A DNA stretch of 50,890 bases. Source: a virus (taxonomy: Duplodnaviria; Caudoviricetes). The translations under genes were made by a program, and so were the position numbers. Location: IMG/VR virus record IMGVR_UViG_3300009509_000071, positions 1 through 50,890 of that record; one strand, written 5' to 3'. The notes under the pieces were generated by a model. That model had not been told where the DNA came from and made no database searches. It worked only from the letters and a program-made list of their open reading frames with translations. Below, piece by piece: positions 1 through 50,890 of this stretch (position 1 is its first letter; each line of letters starts with the position of its first letter).

Positions 1-139
1 TCTTGACTCTGGAAACCCACTATCTTATTCTGGTACTGGATTAACTTGGTATGATTTAAGCCCTTATGGGCATGATTTTACACTTGATGCAGTTGGAATA
101 TACTTCAATGCAAATACTGGTGTGTTTGATTTATTTGAT
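1..139. repeat. Terminal direct repeat (circular assembly overlap), copy 1
   Basis: Bases 1-139 are identical to 50752-50890, and an ORF reads through the junction in frame. Confidence 0.97.
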
Positions 140-1213
140 GGTGGAATGAGGCATAGTGGTGGTGTTACTCTAAGCAAAACTTGCACATTGCAGTTCTTTA
201 TGGCAACAGATGATGACCAAGCTCTATTCCTATCAGATGCTTCACAAGAATATCTTGGGGCATATAGGTCTGGTAATAAAGAGTATCATGCTGGTTTTGG
301 TGTACCAATTTTTACACTAGATACAGTTGATGTTCCTAATATCTGGGATTATAACAGATTTAAGACTTGGCATCTGTATGAATTTAAGAATGTTGATATG
401 TCAAATATTGGAACTCTTGATTTTAATAAGTATTCTAATTTCCAATTTACAAATAGTGCATTATGTATGATAGCAATATATGACAGAAATCTAACTCAAG
501 AAGAAAGTGTCTATAACTTCAATTCATTAGTTGGAAGATTTAACAATGTTGGTGAGTCAGTAAATGTAGTTGCCTATGTGAATACTGGCATAACAGAAGC
601 TGGACTTGTTCTTAATTATGATGCCTACTACACAGAGTCTTATCAGAGTGGATCAGCGCTATGGATTGATATATCTGGTAATGGAAATAACGGGATATTG
701 TATGGCGGTGTTGTGTTTGATGCAACATTGAAATATTTATCATTTGATGGAGTTGATGATTATTGTGGAACAACATTAACAAAGTCGCAAGATAGCACTT
801 TTACTGTATGGGCTACACTTGATGTAAGTAATCCAAATGATATGTTATTTAACGCTGGTGCAGATGGTCAAGGTGCAGACTTATTCTTTTCTGGAAATAT
901 GATTTACTGGAATACTTGGGATGGCACTGCAAACCCAATATGCCCAATACCTACAAGTGCCTATGATGGCAATAAGCACAGCTATGTACTTGAAAACAAC
1001 TTTACGGAGAACATAACAAGGCTTTACTATGACAATGTTTTAATAGGAACTGCAAATTACAAGTCTGTAACAAACTCAACAATTTTATATGTAGGTGGAA
1101 CTACATCAAATTATAAATGGCAAGGCGATATACAAGTATTCTATCTGCACAATAAGATACTTACGGAAGCAGAACGGACACAAAACTTTAACTTGATCGC
1201 ATCAAGAATATAA
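2..1213 (+). CDS. LamG/concanavalin A-like tandem-domain virion (receptor-binding) protein, 3' part; true start at 50681 across the junction (~427 aa)
   Basis: Two repeats of GLVL.(L/Y)D....SY.G/SG..W.D.S..G and an FDGVDDY motif; the frame is continuous from the ATG at 50681. Confidence 0.8.
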   Translation, partial: LDSGNPLSYSGTGLTWYDLSPYGHDFTLDAVGIYFNANTGVFDLFDGGMRHSGGVTLSKTCTLQFFMATDDDQALFLSDASQEYLGAYRSGNKEYHAGFGVPIFTLDTVDVPNIWDYNRFKTWHLYEFKNVDMSNIGTLDFNKYSNFQFTNSALCMIAIYDRNLTQEESVYNFNSLVGRFNNVGESVNVVAYVNTGITEAGLVLNYDAYYTESYQSGSALWIDISGNGNNGILYGGVVFDATLKYLSFDGVDDYCGTTLTKSQDSTFTVWATLDVSNPNDMLFNAGADGQGADLFFSGNMIYWNTWDGTANPICPIPTSAYDGNKHSYVLENNFTENITRLYYDNVLIGTANYKSVTNSTILYVGGTTSNYKWQGDIQVFYLHNKILTEAERTQNFNLIASRI

Positions 1214-1226
1214 AAAGGAAAGCAAT

Positions 1227-1742
1227 ATGTATATAAATAAAAATAACAACACTCTGATTAGGGTAGCACAAGAAGTAACCATAGATGGAGTTACTTACGG
1301 ACACCAAATTTTCAATGACATTAACAAGCTAAATGAATTGAATATCTTTAAGGCAACAATAGGAGAAAAGCCAGATGCTACATTCTTTGGATATAGAGAG
1401 ATAGTGGATTACGAAGCACTAACAATTTCCTATGAGCCAGTTCCAAAAGATGCAAATATTGTACTTGAAACTATACAGAACAAAGCTACATCAATGATAG
1501 ATGCAACAATACAAGGTGAGCTTGACAAGTACAATAAAGCCAATGGAATAGCAATAGCAAGTATCCATAATGCAGAGAGCTATTCAAGACATACTGGGTA
1601 CTCACATCAAGCGTTCTGTTTGGCAATATGGAATTGGAGTGTTGAACTATGGGAGTTTATGAGAGCTTGGCAATCAACTCTTCAAGGCATACCAACACTT
1701 GCAGATGTTCAAGCAAAAATAGATGAAAAACCATTTATATGA
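1227..1742 (+). CDS. Tail fibre assembly/chaperone-like protein
   Basis: Follows the LamG gene. The C-terminal 'SIHNAESY...AFCLAIWNWSVELW...P' resembles 47422..47925. Confidence 0.6.
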   Translation: MYINKNNNTLIRVAQEVTIDGVTYGHQIFNDINKLNELNIFKATIGEKPDATFFGYREIVDYEALTISYEPVPKDANIVLETIQNKATSMIDATIQGELDKYNKANGIAIASIHNAESYSRHTGYSHQAFCLAIWNWSVELWEFMRAWQSTLQGIPTLADVQAKIDEKPFI

Positions 1743-2290
1743 TAATGGGTACACTAAAAGAAAAAACCATAAACAAGATAATTGAGATCGAGGGCGGATA
1801 TGTTAATGATCCGGATGATAGTGGCGGTGAAACAAAGTTTGGTATAACCAAAGCAACAGCAAGATCTTATGGGTACAGCGGAGACATGAAAGATCTTCCT
1901 AGAAGTCTAGCATTTGCGATATATGAGAATAGGTACTGGGATGCACTGATGCTTGATGAGATTGAGCATTTATCTGTAAAGATCGCTGATGAAGTGGCGG
2001 ACACTGCAGTGAACTTGGGGGTAGGTAGAGCAGCTGAGTTCCTACAGAGATCACTCAATGTGCTAAATGATCGAGAGAGATACTACAATGACTTGGTGGT
2101 TGATGGGGATGTTGGAAGAAAAACCATTGCAGCATTAAAGTCTTATTTGAGAGTAAGGGCAGTGCAAGGCGAAACTGTTTTGTACAGGATGCTAAACTCT
2201 CTTCAAGGATCTTTCTATGTTGGACTTGGTGAGCGCAGAGAAAAAGATGAGAGATTTATGTTTGGATGGTTTTTGAACAGAGTTGCATAG
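1739..2290 (+). CDS. Endolysin, glycoside hydrolase family 108 with peptidoglycan-binding domain
   Basis: EGGYVNDPDDSGGETKFGIT, DTAVNLG, VDGDVGRKT and C-terminal FMFGW..NRV motifs. Confidence 0.92.
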   Translation: MIMGTLKEKTINKIIEIEGGYVNDPDDSGGETKFGITKATARSYGYSGDMKDLPRSLAFAIYENRYWDALMLDEIEHLSVKIADEVADTAVNLGVGRAAEFLQRSLNVLNDRERYYNDLVVDGDVGRKTIAALKSYLRVRAVQGETVLYRMLNSLQGSFYVGLGERREKDERFMFGWFLNRVA

Positions 2291-2318
2291 TTTTATATGA
2301 TCCAGTATATAATGCCTT

Positions 2319-2450
2319 ATGAAAAAGGCTATTGCAACTGAGCGCATCTATAATATCTTTAGACAACTTATTGCTATCAAATATCACTATGATGATGGTA
2401 GCAGTAGGGTTATAAATCTACATTCAAACAAAGTAACACAAAAAACTTAA
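2319..2450 (+). CDS. Small hypothetical protein (43 aa), probably leaderless
   Basis: MKKAIATERIYNIFRQL...; TATAAT at 2308-2313 lies 5 nt before the ATG. Confidence 0.4.
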   Translation: MKKAIATERIYNIFRQLIAIKYHYDDGSSRVINLHSNKVTQKT

Positions 2451-2718
2451 GTGATACAATAAGTGATATATTTTTTCAACAAATATAACATTTGAAGCTA
2501 TACAGTGCCTAGATGGAATAGTGCGAAGTTCTCACTGTCCGCCAGCGATCTATCTCATACAATCTCATAAAGACTCACAAAGCCCTAAAACAAGGCACTT
2601 AAAGCAAATTAACCATCTTATTCAATGTCATATTATTGCATACAATCGCACACTTTAAGTGATACGATAAGTGATATGGTGTAAAATTATCACAAGAATA
2701 TCACTTGAAAGGTATCAC
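2447..2718. mobile_element. attP region: core CTCACTGTCCGCCA (2531-2544) flanked by integrase arm-type repeats
   Basis: The core looks like a tRNA 3' end (tRNA-Ser-like, ends CCA). TTAAGTGATAC(A/G)ATAAGTGATAT occurs at 2447-2469 and 2655-2677, with inverted TATCAC copies just before int. Confidence 0.8.
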
Positions 2719-3906
2719 ATGGCAAAAGTAAAACCACTCAATGATCGTCAAATAAAAACAGCTGCAGCGCAAGAAAAAGAGTATAAGCTTGCAGATGGAG
2801 ATGGCCTATATTTACACATAAAGCCAAATGGATCAAAGCTTTGGCGCTTTAGGTATATGCTTAACGGAAAACTTGCAATGATGTCTCTTGGTAAGTACCC
2901 AGATGTTACCATAGCTGATGCAAGAAAAAAGAGATCATCGTTAAGAGAATTGGTTGCAAGTGGAGAAAGCCCAATAGCAAAAAAGAGAGAGAGAAAAGGA
3001 ATGACTTTCTCTGATCTTGCAGATGAGTATTTTAATCATAGAGTAGATCTTAAAGATACATATATCAGAGACAACAAGGCATATCTGAAAAACCATTGGT
3101 ATCCAATCCTTGAGAATATGATACTGGATACTATTGAAGCAATACATATAATAAGATGCATAGAGAGGATAGAGAAGCATGGCGCAGTAACCATAGCAAA
3201 AAAGACTGGATCATTGATAGATAGAATTTTTAGATATGGAGTAACAAAGCAATATATGAAATATAATCCAATGAGAGATATTGACTTGTCTGTAATTGTA
3301 AAGCCTCATACTCCAAAAAATTATGCCCATATTACTGATGAAAACATACTTAAGCATCTACTTAAGGATATGGAAAATTATGTAGGTGATATAGTCACTA
3401 GGACTGCATTGCGGCTTATGCCATATGTATTTGTAAGGCCATCTGAAATAAGGGGCATGCTATGGAGTGAAATAGACTTCAAGAAAAAGATATGGTTTAT
3501 TCCAGCAGAAAGAATGAAAATGAAAAGGGATCACATAGTTCCATTAACTGAAAGTATGATCAATATAATAAATGTCATGAAAGACAATGGAAGTGACTTT
3601 GTATTTCCATCGCCACAGACAACAGTAAGGCAGCTCAGTGAAAACACTCTAAATGTAGGGCTAAAAAGACTTGGATATGAGGGCATTATGACTTCTCATG
3701 GCTTTAGGCATACAGCATCTACTTTTTTGCATGAGAATATGCATGTTCATGGAGTTCATAGCGATGCTATAGAAATTCAAATGGCGCATGTTGAAAAAAA
3801 CAATGTCAAAGGAGTGTATAATAAAGCTATATATATTGAAGAAAGAATTAGGCTTATGAAGTGGTGGAGCGATTACTTAGATGCATTAAAAGCATCCAAG
3901 CAATAA
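2719..3906 (+). CDS. int: Tyrosine integrase (P4/IntA-like with N-terminal arm-binding domain)
   Basis: DGDGLYL..KPNGSKLW arm domain; catalytic R (VRPSE), HGFRH, H (MAH) and Y (VYN). Start taken at ATG 2719. Confidence 0.96.
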   Translation: MAKVKPLNDRQIKTAAAQEKEYKLADGDGLYLHIKPNGSKLWRFRYMLNGKLAMMSLGKYPDVTIADARKKRSSLRELVASGESPIAKKRERKGMTFSDLADEYFNHRVDLKDTYIRDNKAYLKNHWYPILENMILDTIEAIHIIRCIERIEKHGAVTIAKKTGSLIDRIFRYGVTKQYMKYNPMRDIDLSVIVKPHTPKNYAHITDENILKHLLKDMENYVGDIVTRTALRLMPYVFVRPSEIRGMLWSEIDFKKKIWFIPAERMKMKRDHIVPLTESMINIINVMKDNGSDFVFPSPQTTVRQLSENTLNVGLKRLGYEGIMTSHGFRHTASTFLHENMHVHGVHSDAIEIQMAHVEKNNVKGVYNKAIYIEERIRLMKWWSDYLDALKASKQ

Positions 3907-4134
3907 TTATACCATGATGGCATCGATGTCATCCTTGTTCCATCTTGGGCATTTTTCTCCCATCTTGTACGATGGCTCAGGAAGAATACCCTCTTTTACT
4001 TTTCTCCATACAGAACTAACATCTATATCTAATCTTGTTGCTAGAGATTGTGGGCTTAGGAATTGCATAAGCTCCACATTTGTAGCAATCTTTTTCATCT
4101 CTTTTTCTGATAATTTGTTTTTATCACTCATCAC
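3907..4134 (-). CDS. AlpA-family excisionase
   Basis: HTH followed by 'WRKVKEGILPEP..MG..CPRW'; convergent with int. Confidence 0.8.
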   Translation of the reverse strand: MMSDKNKLSEKEMKKIATNVELMQFLSPQSLATRLDIDVSSVWRKVKEGILPEPSYKMGEKCPRWNKDDIDAIMV

Positions 4135-4304
4135 TATGCCTCCACAAATTTTTCTCTGAAAATTTCCTCATCGATCATCTCACACTTCTTATATGGGATA
4201 TTTAGTTTCACCATTCCTTTATTGTTTACAAAAACTTTCCCTTTTTTTGCTTCAACTCTCACTTCAAATCCATGCTTATGATGTTTGAATGTTTTTACTG
4301 CCAT
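4134..4304 (-). CDS. Hypothetical protein (56 aa)
   Basis: MAVKTFKHHKHGFEVRVEAKKG...; fills the operon gap, with an SD-like AAGG upstream. Confidence 0.55.
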   Translation of the reverse strand: MAVKTFKHHKHGFEVRVEAKKGKVFVNNKGMVKLNIPYKKCEMIDEEIFREKFVEA

Positions 4305-4305
4305 A

Positions 4306-4791
4306 CTATTTACCTTTTAATACATTATTTAGATGGTGAAAAAACTGCTTTGCAATTTCTTCCGATTGGTTAATTATCTCTTTGATCCGACTAGACTCTT
4401 CATCATCTTGGGTATTAAGTGCAAGCCTATCAGCTCCCATTTTACCTCTAAGCTTCAAAATTCTTTTATCACTAATGTTTAAATCTGGACGATCTTTCTT
4501 GTCTATATTCATAATCCATTCACGAAGCAATGATATTGCATATATAGAGAAATCAACATCTATTTTCTTTATCTTTTCTACCGCATCTGTTTTACCTATC
4601 TCTGCAAGCATCTTATTTTCTTCTTTAGTGAATTTATGAAAAACTTTATACCCTCTAATCTTTCCAAGTATAGTTATAAGATTATCTCTTTGGTACACAT
4701 CCTTGTCTTTCAAGGCCTCAATGATGTAGGCCTCGCATGAAAAAATTACAACTTTATTTATCAGCATGATCATCCTTGTTTGTGCTTCCAA
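4306..4791 (-). CDS. Hypothetical protein
   Basis: ORF within the tightly packed leftward operon. Confidence 0.65.
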   Translation of the reverse strand: MEAQTRMIMLINKVVIFSCEAYIIEALKDKDVYQRDNLITILGKIRGYKVFHKFTKEENKMLAEIGKTDAVEKIKKIDVDFSIYAISLLREWIMNIDKKDRPDLNISDKRILKLRGKMGADRLALNTQDDEESSRIKEIINQSEEIAKQFFHHLNNVLKGK

Positions 4792-5323
4792 ATCCGCCAG
4801 TTCTATTGTTGCTTGTTGCTATTCCAAACAATCTAGTTTTGTGTTCGCATAGCATGATCTGACCAATTCTTTCACCTTTTTTGATAACAACTTTCTTATC
4901 ATATACTGCCATATCAGCTTTGCCATGCGCTGCTCTAAATGTATTCAGCACGCTTTCTACTTGAAGTGGGTTATGGATGATCATTTTAATCTCATCTCTA
5001 TAGTCAATATCGATGATACCAACTCCATTTGGAAGTATAAGCCCCTTTTTACCAAGTGAACTTCTTAGCATTAGCTGTAGATAGTGAGTCCTTTTAAAGC
5101 TTTCAATGTATGCATTAGTCTCTGCCTGTAGCCCAAGAAGCCCATATCTAACTTTCATGTCATTTTCTATTATTGCATCGATATTATCTAAGGCAACTCC
5201 AAGTCCTACAAGCTTTGTCTCACCAGCCTCGATCACAACATCATGACTTGCTTTTAAGTCAATACAAGCACTAAACACACTCCCCAAAACTGGCTCACAT
5301 CCATCTACTAAAACTTTTAACAT
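4754..5323 (-). CDS. dut: Trimeric dUTPase
   Basis: Motifs SACIDL, RSSLG, GIIDIDYR, GERIGQ and RTGGFGST. Confidence 0.93.
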   Translation of the reverse strand: MLKVLVDGCEPVLGSVFSACIDLKASHDVVIEAGETKLVGLGVALDNIDAIIENDMKVRYGLLGLQAETNAYIESFKRTHYLQLMLRSSLGKKGLILPNGVGIIDIDYRDEIKMIIHNPLQVESVLNTFRAAHGKADMAVYDKKVVIKKGERIGQIMLCEHKTRLFGIATSNNRTGGFGSTNKDDHADK

Positions 5324-5508
5324 TACTTGCTCCCTTTTGGTTTTCTAAAATATTTTCTAAGTGCCTCTTGCTCATTATCAGCATTAAAAACAACTCCGCA
5401 TACCTCATATACGCCTTTTCTTTTTCTGATTGGCGTAACTATCATTTTTCTCTCAGAACTCATATATTCCCTTAATAAATTCCAGCGCTTTGCTTTAAGC
5501 GCTCCCAT
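5323..5508 (-). CDS. Hypothetical protein
   Basis: Overlap-coupled ORF in the operon. Confidence 0.55.
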   Translation of the reverse strand: MGALKAKRWNLLREYMSSERKMIVTPIRKRKGVYEVCGVVFNADNEQEALRKYFRKPKGSK

Positions 5509-5870
5509 TCGGCCTCATCGTGATCAAACTGGATACCATTTTCATTCAGTATCTTTGTGATCCAATCAATATGCTGGCAAAGCTTTCTATTCTCAATATT
5601 TGTAGTTGATAATTTTTCATCACCACTAATTTCATAATTTGTATTCATGTACTTGAATATCGTTTTTAGAGAAGTATCTTGATCAAATGGAGTTCCTTTT
5701 GCGCTTGCAACACAATCATAGTCTCCATATGGAGCATCGCCTTTGTAAAATACTAGGCATCCTCCAGTGATCTCATCTTTCCATTCTCTAAAACTAATAC
5801 TATGAGCTTTTTCAAAAGCCTCATTCAATAGCGCATGATAAAACCTATTGAATTTGCTGGATATGTTCAT
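5472..5870 (-). CDS. NinB/Orf-like recombination protein
   Basis: N-terminal 'NRFYHALLNE' and C-terminal 'STT.....L..HIDWI....ENGIQF' pattern; next to recE/recT-like genes. Confidence 0.55.
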   Translation of the reverse strand: MNISSKFNRFYHALLNEAFEKAHSISFREWKDEITGGCLVFYKGDAPYGDYDCVASAKGTPFDQDTSLKTIFKYMNTNYEISGDEKLSTTNIENRKLCQHIDWITKILNENGIQFDHDEAEWERLKQSAGIY

Positions 5871-6043
5871 TACATACTCTTTGGAACTGGGCTTCTTCTT
5901 GTAGATGCTGCAACATCAGATTTAGTTGCTCTTCTCATTTCCTCTTCCGTATATCCATATGGGCGAGTTACAGGGTTATATCCTATTGGATTAAAAACCT
6001 TTTTCTCTTCCTTTTTTTCAGATTGTAATGTATTCTCTGACAC
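5870..6043 (-). CDS. Hypothetical protein (57 aa)
   Basis: GTG start with GGAGGG SD; fills the gap and its stop overlaps the next start. Confidence 0.5.
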   Translation of the reverse strand: MSENTLQSEKKEEKKVFNPIGYNPVTRPYGYTEEEMRRATKSDVAASTRRSPVPKSM

Positions 6044-6848
6044 TATCTTTTCCCTCCAAGTAAAAGTCTTTTACATCATTCCATACAGATTGAAACTTCT
6101 GCTCTCCAGAAGCATCCATCTCTGAGCCAGTCCTAAACATTTGCACATCAAATGACTTGTTATCTTTCGAGCATACCAAGAAAGAAAATGATGGCTGAGT
6201 GTAAATGTTTTTCTGCATAAGCAGCTCAGTAACTATCTTTCTGTAAAAATATGTCTGTAGATCATAGTTGTTCTCACTAAGAGACTTTCTAAGCCCGACT
6301 CTATCTCCAGATGATGTAGTGTATTTGCTGAAAAACTTATACCAAACACCTTTTAGATCGATAATATCTACATCTCTTCCATCGATGATAAGGCAGTCAA
6401 TTTTGCACTTTACTGGAACGCCATCGATCTCACCAGTAATCACAACTTCATTCATGTCATTGTGTACTACTTTTGGATACATAAAAAGGATCTTCTTGAA
6501 GCAAGCCTCAATAAATGCAAAGTCATCTTTACTTACACGCTTAAGACCTCTTTTTTCAGCATCCTCATCGATGTAGTCTTTTACATAGTATCTAAGGTAG
6601 AATTGATCATGCTCAAGAACATAACAGTGAAACGCTGATCCAAGATTAAAAATCTCTTGTAGATCATCCGATACATCTTGTTTGTCATAAAGCACATTGA
6701 ACAATCCACGCTTAAACACTTGCCCAAGAAAAGAGTTTGAAACAACCAGCTCACTATGAAGATCTACAGGATCTTTTATCGCATCCGAGAATATGTCTCC
6801 GAGTGCGAAATAGTCATCATCACTAATATCTTTTGCAAGCTGAAACAT
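6018..6848 (-). CDS. RecE/exonuclease VIII-like PD-(D/E)XK nuclease
   Basis: LGSAFHCYVLE, KCKIDCL...IIDLK and YDLQ..FY motifs. Confidence 0.85.
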   Translation of the reverse strand: MFQLAKDISDDDYFALGDIFSDAIKDPVDLHSELVVSNSFLGQVFKRGLFNVLYDKQDVSDDLQEIFNLGSAFHCYVLEHDQFYLRYYVKDYIDEDAEKRGLKRVSKDDFAFIEACFKKILFMYPKVVHNDMNEVVITGEIDGVPVKCKIDCLIIDGRDVDIIDLKGVWYKFFSKYTTSSGDRVGLRKSLSENNYDLQTYFYRKIVTELLMQKNIYTQPSFSFLVCSKDNKSFDVQMFRTGSEMDASGEQKFQSVWNDVKDFYLEGKDSVREYITI

Positions 6849-7786
6849 TAAAGCTCTTTCAATGCTTCATATAGTTCATTCAACTTATCTTGACTATACT
6901 TTCTCCAGCCATCTTGCTTTTTCATCTCAGCTTCTATCTTTGCGCCCTTGTCAGTGCCTTTATGTTTGGTGAAGTAGGCCATGATAGTTTTCACTGTAAC
7001 ATTCTCTATGTTTACAGTATCACTCTTGTCATTAAGTAGCGTATCTTTTATATCAACATCTCCAGATACAATATCTGCCTCAATGACATTCTCTTCATTC
7101 AGCTTATCTACTTCATCAAGGATTGTGACAGATCTTCCTCTTGGAATAAAGAAGTCATTAAATGCTCTTCTGCATGCTTTATGCTCCCAAGTCTGTATCT
7201 TGTATCGATCATCTTGCATGGTTTTTGTAACACTTTTTACATACTCAGCCCCAACAAAAACTTGTTGTTTTGGTAGTTTCTTTTGGCCATCAATCAGATC
7301 GATGAGTGAAATATCAAACCCAGCAAAATGCTCTTCAACCCACTTGCTATCTGTTGTCTTTATTTCAGTAAGCTGATCTCCATTCATGTCGCTCTGAGAT
7401 ACTATCACGCCATTCAAATTGAATACACGATCTACTTCAAGGTAAAACCCAGCATCATATGCTATCTGCCTGATCCCTTGTTTTGGGATTATTAGAGTAG
7501 GCATCATGCCTTTGTCTTTTACATTGAAAGGAACAATATAAGCCTCTTTATACACTGGATTGATATTGATACCAAGCTTTGAAACATTCAATGCAAAAGT
7601 CAAGATATGCTTTGGATCAACCTTTTCCATAAGGTAGCTATTCTCTGCAAGTTCCAAAAAGTTTTCCTTGAAGTCTTGCTGCTCCTTTTGTGTTGGTAGC
7701 CTATCCACAATGATGCTGCTGTTACTTTCAAGCGCTGCAGTGAGCGCCTTTTTATTGGTTTCTATTTTTACTAAAGCTTGTGACAT
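6848..7786 (-). CDS. recT: RecT-family single-strand annealing protein
   Basis: LGININPVYKEAYIVPF and K.ACRRAF motifs; paired with the exonuclease. Confidence 0.8.
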   Translation of the reverse strand: MSQALVKIETNKKALTAALESNSSIIVDRLPTQKEQQDFKENFLELAENSYLMEKVDPKHILTFALNVSKLGININPVYKEAYIVPFNVKDKGMMPTLIIPKQGIRQIAYDAGFYLEVDRVFNLNGVIVSQSDMNGDQLTEIKTTDSKWVEEHFAGFDISLIDLIDGQKKLPKQQVFVGAEYVKSVTKTMQDDRYKIQTWEHKACRRAFNDFFIPRGRSVTILDEVDKLNEENVIEADIVSGDVDIKDTLLNDKSDTVNIENVTVKTIMAYFTKHKGTDKGAKIEAEMKKQDGWRKYSQDKLNELYEALKEL

Positions 7787-9060
7787 TACAATTCCTCCAA
7801 GTCATCTGTTTTAAACATCTCTGCAAAGTGAGCAACTATTTTTGCTCTTGCATCAGCCGCATCCATAGCGGAAACATTCATCATCTGCAGCTCAAATGTT
7901 ATTTTCTGTATCCCATCATCACTAACGCCAAAAGTTTTATTTTTAACTTTCTGTAGCGCATCAGTTGCGTTTGATTTTGAGATCAAATCCTTTAAGCTAT
8001 TTGCAATTCTTACAACCTCATTTTTGTTATCTTCGCCAATGAGTTTTCCATGTATTGTCCTGAGCCTATCAACTTTCTTTGTCAAAGTATCTGCATCATC
8101 AAGAAGTACGCCCTCATTGATAGTTCTTACTTCAATCATTATCTCTTTATCATGCGCATCGATCTCATTCTGCTTTGACTGCAGCGCATCTCTTTCTGCC
8201 ATTGCTTCCAATGCTCTGATGTTAGCCTCAGCTTTTTCAATCTTGTTGTTGATCGATCTATGGCAGCTTTCAATTACATCTGGATAGTTTGCTTCAACGC
8301 TTTCTCTCAGCCTAAATAGTGACTTTATTGCAGCATTAATGATCTCTGGATTATCGCTATCTACATCGATGTTGTCTAGGTAACTCTCAAACTGCTTGCT
8401 CTGCAGATCTTTTTTCTCATTGATCGCAAGTGCTTCTCTTATAGGCTTTGCAATTTTTTCAAACTCATCTCTGATGGTTTTCAGTGCTGCAGCAGAAGTC
8501 TTTTTTGTTTTTTCTGTTGGAAGCATCGATGCATTTTGTCTCTTTGACTCTATGAAGCTATCGAACATATCTATCGTTATTCCGATACCCTCACTCTCAT
8601 CGATCATCTCATTAAGAACTGATCTTATGTTTGCCTCAGCAATCTTAAAAGTCTTTTCTTTCATGGCCAGTATTTGATCATCTATTGATTTAATGATCTC
8701 ATCTTTCAGCCTTTTTTCATTTGCTGTAAACTTTGACTTTACTTCATCAAAACTGGATGTGACACTTGTTCTTGTTGCCTTGAGCCATTGATAAATCTCA
8801 TTAAACTCTTTCTTTACAAGTTCAACATTCCCAATATCAAGCTCATTCTTAATTACCTCATTTGCTCTGGCGGCCATGAGATCGATGCCCATGCCAATAA
8901 TTTCAGCATTATGCTCCATGCTTCCATTGTCAGCAACATTGATCACTATAGGAACTAGATCGTATCCGTTCCCTTTTCTTTGTCTCTCCAGCTCCTCAAT
9001 GAAATTACTACTACTTACGCCTATTGTGCTTGAAAATACATCTATGGCAGTTCTACTCAC
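7786..9060 (-). CDS. Coiled-coil protein (DUF1351-like)
   Basis: Helical, E/K-rich 424-aa protein directly upstream of recT. Confidence 0.5.
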   Translation of the reverse strand: MSRTAIDVFSSTIGVSSSNFIEELERQRKGNGYDLVPIVINVADNGSMEHNAEIIGMGIDLMAARANEVIKNELDIGNVELVKKEFNEIYQWLKATRTSVTSSFDEVKSKFTANEKRLKDEIIKSIDDQILAMKEKTFKIAEANIRSVLNEMIDESEGIGITIDMFDSFIESKRQNASMLPTEKTKKTSAAALKTIRDEFEKIAKPIREALAINEKKDLQSKQFESYLDNIDVDSDNPEIINAAIKSLFRLRESVEANYPDVIESCHRSINNKIEKAEANIRALEAMAERDALQSKQNEIDAHDKEIMIEVRTINEGVLLDDADTLTKKVDRLRTIHGKLIGEDNKNEVVRIANSLKDLISKSNATDALQKVKNKTFGVSDDGIQKITFELQMMNVSAMDAADARAKIVAHFAEMFKTDDLEEL

Positions 9061-9098
9061 TACATCTCCTTAAAGTTTTGTTTGATCCAAGATTGTTG

Positions 9099-9578
9099 TT
9101 ATGCATGCAAAACATATCTAAGCCTCCTAGAATTTACAGGCGCTTTCAGTTTTGACTTAGCCATATCCTCAATCTGTCTCACCCTCTCTCTAGTGATACC
9201 AAAAATATTTCCTATCTCTTCAAGCGTATAGCATCCATCAGCATGACTTCCAGTGTATGCACTGATCTCTTCATAAAGTTTCTTCTTGTTTAATGCCCTT
9301 ACATATTCGGCCTCAAGTTCAAGCTGTCTAGCCCATGCTCTTATTGCTGGATCATTATCTTTTTTTAGTTTTGTGATTGTTCTCATTGCAAGTAGGTGAG
9401 CATTTATCCTTGCCAGCTCCTCATTAAACACTTTGTATTTAATTCTGTCATCTTTTGGCTTTCTACTATTGTGAAGTCTAGCTTTTGCGTTTTCGCTTTT
9501 GATTTTATTTCTTTCTTTCATGACTTGTTCATTTATAAATTGAACATACTCAAACTCATTAATATCCAGTATTACCAT
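9099..9578 (-). CDS. Sigma-70 region 4 HTH domain protein
   Basis: YTLEEIGNIFGITRERVRQIE..A..KL matches RpoD region 4.2. Confidence 0.85.
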   Translation of the reverse strand: MVILDINEFEYVQFINEQVMKERNKIKSENAKARLHNSRKPKDDRIKYKVFNEELARINAHLLAMRTITKLKKDNDPAIRAWARQLELEAEYVRALNKKKLYEEISAYTGSHADGCYTLEEIGNIFGITRERVRQIEDMAKSKLKAPVNSRRLRYVLHA

Positions 9579-9773
9579 TTACTATCTTTCCCTTTTGTCA
9601 TAGGAACTTATCGAAATGAAGTGAGCCTATGACATGACCTCACTTCGATAAATTGTCTTATTAGCGATTAAATGTTATACTTATAATCGCACCAATGTGT
9701 AATTGTGTGAATGAGCTGCACAGGGTAGGATTTGTGCAGCTTTTTATTCTTAACTCAAATTTTAAATTTTGAG

Positions 9774-9992
9774 TTAAGATATAATTGCTCTGATCTTGTG
9801 AACTGCATTAACAGCCCTTGATCTCGATGCTAGAACATCTTTCTCTCTACTTTCAAGTTCTTGCTTTTCAGCCTTGATTGACTCACATTCTTCATCGCAT
9901 AACGCAATACCTTTTTCAAGTTCAACAGCAGCTTTTTCAAAACCACTTAATGCAGATGTGATAATATCTGCTCCGCTATTTTTCTTAAACAT
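9774..9992 (-). CDS. Small coiled-coil hypothetical protein; first gene of the pL operon
   Basis: AAGGAG SD upstream; 72 aa. Confidence 0.7.
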   Translation of the reverse strand: MFKKNSGADIITSALSGFEKAAVELEKGIALCDEECESIKAEKQELESREKDVLASRSRAVNAVHKIRAIIS

Positions 9993-10432
9993 TTAACTCC
10001 TTTTGTATTTAAGGGAAATCCCTCAGTGCGCACAACATATTCAAATTGCTGCAGTATGCATGTTTTGTACTGGATCATCATTAATTCAAGGAGTCATTTA
10101 GAATGAAATACGATTGAGAATATATTGTGCGGACTGAAAGATTTAAACACAGGGCGAATGAACGCCCATGCGAAAGGATAAAATTACGAAACCAAACTAG
10201 CCAAGTTACAGACCGCTTCCTGTATGGCATAGTTTATTGTAAATACTAAAAACCAATAAACTTCCAAATAATGCCCACAGGGGAGTACACCACTCAGCGT
10301 GTGATCATATAGTGGCATACATGATCACGATGTACTCCAGCATAGGCATGTAACAAGAAATCTAAACAATAATAAGTTAAAGAAACATAAGGCAAATGTA
10401 ACATCTATGTCACATTTGCGCTTTGGTACGAG

Positions 10433-10462
10433 AATAATACACAAAATGTGTTTTTATGTCAA
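10433..10462 (-). promoter_or_regulatory. pL-like sigma-70 promoter with embedded operator
   Basis: TTGACA-17 bp-TATTAT on the minus strand; the spacer contains CACAAAATGTG. Confidence 0.8.
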
Positions 10463-10776
10463 GTAAAAATGCAATAAATATAAATTATTTTATATTTTTT
10501 TGCATCAATATGCATTTTTATGTTTTTTAACTTATTACAAAAGGTAGTTTTTATAAAAGTAGTTTATTGATAGTTTTTTAACCATGTGCTTAAAAAATAG
10601 ACAAAGTGTTATTTTTTGTAAGCATGGCATTATACCAGAAGTATGATCTATTTGTGTAAAAATTTACTAAAAATGATGATAAAAATGAAGATTTTTCACA
10701 TCAAGGCCAAGAAAGGCCAAGATCGCTAAGATTGGAAGATAAATATAGGGAGCAAATTGCCACGCTCCAAAGCACT

Positions 10777-11376
10777 TTAAAACTGTATTTCTGCAGCGAC
10801 AACTCTACTCATCTCAAGTTTCTTGTCCGTATCCCAAGAGATGAATAGTGGATCAGTGTCTGGGTTATCACCTATAAGTACAATAGTTCTTTTATCAGCA
10901 GATAATCTGTATCTTCTGATCCCATTCTGATCGCCATAGCTATAATGCACAATATCTCCCTCTGCAATTTTAGCATGAGGGTTACATATACAAGTAGCAC
11001 ATGGCTGTATCGTAGGTGTCATCGCATTTCCGCACAGTATAATTCCGTACACATCATCCCCTAAAAATGGCCTCTCAATATGAGGTAAGCCATCTGTTAG
11101 TAATGGCATCGACGGTACAGCAGACTCATCACTTCTACCAATAATGTAGATAGCTTGCATCTTTTGTGCATCCTCTGCTTCTCCTATTAGAAATTTTGGG
11201 TTTACATCCAGCACATCAGAGATAGGGTATAGATACTTTGTAGGTACTTTCTCTCTATCAAACCACGCCTGTAATGTAGTTGTGTTCACTCCCAATGCTC
11301 TGGCCAGATCTACTTTCTTTAAACCTGACTCATCGAAACACGAATTGAAAATATCAAATTTTATCTCTGCTGCCAC
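10777..11376 (-). CDS. CI-like repressor (HTH plus S24-like domain)
   Basis: N-terminal HTH 'KKVDLARALGVNTTTLQAWF', C-terminal 'CGNAMTP...LIGDNP'; divergent from a cro-like gene. Confidence 0.88.
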   Translation of the reverse strand: MAAEIKFDIFNSCFDESGLKKVDLARALGVNTTTLQAWFDREKVPTKYLYPISDVLDVNPKFLIGEAEDAQKMQAIYIIGRSDESAVPSMPLLTDGLPHIERPFLGDDVYGIILCGNAMTPTIQPCATCICNPHAKIAEGDIVHYSYGDQNGIRRYRLSADKRTIVLIGDNPDTDPLFISWDTDKKLEMSRVVAAEIQF

Positions 11377-11431
11377 TTAATCCCCTTTCTTTTTTTAAGT
11401 AATTCATTCCTTTTAATCCCTAATAATTCAA

Positions 11432-11461
11432 ATAGTAACATAATGTGAATATGCATGTCAA
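11432..11461 (-). promoter_or_regulatory. pRM-like promoter for the repressor
   Basis: TTGACA-18 bp-TACTAT on the minus strand; the spacer contains ACATAATGT. Confidence 0.65.
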
Positions 11462-11493
11462 TAGTTTTTCATAAAAAATAATTATAAATGTAC

Positions 11494-11522
11494 TTGACAT
11501 TAACTTACAAAATGTATATAAT
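11494..11522 (+). promoter_or_regulatory. pR-like promoter
   Basis: Perfect TTGACA-17 bp-TATAAT with ACAAAATGT in the spacer; the ATG lies 6 nt downstream. Confidence 0.88.
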
Positions 11523-11528
11523 GCCATC

Positions 11529-11759
11529 ATGCATTATTCACAAAAAGTAGTTTTATTAGCAAAAAGACACGATTTAACGCCTTACGCTATGGCTAAACAA
11601 ATAAATTTAAATCCAAATGCAGCAACCAACTGGTTTAAAAGAAGCAAAGTTCCTGAGAAGTATGCGATTGATATTGCAGACCTATTTGAAGTTGATCTTA
11701 GAAAGCTTCTTGATCCAAAGGTTAGCTTTGAGGATTTAATAGCTTCCACAAAGAACTGA
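11529..11759 (+). CDS. Cro-like HTH protein
   Basis: HTH 'TPYAMAKQINLNPNAATNWF..SKVP', similar to the CI N-terminal domain. Confidence 0.8.
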   Translation: MHYSQKVVLLAKRHDLTPYAMAKQINLNPNAATNWFKRSKVPEKYAIDIADLFEVDLRKLLDPKVSFEDLIASTKN

Positions 11760-11957
11760 CATTTTCAGTTCTTGATGGAGGCTATGGGATGTCCGCCAAG
11801 ACTTTTTCCCTTAGCCGAAAACATGCGTTGCACTACAGCGTACAACACTCGTATTGTACCTAAGTGTTTCTTGAGCCTTTATAAAACCATCCTTGCTCTT
11901 ACTCCCATAGTTGAGGGATGGTGGTTTTATAAGGCGTAATTCTATGGGGGAATTAAT

Positions 11958-12227
11958 ATGAGTCACATACATTCACTGCTTGCTTATCACACGCTTGCTG
12001 CTGATGGAACATTGAGCCGACAACAAAGAGAGATCCTTGATCTCTTGGCTGATGGAAAACCAAGAACTTCACGACAAATAGCAAAAGAATTGGATATGGA
12101 GCGCACTAGCGTTACTGGGAGAATTACTGCACTAAAAAACTCTTCAACTCCAGTTCTTGAAATATTTAGAGATGTCTGCCCAGATACAAATAAGGCAGTA
12201 GAATTTTATAGGGCGGCAAGAATATGA
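11958..12227 (+). CDS. Winged-HTH DNA-binding protein
   Basis: 'QQREILDLL...RTSRQIAKELDMERTSVTGRITAL'. Confidence 0.7.
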   Translation: MSHIHSLLAYHTLAADGTLSRQQREILDLLADGKPRTSRQIAKELDMERTSVTGRITALKNSSTPVLEIFRDVCPDTNKAVEFYRAARI

Positions 12228-12964
12228 ATAGCGAACACAGCTTCAATATTATTGCGGCTCAAGAACTAGGAATAGAGAAGTCTATTCTTCTTGGGTATAT
12301 CTCATATTGGTGCAGAAAGAATGAGGTAAACGGAAAGAATATTTTTGACGGAAAAGCATACACATATAACACATATGATGCCTTTGAAGAACTATTCCCA
12401 TACATGAAAAGTAGGACTATCAGAAAGCATATAAAAGAGCTTGAAGATGACGGATATATCGAGTCAAGAAACGATATAAACGACAATAAATGGGATAAGA
12501 CAAAATGGTATCATCGAACTGACAAACAAGTTGGCATCGAACTGACACAAAATGTCACATCGGAAAGTCAAAATATGTCTGATCATAATAATGAACAGTT
12601 CATACACAATTCAAACGCAGTTCATACACAAGATGCAGAAGATGCCATTTTCAATGCTTGGAATAATCTTGCTTCTAATACTGAACTAAGCAAAATTCAA
12701 TCACTTACAAAATCAAGAAAATCAAAATTAAAAACTAGATTTAAAGACTTTGCTGACTTTGATACTAAGTTCATTGATGCATGCGAAAAGATCATGCAGT
12801 CAAGCTTCCTTATGGGGAAAAATAGCAATGGATGGAAAATAACTTTTGACTGGATCATAGACAATGACTCGAATATCATAAAAGTTCTTGAGGGTAACTA
12901 TGACAGCAAAAAAGGAACTTTTGACATTAGCGGTAAAAACTACAATGAAAGAGAGGATTTTTAG
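12224..12964 (+). CDS. Replication initiator (lambda O/DnaD-like)
   Basis: N-terminal wHTH (WDKTKWY) and C-terminal 'FLMGKNSNGWKITFDWI...KVLEGNY'; upstream of a helicase loader. Confidence 0.8.
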   Translation: MNSEHSFNIIAAQELGIEKSILLGYISYWCRKNEVNGKNIFDGKAYTYNTYDAFEELFPYMKSRTIRKHIKELEDDGYIESRNDINDNKWDKTKWYHRTDKQVGIELTQNVTSESQNMSDHNNEQFIHNSNAVHTQDAEDAIFNAWNNLASNTELSKIQSLTKSRKSKLKTRFKDFADFDTKFIDACEKIMQSSFLMGKNSNGWKITFDWIIDNDSNIIKVLEGNYDSKKGTFDISGKNYNEREDF

Positions 12965-13603
12965 ATGAGTAAGAACGATTTTAAAACTCCTATGGATATT
13001 GTAGTTCCAATCGGAACAGAGAAAAAAGCTGCTGATGTTGTAGTCACATCTCTAACAAGTAATGTTGAGCATATAAAGCAATTTTCAAACATACCTAAGA
13101 GATACAAAGATGCAAAGTTTGATCCAAAGACAAAAGACCAAGAAAGACTTGTAAACGAAATAAGAGATAACTTTTCTGGAAAAAGAATTGATGATGTGAG
13201 TGATATGCTTGTTGTGGGCGGTGTAGGTACTGGAAAGACTCATATTGCCATAGGCGCATTGAACTCACTCATCGAAAAAGAGATCTACTGCAGATATGTA
13301 ACTGAGTATGAACTTCTTGATACATATTTCAGAAAAGAGTACACAAAGTTTGATGGCTTCAAGGGTGTAAGTGTTTTAGTCATAGATGAAGTAGGAAAGA
13401 GGGAGCTTGTAGATTGGCAAATGATACAGCTTGAGGAGCTTATCAGCTACAGATACAATGAGATGCTTCCTACAATTTTTATCACCAATAGAACAGTTGA
13501 TGAGTTTAAAGCATTTGTTGGAGACAGAGTTACAGACAGGCTAAGAGATAACAAGATCAAAAGAGTAATTCTTGATGGAGAAAGCATGAGAGGTAAAAAT
13601 TGA
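12965..13603 (+). CDS. DnaC/IstB-like helicase loader ATPase
   Basis: Walker A GGVGTGKT, Walker B LVIDEVG, TIFITN and DRL motifs. Confidence 0.9.
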   Translation: MSKNDFKTPMDIVVPIGTEKKAADVVVTSLTSNVEHIKQFSNIPKRYKDAKFDPKTKDQERLVNEIRDNFSGKRIDDVSDMLVVGGVGTGKTHIAIGALNSLIEKEIYCRYVTEYELLDTYFRKEYTKFDGFKGVSVLVIDEVGKRELVDWQMIQLEELISYRYNEMLPTIFITNRTVDEFKAFVGDRVTDRLRDNKIKRVILDGESMRGKN

Positions 13604-13654
13604 CAGCTCCATTAGGAACAATGTAAATAAACAATTTAACAAAGGAATAGATAA

Positions 13655-14158
13655 GTGTACAACAAAGTTATTTTAGCTGGAAACCTTACGAGAGACATTG
13701 AAATTAATTTTTCTCAAGGCGGTACAGCATTTGGAAAAACAGCGATTGCAACAAGTAGAAAATTCAAATCTTCAACAGGTGAGCAAAAAGAAGAGGTGCT
13801 ATTTATAGACTTAGAGCTTATAGGTAGAACAGCTGAGATTGCAAATCAATACTTACGAAAAGGCAGCAAGGTACTTGTAGAGGGAAGATTGAAACTTGAT
13901 CAATGGACTGCTCAAGATGGAAGCAAAAGAAGCGCACATAAAGTTGTTGTTGAGCAGCTTAAAATGCTTGGAAGCCCAAATGAAAATGGCAATAGCGGAA
14001 ATGCTGCACAATCTCATGGTGGAGGATATGGTGGGGCTGGAACTGACCAGTACAATCCTAGTCGTTCTGTAAATGGTGGGGCTGGAACTGATCAGTATTC
14101 TGCTCCAGCAAGCAATATTCCAGAAATTGACATCAACGAAGATGAGATACCTTTCTAA
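13655..14158 (+). CDS. ssb: Single-stranded DNA-binding protein
   Basis: NKVILAGNLTRD, KGSKVLVEGRL and acidic tail DEIPF. Confidence 0.96.
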   Translation: MYNKVILAGNLTRDIEINFSQGGTAFGKTAIATSRKFKSSTGEQKEEVLFIDLELIGRTAEIANQYLRKGSKVLVEGRLKLDQWTAQDGSKRSAHKVVVEQLKMLGSPNENGNSGNAAQSHGGGYGGAGTDQYNPSRSVNGGAGTDQYSAPASNIPEIDINEDEIPF

Positions 14159-14161
14159 TCG

Positions 14162-14416
14162 ATGGAGGTATTCATAGTAGTGATCACTCAAATATTGTTT
14201 CAATTCTTTAGGGCTTTGGGCGTAAGGGTTGAAGCTGGAGGCCATGCATATAGGGCAATGGTTTTCACATTTGTGATCCAGTCTCTTTGGCTGCTTTCTA
14301 CAACTATTGGAGTAAAAGCAATGCTTGAGGGAAATTGGATTGCAGTAGCAGCTTTTTTGGTTGCTGGCTCACTTGGAACAGGGATGAGCTTTTTAATAAA
14401 AATACAAGGAAAATAA
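14162..14416 (+). CDS. Small membrane protein
   Basis: Three hydrophobic segments. Confidence 0.65.
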   Translation: MEVFIVVITQILFQFFRALGVRVEAGGHAYRAMVFTFVIQSLWLLSTTIGVKAMLEGNWIAVAAFLVAGSLGTGMSFLIKIQGK

Positions 14417-14608
14417 ATGACACAATTAATAGATAAAAATGGAAATGAGATCGCTGTAGGAGAGCAAGTAATTGACAATAGAGGTATCACTGGAACGCAT
14501 GTTATTGTGTCTGGAGTTCACTCTGTAAAGTTTGAAGATAAGGGTAAAACTTACTACACAGTAATCAGCAAAATACTTCCATCTCAGATAGAAAGAGTAG
14601 CTGCATAA
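14417..14608 (+). CDS. Hypothetical protein
   Basis: 'DKNGNEIAVG' motif as at the start of YopX C-terminal domains; operon packing. Confidence 0.6.
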   Translation: MTQLIDKNGNEIAVGEQVIDNRGITGTHVIVSGVHSVKFEDKGKTYYTVISKILPSQIERVAA

Positions 14609-14883
14609 TGAGTGTACTCCCATCATCGCTTGACGAAAATAAGAAGCCAAAATATGTACGCAAGCCAATAGAGTTCAAAAAATGCGATGTAAAGCTTCCA
14701 AACTTGGAGGCGGTAAAAAGGCCGCTTTCAAAATCTTTGGATGCAGTAGTTGATATGGAGGCTGACTGCAATGAGATATTAAAGGTGGTAAATGATCTCA
14801 AGAGAGGGATTATGCTTGAGACTCTATCTAAAGAGAGACAGATTGAATATTGTAACAAAATAATGGAGATAGTAAATAGATGA
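14608..14883 (+). CDS. Hypothetical protein
   Basis: TAATG coupling to the previous gene. Confidence 0.6.
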   Translation: MSVLPSSLDENKKPKYVRKPIEFKKCDVKLPNLEAVKRPLSKSLDAVVDMEADCNEILKVVNDLKRGIMLETLSKERQIEYCNKIMEIVNR

Positions 14884-15533
14884 GGCCATCAACAAAAGAT
14901 TTATGTGGGTTAGACACTACAAAGTTAAAGGGAATAGAGTATGAGCTTGCGGTAAGGATTAAGCTTGATCATCTAATCAGAAAGAAAAATGAGCTTACGA
15001 AAGATCTCATGGATAGGTATAGCGATCAAGAAAACAAGGATTATGAAAAGACATCATACATAAACGGAAGAATTGTGTATCTTGACAAGGCAATAGCTGC
15101 AGCAGAAAGTGATCTTTCAGAGATGGAAGTTGAGAGAATATACTTTATGGGCAGCAGCATACTTGCATACTCTATGTATGAAATTGATCCAGAAAAAATG
15201 AAAGATTTTGAGGTTTGCGATGCATCCGATATTGAGGCAAAATGCGCATCAAAAAGTGATGGCGGTGGTGGCGCTAACTACTATGATCTTCCTCCAGATG
15301 CAAAGCAGCTTCTTGATCTTATTGAGTATAGAAATATGAATGGGAATATCAAAGATATTTTCAAGGCATGTTACAGGCTTGGCCAGAAAGACGGAACAAG
15401 CGTTGAGTATGACATGAAAAAAATGGTTTTGTATAGCATTAGAGAGCTTGGAAGAGTGCTTGGCAGAAAAGACTATATTAATCTTGCTATTGAAGTTGCT
15501 GGCCATCATGACACTACTAGGAAAGCATCATGA
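14880..15533 (+). CDS. Protein with C-terminal DUF3310-like domain
   Basis: 'GGGANYYDLP...DLIE..NMNGNI..IFKACYRLGQK....YD..K'. Confidence 0.6.
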   Translation: MRPSTKDLCGLDTTKLKGIEYELAVRIKLDHLIRKKNELTKDLMDRYSDQENKDYEKTSYINGRIVYLDKAIAAAESDLSEMEVERIYFMGSSILAYSMYEIDPEKMKDFEVCDASDIEAKCASKSDGGGGANYYDLPPDAKQLLDLIEYRNMNGNIKDIFKACYRLGQKDGTSVEYDMKKMVLYSIRELGRVLGRKDYINLAIEVAGHHDTTRKAS

Positions 15534-15673
15534 GCCATAAGAGAATTAAGAGAAGTGAAAACAAGTGCCTTTGGTTTGTGATAGAAGATGACAGGGATGG
15601 ATACACGATACTAAGAGTATGCATCAGTGAAGCTGCTGCAGAAAATGCACTTTCAAGAATGAGTCTTAGGTAG
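15530..15673 (+). CDS. Hypothetical protein (47 aa)
   Basis: ATGA overlap with the previous stop; fills the gap. Confidence 0.5.
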   Translation: MSHKRIKRSENKCLWFVIEDDRDGYTILRVCISEAAAENALSRMSLR

Positions 15674-15677
15674 CACT

Positions 15678-15950
15678 ATGGAATACTATAAAGCGATCAT
15701 GACATCCAGAAGAAAAAAGATCTGGAAAAAGCAAGATGGAATAGCCTTGCAATATGAGTGCGTAATGATAGAGAATGTTCTAAAAGATGGAGTTCCATTT
15801 AGGGATCATGTTTGGATAAAAGATGCAAAAAGGCTAAATGATATTTGCAGTGGGGATGTTTTCACCTTTACTGCAAGAATACAAGAATATGCAAATGGGA
15901 AAAAGAGTGGGCTTAGGCACATAAGGAATGTATCAAAGGCTGCTGCATGA
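15678..15950 (+). CDS. Hypothetical beta-rich protein (paralogue of 20447..20740)
   Basis: Shares FRDH.WIK..KRL...GD...TA....Y...GL...RNV. Confidence 0.65.
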   Translation: MEYYKAIMTSRRKKIWKKQDGIALQYECVMIENVLKDGVPFRDHVWIKDAKRLNDICSGDVFTFTARIQEYANGKKSGLRHIRNVSKAAA

Positions 15951-16270
15951 TGTATCCAAAAGATAAGCAGCTTGGAAAGAAGAAGTCAAATCCAAAAAAG
16001 ATGCCGAAAGGTGAGTATATAGAGTATGTTGATTTTGTGAACTGGAGAGCAAAAGGCAAGTGCCAGAATAGTCAATGCAGCAATAATGCTCAAGATATTC
16101 ACCATGCATACTTTGGGGCTGGAGGCAGAGATGATCGATACATTACTGCCATCTGTAGAGACTGCCATCATTGCATACATCATGGAACTGATACGGACAG
16201 GGCAAGCGTATTGAAGTTTGTGTTTAAGACTATAGGCAAAGAGAATTGGAGAGAGTATGGTAAACAGTAG
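15947..16270 (+). CDS. HNH-like endonuclease
   Basis: C....C....DIHH ... CRDCHHCIH. Confidence 0.7.
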   Translation: MMYPKDKQLGKKKSNPKKMPKGEYIEYVDFVNWRAKGKCQNSQCSNNAQDIHHAYFGAGGRDDRYITAICRDCHHCIHHGTDTDRASVLKFVFKTIGKENWREYGKQ

Positions 16271-16625
16271 AACAAAAGGGAAAACTGGAGAGCGAGAAGT
16301 TGTAAATATGCTCAAGGATGCTGGGTTTGATGCCGCAAGAAACTTGGATCAGGTAAGGGATGGCGGCCATGACATAGTTGGGATTAGTAATGTTGCAATA
16401 GAAGTAAAAAGATCTAAAGTTCTTCTATTGAGTAAATGGTGGACTCAGACTGTAAAACAGGCTGGAGATGATAAGTTCCCAGTGCTTGCATATAGGCTTG
16501 ACAGGCAAAAATGGAAAGTAGTGGTAACTTCTGATTTCCTATCCAAAGATTTACCCAGATCGATCACATTAACTCTGGAATGGGATGATTTCATATATTA
16601 TTTAAGAGAGGTTATAGATGGCTGA
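16257..16625 (+). CDS. PD-(D/E)XK Holliday junction resolvase-like nuclease
   Basis: SRTKGKTGERE, GHDI...IEVKR and WWTQ motifs. Confidence 0.75.
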   Translation: MVNSRTKGKTGEREVVNMLKDAGFDAARNLDQVRDGGHDIVGISNVAIEVKRSKVLLLSKWWTQTVKQAGDDKFPVLAYRLDRQKWKVVVTSDFLSKDLPRSITLTLEWDDFIYYLREVIDG

Positions 16626-18171
16626 CAAGTATTGCCCTAAGTGCAGCAGCACTTCAATGACAAAACTAAAAGATACTGCTCAAAGTGGAAAGTATCGATG
16701 GAGATGCAGAGACTGCAAGCATAGAACTACAAATCCGCATACTAAGCATCCATCTCATCAATCTGGCCTCAATATAAAAGACATACAATCCAAAACACTT
16801 GTAGTAACTAGCGCAATGGCAAATACAGACACGCATCAGGAAACACTTGGAGTTATTCTTAATTACTGTAGCCACAATGATGCGCAACTACTTGTAATCC
16901 CAGTAAAGTACAGAAATAGAGACAATATAAACATCCAGAATGATGAGCCTTTGACATATGATGATGCACTTGAGCCATATCTTTTGCGTAAAAATTATAA
17001 GGTAAACAAAAATCTTACTATCTTTGCAGAAAGATCGATCAACGCAACAAGAAAGAGGCCTTTGACATCTAAAGAAAATCTAGCAAAAGAGAGCAGTGGG
17101 ATCTTCGCACATGCCAATATGTGCATGCAAGTAATCGCTACAGTGAAAGATAAAATTCCAAAGATACTCCATACTACAGGAAGCATATCTGTACCAAACT
17201 ATTCAGACAGTGATCTTGGAGATGATGCAAGACTTAATCATACACTTGGAGCAGTAGTTGTTGAAGTATATGGAGATCTTTTTTTCATGAGACAACTAAT
17301 GGTTAAAAATGGCGTACTTTACGATCTTACTACAAAATATACTGGAAACTCTGTAGAGTCTGCAAGGCCAGAACATATATCATATGGAGACACGCATCAT
17401 AAGCTGATCACAAAAGAAGAGTATGATGCCATCTGGGGCAAAAATGGAATTTACAACATACTAAAACCTAAGCAGCAAATATTTAATGACATCCTAGATT
17501 TTTATGCAGACAATCACCATCATAATTCTGATCCACTGCTGCAGTACATGAAAACCATAAACGGAGATGAGTGCATCGAGACTGAGCTGCAAGAAGTTGT
17601 TAAGTTCCTAGATGATGTAGGCGGTGGAGTTATAGTTCCAAGTAACCATAATGATCATTTGACTCAGTGGGTAAACAAGGCCTTAAAGAATGGAATATCA
17701 AACACTGTATCACATAAGAATATGCCGATCATGGCAGAACTTGTATCGATGGCAACTTCTCACATCTCAGAACATGGCGAGTACCCAAATATACTAAACT
17801 TGTATCTCAAAAAGCACTGCAAAAGTAAACTGATATTCCCTAGTAGAAACCAAGAGTACAGGCCAGTATATTGTGACTTGAGCCAGCATGGAGACAAGGG
17901 AGCAAATGGAGCAAAAGGATCGCCATATGCATTTTTGAAGAGTGGAGTTCCTACTACTCATGGCCATTGCCATTCACCATACATTATAAATGGATTTGAT
18001 GGAGTCTGGGCTACTGGAGTTACTACAAAGAATATGAATTATGCAAGTGGATTAAGTGGATGGCTTTATGCTCACATAACAGAGTATGAGAATGGCCAGA
18101 GACAAATGATCATCATGATCAAGAATAGGTTTAGGCCTCCAAGCAAAATGCCTAAAAAAAGGCAATCTTGA
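16618..18171 (+). CDS. Zn-ribbon plus metallophosphoesterase, T5 A1-like
   Basis: CPKC...CRDC; VVTSA; HTTG.IS..NY; GDTH, SNHNDH, HGDKGANGAKGS and GHCHSP. Confidence 0.7.
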   Translation: MADKYCPKCSSTSMTKLKDTAQSGKYRWRCRDCKHRTTNPHTKHPSHQSGLNIKDIQSKTLVVTSAMANTDTHQETLGVILNYCSHNDAQLLVIPVKYRNRDNINIQNDEPLTYDDALEPYLLRKNYKVNKNLTIFAERSINATRKRPLTSKENLAKESSGIFAHANMCMQVIATVKDKIPKILHTTGSISVPNYSDSDLGDDARLNHTLGAVVVEVYGDLFFMRQLMVKNGVLYDLTTKYTGNSVESARPEHISYGDTHHKLITKEEYDAIWGKNGIYNILKPKQQIFNDILDFYADNHHHNSDPLLQYMKTINGDECIETELQEVVKFLDDVGGGVIVPSNHNDHLTQWVNKALKNGISNTVSHKNMPIMAELVSMATSHISEHGEYPNILNLYLKKHCKSKLIFPSRNQEYRPVYCDLSQHGDKGANGAKGSPYAFLKSGVPTTHGHCHSPYIINGFDGVWATGVTTKNMNYASGLSGWLYAHITEYENGQRQMIIMIKNRFRPPSKMPKKRQS

Positions 18172-18187
18172 GGCCACTATTGAATTT

Positions 18188-18430
18188 TTACAGACACTCA
18201 AATATGTATAGCGGATGGTATCTCTTTGTTACATAGCTATATTCTTGAGTAGATGTGATAATATGAAGCTTTTTGTCTCCATCTAGCTTACATTGTTGTG
18301 ATGCATTGCTAATATCCATTGCCTCATATATTCCACTTCCTTTTCTGTACACATAATTTGCAAGTGTAGGATCACTATTTACACATCCTGTAAAAAACAA
18401 TACTGCAGCAGCTACTATCAACTTTTTCAT
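18188..18430 (-). CDS. Small lipoprotein
   Basis: MKK plus hydrophobic core and FTGC lipobox. Confidence 0.75.
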   Translation of the reverse strand: MKKLIVAAAVLFFTGCVNSDPTLANYVYRKGSGIYEAMDISNASQQCKLDGDKKLHIITSTQEYSYVTKRYHPLYIFECL

Positions 18431-18441
18431 ATTTTCCCCTT

Positions 18442-18801
18442 TTAAATTTTAATATTAAGATCTTTGAAATACTTTATCATATGCAAGCAAGCATCGCATG
18501 TCACTCCATTCTTTTTTACTTGCTTGAAATGATATGTTACACTGTTCTCACCCTCTCCATAAACTTCTCCAGTACATAGCGCCCTTGAGCATCCATCAAA
18601 ATCTACAGATAGATGCCATACTGGATCATCAACTTTATCTCCATATAAATCAGTTTCTATCTTTACTACACCATGAAAGCCATCTAGCATTTTACATCCT
18701 TTCAAATTTATTATTGCATCCAATATGAGAAATCCAAACTTTTTGACTTGCTGTAATTGGGATGCTGTGTATTTTTCTTTGATGTGGAACACAATATCCA
18801 T
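18442..18801 (-). CDS. Hypothetical Cys-containing protein (start may be internal, near 18690)
   Basis: H...ALC and VTC..C motifs; the 5' part overlaps the next ORF. Confidence 0.55.
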   Translation of the reverse strand: MDIVFHIKEKYTASQLQQVKKFGFLILDAIINLKGCKMLDGFHGVVKIETDLYGDKVDDPVWHLSVDFDGCSRALCTGEVYGEGENSVTYHFKQVKKNGVTCDACLHMIKYFKDLNIKI

Positions 18802-18931
18802 TCCTTAGATGTTTGCAGTTCTCACAAGTACGACTTTCAAGATCGTCAAATATCTTATCAACGCCATCACCGCATCCTACTAATCCATACTCATCAATTA
18901 GAAAGTCTTTTGCTTCTTCTCTATCCATCAT
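18692..18931 (-). CDS. Hypothetical protein with CxxC
   Basis: 'ESRTCENCKH...C...GCN.KFE'. Confidence 0.6.
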   Translation of the reverse strand: MMDREEAKDFLIDEYGLVGCGDGVDKIFDDLESRTCENCKHLRNGYCVPHQRKIHSIPITASQKVWISHIGCNNKFERM

Positions 18932-18933
18932 TA

Positions 18934-19329
18934 TTATTCACTCCAGTAACTCATACATTCTTTAGCATCACTCTCTGGATCAGATAGATCAAGATCAGTT
19001 CCAATGCTATCAATGTATGCTTCATATTCAGATGTAGCAACTCCCAAGTCACCACAAGCAATAAGTATAGTCGATATAAATATTGCCTTATAAACTTCTA
19101 TGCCAATATCAGATTTTGGTTTTTTAACTATAATAAAATCACAATCCATTGTTAGAAAATCCATAAAAGAAATAACTTCACCACTTGATTTTCTTGTTTT
19201 AAATATTATGCGATCATCATTGAAGTGCTTTATTGCATCCTCACTTGCCTTAGTATAGTAATGGAAGTATTCATTATCTTGAACAGTAGCACCATTCTCT
19301 ATAAGCTCAATAGCCTTGCTTGCTTTCAT
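18934..19329 (-). CDS. Hypothetical protein
   Basis: Operon-packed ORF with an acidic C-terminus. Confidence 0.6.
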   Translation of the reverse strand: MKASKAIELIENGATVQDNEYFHYYTKASEDAIKHFNDDRIIFKTRKSSGEVISFMDFLTMDCDFIIVKKPKSDIGIEVYKAIFISTILIACGDLGVATSEYEAYIDSIGTDLDLSDPESDAKECMSYWSE

Positions 19330-19907
19330 GCTATCTCCATTTCAAGCGCCTCAGCAGCCTTAATTAATCCATATGCCCAAAGATAAGGCCTAAGCTTCAA
19401 GCTCATACCAAAATCAAAAGCATACTCCCAGTAATCAGCATCTTGGAAGAACTCTGAGCCATAATTTCTAACAAACTCAATCCAGTCATGATGATCGTAA
19501 GTTCTATCTCTCCAGTCATCAAACTCTTCATCATCTATTATTTTTTCATGATCCTCAAAATATTCAATAACGCTTGCAATACATGCATCTTGGTCAAACT
19601 CTTTTAGGCTTTCACTCTCATAGCTAATACACTTCTCAAGGAAGTATCCTAAGCTATTTGAAAATCTGGCCATATCAAAGAAAGTGTTGCTGCTATTATG
19701 CCAAGTAAATGATGCATTTCCATAGTCTCCATTTATATGCAAGTATCCAGACACATATGTGAATATCATATATCCATTTCTTGTATCTGGCCTCCTAAAT
19801 GTAACTATGCAGTCATTCTCTCCAGTATCAAGATCAACTTTTGATACTACATGCTTATCAAAAGTATCACCTCTTTTTTCTATAAAGTCACTCATTCCAT
19901 TAAACAT
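19326..19907 (-). CDS. Acidic hypothetical protein
   Basis: 'L.I.GDYG...F.W ... YF.EK' phage-family-like pattern. Confidence 0.7.
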   Translation of the reverse strand: MFNGMSDFIEKRGDTFDKHVVSKVDLDTGENDCIVTFRRPDTRNGYMIFTYVSGYLHINGDYGNASFTWHNSSNTFFDMARFSNSLGYFLEKCISYESESLKEFDQDACIASVIEYFEDHEKIIDDEEFDDWRDRTYDHHDWIEFVRNYGSEFFQDADYWEYAFDFGMSLKLRPYLWAYGLIKAAEALEMEIA

Positions 19908-19915
19908 AGATACTC

Positions 19916-20197
19916 CTAGTCAAAGCCATTTATTTTTTTGAATTTTCTGCAGCAATTCAAACATCTCTTACTGCTTCCACAGTCACTTAGTCCATGTGCT
20001 TTTTGCACTATAACTTCATACACTGCACCCTCCAAAACAGTATCTGGATGATCTGGATTATTACCACAATATCCTCTCTCTTCTCCAGCCCTTACCCTAA
20101 GTCCACATAGCGCATTTCCGTTTCCGTCATCTATATGTATTTTTTTCATAATGCTACCTAAGCCCAGAAAATATGTGTTGATTTGATTTATCCTCAA
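19916..20197 (-). CDS. Cys-rich hypothetical protein (likely start near 20149)
   Basis: H...ALCG ... C..C motifs. Confidence 0.55.
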   Translation of the reverse strand: MRINQINTYFLGLGSIMKKIHIDDGNGNALCGLRVRAGEERGYCGNNPDHPDTVLEGAVYEVIVQKAHGLSDCGSSKRCLNCCRKFKKINGFD

Positions 20198-20450
20198 TGG
20201 TATTTAAGTCAAATACATCTGATCTCATATTGCTTGAAAACTGATCTATTGCAGCATCCAAAGTGTCAAAAGTATCTGTTATATTTTTTCTTGAAATTTC
20301 ACCATCATCTCCAAAGTACCTTACCTTATATGATATGCTATTTATACTAATCGTTATACTCTCTATGATCCCACTCATTATTGGAGTTTCACATCCGCTA
20401 TCAATGAAAAATACAATTTCACCTACATCTCTTCTTTTTTTCATAATCAA
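20154..20450 (-). CDS. Hypothetical protein
   Basis: Operon-packed ORF. Confidence 0.55.
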   Translation of the reverse strand: MIMKKRRDVGEIVFFIDSGCETPIMSGIIESITISINSISYKVRYFGDDGEISRKNITDTFDTLDAAIDQFSSNMRSDVFDLNTIEDKSNQHIFSGLR

Positions 20451-20740
20451 TCCTTTGTTATTTGTACATTCCTAAAACTCTTTAGGCCATATTTGCTGTT
20501 TTTAATGCTACTGCTATCAATATAGTTGATCAGTGTTGCTGTAGCGCTTATTTTGTCGCCTATGCTCACTTTTGACAATCTCTTTGTCATCTTAATCCAT
20601 GAGTGATCTCTAAAATACTCTCCATTCACATGAACATTTGCAAGTACGATCATCTCATTATTTGTATTTTTATTTAGTGTTATATTCTCGATCACTGCAG
20701 AAACTTCTACAGATGATCCAAGCAATTTTTCAAAATCCAT
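20447..20740 (-). CDS. Hypothetical beta-rich protein (paralogue of 15678..15950)
   Basis: Shared FRDHSWIK..KRL motif; GAGG SD. Confidence 0.7.
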   Translation of the reverse strand: MDFEKLLGSSVEVSAVIENITLNKNTNNEMIVLANVHVNGEYFRDHSWIKMTKRLSKVSIGDKISATATLINYIDSSSIKNSKYGLKSFRNVQITKD

Positions 20741-20748
20741 TCCGTCAC

Positions 20749-20958
20749 CTATGCTACATAAAGCTTTTTTCTAAGATCATATGGGATGCCATCTAATCCA
20801 TACTCAAAAGTATATCCAAGCGCTTCAACATCAATAAGCATTGCAGCGCATTGATCATAGCTTAAACTATCGCATGTATCATACTTCTCAAGTGCAGCCA
20901 TGAGATCATCTGGGATATTTTCATAATCCTCAAATAAGTCAATTTCTACATTTTCCAT
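20749..20958 (-). CDS. Small acidic protein
   Basis: 'DLFEDYENIP...GYTFEYGLDGIPYDLR'. Confidence 0.7.
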   Translation of the reverse strand: MENVEIDLFEDYENIPDDLMAALEKYDTCDSLSYDQCAAMLIDVEALGYTFEYGLDGIPYDLRKKLYVA

Positions 20959-20959
20959 C

Positions 20960-21058
20960 TTACAATCCTATTCCAAACATTACTACAAAAATTATCACTG
21001 CAAGCGCTGGCTTAAATGCCAGCAGCAGCGCTGGTATTACATATAGGTATTTCAACAT
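20960..21058 (-). CDS. Small hydrophobic peptide (32 aa)
   Basis: MLKYLYVIPALLLAFKPALAVIIFVVMFGIGL exactly fills the gap. Confidence 0.45.
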   Translation of the reverse strand: MLKYLYVIPALLLAFKPALAVIIFVVMFGIGL

Positions 21059-21059
21059 G

Positions 21060-21275
21060 CTACTCACCAAGCCTTTCTTTAAGATAATCTATTTTTTCCT
21101 GTAACTCATCTGTATCATTATCAAGTATATTCTCAAGCAGTCTCAGCATACTTTTTTCATCATCTCTGGCAATATTATCACTCCAAGCAGCTCCAAGTAA
21201 GTCTCTTAGCTGCTCCATTTTTTCTACAGTTCTGTAATCTAAATCTATATATGACATCCTGTATCCTTTATGCAA
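21060..21275 (-). CDS. Small acidic helical protein (likely start near 21257)
   Basis: AAGGA SD before MSYIDL. Confidence 0.6.
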   Translation of the reverse strand: MHKGYRMSYIDLDYRTVEKMEQLRDLLGAAWSDNIARDDEKSMLRLLENILDNDTDELQEKIDYLKERLGE

Positions 21276-22557
21276 TTTTCTTTGATTTACTGATCATCTT
21301 GCTAAGTGTATCTTTTTTCACTGCAGCATTTGCAATATGGAATTTTTCAAGTTCAGCCTTAAGCGCATCGATCTCTGCTTTCAACTCTGCTATCTCTGCA
21401 TCTTTTGATTTAATAATAGCATCCTTATTTACTCTTTTTGCCTTTGGCTTTGCCTCACTATATTCAAACGATGATCTATTTTCATTCATACTGAAACTGA
21501 TCTCATCGTATCTATGATGATCATCACCACTATGGTTAAGAATTATAGGCATAATAATCGTCTTAGCTCCATTTGATTTATTGATAAGCATTATAGGTAC
21601 ATTATTTCCATTAAAATGCATCTCAATCTTATTTTCAATGATCGCATCTGAGATATATTTTGCATTAATAGCGAATTTGAAAGGAACTTTTGCGCTATAG
21701 CTACACTCAATCGATGTTTTAGCTCCATTTTCAAGCGACTTTATCTCCATAAGCCCATCATGCATAGTGATCTCGATCTCTTCATATCCCTTTAGCGTAT
21801 CTTGCAGCTTAAGCCCATTTGCCATAACTGTAAATTTATTGCCTAAAGGAACGATCCTGTTTACATCTGGGTATCTACCATAAATAAGCCTCGATCTCTT
21901 CTGTATTCCATCTAATTTAAAATGAGCTATATGATCCTTATCAGATATTTTAAGATCAGTAAGTACGCTACCTTTTTTCAATGCATCCTTTGGAATAATA
22001 ATATCTCCAATATCAGCAGCATCGATCTTGCTTATTGCTAATCGTCTCGTATCTGTAGATGCGATCTGGCCATCTTTAAAGCTAACATAAAGCCCATTTA
22101 ATTCAAATTTAGGATTATTCTTATCTATAGTATCATATATAGCAGTATCCACTAATATCTCACCATCATAGCTAACAATATCATCACTATCAAAATCCAA
22201 GTTTACACGCTCTATATCGCTATCTTTGGCTATATAGTAATCCATAACGATACTACCATTTTCAGAAACTATCTTTACCTTTCCAGCAACATCGATATTT
22301 AGTATAAATTCAACATGATCACCTTTGGCCGCATCTATGAATTTTTTAAACTCTTTAAAGTTTACATCAAAAGAGATCGATGCAGTAGCATCAAATTCAA
22401 CCTCAGTATAAGTCTCTCCATTGCATGTGATAAGCTTAACGCCACTATCAGTTTTTTCAAAAAATAGGTATGCTGCCATCTGGCTTTGATCCTTTTTTTC
22501 AACACTTGCAGCTAATTCTTTTAACGCCTTTTTTAATTCCATTGTACCTAGTATCAT
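21268..22557 (-). CDS. DNA polymerase III beta sliding clamp-like protein with C-terminal coiled coil
   Basis: NNPKFELNGLY, ASTDTRRLA, IIIPK, YGRYPDVNRIVP, INAKYI.D and IIMPI motifs. Confidence 0.85.
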   Translation of the reverse strand: MILGTMELKKALKELAASVEKKDQSQMAAYLFFEKTDSGVKLITCNGETYTEVEFDATASISFDVNFKEFKKFIDAAKGDHVEFILNIDVAGKVKIVSENGSIVMDYYIAKDSDIERVNLDFDSDDIVSYDGEILVDTAIYDTIDKNNPKFELNGLYVSFKDGQIASTDTRRLAISKIDAADIGDIIIPKDALKKGSVLTDLKISDKDHIAHFKLDGIQKRSRLIYGRYPDVNRIVPLGNKFTVMANGLKLQDTLKGYEEIEITMHDGLMEIKSLENGAKTSIECSYSAKVPFKFAINAKYISDAIIENKIEMHFNGNNVPIMLINKSNGAKTIIMPIILNHSGDDHHRYDEISFSMNENRSSFEYSEAKPKAKRVNKDAIIKSKDAEIAELKAEIDALKAELEKFHIANAAVKKDTLSKMISKSKKIA

Positions 22558-22563
22558 TTTTTA

Positions 22564-22635
22564 TCCTTTAAATTTTATTTTTAAGTGTGATAAGCACTTA
22601 ATAAGAGACTCCATAAAGTCTCCTATAATTGCTCA
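22564..22635 (-). repeat. Structured intergenic element, copy 8 (directly after a promoter)
   Basis: GAGCAATTA-TAGGAGACT/AGTCTCTTA-T-TAAGTG..CACTTAA..AAAGGA. Confidence 0.8.
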
Positions 22636-22644
22636 TGTATGCAC

Positions 22645-22674
22645 ATTGTACACAAAATGTGAATTAAATGTCAA
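22645..22674 (-). promoter_or_regulatory. Sigma-70 promoter with operator, upstream of the clamp gene
   Basis: TTGACA-18 bp-TACAAT; the spacer contains CACAAAATGTG, as in pL. Confidence 0.75.
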
Positions 22675-22700
22675 TACCTTTTATGCAATTTGTGATCTTT

Positions 22701-22886
22701 TTAATAAATTTGCTCCATATCCTCAGTCTCATGATCCATTTTTTCATACATTTTACTCTCATCATCACTGCAAAAATCATCACGCCAATTATCCTTATCT
22801 AGTACATCAACGGATACATTTTCATCGTTACTATATACCGCCTGTACTAATCCGCCATCTATAACTATTATAATTTTGCTCATCAC
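22701..22886 (-). CDS. Small acidic protein
   Basis: 'KIIIVIDGGLVQAVYS...VDVLD.D'. Confidence 0.7.
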   Translation of the reverse strand: MMSKIIIVIDGGLVQAVYSNDENVSVDVLDKDNWRDDFCSDDESKMYEKMDHETEDMEQIY

Positions 22887-22895
22887 TTATCCTTT

Positions 22896-23045
22896 TTATC
22901 TTAAGCAATTATGCTCATTTACTAGCTGCACTATGCTCCTAGCAGCGCCTATGATCTTATCTGTATTAACTAATCTCAATTCCCACTTATCTGTATCGTT
23001 ATTGAATTTTAGATATACATCATCCCTATATACTGTATCCATCAT
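22896..23045 (-). CDS. Hypothetical protein (49 aa)
   Basis: MMDTVYRDDVYLKFNN...; follows the SD of an element copy. Confidence 0.6.
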   Translation of the reverse strand: MMDTVYRDDVYLKFNNDTDKWELRLVNTDKIIGAARSIVQLVNEHNCLR

Positions 23046-23048
23046 TTA

Positions 23049-23121
23049 TCCTTTATTGTAAATTTAAGTGAAAAATCACTTAATAAAGCCCACTATGTAA
23101 AAATAGGCTTTATAAATGATT
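23049..23121 (-). repeat. Structured intergenic element, copy 7
   Basis: AATCATTTA-TAAAGCCTA/TGGGCTTTA-T-TAAGTGATT..TCACTTAA..AAAGGA. Confidence 0.85.
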
Positions 23122-23620
23122 ACATGCTCTCCAGTGAATAATCTCCCAGCTGGCCATCTGTACCTATTTCATAGTGAATATAGTTATAGTCTCCCAGTAA
23201 GCTTTTTTTGTCATCATCTTTGATTACATGCACGCCTACATATGCATAGCATGATGGCCTAAAATCGATCCTTATCTCAGCTACTACAGTGATATTTAAG
23301 AGATCACCTATTAAGCCCATATCAGCCCCATTACAGATAAATGATCCAGTATATATGCCGCCATCCTCATGTGGATTATAAATATAATCTGTACTGAGAT
23401 CACATTTTAATTCACTCTCTATACTCTCTTTTATGTTATTTACATAATCCTCTAATACTTTAAAATCATCTAAATATAATTTTTCAGCTATCTCATCAAT
23501 CATGAGATTATAAAAAGTCTCTATATCCATCTCACTATCATTATTTACGATCTTTACAAAATTATCATAACTAATGATCCCAGCCTCTACATTTTCTTTT
23601 AATTTTTCATAATTAATCAT
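23120..23620 (-). CDS. Acidic hypothetical protein
   Basis: D/E-rich, 166 aa. Confidence 0.75.
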   Translation of the reverse strand: MINYEKLKENVEAGIISYDNFVKIVNNDSEMDIETFYNLMIDEIAEKLYLDDFKVLEDYVNNIKESIESELKCDLSTDYIYNPHEDGGIYTGSFICNGADMGLIGDLLNITVVAEIRIDFRPSCYAYVGVHVIKDDDKKSLLGDYNYIHYEIGTDGQLGDYSLESM

Positions 23621-23626
23621 CTTTGA

Positions 23627-23702
23627 TCCTTTAATTTTTAATTTTAAGTATTTGATAAATACTCAATAATGGCCTCACTAAAGGCCACTATGAATATTTT
23701 TA
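23627..23702 (-). repeat. Structured intergenic element, copy 6
   Basis: AAATATTCA-TAGTGGCC/GGCCATTA-T-TGAGTATTT..AAATACTTAA..AAAGGA. Confidence 0.9.
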
Positions 23703-23948
23703 ATCCTGATTATCCCAGCAGCTAAAACATCTCTTTGAGATAATTGATCCATCCTCATCCTCATAATTTTCCTTATAATCCTCATACCACTCATCTATAT
23801 CTCTAAACTCCCAGCTATTAACAAAATCTAATATATCCTCTTTAGTAAGATCACCTCTATTTTTACTAATAAAATCAGATACATCCTCATTAAAGCACCA
23901 CTTAAGATCAGTCTTATAATCCTCTTTAATCTCATTTGTATAATCCAT
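23700..23948 (-). CDS. Very acidic small protein
   Basis: 'DIDEWYEDYKENYEDEDG'. Confidence 0.75.
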   Translation of the reverse strand: MDYTNEIKEDYKTDLKWCFNEDVSDFISKNRGDLTKEDILDFVNSWEFRDIDEWYEDYKENYEDEDGSIISKRCFSCWDNQD

Positions 23949-23949
23949 C

Positions 23950-24147
23950 TTAATTTCCTTTATTCACTAAATTGTTATATATCTCTAATCCATTTTCACT
24001 AAGCGTATCTACATCTAAAAAAGGGCTGGGCTTAAAATATTTTAATATCCCAGATAATCTCATATATTCTATACTACTTTGGCCACTATGATAATCTCTA
24101 AAATAAAGATAATATGCCTCTACAATATCCCATCTATCAAAATACAT
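23950..24147 (-). CDS. Hypothetical protein
   Basis: 'MYFDRWDIVEAYYLY..DYH.GQ.S..Y.RLS'. Confidence 0.75.
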   Translation of the reverse strand: MYFDRWDIVEAYYLYFRDYHSGQSSIEYMRLSGILKYFKPSPFLDVDTLSENGLEIYNNLVNKGN

Positions 24148-24148
24148 C

Positions 24149-24535
24149 TTATACCGCCTCTATGATCTTATTTTCTGGTAAAGTACGCCCATTACGCTTA
24201 TGATTAATCAAGCGCCCTATATGAATAATATCCGCTGCATAATCTGTATTGATCCCATAATGATCAGAAAATTTTTCTACAGTAAGAAAATTATTAAAAT
24301 AATCCAGATAATAATCCTCAGTATTACAGGCTATTATGTTATTTAGTACGCTTAATACCTTTATATCATCAAAATGATCCAGTATAGTCTCTATGGCCTC
24401 TACTATCGAATATTTTTTGTTATACTCAAGCACATAAGATAAGCTACTGATCAGATATTGATCATCAAATGATACATGATCCCCAGTGTAGCTATATTCT
24501 ATCCCACTATATTTTTTTGTTATATATTGCAGCAT
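24149..24535 (-). CDS. Hypothetical protein
   Basis: C-terminal 'YLDYFNNFLTVEKFSDHYGI....A..II..GR..H'. Confidence 0.75.
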   Translation of the reverse strand: MLQYITKKYSGIEYSYTGDHVSFDDQYLISSLSYVLEYNKKYSIVEAIETILDHFDDIKVLSVLNNIIACNTEDYYLDYFNNFLTVEKFSDHYGINTDYAADIIHIGRLINHKRNGRTLPENKIIEAV

Positions 24536-24540
24536 TTAAG

Positions 24541-24617
24541 CCCCTTTAATTTTTAAATTTGAATATTTGAAAAATACTCAAAAATGGGATCATAAAATCC
24601 CACTATGAATATTTTTA
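24541..24617 (-). repeat. Structured intergenic element, copy 5
   Basis: AAAATATTCA-TAGTGGGAT/ATCCCATTT-T-TGAGTATTTT..AAATATTCAA..AAAGGGG. Confidence 0.9.
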
Positions 24618-24884
24618 GATCATTTTTACGATAATTTTTCTATACTCATCCCCAGTCATACTCTTATTTATGATCCCTTTAATACTCTCTATTTGATCCC
24701 TTATTTGATCCAGTAACTTATACATATTATTTATATCTTTAGAAACGATATATCTAATCCCACTATGACTTTTTTCATGATCTTTTTTTTCACTCTCTAT
24801 AGCTGCATTAATAATTTTTCTTTTATGCATCTCTTCATCCACTAAATAACAATATGATCCTACTAATGATAATTTATCCATCAT
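24615..24884 (-). CDS. Hypothetical protein
   Basis: ORF whose stop lies in an element copy. Confidence 0.65.
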   Translation of the reverse strand: MMDKLSLVGSYCYLVDEEMHKRKIINAAIESEKKDHEKSHSGIRYIVSKDINNMYKLLDQIRDQIESIKGIINKSMTGDEYRKIIVKMI

Positions 24885-25051
24885 AAGCCCCTAAACTGCA
24901 AATTTGCATATTTATTTGTAAAGTATGCTATAGAGTGACTATGCCAAGCTATAGCCTTATTTTTATCATTTGTAACCACTGGATCATGTAAAGATGCATT
25001 ACTGCAAAAAACATATTGCCAAGCCCCATTTATAAACACTTGCATTTTCAT
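24881..25051 (-). CDS. Hypothetical protein (56 aa)
   Basis: MKMQVFINGAWQYVFC...; ATGA overlaps on both sides. Confidence 0.6.
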   Translation of the reverse strand: MKMQVFINGAWQYVFCSNASLHDPVVTNDKNKAIAWHSHSIAYFTNKYANLQFRGL

Positions 25052-25569
25052 AATAAGCCCCTTATTTGATCCACAAATAACCTACTATCTTTAAATGCAT
25101 TTACTCCTATATAATTTTCACTAACACTATCTATAAAGCTATACCAAAATTTATTTTCTACTATCGATACACTACAGATAACATCCTCTTTATTTATAGC
25201 CGCTGGGATCATTTTGTCTATTATTAGATAAATATTGCCTCTATATTTTAAGGCCTCTATAGATAGATCGTTACCATTAAAATTAAGATCACATTTGATC
25301 ATCTCTTTTTTACTCATGTTTTTAATTTTTTCAGTAGCTACAATATCTTTTAAAACTACAATAAAGCTATAAAAAACATTATCATCTTTATCTATCTCAT
25401 AGTCACTATTAAAGGCCTCTTTATTATCTTTATATTGACTATAAAGCCCCTCTATATAATCAATATAATTAATCTCATTTTTAAACAAATGAGTCTCTAT
25501 ATAATAACCATCCTCTATGATCTTATAAGCCCTTTTTTTACGATCCACTAATAAGCTATAATCTATCAT
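25048..25569 (-). CDS. Hypothetical protein
   Basis: 173-aa ORF following an element SD. Confidence 0.7.
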   Translation of the reverse strand: MIDYSLLVDRKKRAYKIIEDGYYIETHLFKNEINYIDYIEGLYSQYKDNKEAFNSDYEIDKDDNVFYSFIVVLKDIVATEKIKNMSKKEMIKCDLNFNGNDLSIEALKYRGNIYLIIDKMIPAAINKEDVICSVSIVENKFWYSFIDSVSENYIGVNAFKDSRLFVDQIRGLL

Positions 25570-25576
25570 TTTTAAT

Positions 25577-25649
25577 ACCTTTATGTTTAAATTTAAGCAT
25601 TTAATAAATACTTAATAATGGGCTTAATAAAGCCCACTATAAATATTTA
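25577..25649 (-). repeat. Structured intergenic element, copy 4
   Basis: TAAATATTTA-TAGTGGGCTT/AAGCCCATTA-T-TAAGTATTTA..AAATGCTTAA..AAAGGT. Confidence 0.9.
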
Positions 25650-25955
25650 TAGATAAATAATCTCATTTTGAAAAAAAGAGATAAATTCTATTTTTTCTTT
25701 ACGATCTGATCCATCCATATTGCAATAAAGATCAAGTGTAATTAATGCATTATTTTTATATACTTGCCAAGCATAAGCCCCTGTAATATAATTTTTTAGA
25801 TGATTAGATAAATATTTTTTAAGATCATAAATTGACTTTTTTATCTTATATTCATCTGAGATATTATTATTTAAAAATTCATAGATAATTACATCTTTAA
25901 ACATAAGCTTATTATCTTTAATTTTTAAGCCTTTATATATAGTCTGATCACTCAT
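25647..25955 (-). CDS. Hypothetical protein
   Basis: ORF lying between two element copies. Confidence 0.65.
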   Translation of the reverse strand: MSDQTIYKGLKIKDNKLMFKDVIIYEFLNNNISDEYKIKKSIYDLKKYLSNHLKNYITGAYAWQVYKNNALITLDLYCNMDGSDRKEKIEFISFFQNEIIYL

Positions 25956-25961
25956 TATGCA

Positions 25962-26035
25962 GCCTTTATTTTTAAATTTAAGTAACTAAAATTACTTAAT
26001 AAAGTGATCCTGATCGATCACTCTATAAATAATTA
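25962..26035 (-). repeat. Structured intergenic element, copy 3
   Basis: AATTATTTA-TAGAGTGATC/GATCACTTTA-T-TAAGTAATT..GTTACTTAA..AAAGG. Confidence 0.9.
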
Positions 26036-26212
26036 ATTTAATATGCTATGCTTTACAATATGATTATTATTAATAATCTCTATTTTAAGATCGTTTCTAT
26101 CTTTATTAATCATTTTTATATAGCCCTTTTTTAAATAGTCATTTAATAAGGCCGCCTTTACATGATCTAATATAACCTTATTTTTAAGGCCTTTAATACT
26201 TAATAAAGTCAT
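26033..26212 (-). CDS. Small basic protein (59 aa)
   Basis: MTLLSIKGLKNKVILDHVKAALLNDYLKKGYI...; AAGGGG SD; stop lies in an element. Confidence 0.55.
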   Translation of the reverse strand: MTLLSIKGLKNKVILDHVKAALLNDYLKKGYIKMINKDRNDLKIEIINNNHIVKHSILN

Positions 26213-26295
26213 TTTGATCCCCTTTTAAGATCGTTTATATCCTTGCAAGTAATGCAGCCCTTTTTTATGTAGTAATTTAATTGTATTAAAGTCAT
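26209..26295 (-). CDS. Peptide (28 aa)
   Basis: MTLIQLNYYIKKGCITCKDINDLKRGSK follows an element SD; ATGA overlap with the next ORF. Confidence 0.45.
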   Translation of the reverse strand: MTLIQLNYYIKKGCITCKDINDLKRGSK

Positions 26296-26300
26296 TTTGA

Positions 26301-26375
26301 TCCCTTTAAATTTTTAATTTAAGTATTTATTTAATACTTAATAAGAGGCTGCAGCCCAGCCCCATATAAATATTA
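26301..26375 (-). repeat. Structured intergenic element, copy 2
   Basis: TAATATTTA-TATGGGGCTG/CAGCCTCTTA-T-TAAGTATTA..AATACTTAA..AAAGGGA. Confidence 0.9.
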
Positions 26376-26567
26376 ATATTCACTAATCAAATTAAGATCA
26401 GTGATCCCCTCTTCATCATAATAATCCCAGCCTATAGAATATACATTTCCAGTAATGCTATATAATTTTTCACCATCTGGAGATATTGCATAATCATGTT
26501 TAGTCACTGCATAAACGATCCCATACGCTGCAGCATCTTTTTTGATCTGATCTTTTATTGCATCCAT
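26373..26567 (-). CDS. Small acidic protein
   Basis: 64 aa; stop lies in an element. Confidence 0.65.
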   Translation of the reverse strand: MDAIKDQIKKDAAAYGIVYAVTKHDYAISPDGEKLYSITGNVYSIGWDYYDEEGITDLNLISEY

Positions 26568-26569
26568 AC

Positions 26570-26686
26570 TTAAGCCCCTGTATTAATAAGAGTAATTATA
26601 AATGCAGCCGCTGCAGCTATAGAGATAATAAGCCCCATATTAAGAGGCGCTTTATTTTCTTTAGATAGATTAGAATAAGTGATCAT
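26570..26686 (-). CDS. Small membrane peptide (38 aa)
   Basis: MITYSNLSKENKAPLNMGLIISIAAAAAFIITLINTGA follows an element SD. Confidence 0.5.
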   Translation of the reverse strand: MITYSNLSKENKAPLNMGLIISIAAAAAFIITLINTGA

Positions 26687-26690
26687 TTGA

Positions 26691-26769
26691 TCCCCTTTAA
26701 TTTTAAATTTAAGTCACTGTAAATAAGCGCTTAATAAAGGGCTACAATATAGCCCTCTATAAATGCTTA
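26691..26769 (-). repeat. Structured intergenic element, copy 1
   Basis: TAAGCATTTA-TAGAGGGCTA/TAGCCCTTTA-T-TAAGCGCTTA..GTGACTTAA..AAAGGGG. Confidence 0.88.
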
Positions 26770-27066
26770 AAATGCCTGTATAATAAAGGCCTCTTTATTT
26801 ACTGGTATTAAGATCGTATTATTTTCTATATCCTCTAAAGTCTCATACTCTTCACCATACTCAGACTGAAACGCCTCTAAATTATCATACTCAGTAAAGT
26901 CACAACATAGCGCTATAACATCTAACTCCATTTGTGTATCTGATCCCTCTTCATACTCTTCGATCCAAGCAAATAAAGCCTTTAATCCCTCATAAGAAAA
27001 TTGATCCCCACGCCCCATATTATTAAATGCCTGTATAAAGTCATACTCATTAACTGTATTTATCAT
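26767..27066 (-). CDS. Highly acidic protein, first gene of the leftward array (DNA-mimic/anti-restriction candidate)
   Basis: 'FSYEGLKALF..IEEYEE....ELDVIALCCDFTEY'; roughly a quarter of residues are D/E. Confidence 0.8.
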   Translation of the reverse strand: MINTVNEYDFIQAFNNMGRGDQFSYEGLKALFAWIEEYEEGSDTQMELDVIALCCDFTEYDNLEAFQSEYGEEYETLEDIENNTILIPVNKEAFIIQAF

Positions 27067-27124
27067 TTGTTACCCTTTAAATGTTTAATTTGATCAAGTG
27101 ATCATCATCTCTTAATCTATATAT

Positions 27125-27172
27125 ATTATAGTACAATTTGTGTATAAAGTCAATAGTTTATATACAATTTGT
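27125..27172 (-). promoter_or_regulatory. Strong sigma-70 promoter with two operator copies driving the leftward array
   Basis: TTGACT-17 bp-TATAAT; TACAATTTGTGTATAAA occurs twice (~27132 and ~27163). Confidence 0.85.
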
Positions 27173-27219
27173 GTATAAAATATGATCTTTTTTTTACAAT
27201 ATGCAAGTATAAAAAATAT

Positions 27220-27340
27220 CTCATGATCATCTGATCCCATCCCATCCCATCCCAGCCGCTGCAGCATCATCCCAGCATCTGAGAGGATCACGCCCAGCCC
27301 ATCCAAGCCGCTGCAGCATCCAAGCATATGCAGCCCACTG
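27220..27340. repeat. C-rich short-repeat tract beside cos
   Basis: Tandem (ATCCC)n, AGCCGCTGCAGCATC twice and CATCCAAGC twice. Confidence 0.7.
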
Positions 27341-27348
27341 GATTAAAA

Positions 27349-27396
27349 AGGTACTGTCCAGCGTTTTTCAAGGCCACAGGGATCAGCGTAGCCCCG
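27349..27396 (+). other. Candidate cos site (cosQ-like plus cosN-like)
   Basis: AGGTACT starts 30 nt before GGGATCAGCGTA, the same spacing as lambda GGGTCCT to GGGCGGCGACCT; upstream of terS and gpA. Confidence 0.6.
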
Positions 27397-27588
27397 ATTT
27401 CTTTGTCTCGTTCATGTTTTTTTGCGGTTATCCACACCGATATAGAAATTCGCCCATATATATACTATATATGCGATCCATAATTATCTTGATATTTGGC
27501 ATATTTATCATGAACTTTAGTACACCATGTTATAACTAGTTGTAAAATACAAAAAATAAGGAACTATAGTTCACTTTTTCATAAAATA

Positions 27589-27597
27589 TGCTATAAT
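27589..27597 (+). promoter_or_regulatory. Extended -10 promoter, leaderless
   Basis: TGcTATAAT lies 6 nt before ATG 27604. Confidence 0.6.
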
Positions 27598-27603
27598 CAC
27601 CGC

Positions 27604-27819
27604 ATGAAATCCACAAAAAGTCTTACAACTACAAAGATTATTGCAAAAAGCTTTGGTAGTACACCCAGAAACATTCATAAGACATACAAGGCAAAAAAGC
27701 CAAACTCATTTCGTGTTCTGGAAGTGGGATCTTACATGATGGAACATAATGTCACAAATGAAGAGATCGAGGCGGCAGTAGATTTTATACTCAAGATGAG
27801 GGAGATATATGGCAAGTAA
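27604..27819 (+). CDS. Small basic putative DNA-binding protein
   Basis: 'KIIAKSFGSTPRNIHK' is HTH-like. Confidence 0.6.
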   Translation: MKSTKSLTTTKIIAKSFGSTPRNIHKTYKAKKPNSFRVLEVGSYMMEHNVTNEEIEAAVDFILKMREIYGK

Positions 27820-28528
27820 GATACACCAACTGGAAAGCGCACATCCGGACAAAAAGATCGTGGCTCATGAACTTTATGAGATCGATGGTGAGATTTTAGG
27901 CGGAAAGAAGTTTGTCTCAAGTGATATGAGCGTATCAGAGAGGCATATTACTGAGTGGGAAAAGAAAGGCTTTAAGGCATCACCACTATCATTGCCGAGA
28001 CTAAAGCTATACAACATAAAAGATCTCAGGAAGTGGCATAAAGATAATGTTGATCAGAAACAATCCAAGAGAAGAAACAGTGACATAATCGATGGCACAG
28101 AAGAGAAAGATGAGCATAACAAGTATGCGCACTTGCCTATCGATGAAGTTCCTCAAGTTGAAGCAATGCGAAGAAAGGAAATTGCTGCACTTAAAAAGCT
28201 ACTACTGCAGAATGATGAACTTGAGGGTAGATTAGTTCCGGCAGACGATCTGGATAGAGCAATGGCAGAACAAGCAGCTATGCACATATCAGACAAAATG
28301 AACGATGAGAAAACTCTTCCAACACTACTTGAGAACAAATCAGCAGAAGAGATCAGTGAACTTCTATATGAGCATAATCAGGAAAAAGTGAACATGCTCA
28401 AGAGGATAGTTCAGAAAGAGTTTGTGTGCGACAATACTCTCTATGACATCATATTTGAGATCTTGCTGAAACTGGAAGAGGATGTAAACCCAGATAAGAT
28501 CGTGGAGGCAATTCGTGGTCTTTCGTAA
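27809..28528 (+). CDS. Terminase small subunit (Nu1-like)
   Basis: MerR-like HTH 'VSERHITEWEKKG...LYNIKDLRKW' and 'ELEGRLVP'; precedes terL. Confidence 0.75.
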   Translation: MASKIHQLESAHPDKKIVAHELYEIDGEILGGKKFVSSDMSVSERHITEWEKKGFKASPLSLPRLKLYNIKDLRKWHKDNVDQKQSKRRNSDIIDGTEEKDEHNKYAHLPIDEVPQVEAMRRKEIAALKKLLLQNDELEGRLVPADDLDRAMAEQAAMHISDKMNDEKTLPTLLENKSAEEISELLYEHNQEKVNMLKRIVQKEFVCDNTLYDIIFEILLKLEEDVNPDKIVEAIRGLS

Positions 28529-30527
28529 GGTAGGATACAGAACAATAAAGGCTTACCATCGTGAGCCAAGAATATCATCTCAAGAATGGGCAGAGAAGAA
28601 TATCGTTTTTAAGGGTACTGACATATCCCCAATAACAGGCCAGTTCAACTTGAAGTATTCGCCTCACCTTAGAAAGCTGCTTGACTTGTCTGATGTTCCA
28701 AGTGTTGCAAGGATGTTTGGAAAGTGGGCATCCCAGAGTGGTAAATCATTGTTTGAGATGATCGTAGCAGCAAAAAGACTCGATACTGATCCAACAAATG
28801 TTTTGATGATGTTCCCGATCAAAGATGACTTGCCTAAGTACCTAAGAATTAAGATCAATCCGGTCTTAAAGTGTATTCCTAAGCTATGGCAAAAGTTTGA
28901 GGACTTCAAAACTGATGAGGGCATCAGGATGAAAGATACAATCAAGCAGATTGCCGGAGGAAGTCTTATTGTATCCGGTGCTGGAGTCAAGGATAGAAAA
29001 TCACTTACTGTACCAATGCTTGTAGGTGATGAGATTGCAGAGTTTGACAAAGGTGCTTTCATGGAGGCAGAAGAGCGTTTAAAGTCATTCTCAAAGTTCT
29101 TCCCAAAAGCAATAGGTGTATCAACTATCGTGCATCCGGAAGATGAGATATGTACAAATCATGATAGCTGTAACTGTTTGATGGAATGGCAGTATCGATG
29201 CCCAAGCTGTAGTGATACATTTTTGGCCGGATCAAAGCATCTTAAGTGGATTAGCCTCAAGGATTATGCTGCAGAGCTTGGTGTAAAAGAGGAAAGCATA
29301 CCGAGACACAAGTATATTGAGAGAGCAATGGAGTCTGGTCATGTCGAGTGTCCGCATTGTGCATACAAGATCGATACGCATGAAAAAGATGATATGGTGA
29401 TCAATGGCGGCATGGAATGGGTAGTGGTTGAGGGCGAAGAGCCATCGACTTCATATGGATTTAGTATGAACTCACTTGGAAGCTACTTTGTTACATATGG
29501 CCAGATCATCGATGCGATCATTAAGGCAGATGGTGATGAGATTAAGCTTGACAAGATCTATCGTGGATGGTTTAATGAGTTTTATGAAGAGAAGCAAGAG
29601 AACAAAACTACTCCAAGTGATCTACTGCAGCTTGGAAATGGATTAAAAGAGTTTGTAGTTCCAAATGATACTGTGGCGATGTATATGGGAGTGGATACCC
29701 AAAAGGATCACTTCTGGGCAAAGATAGTTGCTTTTGAATATGGAATGAAGCGGCATACTATATGGGCTGGAAGATTAGAGGACTTCAAATCGATTGTAGA
29801 TCTTATGGAGCGCACTTGGTATAGAGAAAATGGAAGCGTGTACAGACAGGGTATCAGGCGTATGGGTATCGACTATCAGGGATATGTCAAAAAAGAGACT
29901 GTATTTAACGATGAGACAAACAAAGAAGAGGCTATAGAGATCGTGAACAGGCCTCAAGAAGTAAAAGATTTCGTGTTTGAGTTTTCTGAGTATTGGGGTA
30001 GGGATGGTGAGCATGAGAGGATTTATGCTACAAGAGGTCATGAGTTCTTACCAAACGATGAGCCATTCGCTTTTACATCTACAAACCTTACAGCAAATAA
30101 CTACAAAGATACAAGAAAAGTGAAAGTTATGAAGCTTGGAACTGTATCGTTGAAGCTCACACTAATGCAAGCATTGTACCGGACTATTGAGAAGATCAAT
30201 GCAAGCGAAACTGATACTGCATATGATTATGATGTTAGGCTTATGTACATAAACCAAGATATTGTAGATAGGTTATCAAACGCAGATACTTTAACATCTG
30301 AGGCGTACATTAACCAAATGACATCGGAAGTATATACATACCCTTTGGATGCAAGAGGGAACAAAAAAGACAGAAAGAGTTTTGTTCAAGTTAAGAAAGA
30401 TAACCACTTACTTGACTGTGGAGCGATTTGCGAGGCACTTGCTCAATTAGACAATATTGCATCTCTGAAAAAGCCAGTAGATGAGTCTCCAGAGAAGAGG
30501 TTTAGTGTATCAAGAAGTCTTATGTAA
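28515..30527 (+). CDS. Terminase large subunit, lambda gpA family
   Basis: SQSGKS Walker A, GDE Walker B, CPSC/CPHC, GVDTQKD and DNHLLDC motifs. Confidence 0.93.
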   Translation: MVFRKVGYRTIKAYHREPRISSQEWAEKNIVFKGTDISPITGQFNLKYSPHLRKLLDLSDVPSVARMFGKWASQSGKSLFEMIVAAKRLDTDPTNVLMMFPIKDDLPKYLRIKINPVLKCIPKLWQKFEDFKTDEGIRMKDTIKQIAGGSLIVSGAGVKDRKSLTVPMLVGDEIAEFDKGAFMEAEERLKSFSKFFPKAIGVSTIVHPEDEICTNHDSCNCLMEWQYRCPSCSDTFLAGSKHLKWISLKDYAAELGVKEESIPRHKYIERAMESGHVECPHCAYKIDTHEKDDMVINGGMEWVVVEGEEPSTSYGFSMNSLGSYFVTYGQIIDAIIKADGDEIKLDKIYRGWFNEFYEEKQENKTTPSDLLQLGNGLKEFVVPNDTVAMYMGVDTQKDHFWAKIVAFEYGMKRHTIWAGRLEDFKSIVDLMERTWYRENGSVYRQGIRRMGIDYQGYVKKETVFNDETNKEEAIEIVNRPQEVKDFVFEFSEYWGRDGEHERIYATRGHEFLPNDEPFAFTSTNLTANNYKDTRKVKVMKLGTVSLKLTLMQALYRTIEKINASETDTAYDYDVRLMYINQDIVDRLSNADTLTSEAYINQMTSEVYTYPLDARGNKKDRKSFVQVKKDNHLLDCGAICEALAQLDNIASLKKPVDESPEKRFSVSRSLM

Positions 30528-30535
30528 AATATCAC

Positions 30536-30580
30536 TTGTAGGGCTTGCTTTGGCATATTAAGCATCAAAGCCCCACACAA
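30536..30580. terminator. Imperfect hairpin between convergent genes
   Basis: TTGTAGGGCTT...AAGCCCCACACAA. Confidence 0.4.
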
Positions 30581-30606
30581 TAATCATCTTTCAATTCAAT
30601 TTAAAC

Positions 30607-30900
30607 TCATTGAACGATCATCTTTGATGCATTTTGATCCATATAATCATTCATAGTTCTATTTTCGCATAAATACTTAGCTACAAAGTATGTAGGAAAC
30701 ATTATCGCACTACTCTTTGAGTCACCACTTTTTATGTATCTTGGGCATGACTTTTGCTTTATCATGCTATTGATCTGAGTAGTTCCGCATCCTATTACAC
30801 TGCAAAGTTGAAGCTTTGATAGCGACCATCCATATTCCTTGAATAGCTCACCAAAAATAAACCTAACATCATCATTCTTTTCTGTGTCTGTAATAGCCAT
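30607..30900 (-). CDS. AlpA/excisionase-like HTH protein inverted within the late region
   Basis: 'LSKLQLCSVIG....I.......PRYIK.G......F....VAKYL'; AAGGGG SD before ATG 30900. Confidence 0.7.
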   Translation of the reverse strand: MAITDTEKNDDVRFIFGELFKEYGWSLSKLQLCSVIGCGTTQINSMIKQKSCPRYIKSGDSKSSAIMFPTYFVAKYLCENRTMNDYMDQNASKMIVQ

Positions 30901-31064
30901 ACAGCCCCTTTTTGTGTTTAATATACACATTATATTTATAAAATCTTAATAGTAATTTACATTTTGTGTACTTTTGTATTAATTTGTTCTTTTTTGTACG
31001 GATTGGTTTAAAAAAATAAAAACTGACAGAATTGTGAAAAATTTTAACTTCAAAGGGGCGCATC

Positions 31065-31280
31065 TTGGCTAGACGGACAATCGATCAAGAAATTGCAGCC
31101 CTTGAAGCCAGAAGAGATGATCTTGAGTCAAAGATCTCTGAGCATGAGAGTTATAAAGCACTCATTGCTCAAGGAAATCATGGGGCTGAGACACACTTTA
31201 CCGATATTAAGGTGCTTTATTCTGAGAGAGATAAAGTCAAAAAAGAACTCGAAACACTTTATAGACACAAAGGCCTTTAG
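31065..31280 (+). CDS. gpW-like head completion protein
   Basis: Small helical ORF immediately before the portal gene. Confidence 0.6.
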   Translation: MARRTIDQEIAALEARRDDLESKISEHESYKALIAQGNHGAETHFTDIKVLYSERDKVKKELETLYRHKGL

Positions 31281-32755
31281 TGGATAGCTTCTTACTGCAA
31301 GCACTTTACGGATCATCTATAATTTCTGGCGCTCCAGAAAGTACATATGGGAAACCTATGTTTGATGGGGCAGTAGAAAATTACTCTCATCTCGCATCTC
31401 AATCCAGAAAACAACTTAACTATCATGGCGTAAATGGAACTGATATTCCATCCATACTTCATGCTGTAGTATCCGGAGTTGTGGGTAGCGGTATCAATAT
31501 TCAGTCAAGACTTGCAGACAAGAAGATGAATGATGGTTTTGAGGCACTTCTTAAATCTCATGGCAAAAAGAAAAACTTTGAAATTTCTGGAAGATTTCAT
31601 AGAAATGAAGCACTTAGACAGATCGTAAACTTTCAGCACTTAAATGGCGGTGTAATTGTAAGGCATCACTACAGTAATTCATGGGATATTCCATATAGAC
31701 TTGAGCTTGTAAGCGTTGATATGATCGACACTTCAAAAAGCAAAGGCCAATACCTAAAGAATGGCTTACAGAAAGACAAATATGGCCGCATAACGCACAT
31801 CTACCTATTCGTTGATCCAGATAAGAGAATTTCAAAGCCTTTCAGCATGAAAAACATGACTTATCACATGACAACATGGATGAATTTATCTCAATACACT
31901 GCAGTAAGTAGGCTTGTAACTATCTTGCCTACGCTTGACAGCGTTCTTCAATATGCAGATGCAGAGGTAAAGGCAGCGCTTGAGAGAGCAAAGGCCGGAG
32001 TCTATTGGAGTACAGAGCTTTATGGAACTATCCTACAGGCATTAAATGATGAATTTAATCAATCTGGTATTACTCCGGCAGAGAAGATAGCTGAGGCGAA
32101 AGATCTACTTGAGAGACTTTCAAAAAGAGGTGTATCTGCTACAGGCGCAACTCCAATTCCTCAAGAGGACAAAATTCACCAAGTTGAGAGCAAAACTGAT
32201 AGTGTTTATGAGACTATCAATCAACAGGCTCAAAAGAAAGCTTCTAGTGCAGTAGGTGGAAGTGTTGTATCTATCTACAAGGATATTGCACAAGGAAATT
32301 ACTCATCGATAAAAGCAGCGATCTCTTTCGATGAAGAGTATTACAAAATTGAGTTTGACAGACTCCAAGAGTCAATCATCGATGAGTACCTAGAGAGGCT
32401 ATTTGCCATCGGTGTTCAAACCGGATGGATACCACTTTCTACATCAAAATACTTCAAGAATAGAGATCTTTATCACTCATGGGATGTTCTTAGACAATCT
32501 AAGCGTGTTATTGATGAAGTTAAGGCTGCAAATGCGGTCAAGACTGAGCTTGAGGCCAATACAACAACTCATGCAAGAGTGTTTGGCGAAAAAGGGCTTG
32601 ATTATGTTACTGAGATGACTAAGCAGATCGATCTTGATATTGAAGTTGAAAAGATTAGGCAAGAAAGATACAAGGCTGCCGGACTTCCATATCCTAGCCA
32701 AGTTCAATCATCTGAGCCAAGCACAGACAATAATAAACCGGAGGAAGAAAAATGA
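31280..32755 (+). CDS. Portal protein (lambda gpB family)
   Basis: VVGSGI, DKYGR...Y, NYSSIK and IDEVK motifs; synteny. Confidence 0.9.
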   Translation: MDSFLLQALYGSSIISGAPESTYGKPMFDGAVENYSHLASQSRKQLNYHGVNGTDIPSILHAVVSGVVGSGINIQSRLADKKMNDGFEALLKSHGKKKNFEISGRFHRNEALRQIVNFQHLNGGVIVRHHYSNSWDIPYRLELVSVDMIDTSKSKGQYLKNGLQKDKYGRITHIYLFVDPDKRISKPFSMKNMTYHMTTWMNLSQYTAVSRLVTILPTLDSVLQYADAEVKAALERAKAGVYWSTELYGTILQALNDEFNQSGITPAEKIAEAKDLLERLSKRGVSATGATPIPQEDKIHQVESKTDSVYETINQQAQKKASSAVGGSVVSIYKDIAQGNYSSIKAAISFDEEYYKIEFDRLQESIIDEYLERLFAIGVQTGWIPLSTSKYFKNRDLYHSWDVLRQSKRVIDEVKAANAVKTELEANTTTHARVFGEKGLDYVTEMTKQIDLDIEVEKIRQERYKAAGLPYPSQVQSSEPSTDNNKPEEEK

Positions 32756-33876
32756 CAAACATTTATCTTGAGGGAGTTGTAGGGATAGATATTACAGCTG
32801 CAGAAGTAAAAGAGCTTATGGCTGCAGCATCCGGTGACATCTATTTTGATTTAAACAGTGGTGGCGGATATGTCACTGAGGGCGTTGCGATCCTAAATAC
32901 TATCAGGGCTTACAACAAGGGAAAAACTGTAGCAAAAATACATTATGCGGCATCTATGATGACTCAAATTGCACTTGCATGTGATGAAGTTCATGCGTAT
33001 GACAACTCGATCTTCATGATCCACAATGTTCAAGGCATGGCATATGGTGATCACAATGCAATGTTTGAGCAAGGTGAGAAGCAAAAGAGAATGTCAAAAA
33101 TGCTTGCAAGTCTCTATGTGAAAAAGACTGGAATGAGTGAAGATGAAATCAAAACAATGATGGATAACGACACTTATTTGTTTGGGGAAGAGATCGTTGA
33201 AAAAGGCTTTGCTGACATGCTGATTGAGACTAATCATGAGAAGAACTTTGAGCAGCAAAAAGAAGTTGCATTGGTTAATTTCAAGAAGTCTATGGAAGCG
33301 ATGAACTCAGAGAAGATCACAGCAGAGCAATTAGACAGTTTCATGGCCAAGTGCAATGATAACTGTTCGGTGGAAGCACATCCGACTGCAGCAAGCGACA
33401 ACAGCAAAAATTTTGATAAAGGAGAGAGCATGGAGTTACCTTTCAATGAGGACAATTTCAAAGCGCTAAACGCTGCATATAACAGCGAAAAAGGCAGAGC
33501 AGCAGAAGCTCAGACAGCATTAGAAACTGCTAAAGAAGAGCTTGCTGCAAAAGATGGCGAAATTGCACAGCTAAATGAAGCACATGCTACTGCACTTGTA
33601 GCTGCTAAAGAAGAAGCTGCAAAAGAAGCTACTGAGGCTGCACAAAAAGCAATTTTTGATCGTGTAGAGGCAAGAGTTTCTGAGGCGGTAGCAAGCAATG
33701 TGACTAAGGCTGATGTGATCATCGCAATGGTTAAGGCAGAGGATGATGCTGAGGCATCTAAAATCGCAATCGAAGCAAATGCATCAGATGGATCAATTTC
33801 TCACGCTGATGGTGAAGTTGGGAAAGAGTCTGGGCTTATGGCTTTTGCACAAAAACATAAAGGAATGGTGAAATAA
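32752..33876 (+). CDS. ClpP-type head maturation protease with C-terminal scaffold
   Basis: LNSGGGYV.EG, AASM, MIHN and GFAD motifs; Ala/Glu-rich tail. Confidence 0.92.
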   Translation: MTNIYLEGVVGIDITAAEVKELMAAASGDIYFDLNSGGGYVTEGVAILNTIRAYNKGKTVAKIHYAASMMTQIALACDEVHAYDNSIFMIHNVQGMAYGDHNAMFEQGEKQKRMSKMLASLYVKKTGMSEDEIKTMMDNDTYLFGEEIVEKGFADMLIETNHEKNFEQQKEVALVNFKKSMEAMNSEKITAEQLDSFMAKCNDNCSVEAHPTAASDNSKNFDKGESMELPFNEDNFKALNAAYNSEKGRAAEAQTALETAKEELAAKDGEIAQLNEAHATALVAAKEEAAKEATEAAQKAIFDRVEARVSEAVASNVTKADVIIAMVKAEDDAEASKIAIEANASDGSISHADGEVGKESGLMAFAQKHKGMVK

Positions 33877-33878
33877 TC

Positions 33879-34217
33879 ATGGCGCAATTAACTAAAACTG
33901 TATTTACAGCTGACAATTTGGTAACTGCAACTCAAAAACTGATTACAAGAAGAGATCTTCAACTTGAGTCTGGTCAAAGTGTAGTTAGAGGTGAGGTACT
34001 TAAGAGAGGAACTACTGGGCTTGTAGCATTAACTGCAACAACAGACACTCCATTTACAGTAGCACTTGAAACAGTTGATGCATCTGCAGCAGCAAAAGAT
34101 ATTACATATGTGTATGAGGGATCAGTTCTTGAGTCTGAGCTTACATATGGAGCTGGAGCAATCGCAAACTTTAGAGATAAATTTATCTCAGAAACACAAA
34201 TCTTGGTAGAGGAGTAA
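33879..34217 (+). CDS. Head decoration protein (gpD-like)
   Basis: 'SGQSVVRGEVL'; lies between the protease and the capsid gene. Confidence 0.8.
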   Translation: MAQLTKTVFTADNLVTATQKLITRRDLQLESGQSVVRGEVLKRGTTGLVALTATTDTPFTVALETVDASAAAKDITYVYEGSVLESELTYGAGAIANFRDKFISETQILVEE

Positions 34218-34221
34218 GAAT

Positions 34222-35249
34222 ATGGCAATCATTAATGATAAAAAAGAGTTCGTAAAAGCAGTAGGTGTTATCGTTGAGGCTGATCTTGGCGTTGAAAACT
34301 TATTGTTCCCGACAATGAGACTTCAAACAAAAGAGCTTATCGAGTACGATGTAGCAACAGTAGAGGCAGAAAGCCCAGCATACAACTCATTCAGAAACAC
34401 TGCAAATGTTGTATCTAAAGATGGGAAAGACAGAGTAGTTGTTGCTCCTTCAATGAGTCTATCTCTAAAGAGACTATCGATGCTGATGCTGAAATGTTCG
34501 GACAAAATGAGTACGGAGATGGTGAGATCGATGCAACTATGCAATCTGCACTTACTGGTGTTGGAAAGCTTAGACTAAGATCACTTGTTGGTAAGAAAGC
34601 GCTTATTTATGAGGTATTGACTACTCACAAAATCGCTGGTGGTTATCAAGGTAAAGATGGTGTAGAGGACATCGTGTTCAATGTTCCAGCTGCTAACACT
34701 GAGGTATTCGATGGTACAACTAACCTATACTGGAGTAACGCAAGCGCAACGCCACTTGATGACATGAAGCGTGCATATGATGCAATGAAAATCAAGCCTA
34801 CTGCAGTTGTTATGAATGACAATACTTATTCAAACTTCTATGGAAACGCTCAGGTACTCACTGTAGATAACACTTCTGCTGGTAAGAAGAGAAACTATGA
34901 GATCAATGAGAATGTAGCAGCTGGTGCAAAATTCTTTAGAGCTGGTAAGGTTATGTACAAAGGAATGATCCTTGATGTATATGTTGAAAATGAGAAGAAA
35001 CTTGTTTCTGGATCATACACTCCATTTATGCCAGACGGATATGTTTGTTATGCATCACCAATCGGTGAGATGAACTATGGTGGTATTCCGGTTGCAGAAG
35101 CTGGTGGTGTAAGAAGAATTGCTGCAGAGTACGATGTAGAAGAGATCATCACTTCTAACCCTCCACAGCACAATCTTGTGTACAGAACTGCTCCGCTTCC
35201 AACATTGAAAAATGGTGAAGCTTACTTTACGCAAAAAGTAGAAGCGTAA
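34222..35249 (+). CDS. Major capsid protein (lambda gpE-like), split by a frameshift near 34449
   Basis: The N-terminal ORF (to DRVVVAP) continues in the -1 frame as FNESISKE...MFGQ...; W....ATPLDD and YRTAPLP motifs. Confidence 0.85.
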
Positions 35250-35259
35250 GGGGTAAGTG

Positions 35260-35637
35260 ATGGGTAAGACAACTACACCAAAAGAAAACACAGTGTCCGC
35301 AGAAGAGAAAGCGGCACTGGAAGCTAAAGCTGCAGAAGAAAAAGCTGCTACTGAGGCACAGGCTGCAAAAGAGGCAGAAGAAAAAGCTGCTCAAGAAGCT
35401 GCTGCACAGCTTAAAGCGGAAGAAGATGCGAAAGCTGCTGCTGAGGCGGAAGCCAAAGCTAAAGAAGAAGCAGAAAAGAAAGCTGCTGAGGAAGCTGCAA
35501 AAGCAAGTAAAGGCACTAAGGTTTCAGTAAAACTCAAAGTGAGATACGCTGGAAAATTGCCAAATGAGACAGTTGAAGTTGAGCCTAAAGAAGCAAAGCG
35601 CCTCATCGATGGCGGATACGCAGAAAAGGCTAAGTAA
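35260..35637 (+). CDS. Ala/Glu/Lys-rich protein (gpFI-like position)
   Basis: EAKAAEE repeats and C-terminal 'VEV..KEAKRLI..GYA'. Confidence 0.65.
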   Translation: MGKTTTPKENTVSAEEKAALEAKAAEEKAATEAQAAKEAEEKAAQEAAAQLKAEEDAKAAAEAEAKAKEEAEKKAAEEAAKASKGTKVSVKLKVRYAGKLPNETVEVEPKEAKRLIDGGYAEKAK

Positions 35638-35984
35638 TGGGCGTACACGCTTTACTACAAAAAACTCAAAAAGCTCATGTAAACAGTGAGCGATTAGGTA
35701 GTAGTGAGGCGATTGTATATGTTCACGCAAAGACTGGCGTTCAAGAGAATGTCAGAGCTTTTGTTGAAGTAGTATCTATTCGTGGTGATCAGAAGAAACG
35801 CAGAGTTGATGAGACAGTATTCAGCAATATTCTTTTGGCTGAGAAGCCAGTCAAAAATAGAGACTACATCATCTATCAAGGTGAAGAGCTAATTGTAGAT
35901 AGCTGGCTTACCAATGGTGAGCTTTATCAAGTGACAACATTGTCGCATGAGGCTAGAGAGAATAGGAGAATATCACATGACTAG
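35637..35984 (+). CDS. Head-tail joining protein (gpFII-like)
   Basis: Synteny and size. Confidence 0.55.
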   Translation: MGVHALLQKTQKAHVNSERLGSSEAIVYVHAKTGVQENVRAFVEVVSIRGDQKKRRVDETVFSNILLAEKPVKNRDYIIYQGEELIVDSWLTNGELYQVTTLSHEARENRRISHD

Positions 35985-36465
35985 TAAAGAGATCTCATTA
36001 GGCATTATCGCTGCATGTAAAGCGTATGCGCCATTAAATGACTTCATTACTCTTACATATGGTAAATCACTTACTTATGCAAGAGGCCTAAATCTTGATG
36101 TTGATTATTTCAGTGAAAATGAATATGCCGATGTGCCTATTGTGATCATTGATCCAGAGAAGAACACAACTGAGACAGATGGAGATGTTAGTTTTGGAAT
36201 GGTAATCCATGTGAAGATTGTTCATAAGGATGAGTTCAAGAACGGATTTGCAAAAGTTGATGATGTGATCACATTGTCTGGTATCGATGAAGTTGAGATT
36301 ATCAGTGGTCACATAAGCGATGCAATACAAGGACATTTTGCAACATCGCTTGATATTGAGGGAATAGACACATACCTTGATCCTCTTTATCATGTATCAA
36401 ATTACACTGAATATAACGGACATATTGTGTTTACTTTCACAGAAGAAACATGCATAGGAGCATAG
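35977..36465 (+). CDS. Tail terminator-like protein
   Basis: Acidic beta-rich ORF with AGGAG SD; synteny. Confidence 0.55.
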   Translation: MTSKEISLGIIAACKAYAPLNDFITLTYGKSLTYARGLNLDVDYFSENEYADVPIVIIDPEKNTTETDGDVSFGMVIHVKIVHKDEFKNGFAKVDDVITLSGIDEVEIISGHISDAIQGHFATSLDIEGIDTYLDPLYHVSNYTEYNGHIVFTFTEETCIGA

Positions 36466-36466
36466 T

Positions 36467-36643
36467 TTGAAAAAGATTAAATTATTGATTGATAGATCTT
36501 TTCGTGAGGATGGCGAGCTGGTACACAAAAAGGCCGGAACTGTAGTTGAGATGGACGATAAGCGTGCAAATCAGTACATTCTATCTGGTGCTGGAGCTGT
36601 AGTCATAGAGAAGAAGTCTGTTAAAAAAGTAGAAGAAGAGTAG
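36467..36643 (+). CDS. Small protein (58 aa)
   Basis: TTG start with AGGAG SD; 'AGTVVEMDDKRANQYI.SGA' resembles the C-terminus of 35260..35637. Confidence 0.6.
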   Translation: MKKIKLLIDRSFREDGELVHKKAGTVVEMDDKRANQYILSGAGAVVIEKKSVKKVEEE

Positions 36644-36649
36644 CGATTA

Positions 36650-37276
36650 ATGCAGCAGTATGAAATCAAAGACAATATCTCGCCTTACTTAAGAAAGTTA
36701 TTTGCCATTAGTGAGGGGCTTGGGCTTCAAGCACTTAGCAAATCTGGGCATGAGATAAGAAAAATGATGGCTGTAAAGTCAAGGTCTTTGGGATCACACA
36801 AATATGGGCAGAAAATCGTAAATGGTAGAAGAGTTCTTGTTGATACAAGAGGCGGACAGTCAAAGCCATTCTACTCAAGGGTATCTCACACAGAAGATAA
36901 AAAAGAAGCAGACATGGGTGAACTCATCAGATACAAACTGTATGAACATTCACTCACAATGCTTGTAGGTTGGATCAATGTTAAATCATATAACACTACA
37001 TTTTATAAAGGCGGTGTGGCGCACAAAGGAAACAGAGTGCAAGGTACTAAAACCAAAGAGATAGCAAGAATGATGGCTGAGGGCGGCAGAGTGCAGCTTA
37101 CAGACAATCAGAAAAAGCTATTTAAGCGCAGTGGATGGGGAAAGGCAGCAAGTAGAGGGTATGTGAACAGAAAAGCACATCCTTTTATGAACTTCTCTCA
37201 CTATATAGGCACAGCACATGAGGTAGCTCGAAGAGAGTTTAAAAACGCAGTTCATCAATTTGAACAATCTGCATAA
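36650..37276 (+). CDS. Neck/tail completion protein
   Basis: Basic protein with 'MAEGG...KAHPFM'; precedes the tail tube gene. Confidence 0.6.
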   Translation: MQQYEIKDNISPYLRKLFAISEGLGLQALSKSGHEIRKMMAVKSRSLGSHKYGQKIVNGRRVLVDTRGGQSKPFYSRVSHTEDKKEADMGELIRYKLYEHSLTMLVGWINVKSYNTTFYKGGVAHKGNRVQGTKTKEIARMMAEGGRVQLTDNQKKLFKRSGWGKAASRGYVNRKAHPFMNFSHYIGTAHEVARREFKNAVHQFEQSA

Positions 37277-37287
37277 GGAGAAAAAAT

Positions 37288-38241
37288 ATGGCAGTTTTAC
37301 CTAAAAAAGTTCTATTGGGTTGGGAGACAGTATTTGGCCAAACGCCAGCATCGCCAACGCCTTACCAATTATGTGTAAAGACTCAAGGGCTTGTACACAC
37401 AAGAGAAACAGAGATACAGGATTGTATCGGTGGAGACATCGATAGCGGTGGTGACAAACTAGTTACTGGATCATCAAACAATGGTAGTATCGATGCATCT
37501 GCATACTGGGAGCAATTAGGTGTTTACCTAAAGGCAATTCTTGGAGCGCCTACAACAGTTGATAACCTTGATGGTACTTTCACTCACACATTTGACACAA
37601 CAAAAGATGTAATCCCATCGATGTATATCGAAACTACATCTGGAGCAAATGATCTCGTAGAGGTATTCAATGGAGTAATGGCATCGACATTCAACACTTC
37701 ATTTAAGGGTAAAGGTATTCCGGCAATCAATTTGGGGCTTGTGGGAAGCACTCACAAGGACAACTTGAAAGATGCGTACACTCCAATAGTTGATACTGGA
37801 AAGATCGTTCTTGGAAGTACAGCGCTTAACATGATGTACACATACGCAAAGATCGATAACAGTGACTTTATGAAGCTTTCAGAGTTCGATGTGACTTTTG
37901 ATCGTGGAATTGAGGTTGATGATCTTATCTATGACACTAAAGATGTTGGTATCACAAAATCTGAGGTAACTGGAAGTCTTAAATCTGTTTTTGATAGCGG
38001 ACTATATACAAAACTTGCTGCAAACAATGTAGTAAAAGTTGAAATCGGTTACATGCAAACAATCGGTGCTGATGCACATGCATTGTCATTCCTATTTGAT
38101 GAGACTCAGTTTGACTTTAAGACTGAGCCAAAAGAAGTTGGGAACAAAGTATCTGTAAACGCTGACTGGTCTGCAAAGAGATCTGCTACCGGAACTCAAA
38201 GAGGTAAGGTAACACTTACAAACACTGTAGCATCGTACTAA
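37288..38241 (+). CDS. Major tail tube protein
   Basis: 'ETVFGQTP' start, 'FTHTF' and terminal 'VTLTNTVASY'. Confidence 0.88.
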   Translation: MAVLPKKVLLGWETVFGQTPASPTPYQLCVKTQGLVHTRETEIQDCIGGDIDSGGDKLVTGSSNNGSIDASAYWEQLGVYLKAILGAPTTVDNLDGTFTHTFDTTKDVIPSMYIETTSGANDLVEVFNGVMASTFNTSFKGKGIPAINLGLVGSTHKDNLKDAYTPIVDTGKIVLGSTALNMMYTYAKIDNSDFMKLSEFDVTFDRGIEVDDLIYDTKDVGITKSEVTGSLKSVFDSGLYTKLAANNVVKVEIGYMQTIGADAHALSFLFDETQFDFKTEPKEVGNKVSVNADWSAKRSATGTQRGKVTLTNTVASY

Positions 38242-38246
38242 CAGTG

Positions 38247-38276
38247 GTGGCGGCTTTGTGTAGTTGTGCCGCCATC
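38247..38276 (+). terminator. GC-rich hairpin after the tail tube gene
   Basis: GGTGGCGGC...GCCGCCATC; no clear U-tract follows. Confidence 0.5.
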
Positions 38277-38323
38277 TAAATAAATGACACTACACAAAAA
38301 CACAACACACAAAGGTACAAAAA

Positions 38324-38725
38324 ATGGCAAGACAACCAAAAAAAATTGAAACAGAAAAAACAGAAGAAGCTAAAAAGCCTTTTTCTAAGGAAGAGCTTGA
38401 AGCAATCCTAGAAGTTCAACAAAAGATCAATGAAGAGAGACAAGCGAGAATTGACAAGCTTACAGGACACTCTTTTGATGCTGGGCTTAAATCATCTGCA
38501 ACCGGTATTACAAGAGGTGAAAGAAAAGAGTTTAAAGCATCAAATGATCTTGACATTAGAGACTTCCATTCATTCGATGAAGATATGAAAGAGACTCTGC
38601 TTGATTTTCTACTTGAAAAAAGAGGAATTGAAAACGCAGATGACATCAATGAGGGTGAGCTTTTCATGTGGATGGAGTTGATCGTAGGAAGAACGATTGA
38701 TCCAATAGCATTTGAGGGAAAGTAG
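38324..38725 (+). CDS. Tail assembly chaperone (gpG-like)
   Basis: Between tube and tape measure genes; ends at the GGGAAAG slippery site. Confidence 0.85.
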   Translation: MARQPKKIETEKTEEAKKPFSKEELEAILEVQQKINEERQARIDKLTGHSFDAGLKSSATGITRGERKEFKASNDLDIRDFHSFDEDMKETLLDFLLEKRGIENADDINEGELFMWMELIVGRTIDPIAFEGK

Positions 38726-39057
38726 CACTTGCCTACATTGAGTGGGCATATGATGATGGAGTACAGGACTTCATAGAGAGTCTTAGAGATATGGGAGAGC
38801 CAATTCCAGAGGAATTGAAATCTCCGCACATCGATGGGATGGCTTTGGATGCCATTAGGCTAATTAGTGCAATGGATACACAATGGCACTACATCCAGAC
38901 TGGATTTGGCTCAATTAGAAAAGGGCTTGACTATAACGCTTTAGAAGTTGTAGCAAGATTTAAAAAGATAAAGCTTGGCAGTGATCTCTTTGAGATTATT
39001 GCAATGCTAGAGAAAAAGATAATAAAGATCACAGGAGATAGACATGGCAGCAGCTGA
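38716..39057 (+). CDS. gpGT-like extension via -1 frameshift
   Basis: G GGA AAG at 38716-38722; the -1 frame is open to 39057 (TQW...GLDYNAL). Confidence 0.85.
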   Translation, partial: GKVALAYIEWAYDDGVQDFIESLRDMGEPIPEELKSPHIDGMALDAIRLISAMDTQWHYIQTGFGSIRKGLDYNALEVVARFKKIKLGSDLFEIIAMLEKKIIKITGDRHGSS

Positions 39058-42000
39058 TTTGATTTTAAAGATGAGTTTAGAAAACCAACTGTCTCCTGAG
39101 ATCAAAAAAGCACTTGATGACTTTAGAAAGCTTACTGAAAAAGCAAGCGGTTTCAAGGATGTTTTGCAGACTTTTAAAGACAATAAGCAAGGTATTCTAA
39201 AAGGAACTATAGAGTCTGATGTTGCTGAAATAAGAAAGCTTCAAGTGGAGCTTGATAAGATCAAAAAGGCCTATATCGATGCAGACAATGCAGCAGATAG
39301 AAGAGCGTTAAAAAACCAAGAGAAATCATTAAACGCTGATCTTGTAAGTGCTTACAATAGAGAGTTTACAAGGCTGGCAAGAGTACAAAAGGATGCAGCT
39401 GATGATGTAAGAAGAGCAACATCATCACTATCTAAACAACATGCAGAAATGCTAAGATCAAGATCTGCAGCACAAAGACTTGAGAACGCCACAAGAAAAG
39501 TTGCAGAGTCACAAAAAGAGCTTGGTAAATCATCCGCAAATCTAAGAAACGATGTTGTAAGACACATTAGACAAATAGAGTCACTTGTTGTAGGTCTATA
39601 CTTCCTAAGACAAGGGTATGACGCAACACTTGGAAGAGGGCATGAGTTTAACAAGCTTATAGAGTCTGAGACAATAGGGCTTAAGCTGCTTATCTCTCAG
39701 AACTTGCAACATGTTGATGTTCTTGGAAAGGCTGTAACAGCTCAAGAGAGATACAACTTCTCTCAAAAAGAAGCGAATAAGGCTATGGAGATCGCCAGAA
39801 AGATCAACATTAAAACGCCTCATAGCTTTGCAGAAACACTACAGATCTTTAAGCTTCTTACTCCACAAGTATTAAAGTATGGCGGCACACTGGAAGAAGT
39901 AGGTCACATCACTCAGAGAATGTCAGTCATTGCAGCATCGATGGGTATAGAGTTTCAACAGTTCCTAAAAACAGTGGACTCAGCGCTTAGTGGTGACATG
40001 AAAGAGTCTGGACTAAAAAGAGCGCTTGAGCAGTTTGGTGTAACAAATGAGGGCATTAAAGAGCTTAAGAAGCGTAATGGTGATGTTGTCAAGTATGTTC
40101 TTGATGGGCTAGAGCAAGCCAAGTCTGCCGGAGATGACATATTCAATGGATGGCAAGGGATTATGGGGCAACTCAATAATGAACTTGATGATCTATTCGG
40201 GAAGATGCAACAGCCATTATTTAATGCAATGAAAGAGCAGATTATAGAGATCACTGCAGCGCTTGGAGAAAACCAATCTACTATCCTAAAAACAGTGGAT
40301 GGAATGGCTGATCTTGGAAAACACTTGGCAATTCTTGCTGGAGCGTATGGAACTGCTAGAGTGGCTACAGCGCTTTTTGCAAAATCATCAGCAATAGTAA
40401 ATGCATCACTTGTTGCTCATGCAGCAAATGTGAGAAGAGCATCTATACTTCATGAGTCATTTGGAAAGAATGTATCCGCCTCTGCAATCGCATTGAGAAG
40501 AATGGGAATAGCACTTAAATCATTCACTGTTTCAAACTTGCCTATGCTTGCTGTAGTTGCAGCATTTGAGGCGTATAACTATTCACTTGAGGAGACAGAA
40601 GAGAGACTTGAGAAGATCGCTCAAGTAACAAACAAAACTAGAAATGAGCTGGCATTACTTGGCGAGCAGACTCTATCCAATAGCAAAAATGCGCTCAATA
40701 AAGAACTTGAAGAGACAGAGAAAAAGATCAGAGAGATAGAGAAGTCTATTAAAAGTGTCGGAAAGTCAATGATAGAAAGAGGAACTGCTGGATCAGGTCT
40801 ATCTTCCTTGTTTGATGATGCTCAATATGTTGGATATATAGATGCCATCTTTGGAAGTGAAAAAGAGATCACTGCAGAACTAAAAGAGCAGCTAGAGCTT
40901 CATATAAAGCAAAAGGCAGAGCTTGAGAAAAAGCTTAAGGCAGTAGGCGATATTACTCCGGAGATGCAAGGTCTGGCTCAGGGTGCAAAGTCTCTTCATG
41001 ACATCATACTTGAGACAAATCAAGAGATAACAAAGCAAGCAAATATCATCAATGCTGCTACAGACAAAGAGGATGCTGCTGTAGTTGCAGCAAAAGAGAA
41101 GAAAGCAGAACTTGAGCAGCAACTTGTGGCACAAAAAGAGGCACTACAGGAAGCAAATAGACTATTGACTGCAGCCGGAATGACTGCAATAGAGTATGCA
41201 AAAGCTACTGGCCAAGTAGAAGATATGTCAAAGGCGATCAACGCTGCTGCAAATGAGGCATACAAGCTTAGAGCAGCAATGATAGAAAACTCTGAGATAA
41301 AGGGAGAGATCTCAAAGATAGCAGCTATAAAGAAAGCTCATATTGCAAAAGTGGAAGAGATCGATGCGATGGAAAAAACAGCATCAGAGAAAAAGCTTCT
41401 TTTACTTGAAGAGGAAAACAGATACAGAACTAAGTCTGCCGCAGCTCACAAAGAGATGGCCGACAAAAGAAAAGATGCTGAACAATCTCTAAACAATACA
41501 ATATTGGCAAACCTAAAAGCGCATGGTAAAGATGCTGAGGCACTAAAACTAAAGATCGACATGATCCAGAAGTCAGAATTACCAAATAAAGAAAAACTGC
41601 TCCAGATCGATACCCTCAGACAAGAATACCAAAACAGTCTATTAAAGACTAGCGGAAAAGCAACAAAAGATCTTGAAAAAGAAGCTAAAGAGCTTGATGA
41701 CATCTATAGAACATACCTAGAGCTTACCGGACAGGATTTGAAGCTATTTGAGCTTGACACAGACAAGCTTATGAAAGATCTTATGCAGCTCAAAGATAAA
41801 GGCCTTATAGATTTTGAAGATATTAGCAAGGCTTACGATGGAAGCTGGAATGAGTTTGTCAAAAAAGGCGAAAAGGCAAATAAGAAAGTTGCTATGGACT
41901 TTACCAATCAGTTTAAAGGCCTACTAGATGGAATTTTTAGCGGTGATTTTGGTGGTGCGCTAAAAGGCTTCTTTGACGGATTGAGTACAGAGCTATTATC

Positions 42001-43720
42001 TAAGCCTATCGATGATCTATCTACATCAATGAGTGAGTATCTTACTGGCAAGGATGGAACTGGCGGCATATTGTCTAGTCTTGGAAGCTTTGGTGGAATA
42101 TTTGGCGGCTTAGTAACAAGTGGTATAGGTATGCTTGTTGGATCATTGTTTGGAGACAGTGAAGAGCCAGCCCCAGAATTAGGGGAAATAAGAGACACAT
42201 CAGAGTCTATGAAAAATGCGCTTGAATACATAAAAGATGCACAATTCCCAATGCTTAGATTAACAAGGGAGATGACAGGATACCTACAGACTATTTCTAA
42301 GGCGTTTGGCGGTGTTGAGAACTCTCTATTGCGTTCTGGGATTGATATTGGTGGTAGCCTATTTCAAGATACATACAAAAAGGGTACTTTGTTTGGTGGA
42401 AAATCAACAAGCCTGTATGGTACATCGATTGATGTAGAAGCTGCTTCTATGGCAGATCTTATAAATGGTGAAATCACCGCACTACTCGATACAGTGACCA
42501 AGACAGTAAAAACAAAATGGTATGGGGCTAAAAAGACTTCATATAGCCATTCATACACTGATATTTCTGGAGACATTAGTGAGTATGTGTCAAATGCAAC
42601 AAAAGCTGTATTTGATAGCCTTACTCTAGCCGGAGAAACACTAGGCATCGATCTTACAGTTGAAGAAGAAGTTACAAGATGGGTGGCAGACTCTTCAAGC
42701 GACATCCAGAATGGAATTTGGGGAGGCTTCAATACTGGTTTTGGAAGCTTCTTCTCAAAGTTTAGAGGCGGTTTTCTAGGAAGAATATTTAGCGGATTTG
42801 GTAAGAGATTTTCGGAAGAGACTGGCCAATGGGTAACTGAAACAGTAACATCCAGCCTAATGGATGAGATCATTGACATAGGCAAGTTTGACACTACCGG
42901 AATGAGTGCAGATGAAGTTGCTGCAGAGATACAAGGTAGATTTGCTGCACAAATGGACATGATTACTGAAAAGTATTTTGGGGTAGTTAAAGAGTTTCAA
43001 AAGGCTGGAGAGGGGCTTGGAGAAACACTATTCAGAGTCATGACAAACTTTGATCAGGTAGGACACTCACTTGAACTTATTGGAAAGTCATTTGACTGGA
43101 GAACAGCAAATATAATCGCTGATGTAGCCGGAGGACTTGACAACTTTAATGCCAGCATGAGTAGTTATCAATCTAATTTCTTTACTGATGCAGAGCAGTA
43201 TGAAATGAAGCTGTACACTCTAACAAAAAGCTTTGAGTCACTTGGACTTGCAGTGCCTAATGGTAAAGCCGGATTTAGAGATCTTGTTGAGAGTATAGAC
43301 ACTACCACTGATGCCGGAGCAACATTATTTGCAGAAGTTCTTTCACTTGCAGATAGCTTTGCAGATATGGAAAGCAGCGCAAAAAGCTTAGGTGAGGCAA
43401 TTTCTGGGATAGCTGATGCTTGGCTCGGAAATCTTAGCTATTTAACTATTGCTCAAAAAGCAGCATATGCAAGTGGATACTTTGAGATAGCCAGAGAGTC
43501 AAATGGGCAACTTGATGTAGTAGATAGCGCAAAAGCTATGGCTGAAACAGCACTAAGAGCAAGTTCGACAAAAGAGGAATATATACCATATTTTGACAAG
43601 TACATCAAAGTTCTTGAAGAGCAAGCGCCTCAAGCAACAACAGATGATGTTGTGGCCGAATTAAGAGCATTAAGAGCAGAAGTTCAAATATTAGAAGAGA
43701 CAACAAGGAGATTAGCGTGA
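39044..43720 (+). CDS. Tape measure protein
   Basis: 1558-aa helical protein after the chaperones, with Gly-rich hydrophobic segments. Confidence 0.93.
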   Translation: MAAADLILKMSLENQLSPEIKKALDDFRKLTEKASGFKDVLQTFKDNKQGILKGTIESDVAEIRKLQVELDKIKKAYIDADNAADRRALKNQEKSLNADLVSAYNREFTRLARVQKDAADDVRRATSSLSKQHAEMLRSRSAAQRLENATRKVAESQKELGKSSANLRNDVVRHIRQIESLVVGLYFLRQGYDATLGRGHEFNKLIESETIGLKLLISQNLQHVDVLGKAVTAQERYNFSQKEANKAMEIARKINIKTPHSFAETLQIFKLLTPQVLKYGGTLEEVGHITQRMSVIAASMGIEFQQFLKTVDSALSGDMKESGLKRALEQFGVTNEGIKELKKRNGDVVKYVLDGLEQAKSAGDDIFNGWQGIMGQLNNELDDLFGKMQQPLFNAMKEQIIEITAALGENQSTILKTVDGMADLGKHLAILAGAYGTARVATALFAKSSAIVNASLVAHAANVRRASILHESFGKNVSASAIALRRMGIALKSFTVSNLPMLAVVAAFEAYNYSLEETEERLEKIAQVTNKTRNELALLGEQTLSNSKNALNKELEETEKKIREIEKSIKSVGKSMIERGTAGSGLSSLFDDAQYVGYIDAIFGSEKEITAELKEQLELHIKQKAELEKKLKAVGDITPEMQGLAQGAKSLHDIILETNQEITKQANIINAATDKEDAAVVAAKEKKAELEQQLVAQKEALQEANRLLTAAGMTAIEYAKATGQVEDMSKAINAAANEAYKLRAAMIENSEIKGEISKIAAIKKAHIAKVEEIDAMEKTASEKKLLLLEEENRYRTKSAAAHKEMADKRKDAEQSLNNTILANLKAHGKDAEALKLKIDMIQKSELPNKEKLLQIDTLRQEYQNSLLKTSGKATKDLEKEAKELDDIYRTYLELTGQDLKLFELDTDKLMKDLMQLKDKGLIDFEDISKAYDGSWNEFVKKGEKANKKVAMDFTNQFKGLLDGIFSGDFGGALKGFFDGLSTELLSKPIDDLSTSMSEYLTGKDGTGGILSSLGSFGGIFGGLVTSGIGMLVGSLFGDSEEPAPELGEIRDTSESMKNALEYIKDAQFPMLRLTREMTGYLQTISKAFGGVENSLLRSGIDIGGSLFQDTYKKGTLFGGKSTSLYGTSIDVEAASMADLINGEITALLDTVTKTVKTKWYGAKKTSYSHSYTDISGDISEYVSNATKAVFDSLTLAGETLGIDLTVEEEVTRWVADSSSDIQNGIWGGFNTGFGSFFSKFRGGFLGRIFSGFGKRFSEETGQWVTETVTSSLMDEIIDIGKFDTTGMSADEVAAEIQGRFAAQMDMITEKYFGVVKEFQKAGEGLGETLFRVMTNFDQVGHSLELIGKSFDWRTANIIADVAGGLDNFNASMSSYQSNFFTDAEQYEMKLYTLTKSFESLGLAVPNGKAGFRDLVESIDTTTDAGATLFAEVLSLADSFADMESSAKSLGEAISGIADAWLGNLSYLTIAQKAAYASGYFEIARESNGQLDVVDSAKAMAETALRASSTKEEYIPYFDKYIKVLEEQAPQATTDDVVAELRALRAEVQILEETTRRLA

Positions 43721-45192
43721 TTATTAGCGTACCTACCTCACTGGTTTTAGTATCAACAAGCGTAATTGATGCTACAAGTACATTTAACCCAACCATAAAC
43801 ATGAACTACCCAACTGGTACAAGAATACAAAAAGACGGGTGGATTTATGAGAATACTGGTGATAACATTATCCCAACCGTATGGGTAGAAGCAGATGCAC
43901 CAAACTACCCAGATGGAACAGTTGTATATAAAGACGGGAAATTGCAGTATTGGTACTCTTCACCAACGCAAAGATTAAAACAGCCAGAAGAGTACACTAC
44001 CATAGATAATGGTGAGTATGCACAAGGAAACCTATTTAAAGCAGATACATGGACTCATAAGTATGTTCTTCTTGGAACTGTGCCTATAGGCCAAACTCTA
44101 TATGATCCAGACTTTGTAGGACTACAGGCAGATGCATCATCATACCTTTATTCTACATGGATTGACAATAATGGTGTGCAGCAAATTCAAGCCTATGTAA
44201 CTCCAGAGTCAGCTTTAGGCCAAAGCCCATACTCCATACTTGCTCCAAATATAAATACAGAGCTTACGGAAAGCACAGTAGAGGTAAAGGCATCTTTGTA
44301 TGTTCATGACAATAAGCTTGTAGGTACGATAGGAAGTATCTTTGTTCGTGGCGGAAATATGTATATGAGAACATCATATGATGCTGCCAATGAATATGTT
44401 GCGGTTACAGGCGGATATGGTATCGATATTGTATCCATCGATAAGCTTGTAGGCTTCACAAAAAAAGAGCGTGCAAAATCATCTTATCCTTTTGACAACA
44501 AGAACTACACTACTGCACAGGGTACATCCATTATGACATATGTAGTAAAGGGTACTGAAAAGTTCGACACTATTGCGCTTGGTAGGGTAAAGGCTGCAAA
44601 TGTTGTTATTGACTTTAAAGATCCTCAAGGGAATGTCATCACTCATATAGACACTGCGATCGATGGCAAGAGAGACAAATCTGGAAACTTATCGTCTTGG
44701 CACACAACACTGATCAAATACTCTATGGATGCAAATAACTTGCCTGTAGTTATGGATATAGACTCAACAGTTGAGATCACTCTTACTGGAGACAATATAG
44801 AACTTGGAACTCTCATGCTTGGAATGTCTGCAGATGCTGGATTTACAGATATGCAGATAAATAATAGGTATCGTGACTTCTCTGTTTTTGAATACGATGT
44901 ATGGGGGAACGCTGATTATGTTGAAAGAGCAAAAGTTTCTACATATAGCGGTACTGCAAAATTATTTATAACAGACTATGACATGATAGATAGGCTTATG
45001 ACATCACTTGGTAAAAACCTAGTCATAGTGAATGGATCAGATGCGAAAAACAAAGACACAAATAGCCAGTCTGTTTTTTCTTCAACGCAAAAAATAGGTA
45101 GGTTTACATCATTTGATCAAAAGACATCTGTAAAAGATGGAGTCATAGGTGTACATGCTGAATATACATTTACGCTGGAGGGAATTGTATGA
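43717..45192 (+). CDS. Distal tail/tail tip protein
   Basis: Follows the tape measure gene; 'YRDFS....DVWGN..YVER'. Confidence 0.7.
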   Translation: MIISVPTSLVLVSTSVIDATSTFNPTINMNYPTGTRIQKDGWIYENTGDNIIPTVWVEADAPNYPDGTVVYKDGKLQYWYSSPTQRLKQPEEYTTIDNGEYAQGNLFKADTWTHKYVLLGTVPIGQTLYDPDFVGLQADASSYLYSTWIDNNGVQQIQAYVTPESALGQSPYSILAPNINTELTESTVEVKASLYVHDNKLVGTIGSIFVRGGNMYMRTSYDAANEYVAVTGGYGIDIVSIDKLVGFTKKERAKSSYPFDNKNYTTAQGTSIMTYVVKGTEKFDTIALGRVKAANVVIDFKDPQGNVITHIDTAIDGKRDKSGNLSSWHTTLIKYSMDANNLPVVMDIDSTVEITLTGDNIELGTLMLGMSADAGFTDMQINNRYRDFSVFEYDVWGNADYVERAKVSTYSGTAKLFITDYDMIDRLMTSLGKNLVIVNGSDAKNKDTNSQSVFSSTQKIGRFTSFDQKTSVKDGVIGVHAEYTFTLEGIV

Positions 45193-45666
45193 CGATACCA
45201 ATTTACGGAAACATTGCCTTGTATCATATTGCCATTTGTAGTTAGACAAGAAGAGAGCATGAGGTTTTTGGGAGGTAGGGCTATTACCGGAGCTACATTT
45301 ATAGAGTTGAACTTGAGAGCAAAATCAGATGCTCAAGAAAATGCCTTGTATAGCTTTTGGAAAAATGATTGCAATTATGGGCTTGAGCCATTCTTGATCG
45401 CACTCCCTATTCATGGGGCAGCTGTAGATGAAGCTCATCCGGATGTTCTTGTTCAGTGGGTAGATGATTTCACAGACACAAAAGAAAGAGGTAAGTGGAC
45501 TACAAAAAGAAGAATAAGAGTTATAGGAACTATTGATTATACGATAGATGTTGATGGAAACTTCATTGTAACTGCAAATGGTGAATACACAGTATCAGAG
45601 AGTGGAGATTATGTTCCTACTGGAAGCATAGCAACAATTTTTAGAGAGGTATTATATGGGAACTAA
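45189..45666 (+). CDS. Minor tail protein; apparent frameshift just after the start
   Basis: ATG 45189 gives MTIPIY; the body (ETLPC...FW...CNYGLEPFLIALP) is in another frame. Confidence 0.6.
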
Positions 45667-47425
45667 GTTATTTTCACTTGAACTTCCAGAGCATAAGGCA
45701 ACAATAGATACTTGGATTGCAACACTTATACAAGGTAAACTTGGAGTAAATGAATGGATAGCACCATTGGGTGCAGATGGCATCATTCCATCACAGTTTT
45801 TGCCATCAATTTCATTGTCATGGGGAAATATTACTGGTATTCTTTCAGACCAAACAGACTTGAATACAGCACTTGGCTCAAAGGCTTCTACTGACAGCCC
45901 AGCTTTTAGTGGAGTTCCTACTGCACCAAACGCTGTATTGGGTACAGACTCTTTGCAGATAGCTACTACTGCTTTTGTTCAAGCATCACTTGGAACTATA
46001 CCTTTGGCTTCCATTGCAAGTACACCAACTATCATAACAGCAGACACAGTTTTAACAGTAGATGATATTAAAGATGCTTACTTCATAATAAATGCTTCAT
46101 CAACTATTCAGCTTACTTTGCCATCTGCTATTGGTTTGGCAACAAAGGCTTTCAATTTTGTCGTGTATAACATTGGTCAAGGTACTGCTATATTTAGAGA
46201 TAGTTCTGGCTCATTGCTTGAAGCTGTGCTTACTAATAAAATATACTTCTATTCAGTAGCAGATAATACCGTTCAAAATGGGTACAGCTCAATCGTGAAG
46301 AGTGAGTATATTAAATCATCAGGGTTTGTATCTCCACCAATAGAGATTTACAAGACAAACGCATTTAAACAACTAGCTGCAAACCCACTCTACTATCAGG
46401 GAAGAATTATAGAGCTAACATCAACAAAATGGGCTTTAATGTATTCTCTTGAAAGTTTGAGTTTAGATACATACTTACAGATAATGGAGTGGAACGGAAC
46501 ATCATTTGATTATGGTGTAGCAGTAGAGATTACTGACACATACAATACAGCTTATATATGGAAGCAAACAGCAGATGGCTCACTTCTTGGTTGTGGTTTA
46601 GAAACTGGTGAGGGTGCTAACTACATAAGGTCTTTGTCAATATCAGGGCTAACTATAACAAAAAACCCAGTAGTTGCAGTTCAATCATCTACTGGTGCTT
46701 ATCAATCAGATACTACGCATGGTATAAGATTGAATGATACACAGGCATTGTTATGGTATGTTCACAGTTCGGCTGGTGATCCATCTGTTAGGGTTGCTAC
46801 TGTAAATGGTACTTCATGGACTTTTGGAACTGAATACTCAATCAATGCTTCTGGCTCTATTCAGAACTGCCACATGATAAGTGCGACAGAGTTCTTGGTT
46901 TTCTATTACTCATCAGCACCAAAAGTAAGAAAAGGAACAATCTCCGGCTCAACTATAACATTAAATGCAGAGGACATTATAGATATTAATGGTGCATCTG
47001 GTACTGGACTTTGTAGTGATATACCTACATCACTAATCAGTAGAGATGATGGAACATTCATGTTATCTCACGCAGGTTATCTGGCAAATTTCTCCATAAA
47101 CAATGGTGTATATGCAGAGATAGGTACGCTAACAATATCTGGTGGTGTAAGCACATACCCAGAGTGGATGCACAAGCTAACAAATGGAAGAGTGTTGGTC
47201 TTTTGTGGAACTTACAACATTACAATATATATAGTTGATTATACGACAACAGTTCCTACAATTATTGATTTTATTGACTTATCAAATATAGGTGATATAA
47301 ATATTTCACAAATATCTAAACTTGAATATACAGTAGGAAAAACAAGCTTTAGCGTAGAGTATTTTGATGAAATAAAAACAGAGATTGGTAGAACAGAAAT
47401 TAGTGTAGGGAGTATCGTATTATGA
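45656..47425 (+). CDS. Tail fibre protein
   Basis: 'SWGNITG.LSDQTDL' and 'SPAFSGVPTAP....QIATTAFV' motifs with a beta-rich C-terminus. Confidence 0.88.
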   Translation: MGTKLFSLELPEHKATIDTWIATLIQGKLGVNEWIAPLGADGIIPSQFLPSISLSWGNITGILSDQTDLNTALGSKASTDSPAFSGVPTAPNAVLGTDSLQIATTAFVQASLGTIPLASIASTPTIITADTVLTVDDIKDAYFIINASSTIQLTLPSAIGLATKAFNFVVYNIGQGTAIFRDSSGSLLEAVLTNKIYFYSVADNTVQNGYSSIVKSEYIKSSGFVSPPIEIYKTNAFKQLAANPLYYQGRIIELTSTKWALMYSLESLSLDTYLQIMEWNGTSFDYGVAVEITDTYNTAYIWKQTADGSLLGCGLETGEGANYIRSLSISGLTITKNPVVAVQSSTGAYQSDTTHGIRLNDTQALLWYVHSSAGDPSVRVATVNGTSWTFGTEYSINASGSIQNCHMISATEFLVFYYSSAPKVRKGTISGSTITLNAEDIIDINGASGTGLCSDIPTSLISRDDGTFMLSHAGYLANFSINNGVYAEIGTLTISGGVSTYPEWMHKLTNGRVLVFCGTYNITIYIVDYTTTVPTIIDFIDLSNIGDINISQISKLEYTVGKTSFSVEYFDEIKTEIGRTEISVGSIVL

Positions 47426-47925
47426 TAATAGTTGATAATAACACAAGCATTGTAGTTGCAAGTAGCGACAACATAGAAATACTTGACACACATTCTATTG
47501 TGGATGGTAAAAAAGTCAATGAGTTTCAACAAAATACACACACATTGCTAGACATGAGTATTCCGTATGGAAAGCCTACATATTGGAAGTATGCTGATGG
47601 TGAACTTGTGCTAACTGCTTCTGGTACTGCATACTTGGAAGCACTTGCAATGGTTGAAATGCAAAAAAAAGCACAAGAGCTTACAGATGCAGTACAAAAG
47701 CATCTTGACGATAGAGCAAAATATTACAGATATGACGATATGAAGTCTGCAAGAAGCTATGCAGGGTTTGTAAATGCGTTTCAAGCAGAAGCAACAAAGC
47801 TAGGGCAATGGGCTTCTGAATGTTGGGTATATGCTGGTCAAGTTGAGCAAGATGTTGTTAATGGAGTAAGGGCAATGCCTACCCCAGAAGAACTGGTTGC
47901 AGAATTGCCACCACTTGTAATGTGA
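47422..47925 (+). CDS. Tail fibre assembly-like protein
   Basis: 'VQKHLDDRAK...YD...SARSYAG..NAFQAEA....W...CW ... ELP'. Confidence 0.75.
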   Translation: MIIVDNNTSIVVASSDNIEILDTHSIVDGKKVNEFQQNTHTLLDMSIPYGKPTYWKYADGELVLTASGTAYLEALAMVEMQKKAQELTDAVQKHLDDRAKYYRYDDMKSARSYAGFVNAFQAEATKLGQWASECWVYAGQVEQDVVNGVRAMPTPEELVAELPPLVM

Positions 47926-47935
47926 TGGAGTGCAG

Positions 47936-48442
47936 ATGAGAAAAGTATATGAGAATGGAAAACTAAGAAAAGTTGAGCTTGAAGTAAATGATGATGGCTT
48001 CATTTCTGCAAAGAGTAAGATGGAAGCGTTTATCGGCAAAAGAATTTCAACACAGACAATCAGTTTTGATGAAGTGAAGAGAGAGTTCACATCATACTCA
48101 AAGACAGCAGATGAAGTAAAAAGATTAGGTTTTGAGATAGGTGATTGTAGTGACTGTATTCTGATTGGAATTAAGTACAGCATTGTTACTGGAATGACAC
48201 GATTTAAGAAGTATTACTTGGGGAACTATCTCAATGTTGAAACGGATGATATTGTATTCCATACTGGCATCTGCTCAATGACTGGGGAATATACACTTTA
48301 TATCTTTGAAAATCAAGAAGCAGATGATGTTAAATATGGTTTTCACAGACAGTCATTTCAAGACTACTATGGACTTACATACTCAAAAGATGGGAAATTT
48401 ATAAGGAAGAGTGAATATAAGCATGAAACTAGCATTTTATGA
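47936..48442 (+). CDS. Hypothetical protein
   Basis: Operon-packed ORF. Confidence 0.6.
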   Translation: MRKVYENGKLRKVELEVNDDGFISAKSKMEAFIGKRISTQTISFDEVKREFTSYSKTADEVKRLGFEIGDCSDCILIGIKYSIVTGMTRFKKYYLGNYLNVETDDIVFHTGICSMTGEYTLYIFENQEADDVKYGFHRQSFQDYYGLTYSKDGKFIRKSEYKHETSIL

Positions 48443-48866
48443 AGCGTTCCAGCCGGATGCAACTGCACTTGACAAATTGATCGCTGTAGCAAGTGGTGGA
48501 TCGAAGAGTCATGTAGAGGGAATTTTTAGCGATGGCGTATGGTTTTCCATCTCTCCAAGAGATAAGGATGGGGCAAGGTTTAAAATCATTGATCCAAAAG
48601 ATAGCAACTGGACTTTTGTTGATATTCCTATTGACATAGAGGCAGAGCAAAGGCTTAGAAATAGATGCTTAGAGAAGATAGGAACTAAGTACGCCTATGT
48701 TGGAGCTGTATTGTCTGTGACTCCGGTGTGCTTTGTTTGTGATGGCAGGGATTTCTGCTCAAGGCTTTGGGCAAATCTTTTGTTTAGTGAGGGGCTTCCG
48801 CTTGATAGTGGATGCAAATACAGCCCAGAAGAGTTGTATCAAGCGGTAATAAAATTAAAAAGGTAG
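48423..48866 (+). CDS. Permuted papain-like (NlpC/P60-related) protein
   Basis: SHVE...G.KY...FCS...SP.EL motif order. Confidence 0.75.
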   Translation: MKLAFYEAFQPDATALDKLIAVASGGSKSHVEGIFSDGVWFSISPRDKDGARFKIIDPKDSNWTFVDIPIDIEAEQRLRNRCLEKIGTKYAYVGAVLSVTPVCFVCDGRDFCSRLWANLLFSEGLPLDSGCKYSPEELYQAVIKLKR

Positions 48867-48877
48867 GGAAGATAAAA

Positions 48878-49336
48878 ATGGTTACTGAGGGAATGGTTGG
48901 AGTAAAGCTTGTATTGAATGGGGCAATGATAGGCTTTGCTGGGTTATTGACATATTTGGGATTAGACAAGGAGGTATTTGCAGCATTAGGATGGCTGCTT
49001 TTTATAGATTACTTTACTGGAGTCTGGAAAGCCAAAACTTTAGGACACTGCATAACATCAAATAAGATGAAATATGGAGTAGTATCAAAGTTTTCATTAA
49101 TGCTAATACCTTTTGTATTTGCAATAGCAGCAAAGGCCATCGATGCAGATGCTGGGAATGTATTGTTTGTAGGTATGAATATCCTAGTCTTATCTGAGGT
49201 GTACAGTATTATTGGCAACATCTATTCAATCAGAACAAAGCTTGAGCTTCCAGAGTGGGATGCAGTAGCAGCACTTGGCCATAAGATTAGAAAAACACTT
49301 ATCAAGCTCGGAGGAGAAGATATAGATGCTAAATAA
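48878..49336 (+). CDS. Holin (phage holin 4 family)
   Basis: IDYFTGVWKA, ITS.KM..G...K and E.YSIIGN motifs. Confidence 0.88.
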   Translation: MVTEGMVGVKLVLNGAMIGFAGLLTYLGLDKEVFAALGWLLFIDYFTGVWKAKTLGHCITSNKMKYGVVSKFSLMLIPFVFAIAAKAIDADAGNVLFVGMNILVLSEVYSIIGNIYSIRTKLELPEWDAVAALGHKIRKTLIKLGGEDIDAK

Positions 49337-49595
49337 AATTCTTATTTATGTGATCATATTCTTGTCTGGAACTACAGCATTTTTCTTTGGCGTATCAAAG
49401 TATAGAGAGTACAAGCTTGATGCCTCAGAGGTAGAGGTTAAGAGGCTTGAGACTAAAGCTAAAACCATAGAGATCGAGCATGATGTAAAGGGTATAGAGA
49501 ATAACCAAAGCATCACTTTTAAGATAAAAAAGGAGGTAAAGATCGATGAGATACCGAGCAGCATTGGCACTCATACCATTAATTTTCGTGATTAA
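49326..49595 (+). CDS. Inner-membrane spanin (Rz-like)
   Basis: N-terminal transmembrane segment plus coiled coil, after the holin. Confidence 0.65.
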   Translation: MLNKILIYVIIFLSGTTAFFFGVSKYREYKLDASEVEVKRLETKAKTIEIEHDVKGIENNQSITFKIKKEVKIDEIPSSIGTHTINFRD

Positions 49596-49719
49596 TGGAT
49601 GTTGTGAGCCAGAGGTGAGATACATAGAGACTCCATGCGCAAATATGCAAACTTGGGAAGTTGCGCCACTGGATGAAAACATTACTTATGAGGTGTACGA
49701 TGAAAATGGTAAAAGTTAA
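49546..49719 (+). CDS. Outer-membrane lipoprotein spanin (Rz1-like)
   Basis: AGGAGG SD; MRYRAALALIPLIFVINGC lipobox; overlaps the Rz-like gene. Confidence 0.7.
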   Translation: MRYRAALALIPLIFVINGCCEPEVRYIETPCANMQTWEVAPLDENITYEVYDENGKS

Positions 49720-49837
49720 GTTTGATGTATGGGTTAAGTTGATCAAAAAGCTCAAAGAGTGCATGAGAGCAAACAGGGCATTAAATGATCAGAATAAAGC
49801 AGTCAATGAATACAACAAAAGAAAGGGCAGCAAATGA
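49700..49837 (+). CDS. Small basic helical protein (45 aa)
   Basis: GAGGTG SD; MKMVKVKFDVWVKLIKKLKEC... Confidence 0.5.
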   Translation: MKMVKVKFDVWVKLIKKLKECMRANRALNDQNKAVNEYNKRKGSK

Positions 49838-50157
49838 ATAAGTTTTCAAAAACAAACTTTCCGATTAAGGCAAGAGTGAATAGTGATCTAAATATGCAGA
49901 TCGATGTAGGCTTTTCAATTACTGGCCATACTCCAAAGTTCACAGTGAAAAAAGATGATGGATCAACAGTTGATTTGTCATCGTATTGCTCAGTAACTAC
50001 AGACACAGTAATTACAGTTTCTGTAAATGCAGACATAATTAAAACTCAGCTTGGAGCTATCAAAGCAGACTATGATGTGATCATCGATAAGGGGGCTGGG
50101 AGCAAAGAGTTTCTATTTTCTGGGATCATTAATGTGGAAGATGGTATATCGGCATGA
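49834..50157 (+). CDS. BppU-like/tail accessory protein
   Basis: 'YDVII.......LFSG.I.V..GIS' C-terminal pattern. Confidence 0.55.
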   Translation: MNKFSKTNFPIKARVNSDLNMQIDVGFSITGHTPKFTVKKDDGSTVDLSSYCSVTTDTVITVSVNADIIKTQLGAIKADYDVIIDKGAGSKEFLFSGIINVEDGISA

Positions 50158-50684
50158 TCACTGTTTCATATCCAAATGAGAATGTATCGATCAGCGTTAC
50201 TCTTAGTGGAGAGACATTTGTTATATCTCAAGAAGAGAGCCAGATCACAATTATCAACGATGATACGCTGGCTGCACAACATTCTATTGCAGCCAAGCAA
50301 CAAGCAGACATAGCAACACAAAAAGCACTTGAAATACAGAACGATACAACAATAGCCAGAAAAAACCAATCAAATGTATTCACTAAAATGCAGATAGTGA
50401 GTCCTACTGAAAAAGCATCATTGGATATTGATTTAACCAATGATACAAACTTGATAGTATGTACTCCAATAGCAGATGGAACGCTTAACTTCTTGAATAT
50501 TCAAGACAATACAAGTGGAAGAATTATACTAATCAATCCAAATGCACACATCATATCTCTTGGTGCTATGGTTAAAGCTGTATCTGGAACTGCATCATCA
50601 CTAAGTTCCTCTGGAACATACTTGCTTTCATTTGATTGTTATGGCGGAAATGTTTATATATCAAAAAGTGGGTTAATGGAATGA
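50154..50684 (+). CDS. Short tail fibre-like protein
   Basis: 'NVFTK.Q ... TL.F.N....SG.I.LIN ... S.SGTYLLSF' pattern. Confidence 0.6.
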   Translation: MITVSYPNENVSISVTLSGETFVISQEESQITIINDDTLAAQHSIAAKQQADIATQKALEIQNDTTIARKNQSNVFTKMQIVSPTEKASLDIDLTNDTNLIVCTPIADGTLNFLNIQDNTSGRIILINPNAHIISLGAMVKAVSGTASSLSSSGTYLLSFDCYGGNVYISKSGLME

Positions 50685-50890
50685 TATTTGGAAATCATGT
50701 TTTTGATGATGATAAAATAAAGCCAATAGTGCAAGATGGTCTTGTTTTGCATCTTGACTCTGGAAACCCACTATCTTATTCTGGTACTGGATTAACTTGG
50801 TATGATTTAAGCCCTTATGGGCATGATTTTACACTTGATGCAGTTGGAATATACTTCAATGCAAATACTGGTGTGTTTGATTTATTTGAT
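50681..50890 (+). CDS. 5' part of the LamG-domain protein, continuing into 2..1213
   Basis: MIFGNHVF...IVQDGLVLHLDSGNPLSYSGTG. Confidence 0.8.
   Translation, partial: MIFGNHVFDDDKIKPIVQDGLVLHLDSGNPLSYSGTGLTWYDLSPYGHDFTLDAVGIYFNANTGVFDLFD
50752..50890. repeat. Terminal direct repeat, copy 2
   Basis: Identical to 1-139. Confidence 0.97.

What the first reader, a model, noticed from the sequence alone, without database searches (positions are those of the whole stretch)
1815..27844. CCGG appears absent from the whole early half but is common in the structural half
Seen (manual scan, may miss sites): no CCGG between 1815 and 27844, against roughly 35 sites from 27845 through the junction to 1814. 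One boundary falls near cos and the other near attP. Inference: either position-dependent restriction-site avoidance, with DNA entering before anti-restriction genes act being purged of sites, or a chimera of two halves adapted to hosts with different RM sets.
Basis: partly seen in the sequence, partly recalled or inferred. Interest (0 to 1): 0.7.

Follow-up and report, generated by a model that had tools for sequence, protein, structure and literature searches.

The report
CCGG missing from one phage arm
In this uncultured temperate phage, already stripped of dozens of restriction-enzyme sites, the site CCGG is missing only from the early-gene arm and is frequent in the packaging and tail genes, most likely because the two arms have different ancestries.

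Summary
There are 35 CCGG sites, none in 1815-27844, a 26,034-bp gap. GC content, strand and codon usage do not explain it. At dipeptides that can encode CCGG, the early arm uses it 0 of 115 times and the late arm 34 of 184 times (Fisher 2e-8).

Two points change the picture. First, the whole genome lacks ACGT, CGCG, CCNGG, GGNCC, GAWTC and 32 of 64 palindromic hexamers in both arms. CCGG is the only word of 4-6 bases that is absent from one arm and has at least 10 copies in the other. Second, the late arm is not uniform. Usage is 13 of 28 in terS/terL/portal, 9 of 33 in the tape measure and 1 of 29 in the lysis cassette.

My best reading (0.45) is a mosaic. The arms, or modules within them, come from related phages that faced the same restriction enzymes except a CCGG cutter. 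Relatives range from 0 of 40 to 27 of 28 observed over expected sites.

The main rival (0.2) is entry-order selection as in T5. The early arm encodes a T5 A1 homologue. However, every other purged site is purged equally in both arms.

An assembly chimera is not excluded (0.1).

The parts
1815..27844 (.). CCGG-free tract (early or right arm): attP region, integrase, recombination genes, repressor switch, replication genes, A1-like gene, and a leftward block of small ORFs next to cos
   Evidence: 0 CCGG. 0 of 115 CCGG-capable dipeptides use it. By block: 0/34, 0/41, 0/16 and 0/20.
27845..50890 (+). CCGG-bearing tract, main part (late or left arm): terS through tail fibres, holin and accessory genes, all on the + strand
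   Evidence: 34 sites from 27845 to 48723. Of all 35 sites, 21 sit as NCC|GGN, 13 as CCG|GNN and 1 as NNC|CGG.
1..1814 (+). End of the late operon across the window junction. It carries the last, isolated CCGG at 1811, inside the endolysin gene.
   Evidence: Bases 1-139 repeat 50752-50890.
27809..28528 (+). Small terminase subunit. The first CCGG lies 36 nt into it.
   Evidence: phrog_57, E 5.9e-7. CCGG used at 2 of 3 opportunities.
28515..30527 (+). Large terminase subunit, GpA (lambda) type
   Evidence: phrog_15, E 2e-60. PF05876 and PF20454 precomputed for it and its relatives. CCGG used at 5 of 12 opportunities.
31280..32755 (+). Portal protein
   Evidence: phrog_21, E 1e-30. CCGG used at 6 of 13 opportunities.
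39044..43720 (+). Tape measure protein
   Evidence: phrog_7740 and others. CCGG used at 9 of 33 opportunities.
48812..49336 (+). Holin. This is the start of the CCGG-poor lysis and accessory block (1 of 29 opportunities) and the best-fitting single step boundary.
   Evidence: PF05105 and phrog_13191. Block counts; step fit.
1739..2290 (+). Endolysin (GH108 plus PG_binding_3), the last gene of the late operon
2291..2670 (.). Candidate attP region upstream of the integrase gene, with a 23-nt direct repeat at 2447-2469 and 2655-2677
   Evidence: Repeat found, sequence read. The attP assignment is inferred from position only.
2671..3906 (+). Tyrosine integrase
   Evidence: phrog_1, E 2.7e-64.
10777..11376 (-). 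CI-like repressor (HTH plus Peptidase_S24)
   Evidence: PF00717, E 4.5e-7.
16618..18171 (+). Homologue of phage T5 pre-early protein A1 (predicted metallophosphatase), the last gene of the rightward early operon
   Evidence: phrog_1745, E 8e-105. 30% identity over 473 aa to T5 A1, E 2e-53, with GDxH, NH and GHxH stretches aligned.
18188..27437 (-). Leftward block of mostly unknown small ORFs next to cos, including a phage sliding-clamp gene (21268-22557). GC falls to 0.27-0.31.
27230..27600 (.). Candidate cos region: a G+C-rich stretch with 28-nt repeats at 27241-27268 and 27293-27320
   Evidence: In the three relatives terS lies about 0.4-0.6 kb from a contig end. The cos assignment is inferred.

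Best explanation
The genome is a natural mosaic. It belongs to a lineage of lambda-type cos phages, probably of Campylobacterota in marine sediment, that are under very heavy restriction pressure and have purged many short recognition words.

The early arm (integrase to cos, probably with the lysis cassette) descends from a lineage that also met a CCGG-cutting enzyme of the HpaII/MspI kind. That lineage removed every CCGG by synonymous codon choice. The packaging genes, the tape measure gene and some tail genes descend from relatives that never met that enzyme. Those relatives avoid only the narrower words RCCGGY and CCSGG.

In a cos phage, one crossover is enough to swap whole arms, because packaging cuts at cos. 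Alternatively, cos-to-cos packaging from tandem prophages, or Int-mediated attP x attP exchange, would do the same. This would place one boundary at cos and the other near the late-operon end.

Shown: the site pattern, its independence of GC, strand and codon usage, the shared purge of the other motifs, and the varying CCGG status of relatives.

Inferred: the recombination itself, its mechanism, the host and the responsible enzyme.
For: (1) At the same dipeptides the arms choose differently: 0 of 115 against 34 of 184. Ala-Gly is GCT in 18 of 18 cases in the early arm. In the late arm it is GCT 23, GCC 11 and GCA 2. Pro before a codon starting with G is never CCG in the early arm (0 of 40) but is CCG 13 of 42 times in the late arm. 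In other contexts CCG is equally common in both arms (8 of 120 against 11 of 144).

(2) The rightward early operon lies on the same strand as the late genes and still scores 0 of 41. Strand is therefore not the cause.

(3) Gene GC3 explains little: logL -99.8 against -83.3 for position.

(4) CCGG status varies among the three relatives fetched whole. G002 has 0 against 40 expected, G001 has 27 against 28, and G003 has 34 against 46. G001 itself has a CCGG trough, 1 of 61 opportunities at 15-25 kb against 25 of 154 elsewhere, P = 0.002. Lineages with and without the purge, and patchy genomes, therefore exist.

(5) Several palindromes differ between the arms in the opposite direction. GGCC has codon-aware z = +5.4 in the early arm and +1.6 in the late arm. 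GATC, GCGC and GGCC all rise toward the early arm.

(6) The late arm is heterogeneous gene by gene: terS 2/3, terL 5/12, portal 6/13, tape measure 9/33, but 0/12 and 0/13 in two tail or accessory genes. This is what module-wise mosaicism predicts.

(7) Within the late arm RCCGGY is nearly absent among CCGG sites, 1 of 35 against 5.7 expected, P = 6e-4. CCSGG is absent. That arm was therefore selected against related words but not against CCGG itself.

(8) The state cannot be an old equilibrium under one uniform regime. In the early arm 106 single synonymous changes would create a CCGG and none has occurred. All 35 late-arm sites could be removed by one synonymous change each.
Against: No relative close enough to show incongruent ancestry of the two arms could be read as DNA. 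The nearest proteins are known only as proteins from short or unreachable contigs: TerL at 76-78% identity and the A1-like protein at 66-77%.

Only 14 of 87 ORFs have any hit in G001-G003.

Apart from CCGG the two arms look alike. The 4-mer z-scores correlate at r = 0.845, and the purge of more than 25 other motifs is identical. The two parents must therefore have shared nearly the same restriction environment.

A smooth decline of CCGG use with distance from cos fits better than a single step. LogL is -83.3 for the gradient, -88.1 for a step at att and -85.5 for the best free step. Extrapolating the late-arm gradient predicts only 2.4 sites in the early arm, P(0) = 0.09.

CCGG in the late arm is 2.7 times above the codon-aware expectation, 35 against 13. 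It is also above the rate in unpurged relatives, 34/184 against 56/492, P = 0.02. Simple lack of selection does not explain this excess.
Confidence: 0.45

Rival explanations
1. Entry-order (T5-like or T7-like) selection. The right (early) arm of this cos phage enters the cell first and is exposed to a CCGG-cutting enzyme. Early products, possibly including the A1-like protein, then disable that enzyme or its supply before the left arm arrives. Sites are therefore tolerated increasingly toward the last-entering end.
For: The empty arm is the one expected to enter first in a lambda-type phage. The terminase is GpA type. The polarity itself, last packaged is first injected, is recalled lambda knowledge.

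The early arm encodes a full-length homologue of T5 A1 with metallophosphatase-like stretches aligned. In T5, A1 is required for second-step transfer and is necessary and sufficient for host DNA degradation (bioRxiv 10.64898/2026.04.02.716235, abstract and discussion read).

In T5-like phages, R-M systems act only if sites lie in the first-transferred DNA (PMC10644984, passages read). In T7-like phages the leading region decides sensitivity (PMC12455610, abstract read).

CCGG use declines with distance from the left end. The gradient within the late arm has LR 12.9, and the whole-genome logistic fit beats the step models.

Next to cos lies a 9-kb block of small unknown ORFs read inward from the right end.
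Against: Any general protection of late-entering DNA is contradicted. ACGT (0 of about 86 expected in the late-arm blocks), CGCG, CCNGG, GGNCC and the other purged words are as absent there as in the early arm. Residual sites of other nearly purged words are not concentrated in the late arm. The protection would have to be specific to one enzyme.

No A2 homologue was found; the best tblastn E-value is 2.1. No long repeat-rich non-coding 'injection stop' region was found near 48-3 kb.

The three relatives show no consistent relaxation toward the left end for their own partly purged palindromes. None of them has an A1 homologue.

A1 homologues occur in 1,132 phage records of many kinds. The gene alone therefore does not imply two-step entry.

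The excess of CCGG over neutral expectation in the packaging genes is not predicted.
Confidence: 0.2
2. Assembly chimera. The contig is a metagenomic assembly, and the two arms belong to two related phages of the same sample that the assembler joined at shared sequence.
For: The record comes from a metagenome. One run holds 99% of the sampled words and may be its source.

Among the 8 pieces listed for that run (45 contigs laid, 105 further table rows not shown), none bridges 27807-28109, which is exactly where CCGG begins.

Diverged relatives of the late genes, about 80% identical and at depth about 7, are in the same run.

Against: The contig closes on itself with a 139-bp terminal repeat and is rated 100% complete. 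It carries exactly one set of phage functions, and its size matches relatives of 44-53 kb.

The depth difference between arms follows GC content, r = 0.99 over 5 contigs. It therefore does not indicate two populations.

Contig breaks are frequent throughout the late arm, not only at the boundary.

A second sample of the same study holds short pieces identical to both arms at similar low depth: 23874-24078, 31513-31695 and 33862-34077.

Both arms share the same unusual purge list.
Confidence: 0.1
3. The active feature is an excess of CCGG in the packaging and tape-measure genes, with some function or context bias of its own. The early arm is simply at the low end of a codon-context gradient.
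For: By the most conservative nulls the early-arm deficit is modest: 0 against 3.3-5.6, P 0.001-0.02. The late-arm excess is large: 35 against 13, with none of 1000 simulations reaching 35.

Codons ending in A or G before GG are disfavoured everywhere. AGGA and CAGG have z from -6 to -10, and GCGGG is absent. This pushes choices to T or C.

Extrapolating the late-arm gradient leaves only 2.4 sites expected in the early arm.
Against: The same context rules hold in the early arm, yet C is never chosen there: 0 of 115, and 0 of 41 in a block of similar GC to a late block that scores 5 of 46, P = 0.009.

The sites are not at conserved positions. Only 1 of 12 terL and portal sites coincides with a CCGG in G001.

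No longer shared motif is evident around the sites.

Compared with unpurged relatives (56 of 492), the early arm should have about 13 sites, P(0) = 9e-7.
Confidence: 0.1

Closest known systems
Restriction-site (short palindrome) avoidance in dsDNA phages (survey: Rusinov et al. 2018, PMC6286503; abstract read)
   Same: Known recognition words are removed, largely by synonymous codon choice. Elimination is complete or nearly complete for several Type II-like palindromes. The same behaviour is seen in three relatives, each with its own list of purged words.
   Different: Here one word is purged from only about half of the genome while all the others are purged throughout. The phage looks temperate (integrase, CI-like repressor), and the survey reports much weaker avoidance in that class. 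The purge is deep enough to remove the Pro-Gly and Gly-Pro dipeptides from the predicted proteome.
Site-free first-step-transfer DNA of T5-like phages, and the leading region of T7-like phages (PMC10644984, passages; PMC12455610, abstract)
   Same: In both cases only part of the genome must be free of sites. Here the site-free part is the end expected to enter first, and a homologue of the T5 A1 gene is present in it.
   Different: In T5 the site-free part is 8% of the genome. It carries A1 and A2 next to an injection stop signal, and the rest is insensitive to many R-M types. Here the tract is 51% of a lambda-like temperate genome. No A2 or stop signal was found. The remainder is still purged of every other word.
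Arm exchange and modular mosaicism of lambdoid phages (recalled textbook knowledge: single crossovers between cos phages, Int-promoted attP x attP recombination, packaging from tandem prophages)
   Same: One boundary lies at cos and one near the end of the late operon and att. There are module-scale differences in a sequence signature, and relatives carry alternative states.
   Different: The recombination is inferred from one motif only. No parental or sister genomes are available. Apart from CCGG the arms are compositionally alike (r = 0.845).
   Same: The same word shows the same all-or-none contrast, achieved by synonymous codon choice.
   Different: In that case two separate phage genomes lay side by side on one contig. 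Here the contrast is inside one complete phage genome with a single set of functions. I did not test that note.

Membership tests
Restriction-site avoidance | The word is under-represented against composition-aware and codon-aware nulls | tested here: met
   Early arm: 0 observed against 23.5, 9.3 and 4.7 expected, and against 5.6 and 3.3 by codon-aware nulls. 0 of 115 opportunities.
Restriction-site avoidance | Removal is by synonymous choice, leaving the proteins intact | tested here: met
   Ala-Gly, Thr-Gly, Ser-Gly and Pro-G.. dipeptides are present (115 of them) but never written with CCGG.
Restriction-site avoidance | The word is the recognition site of a restriction enzyme present in the host | not testable with these tools
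   That CCGG is the HpaII/MspI site is recalled knowledge. The host is unknown. The nearest TerL relatives in bacterial genomes are Campylobacterota MAGs at 33-40% identity, and only 3 of 401 genomes of that order match.
Restriction-site avoidance | No self-methylation that would make avoidance unnecessary | tested here: met
   A six-frame search of the genome finds no PF00145, PF01555 or PF02086. No methyltransferase appeared among the ORFs scanned.
T5-type two-step transfer with site-free first-step DNA | A1 homologue encoded in the site-free, first-entering DNA | tested here: met
   16618-18171: 30% identity over 473 aa to T5 A1, E 2e-53. phrog_1745, E 8e-105.
T5-type two-step transfer with site-free first-step DNA | A2 DNA-binding partner | tested here: not met
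   tblastn of T5 A2 against the genome gives a best E-value of 2.1. A very diverged A2 could be missed.
T5-type two-step transfer with site-free first-step DNA | Repeat-rich non-coding injection stop signal at the border | tested here: not met
   Only short repeats of two or three copies in 48000-3000. The largest gap there is the 380-bp att region.
T5-type two-step transfer with site-free first-step DNA | Later-entering DNA is relieved from site avoidance in general | tested here: not met
   ACGT, CGCG, CCNGG and GGNCC score 0 in each of the five late-arm blocks. More than 25 words are absent from both arms.
T5-type two-step transfer with site-free first-step DNA | Stepwise or polar entry shown physically | not testable with these tools
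   This needs infection experiments.
Recombinant (mosaic) phage genome | A discontinuity of a sequence signature at module borders | tested here: met
   CCGG is the top outlier of 136 4-mer classes between the arms, z difference -8.9 against 5.6 for the next. It is the only word of 2,068 tested that is zero in one arm and at least 10 in the other. The borders lie at terS and near the holin.
Recombinant (mosaic) phage genome | Different phylogenetic affinities of the segments | not testable with these tools
   Only 14 of 87 ORFs hit G001-G003, and at 24-64% identity. Closer relatives are known as proteins only.
Recombinant (mosaic) phage genome | Physical continuity of the segments on one molecule (not an assembly artefact) | tested here: inconclusive
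   Depth follows GC and a second sample holds pieces of both arms, but no listed contig bridges 27807-28109.
Lambda-type temperate cos siphophage | GpA-type large terminase, integrase, CI-like repressor with S24 domain, divergent early operons, late operon from terS to lysis genes | tested here: met
   The cos ends themselves are inferred.

The most novel reading that the evidence does not exclude
A temperate, lambda-like cos phage may use polar or two-step DNA entry in which about half of the genome goes in first. That half would be the early arm, carrying a T5 A1-type protein. Selection against one host enzyme's site (CCGG) would then fade along the genome toward the last-entering end. This would extend the T5/T7 'leading DNA must be site-free' rule to a new virus type and scale, and would link A1 homologues outside Demerecviridae to staged entry.
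Probability: 0.17. Interest if true: 0.8.

Novelty: new variant of a known kind. Interest (0 to 1): 0.6.

Why it matters
Restriction-site avoidance is usually scored per genome. Here one genome carries both states of one word, on a background of an exceptionally deep purge.

If the mosaic reading holds, maps of purged words can date and delimit recombination in uncultured phages that have no sequenced relatives. They can also show which restriction enzymes each module has met.

If the entry-order reading holds, it would be the first sign of staged genome delivery in a lambda-like temperate phage. It would also give a testable role for the widespread homologues of T5 A1, whose way of sparing phage DNA is still open according to the 2026 preprint (discussion section read).

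Either way the genome is a good natural test case. It has 35 sites that could each be removed, and 106 positions where a site could be created, by single silent changes.

Tried and rejected
- **Close relatives as DNA.** Megablast of both halves against the phage collection found no match. Single-protein scans of IMG/VR with TerL and two early-arm proteins found no relative. A single-protein scan of genomes found none. Profile scans gave only distant relatives, at most 49% TerL identity. 3 of 401 genomes of the order of the best MAG have a TerL match, none of them close.
- **GC content as the cause.** Rejected.
- **Strand as the cause.** Rejected: the rightward early operon scores 0 of 41.
- **Amino-acid composition as the cause.** Rejected by counting dipeptide opportunities.
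- **General rarity of NCC or CCG codons.** Rejected: their usage is equal in the two arms outside CCGG contexts.
- **Conserved functional CCGG positions.** Rejected: 1 of 12 shared with G001.
- **A phage methyltransferase.** Not found.
- **Known defence or anti-defence families.** PADLOC gave no hit for any of the 10 ORFs scanned.
- **tRNA at attP.** None found.
- **Promoters around cos.** 4 promoter-like sites against 5.1 expected, so nothing to build on.
- **Injection-stop-like repeats.** Not seen.
- **T5 A2 and four other T5 first-step ORFs.** No match.
- **Sequencing runs.** In X1 no listed contig bridges 27807-28109, and table 8 was cut (105 rows not shown). X3 holds next to nothing.
- **Earlier notes on this genome.** None exist. 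A look-up by the A1-like sequence also found none.
- **A script flaw.** My scripts from then on joined the window end to its start without removing the 139-bp terminal repeat found. This distorts about 25 codons at the start of one ORF (50636/50817 to 1213). It created a false GAWTC in the circular counts. It does not touch any CCGG count.

Full report
**What the window is.**

The window is the whole record. It is a 50,890-base virus contig whose ends repeat each other over 139 bp, so the true circle is 50,751 bp. It is rated complete.

The late genes all lie on the + strand from 27809, across the junction, to 2290. In order they are terS, a GpA-type terL, portal, protease, head and tail genes, a 1,558-aa tape measure, tail fibres, a holin and a GH108 endolysin.

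Then follow:
- a tyrosine integrase (2671-3906);
- a leftward operon with dUTPase, a DUF3799 exonuclease, RecT and a CI-like S24 repressor;
- a rightward operon with an IstB/DnaC-like loader, SSB, a PDDEXK resolvase and a 517-aa protein;
- a leftward block of small unknown ORFs, plus a sliding clamp, that ends next to terS.

This is a lambda-like temperate layout. The positions of cos (about 27.2-27.6 kb) and attP (2291-2670) are inferred from gene order, from repeats, and from the fact that in three relatives terS lies 0.4-0.6 kb from a contig end.

The nearest phage records have TerL identity of at most 32%. The nearest TerL genes in bacterial genomes are in Campylobacterota MAGs at 33-40%. 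One marine-sediment run holds the sequence.

**The observation.**

It is exact. There are 35 CCGG sites: one at 1811, 34 between 27845 and 48723, and none in 1815-27844. A gap of 26,034 bp among 35 uniformly placed points has P about 9e-10.

Base composition predicts 23.5 sites in the empty tract. A first-order model predicts 9.3 and a second-order model 4.7. The rest of the genome holds 35 against 33.7, 8.7 and 15.5 expected.

Keeping every protein and redrawing synonymous codons from the arm's own usage gives 5.6 expected in the early arm; 1 of 1000 simulations is as low as zero. Permuting synonymous codons inside each gene gives 3.3 expected, with 22 of 1000 as low. The late arm has 35 against 13 under both nulls, and none of 1000 simulations reaches 35.

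Part of the contrast is therefore an excess in the late arm.

**Where the difference sits.**

Of the 35 sites, 21 are NCC|GGN, 13 are CCG|GNN and 1 is NNC|CGG.

The dipeptides that can be written that way are Ala-, Thr- and Ser-Gly, and Pro before Gly, Ala, Val, Asp or Glu. The early arm writes CCGG at 0 of 115 of these and the late arm at 34 of 184 (Fisher 2.2e-8).

Ala-Gly is GCT in 18 of 18 early-arm cases. In the late arm it is GCT 23, GCC 11 and GCA 2. Pro before a G-starting codon is CCG in 0 of 40 early-arm cases and in 13 of 42 late-arm cases. Elsewhere CCG is equally frequent in the two arms, 8 of 120 against 11 of 144.

Strand is not the cause. The rightward early operon shares the late genes' strand and scores 0 of 41.

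Gene GC3 is a weak predictor, logL -99.8 against -83.3 for position.

Two relatives that do not purge CCGG use it at 56 of 492 such opportunities. At that rate the early arm should hold about 13 sites, P(0) = 9e-7.

**The background.**

The genome is purged of many recognition words in both arms. Expected counts below are from base composition.

| Word | Observed | Expected |
|---|---|---|
| ACGT | 0 | about 170 |
| CGCG | 0 | 58 |
| CCNGG | 0 | 58 |
| GGNCC | 0 | 58 |
| GAACC | 0 | 63 |
| GGGAC | 0 | 37 |
| ACGGC | 0 | 37 |
| CCCGC | 0 | 21 |
| CCTTC | 1 | 64 |
| CGWCG | 1 | 37 |
| GACGC | 1 | 37 |

GAWTC also has no site in the linear window.

Hexamers absent with about 17-20 expected each include GAATTC, GATATC, GTATAC, GTTAAC, AGTACT, CAATTG, TCTAGA, TTCGAA, GAAGAC, CTGAAG and GAATGC.

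32 of 64 palindromic hexamers are absent, where about 1 is expected. The three relatives fetched whole lack 29, 33 and 32 of 64.

The purge reaches the proteins. The 87 predicted ORFs (15,719 residues) contain no Pro-Gly and no Gly-Pro, with 21.6 expected of each. Those dipeptides cannot be written without CCNGG or GGNCC.

No DNA methyltransferase of three Pfam families is encoded.

Each of the nine blocks of the genome has zero ACGT, CGCG, CCNGG and GGNCC. Codon-aware z-scores of all 136 strand-symmetric 4-mer classes correlate at r = 0.845 between the arms. CCGG is the largest outlier, with a difference of -8.9 against 5.6 for the next. Among 2,068 words of 4-6 bases, only CCGG and words containing it are absent from one arm while having at least 10 copies in the other.

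**Structure inside the late arm.**

CCGG use per opportunity, by block:

| Block | Used / opportunities |
|---|---|
| terS to protease | 14 / 35 |
| Head and tail | 5 / 36 |
| Tape measure | 9 / 33 |
| Distal tail | 5 / 46 |
| Holin to endolysin | 1 / 29 |

By gene: terS 2/3, terL 5/12, portal 6/13, and two genes at 0/12 and 0/13.

Model fits:

| Model | logL |
|---|---|
| Logistic decline with distance from cos | -83.3 |
| Best free single step (near 48.95 kb, at the holin) | -85.5 |
| Single step at att | -88.1 |

The gradient within the late arm is significant (LR 12.9). Extrapolated into the early arm it predicts only 2.4 sites, P(0) = 0.09.

Among the 35 sites RCCGGY occurs once, against 5.7 expected (P = 6e-4). 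CCCGG and CCGGG never occur. The late arm thus avoids related words.

The sites are not at conserved positions. Only 1 of 12 in terL and portal coincides with a CCGG in G001.

**Relatives.**

G001 (TerL 50%) has 27 CCGG against 28 expected, but no ACGT and no GGCC. G002 (43%) has no CCGG, GGCC or ACGT. G003 (32%) has 34 against 46 expected, and almost no GGCC or GCGC.

G001 has its own CCGG trough, 1 of 61 opportunities at 15-25 kb against 25 of 154 elsewhere, P = 0.002.

None of the three shows a consistent relaxation of its partly purged palindromes toward the terS end.

In G000 itself GATC, GGCC, GCGC, TATA and TTAA rise toward the early arm. CCGG is the only palindrome that falls.

Only 14 of 87 ORFs have any match in these relatives, so arm-wise trees cannot be built. 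Closer relatives exist only as proteins: TerL at 76-78% and the 517-aa protein at 66-77% identity.

**The T5 lead.**

The 517-aa protein (16618-18171) matches phrog_1745 at E 8e-105. It is 30% identical over 473 residues to T5 A1, E 2e-53, with the GDxH, NH and GHxH stretches aligned.

In T5, A1 and A2 are needed for second-step transfer, and A1 is necessary and sufficient for host DNA degradation (bioRxiv 10.64898/2026.04.02.716235; abstract and discussion read). T5-like phages are restricted only if sites lie in the first-transferred DNA (PMC10644984, passages read). A similar rule holds for the leading region of T7-like phages (PMC12455610, abstract read).

By recalled lambda knowledge, the last-packaged right end enters first. 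That is the CCGG-free arm here.

Against a T5-like mechanism:
- no A2 homologue was found;
- no stop-signal-like region was found;
- A1 homologues occur in 1,132 phage records of many kinds;
- above all, the late arm is not relieved of any other purge.

**Assembly.**

In the probable source run, independent contigs cover both arms. Their depths (8.4 to 18.3) follow GC with r = 0.99 over five contigs. This assumes that the 15-kb contig continues colinearly to the left of the stretch laid.

None of the listed pieces bridges 27807-28109, but breaks are frequent across the late arm, where a diverged relative is present. A second sample holds short identical pieces of both arms.

A chimera is therefore unlikely but not excluded.

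**Verdict.**

The pattern is real and specific to CCGG. GC, strand, amino-acid composition and general codon usage do not explain it.

It cannot be an old equilibrium under one uniform selective regime. In the early arm 106 silent single changes would create a site and none has happened. Each of the 35 late-arm sites could be removed by one silent change.

Either the arms have different histories, or they experience different selection.

I favour different histories (0.45), for four reasons:
- relatives differ in exactly this trait;
- the late arm is patchy gene by gene;
- several other palindromes differ between the arms in the opposite direction;
- all other purges are shared.

Entry-order selection specific to one enzyme remains possible (0.2). 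It is the more interesting reading.

The excess of CCGG in the packaging and tape-measure genes is not explained by either reading.

Noticed in passing
whole window: Extreme genome-wide purge of recognition words. ACGT, CGCG, CCNGG, GGNCC, GAWTC, GAACC, GGGAC, ACGGC and CCCGC are absent. CCTTC, CGWCG and GACGC are left with one copy each. 32 of 64 palindromic hexamers are absent (about 1 expected) and 239 of 2,080 hexamer classes are absent (about 2 expected). This is unusual for a phage with an integrase and a repressor.
   Followed up: partly
all 87 predicted ORFs of the window: The predicted proteome has no Pro-Gly and no Gly-Pro dipeptide, with 21.6 expected of each. They are the only dipeptides with an expectation of at least 8 that are absent. 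Both would force CCNGG or GGNCC. G001 lacks PG and has one GP. G002 lacks GP.
   Followed up: yes
window 16618-18171 (+): A full-length homologue of the T5 pre-early protein A1 in a lambda-like temperate genome, without a detectable A2. Seven relatives at 66-77% identity exist on other metagenomic contigs. A 2026 preprint describes A1 as mainly a Demerecviridae protein, yet 1,132 phage records match it.
   Followed up: partly
window 21800-27600: The AT-rich segment next to cos has a word usage of its own. GAAC/GTTC occurs 5 times against 29 expected, with a 5.6-kb gap (21849-27410). Gaps for CAAC, CTTC, GAGC and ACAAG lie in the same place. GATC occurs 76 times against 14 expected and GGCC 14 against 2.3.
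   Followed up: no
whole window, peak at 20-29 kb: GATC is strongly over-represented: 361 against 171 expected, codon-aware z of +7 to +10. Density reaches 10-18 per kb around cos and falls to 0-5 per kb in the tail-fibre genes at 43-48 kb. GGATCC is nevertheless absent.
   Followed up: partly
whole window: Some palindromes are several-fold over-represented: CTGCAG 39 against 5.8, GCWGC 167 against 37, ATCGAT 65 against 17, TGATCA 48 against 17. This may be a side effect of the many forbidden neighbouring words.
   Followed up: no
the 35 CCGG sites, 27845-48723 and 1811: Among the CCGG sites, RCCGGY occurs once (ACCGGT at 38502) against 5.7 expected, and no site is CCCGG or CCGGG. 25 of the 35 are CCGGA.
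   Followed up: yes
window 21268-22557 (-): A phage-encoded DNA polymerase III beta sliding clamp (429 aa), with a C-terminal extension beyond the clamp domains.
   Followed up: no
G003 (L065-L067): The 19 residual ACGT sites of this relative (163 expected) are clustered: five in 516-3587 (terS/terL) and five in 16960-18236. This looks like imported patches.
   Followed up: no
window 27241-27320 and 27132-27179: A 28-nt G+C-rich direct repeat (93% identical) and an exact 17-nt direct repeat lie just upstream of terS. They are candidate terminase-binding or cos elements.
   Followed up: no
window 1-139 and 50752-50890: The ends of the window are identical over 139 bp. This is an assembly overlap of a circular or concatemeric template, so the unique genome is 50,751 bp.
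   Followed up: yes
window 28500-37500, run X1: The probable source sample also holds contigs of a diverged relative of the packaging and head genes, about 80% identical at depth about 7. Potential recombination partners therefore co-occur.
   Followed up: no

Follow-up and report, generated by a model that had tools for sequence, protein, structure and literature searches.

The window analysed here, 50,890 nt (50.9 kb) in length, is a complete temperate phage, and the eight copies of a structured repeat in its minus-strand operon are best explained as intercistronic RNA elements read by the host RNA machinery, not as DNA sites. The elements split the operon into small gene blocks. A first-pass annotation, made from the letters of the DNA alone, had drawn attention to them; its observation was confirmed, with eight copies lying at the positions it listed, which are the low-coordinate edges adjoining the start codons, and its interpretation was partly supported.

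The operon is transcribed from a predicted promoter, P1, at 27153-27125 (TTGACT, 17 nt, TATAAT; 11 of 12 consensus matches), the spacer of which reads as the near-palindrome TACACAAATTGTA. Seven of the 16 gene junctions in the operon are gaps of 74-80 nt, each holding one element copy; one further junction, of 143 nt, holds a second promoter, P2, with a copy placed 3' of it and 5' of the sliding-clamp gene; and the remaining eight, which range from -8 to +12 nt, have no copy. The G+C content is 0.27-0.31 in the array and 0.34-0.41 elsewhere, and homology searches showed that the array proteins are for the most part orphans. The phage also encodes RecT, a PDDEXK exonuclease and a tyrosine integrase, and the contig ends of the source run coincide with element copies. 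No close relative was found: none of 401 Campylobacterota genomes gave a clamp match at E<=1e-35, and the best match to the large terminase among the same genomes was 29% identical. Among cellular proteins the phage clamp is closest to the DnaN of Campylobacterota, which fits the host that had been guessed.

Each element comprises, from 5' to 3', arm A, an AUAG box, a variable inner stem, a bulged U, arm B (UURAG..) and arm C (..YUYAA), followed by an A/U-rich spacer, an AAAGG Shine-Dalgarno (SD) sequence and an ATG; this anatomy, given already in the first-pass annotation, was read directly in the sequence. Fold 1 is a hairpin of about 20 bp with one bulged U, in which arms A and B pair (A:B) around the G+C-rich inner stem, while fold 2, which excludes fold 1, consists of the inner stem and a hairpin of arms B and C (B:C). 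The middle of the long hairpin is a conserved 7-bp box (5'-UUUAUAG / UUA(U)UAAG-3') with a single bulged U and G.U wobbles at both ends. Within the 8 nt after the G+C-rich stem every copy has 4-5 U, and in most copies the SD is unpaired in either fold. Arms B and C constitute an inverted repeat, whose half-sites lie 9-17 nt apart across copies and whose inner parts are variable yet complementary. As had been noted, the stop codon lies within or abuts arm A in all seven copies having an upstream ORF, and the eighth copy follows a promoter: it begins about 2 nt 3' of the predicted start site of P2 and retains both A:B and B:C, the P2 transcript having no ORF 5' of it. The copies were also linked by a model-free repeat search (families D1, D2, D5, D7, D11 and D13).

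All features of the array lie on the minus strand. The first gene (26767..27066) encodes an acidic protein of 99 aa (phrog_9974, function unassigned), and its leader has only the AU-rich spacer and SD part in common with the element (22.4 bits, 27064-27127). Copy 1 (26684-26775, core 26708-26769; 82.3 bits) runs from the stop codon of this gene to the ATG at 26686 and is followed by block 1 (26373..26686), with ORFs of 38 and 64 aa separated by a 2-nt gap. Copy 2 (26293-26382, core 26318-26375; 87.1 bits), with its ATG at 26295, precedes block 2 (26033..26295), in which a 28-codon ORF has an ATGA overlap with a 59-aa ORF. Both of these ORFs are preceded by an identical SD/start string of about 22 nt, the presence of which at 26295 and again at 26212 is a trace of rearrangement. 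Copy 3 (25953-26041, core 25977-26035; 73.6 bits) is followed by block 3 (25647..25955), a single 102-aa ORF, and copy 4 (25567-25655, core 25592-25649; 89.4 bits), with 21 pairs and one bulge in the long hairpin, by block 4 (24615..25569), with ORFs of 173, 56 and 89 aa in successive 4-nt overlaps. Copy 5 (24533-24621, core 24558-24617; 84.7 bits) is a UUCA/UGAG variant in which the change is matched across arms A, B and C, and block 5 (23700..24535) has ORFs of 128, 65 and 82 aa with 1-nt gaps. Copy 6 (23618-23706, core 23643-23702; 92.4 bits) precedes the single 166-aa ORF of block 6 (23120..23620). Copy 7 (23043-23128, core 23063-23122; 63.5 bits) has a shifted inner stem, with 12 pairs including two U.G; an 18-nt string common to its 3' arm plus B and to the 5' arm plus loop of copy 4 is another rearrangement trace. 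Block 7 (22701..23045) contains ORFs of 49 and 60 aa with a 12-nt gap, the latter with its own SD. P2 (22645..22674; TTGACA, 18 nt, TACAAT; 11 of 12 matches) contains the palindrome CACATTTTGTG and is followed by copy 8 (22555-22641, core 22580-22637; 80.9 bits), whose arm A is divergent in sequence with its pairing to B retained, and which forms the 5' leader of the sliding-clamp (DnaN-like) gene of 429 aa (21268..22557; phrog_947, 8.4e-26; PF02767). At the end of the operon (18130..18200), an A-arm-like AAAAAUUCAAUAG precedes a long composite hairpin, arms B and C being absent (19.2 bits); this structure is either a degenerate relative of the element or a terminator.

Each copy folds more stably than its shuffled versions (z -2.7 to -4.8 per copy, with 0-2 of 200 shuffles equally stable). 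In an alignment of the eight copies (A1), 96.0% of 151 cells are paired in the inner stem plus A:B, with both-side changes in 11 of 19 pairs, and 95.3% of 148 cells in the inner stem plus B:C, with both-side changes in 9 of 19. None of 500 shuffles matched the pairing or covariation score of either fold, in a control that ignores the relatedness of these eight paralogues from one genome, and sliding the partner by 1-3 columns lowered the pairing to 29-52%. The alignment was extended to 14 sequences from five independent sources, six of them from outside the window (A4). Here 96.2% of 261 cells of the long hairpin are paired, both-side changes occur in 13 of 19 pairs, and the covariation score is 0.665 versus 0.187 in shuffles (reached by 0 of 500); slid partners gave 38-51% pairing. 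In the six outside sequences 53 of 56 A:B cells are paired, A:B being absent from the model (R1) that found them. B:C has 7-10 pairs in 13 of the 14 sequences; five of the six outside ones were first picked by a DNA pattern demanding the AUAG, UUAUURAG and CUUAAA boxes, so the conservation of these boxes and of the outer five B:C pairs in these sequences partly reflects how they were picked. Earlier claims that pairing is kept despite sequence change and that arm B can pair with either A or C were thus borne out by the covariation that had been proposed as the check, and the results support that A:B and B:C are both maintained by compensatory changes.

The imperfections of the helices were likewise found to favour the transcribed strand, as had been suggested. 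In A1 there is a G.U at columns 22/46 in six of eight copies and a U.G at columns 16/53 in seven of eight, and in A4 a U.G at columns 12/50 in 13 of 14 sequences and a G.U at columns 18/43 in 12 of 14. The minimum free energy of the sense strand is lower than that of the antisense strand by 5.8-11.7 kcal/mol in all eight copies. Because of these conserved G-U pairs the fold is specific to the sense strand, and we concluded that the element is an RNA structure. The energy difference between folds 1 and 2 is 0.5-4.2 kcal/mol, the long form being preferred in five of eight copies, and they are predicted to be nearly isoenergetic.

Related copies were found in Mu-like prophages and small-gene contigs, and also in two Campylobacterota host operons (between BacA and a DEAD-box helicase, and between MetE and MTHFR), so that the element, annotated at first as a device of this phage's gene array, has a wider distribution. 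In the early operons of the Mu-like prophages members lie between MuA and MuB, after Gam or before DUF3164, flanked by larger genes. The relatives show the same box (UUUAUAG/UUAUUAAG) and bulge as the window copies and likewise have a stop codon at the base of the hairpin; this codon lies 7-11 nt 5' of AUAG in 13 of the 16 family members with a recognisable upstream stop, host loci included. Arm C is unconvincing in three members (L233 9101-9148, L398 and L394), and in L398, the MetE-MTHFR member, the SD lies directly 3' of arm B. At E<=0.05, E-values from these short-calibrated models being rough, family members occur in 8 of 151 genomes of Campylobacterota and in 1 of 151 of Clostridia, an enrichment in the former. 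The family search that had been suggested thus yielded relatives in this phylum and zero matches in Rfam.

Among the five examined Campylobacterota genomes carrying a family member, RNase III is present in five, RNase J in four and RNase E/G in none; the expectation that these bacteria have both of the former holds throughout for RNase III and in four of five for RNase J. A domain search of the phage proteins revealed no RNase III domain. We tentatively propose, with somewhat less than even confidence, that the element is a processing and stabilising site for a host RNase III-type enzyme and that its 3' arm refolds to give a hairpin protecting the new 5' end. During transcription the inner stem and the arms on either side of it, A (with the upstream stop codon) and B, would fold first into the hairpin of about 20 bp, the conserved box of which would be recognised and cut by a double-strand-specific host nuclease, most likely RNase III. 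The upstream message would then end in a stable hairpin, and the freed arm B would pair with arm C, so that the downstream message would start with a hairpin of 7-10 bp directly before the unstructured A/U-rich spacer and SD. Such a hairpin would shield the downstream message from the 5'-to-3' exonuclease RNase J, and the ribosome site would stay open regardless of the upstream gene. The 5'-hairpin step cannot be universal, because three members have no convincing arm C. In organisms with RNase J, a hairpin or ribosome site at the 5' end is described as stabilising long downstream RNA, as in stabilisers of the ermC leader type (PMC3997798).

To our knowledge RNase III has no strong consensus, and resemblance to its substrates is therefore a weak argument. 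The early region of T7 has several RNase III sites between genes. Sites such as R1.1 resemble the element in being irregular intercistronic hairpins of about 20 bp in one long phage transcript, with variable helix ends around a defined irregular middle (PMC8708148). For these sites it is also described that a 12-bp stem suffices and that irregular stems lead to a single-strand cut which matures and protects the mRNAs (PMC8708148). The irregularity of the element is a single bulged U between two G.U pairs, whereas that of the T7 sites is an internal loop. The element, moreover, has a built-in competing B:C hairpin, a stop codon in the helix and members in host operons; judging from the carrier genomes, RNase J but not RNase E is present in its host, and its cleavage is only predicted. 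The comparison with T7 made earlier holds as an analogy and not as membership; no sequence or Rfam relation to the T7 sites was found.

The regular placement of the stop codon is not required by the cleavage model and fits better with a ribosome-driven switch, a reading that we consider rather unlikely overall. In such a switch the terminating ribosome would unwind A:B and not the inner stem, B would then pair with C, and the element would record upstream translation and make the fate or translation of the next cistron depend on it; the folds would differ in consequence, for example in the nuclease sensitivity of the long duplex or in access to the next ribosome site. The ribosome encloses about 10 nt 3' of the A-site codon, and arm A spans just this length up to the inner stem, with the stop within arm A or at its base (seven of seven window copies with an upstream ORF) or 7-11 nt 5' of AUAG (13 of 16 family members). 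The 0.5-4.2 kcal/mol between the folds is as expected for a switch, and the hairpin base in L398 juxtaposes stop and start. However, the SD is unpaired in both folds of most copies, so that no simple masking is visible, and stop-codon placement may reflect compaction only. Since copy 8 keeps both pairings without a preceding ORF in the P2 transcript, they do not appear to arise solely from translation of an upstream gene, although transcription may read through from upstream.

It is unlikely that the element is a leaky intrinsic terminator (attenuator) and 3'-end protector, in which the inner stem and UUAUU would partly halt transcription after each block and create an expression gradient along the operon, A would shield 3' ends by pairing with the tail, and B:C with the spacer would be merely the leader of the next gene. 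All copies have a G+C-rich stem followed by 4-5 U within 8 nt, model R1 gives 41 bits to a host-genome sequence that consists simply of a bidirectional terminator and a ribosome site, and a related structure closes the operon at 18130-18200; the stem-loops of the promoter-early stem-loops (PeSLs) of T4-like phages, at the equivalent position, are described as terminating transcription (PMC2839356). Against this, a terminator scan called none of the eight copies, the U-run being interrupted and paired with arm A, and copy 8 sits in a 5' leader. Members also lie within the MetE-MTHFR and MuA-MuB operons, in which a terminator would shut off the gene that follows, and the covariation of distal A:B, at least 10 nt past the stem, is left unexplained, as are that of B:C, the conserved wobble pairs and the bulge.

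The PeSLs also suggest a mobile regulatory cassette of terminator and promoter, in which about 90 bp of shared sequence would serve homologous recombination, possibly by the phage RecT/exonuclease pair, that inserts, deletes or swaps blocks of 1-3 genes; for the element we regard this as improbable. PeSLs are described as repeats of about 100 bp spanning the stop-to-start gap, with the same succession of stop codon, stem-loop, A/T-rich stretch, SD and start and with orphan flanking genes, in a plastic region where they are proposed to make genes portable (PMC2839356, PMC4122927). The lower G+C content of the array, its mostly orphan proteins, the recombination genes, the rearrangement traces (the string at 26295/26212 and that in copies 4 and 7) and the source-run contigs ending at copies all agree with such a role. 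PeSLs carry a consensus sigma-70 promoter, whereas our promoter scan called none within the elements: the best hexamers (TTATTA ... TAAATT) are variably spaced, 14-20 nt apart, and the start would hit the SD. Two competing covarying helices with strand-specific G-U pairs belong to the element and are not reported for PeSLs; neither a promoter nor a recombination role explains covariation, G-U pairs and strand specificity, and members are found singly in host operons. A cassette-specific recombination site is disfavoured because members sit in host operons and between larger genes of Mu-like prophages, but a recombination role could coexist with an RNA role. A DNA site for a protein, either the operator of a dimeric repressor or the core of a site-specific recombinase (a folded strand like that of integron attC), is already disfavoured and most improbable: B and C do form an inverted repeat, a bulged base marks the folded strand as it does in attC sites, and the phage has a tyrosine integrase, but the half-site distance varies from 9 to 17 nt with inner parts that change sequence and remain complementary, the G-U pairs are A-C mismatches on the opposite strand, no integron integrase was seen next to the array nor a GTTRRRY box in its sequence, and host operons carry members.

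Other systems share single traits with the element. The SAS of Cluster K mycobacteriophages is a conserved motif including the ribosome site just 5' of many start codons, is present in a single orientation throughout and has no assigned function; in about half of the cases an imperfect inverted repeat, whose spacer varies, lies 5' of the motif (extended SAS, ESAS) (PMC3203893). Its 13-bp sequence, GGGATAGGAGCCC, is unrelated to the element. Whereas the arms of the element covary, the sequence conservation of the ESAS half-sites points to binding by a protein, and alternative pairing and stop-codon anchoring are not among the traits given there for SAS or ESAS (PMC3203893). Bacterial operon stabilisers are, like the element, intercistronic hairpins that give segments of one transcript different lifetimes. 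Examples of these and of 5' stabilisers are REP elements, the puf operon hairpins, B. subtilis cggR-gapA and the ermC and aprE leaders. Each is a single hairpin that, unlike the element, has neither a conserved internal box nor a built-in alternative fold, and no single family of them is known to be common to hosts and phages. In hok mRNA (hok/sok), loss of one pairing partner leads to refolding into the active form, as in the refolding step proposed here; its trigger, however, is 3' exonucleolytic trimming of one toxin mRNA, and it has neither an intercistronic repeat family nor a sequence relation to the element.

What is new is that the element belongs to a wider family and is not private to this phage. 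Because members occur in host operons as well as in the early operons of Mu-like prophages, a host factor is indicated as the reader, and the element is probably a signal through which the host cuts, stabilises or couples mRNA.

The eight copies of the element lie in a minus-strand operon that starts at the near-consensus promoter P1 (TTGACT-17-TATAAT, 27153-27125) and runs to about 18190; the second promoter of the operon, P2 (TTGACA-18-TACAAT, 22674-22645), stands ahead of the clamp gene. The region between 27066 and 21060 holds 17 ORFs, the fourth of them with a corrected start at 26295, and 16 junctions, of which 7 are gaps of 74-80 nt, 1 measures 143 nt and 8 range from -8 to +12 nt. Each of the 7 gaps is filled by one element copy from stop codon to start codon, and the 143-nt gap is made up of P2 and the eighth copy. 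The array (22558-27066), in which blocks of small genes are separated by the copies, has a G+C content of 28.7% versus 36-39% elsewhere in the genome. Its proteins have almost no family matches in Pfam and PHROGs; no paralogues were found inside the array and no homologues in the 396 fetched loci.

The P1 spacer contains the near-palindrome TACACAAATTGTA, and the other operon promoter, P2, a similar one, CACATTTTGTG (27125-27180 and 22645-22674); the 17-mer TACAATTTGTGTATAAA is present twice (27131-27147 and 27163-27179); these look like operators of one repressor governing both promoters. GATC is in excess in the array, where 59 sites were counted while trinucleotides predict 28 and base composition predicts 10; for the genome the count is 361 and the predictions are 308 and 171, respectively. 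Several of the sites fall in the stretch from SD to start codon (AAAGGGGATCAAATG). A 28-codon ORF (26295-26209) and an overlapping 59-aa ORF (start 26212) both begin with MTL after the same SD/start string of about 22 nt, which looks like a translation start duplicated by rearrangement. At the operon end (18130-18200, minus strand), facing the end of the plus-strand gene 16618-18171, AAAAAUUCAAUAG is found together with a long hairpin enclosing a second small hairpin; the structure resembles arm A and the AUAG box of the element, without arms B and C.

The first-pass annotation had described a repeat with two mutually exclusive hairpins whose imperfections are mostly G-U pairs, and the analysis of all copies confirmed this description in its anatomy and in both pairings. 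On the minus strand, the 5'-to-3' order of parts in every copy is arm A, AUAG, an inner stem-loop, UUA, a bulged U, arm B, a loop and arm C, the three arms being the segments that pair. Arm A contains or abuts the upstream stop codon; the inner stem-loop is G+C-rich and differs in sequence in every copy; arm B is UAAG or UGAG followed by 5-7 variable bases; the loop between B and C has 3-7 nt; and arm C ends in CUUAA or UUCAA. Arm C is followed by AAUUUAAAAAUU, AAAGG, 5-7 nt and ATG. In the long fold, pairing of A with B lengthens the inner stem, giving 19-22 pairs and one bulge, whereas in the alternative fold B pairs with C to form a second hairpin of 7-10 pairs. All eight copies are more stable than their shuffles (z from -2.7 to -4.8), and the energy gap between the two folds is 0.5-4.2 kcal/mol; five copies favour the long fold and three the two-hairpin fold. 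An 18-nt string, AUAGUGGGCUUUAUUAAG, is contained both in copy 4 (5' arm and loop, 25610-25640) and in copy 7 (3' arm and box B, 23080-23100), and in copy 7 it pairs with a different upstream sequence, as if the hairpin had been rebuilt after a deletion.

Both pairings are kept while the sequence changes. In the alignment of the eight copies, A:B together with the inner stem is paired in 96.0% of 151 cells, with both sides changed in 11 of 19 pairs; for B:C together with the inner stem, the figures are 95.3% of 148 cells and 9 of 19 pairs. For either fold, none of 500 shuffles equalled the observed values, a statistic that is inflated by the eight copies being paralogues, and slid partners pair at 29-52%. 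A change in arm B is matched in both A and C, as in columns 18/51/72, where UA/AU is replaced by CG/GC in copy 5. The sense strand is more stable than the antisense strand by 5.8-11.7 kcal/mol in all eight copies, because most of the imperfections are G-U pairs. Therefore, the element is likely to be an RNA structure, and a double-stranded DNA site or a bidirectional terminator is unlikely.

Scanning the phage genome with R1, a covariance model of the copies in which the inner stem and B:C are paired, gave no further copies above 22.4 bits. The weak matches were the leaders of the first gene and of the lipoprotein gene at 18430, which have only the A/U-rich spacer and SD in common with the element, and the degenerate, A-arm-like structure at the operon end.

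To look for relatives in public collections, DNA patterns were derived from the three conserved boxes, and every match locus was then scored with R1. The patterns matched viral stretches (at least 114, 15 and 11), 100 genome stretches and at least 119 metagenome stretches, with one match per locus throughout, and nearly all of them are chance matches. Among the matches listed, only the loci L233/L213, L246, L219, L220 and L354 looked real after model scoring, and L286 and L208 are doubtful. These few real-looking loci also form the hairpins, for which the patterns had not selected. L246 is a 1.8-kb small-gene contig (57.5 bits with R1) and L354 a separate small-gene contig. L233 is a fragment of a Mu-like phage with one copy between MuA- and MuB-like genes, repeated in a contig of a Sulfurovum MAG (L213), and a second copy after the endolysin gene, found without any pattern. 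In a Sulfurovum MAG (L220, 6377-6442) and in a MAG labelled Arcobacter nitrofigilis (L219, 1656-1721), the copies occupy orthologous host loci, with bacA on one side and a DEAD-box helicase gene on the other. These two copies differ solely in the loops and in one C-to-U change that preserves a G.U pair, and they stand in the leader of the DEAD-box RNA helicase gene; a helicase of that kind partners RNase J in Helicobacter.

The genome search was extended with the models. In 151 Campylobacterota genomes, R1 gave one match, a plain terminator with a ribosome site. At E<=0.05, R2, a model of the long fold, had matches in 8 of the 151 Campylobacterota genomes sampled, compared with 1 of 151 Clostridia genomes; the E-values of both models are rough. 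Six of the eight matches look like members and two are plain terminators. The member-like matches lie after a Mu Gam-like gene (L395), before a DUF3164 gene in Mu-like prophages (L394), ahead of a 57-aa membrane protein that we took by eye for an inovirus-type coat protein (L396), in a host operon between metE and an MTHFR-like gene (L398), and at L397 and L399. A Halarcobacter prophage (L390) and a provirus whose clamp is a distant one contain additional members. R2 gave no match in Nitratiruptor phage NrS-4, nor in 3 of 4 viral records with a distant clamp. Since host genomes have about one copy each, the eight copies in this phage are an expansion. In L395 and L397 a sub-type was seen in which UUUAACAAG ... 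UUUGAUUAAG replaces UUUAUAG ... UUAUUAAG, and the L395 element is followed by the same SD context as copy 8 of the window.

No RNA run was among the listed sequencing runs that contain the sequence. In the probable source run, contigs break at copies 3 and 4 (pieces 25439-25617, 25594-25937 and 25921-27807). Comparison of three DNA contig runs with the window revealed no joints, only short matches of about 80-85%, many of them at element positions; those from the two other runs of the same study hint at related elements in other phages of the habitat.

We aligned the eight window cores with six from outside (alignment A4, 14 cores). For the long hairpin, 96.2% of 261 cells pair, with both sides changed in 13 of 19 pairs. 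In the six outside sequences, 53 of 56 A:B cells and 54 of 54 inner-stem cells are paired; the A:B value is an independent test, because R1 was built without A:B. B:C is present in 13 of the 14 sequences, its outer five pairs being imposed by the search pattern in the five outside sequences that were chosen by that pattern. At the centre lies a conserved 7-bp box, 5'-UUUAUAG with UUA(U)UAAG, in which the bulged U (column U46) is invariant and wobbles occupy both ends (U.G in columns 12/50 in 13 of 14 rows; G.U in columns 18/43 in 12 of 14). The family is characterised by this box with its bulge and two wobbles, an inner stem that varies, and a distal A:B helix that covaries. By eye, the upstream stop codon lies 7-11 nt before AUAG (mode 9 nt) in 13 of the 16 members with a recognisable stop, host loci included.

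The window, 50,890 bases long, is one entire virus record and comes from a marine sediment metagenome. A repeat search of the window showed that its ends repeat (1-139 = 50752-50890); therefore, the genome is complete and circularly assembled. The phage is temperate and tailed. It has a phage-type integrase (2671-3906), the only integrase in the window and 19 kb from the array, an S24-type repressor (10777-11376), a dUTPase, RecT, a PDDEXK exonuclease, an IstB-like loader and SSB, as well as small and large terminase, portal, protease, tape measure and fibre genes; no tRNA genes were found in the phage genome. A 159-aa protein with a sigma-70 region-4 domain (3.7e-09; 9099-9578, minus strand) is a candidate small phage sigma factor or transcription regulator. 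Where the array operon and the terminase genes diverge, there is a direct repeat of 28 nt (27241-27268 and 27293-27320, 93% identical) that is G+C-rich and a possible packaging or replication site.

The host is probably a member of the Campylobacterota, since the named cellular relatives of the phage sliding clamp are all DnaN proteins of Sulfurimonas, Sulfurovum, Arcobacter and their kin (about 28-30% identity). Close relatives of the phage were not detected: the region 21200-27200 had no blastn match in 50,697 phage records, and the clamp had no tblastn match in phage records, relatives of only 27-34% in IMG/VR and no match at E<=1e-35 in 401 Campylobacterota genomes. The clamp relatives P0002-P0007 are 38-47% identical. 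For the large terminase, the nearest isolated phages among phage records are a Thiohalocapsa phage (31.6%) and Nitratiruptor phages (27%); the best match in the 401 genomes was 29%, and no pattern match was obtained in IMG/VR.

As the same box, bulge and geometry occur in unrelated phages and in host operons of one lineage, the reader of the element is most likely a host factor. A phage-encoded RNase III was considered and rejected, no such domain being found in the phage. The five carrier genomes all encode RNase III, four of them encode RNase J, and none encodes RNase E/G. Because arm C is transcribed last, the long fold would form first during transcription. It would then be cut in or near the box, and arm B, once freed, would pair with C and cap the new 5' end, leaving an open A/U-rich spacer and SD behind the cap. 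This sequence of cleavage, release and capping, which the first-pass annotation had put forward, is the most economical account; we infer all of its steps after folding and hold it tentatively, at somewhat less than even chances.

The main rival is a ribosome switch, in which a ribosome terminating at the stop codon opens A:B, spares the inner stem and flips the element to B:C, as the geometry of the ribosome would allow. It would explain the regular spacing of 7-11 nt between stop codon and AUAG, which the cleavage model does not need. However, copy 8 retains both pairings at the 5' end of the P2 transcript with no ORF ahead, and the SD is open in both folds, which argue against a pure switch. 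The two accounts can be combined. The element might be an undescribed, lineage-wide, stop-anchored two-state toggle of Campylobacterota and their phages, in which the ribosome opening A:B and a double-strand nuclease cutting the long fold compete and so set the survival and translation of each cistron by upstream translation; because the unit spans stop to start codon and would be host-read, it could also be a portable insulator. We regard this broader proposal as unlikely as it stands.

A simple leaky terminator is a weaker explanation. From the inner stem alone there are 4-5 U within 8 nt, and a terminator scan, whose criterion is 5 T among the 8 positions following the full stem, called none of the eight copies; the distal covariation and the copies inside operons and leaders would be left unexplained. 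A PeSL-like element, as known from T4-like phages, is likewise weaker. PeSLs (PMC2839356, PMC4122927) are close in layout and in the company they keep, with a stem-loop right after the upstream stop and SD and start codon at the 3' end, but they have a sigma-70 consensus promoter between stem-loop and SD. No such promoter was called in the eight copies, where the spacing of candidate hexamers is 14-20 nt and transcription from them would begin on the SD. Recombination between copies may occur as a side effect: RecT and an exonuclease are encoded by the phage, the SD/start string occurs twice (26295 and 26212), and the 18-nt string common to copies 4 and 7 has different structural roles in them. 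The remaining candidates were rejected: a promoter inside the element by its variable hexamer spacing and the empty promoter scan, masking of the SD by arm C by the absence of complementarity and the open SD in both folds, an operator or recombinase core site by variable spacing, covariation and G-U pairs, and a CRISPR or MITE by the single orientation and the fixed register to start codons.

Of the known systems, the RNase III sites of T7-type phages share with the element an irregular hairpin of about two helical turns between cistrons (here 19-22 pairs with one bulge, placed in 7 inter-block gaps and one leader). These sites are described (PMC8708148) as a helix of about 20 bp with a conserved irregular middle and free ends, for which a 12-bp stem suffices, irregular stems giving single-strand cuts that mature and protect mRNAs; in organisms with RNase J, RNA downstream of a 5' hairpin or a ribosome site is stabilised (PMC3997798). 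There is no sequence likeness or common descent with T7-type sites: the nearest phages of the window are not T7-like, and Rfam gave no match at gathering score in the whole window and none at E<=1 in 22500-27200. Integron attC sites have R boxes (GTTRRRY/RYYYAAC), with an integron integrase and attI adjoining the array, whereas the copies here have no R boxes and no integron integrase lies beside the array. The SAS/ESAS of Cluster K mycobacteriophages is a looser parallel: its 13-bp motif GGGATAGGAGCCC, which precedes start codons (PMC3203893), is absent here, the stretch common to the window copies being AAAUUUAAAAAUUAAAGG.

The element may best be seen as a relative of intercistronic processing or stability hairpins, a known kind, with its mechanism offered as a proposal. 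What is unusual is the built-in alternative fold, the anchoring to stop codons and the sharing among hosts and several phage types. Our literature searches, which were aimed at analogues and not at the motif, gave no published description of it, so its unpublished status is unproven. If it were only a terminator-like hairpin with a conserved leader, the element would be ordinary.

Outside Bacillus, there are to our knowledge only poor maps of how mRNA is processed in bacteria that work with RNase J and RNase III and have no RNase E, and for environmental Campylobacterota there are hardly any; a searchable conserved motif would give this question a concrete substrate. If the motif marks cut, protected or coupled sites in polycistronic RNAs, it could be used for finding more of them, and a cistron-insulating unit of 60-90 nt would be directly useful in engineering. 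For phage biology, it would mean that a temperate phage borrows a host signal and keeps unrelated small genes evenly expressed; if the toggle were true, Mu-like and lambdoid phages could gain, lose and swap small genes without re-tuning their expression.
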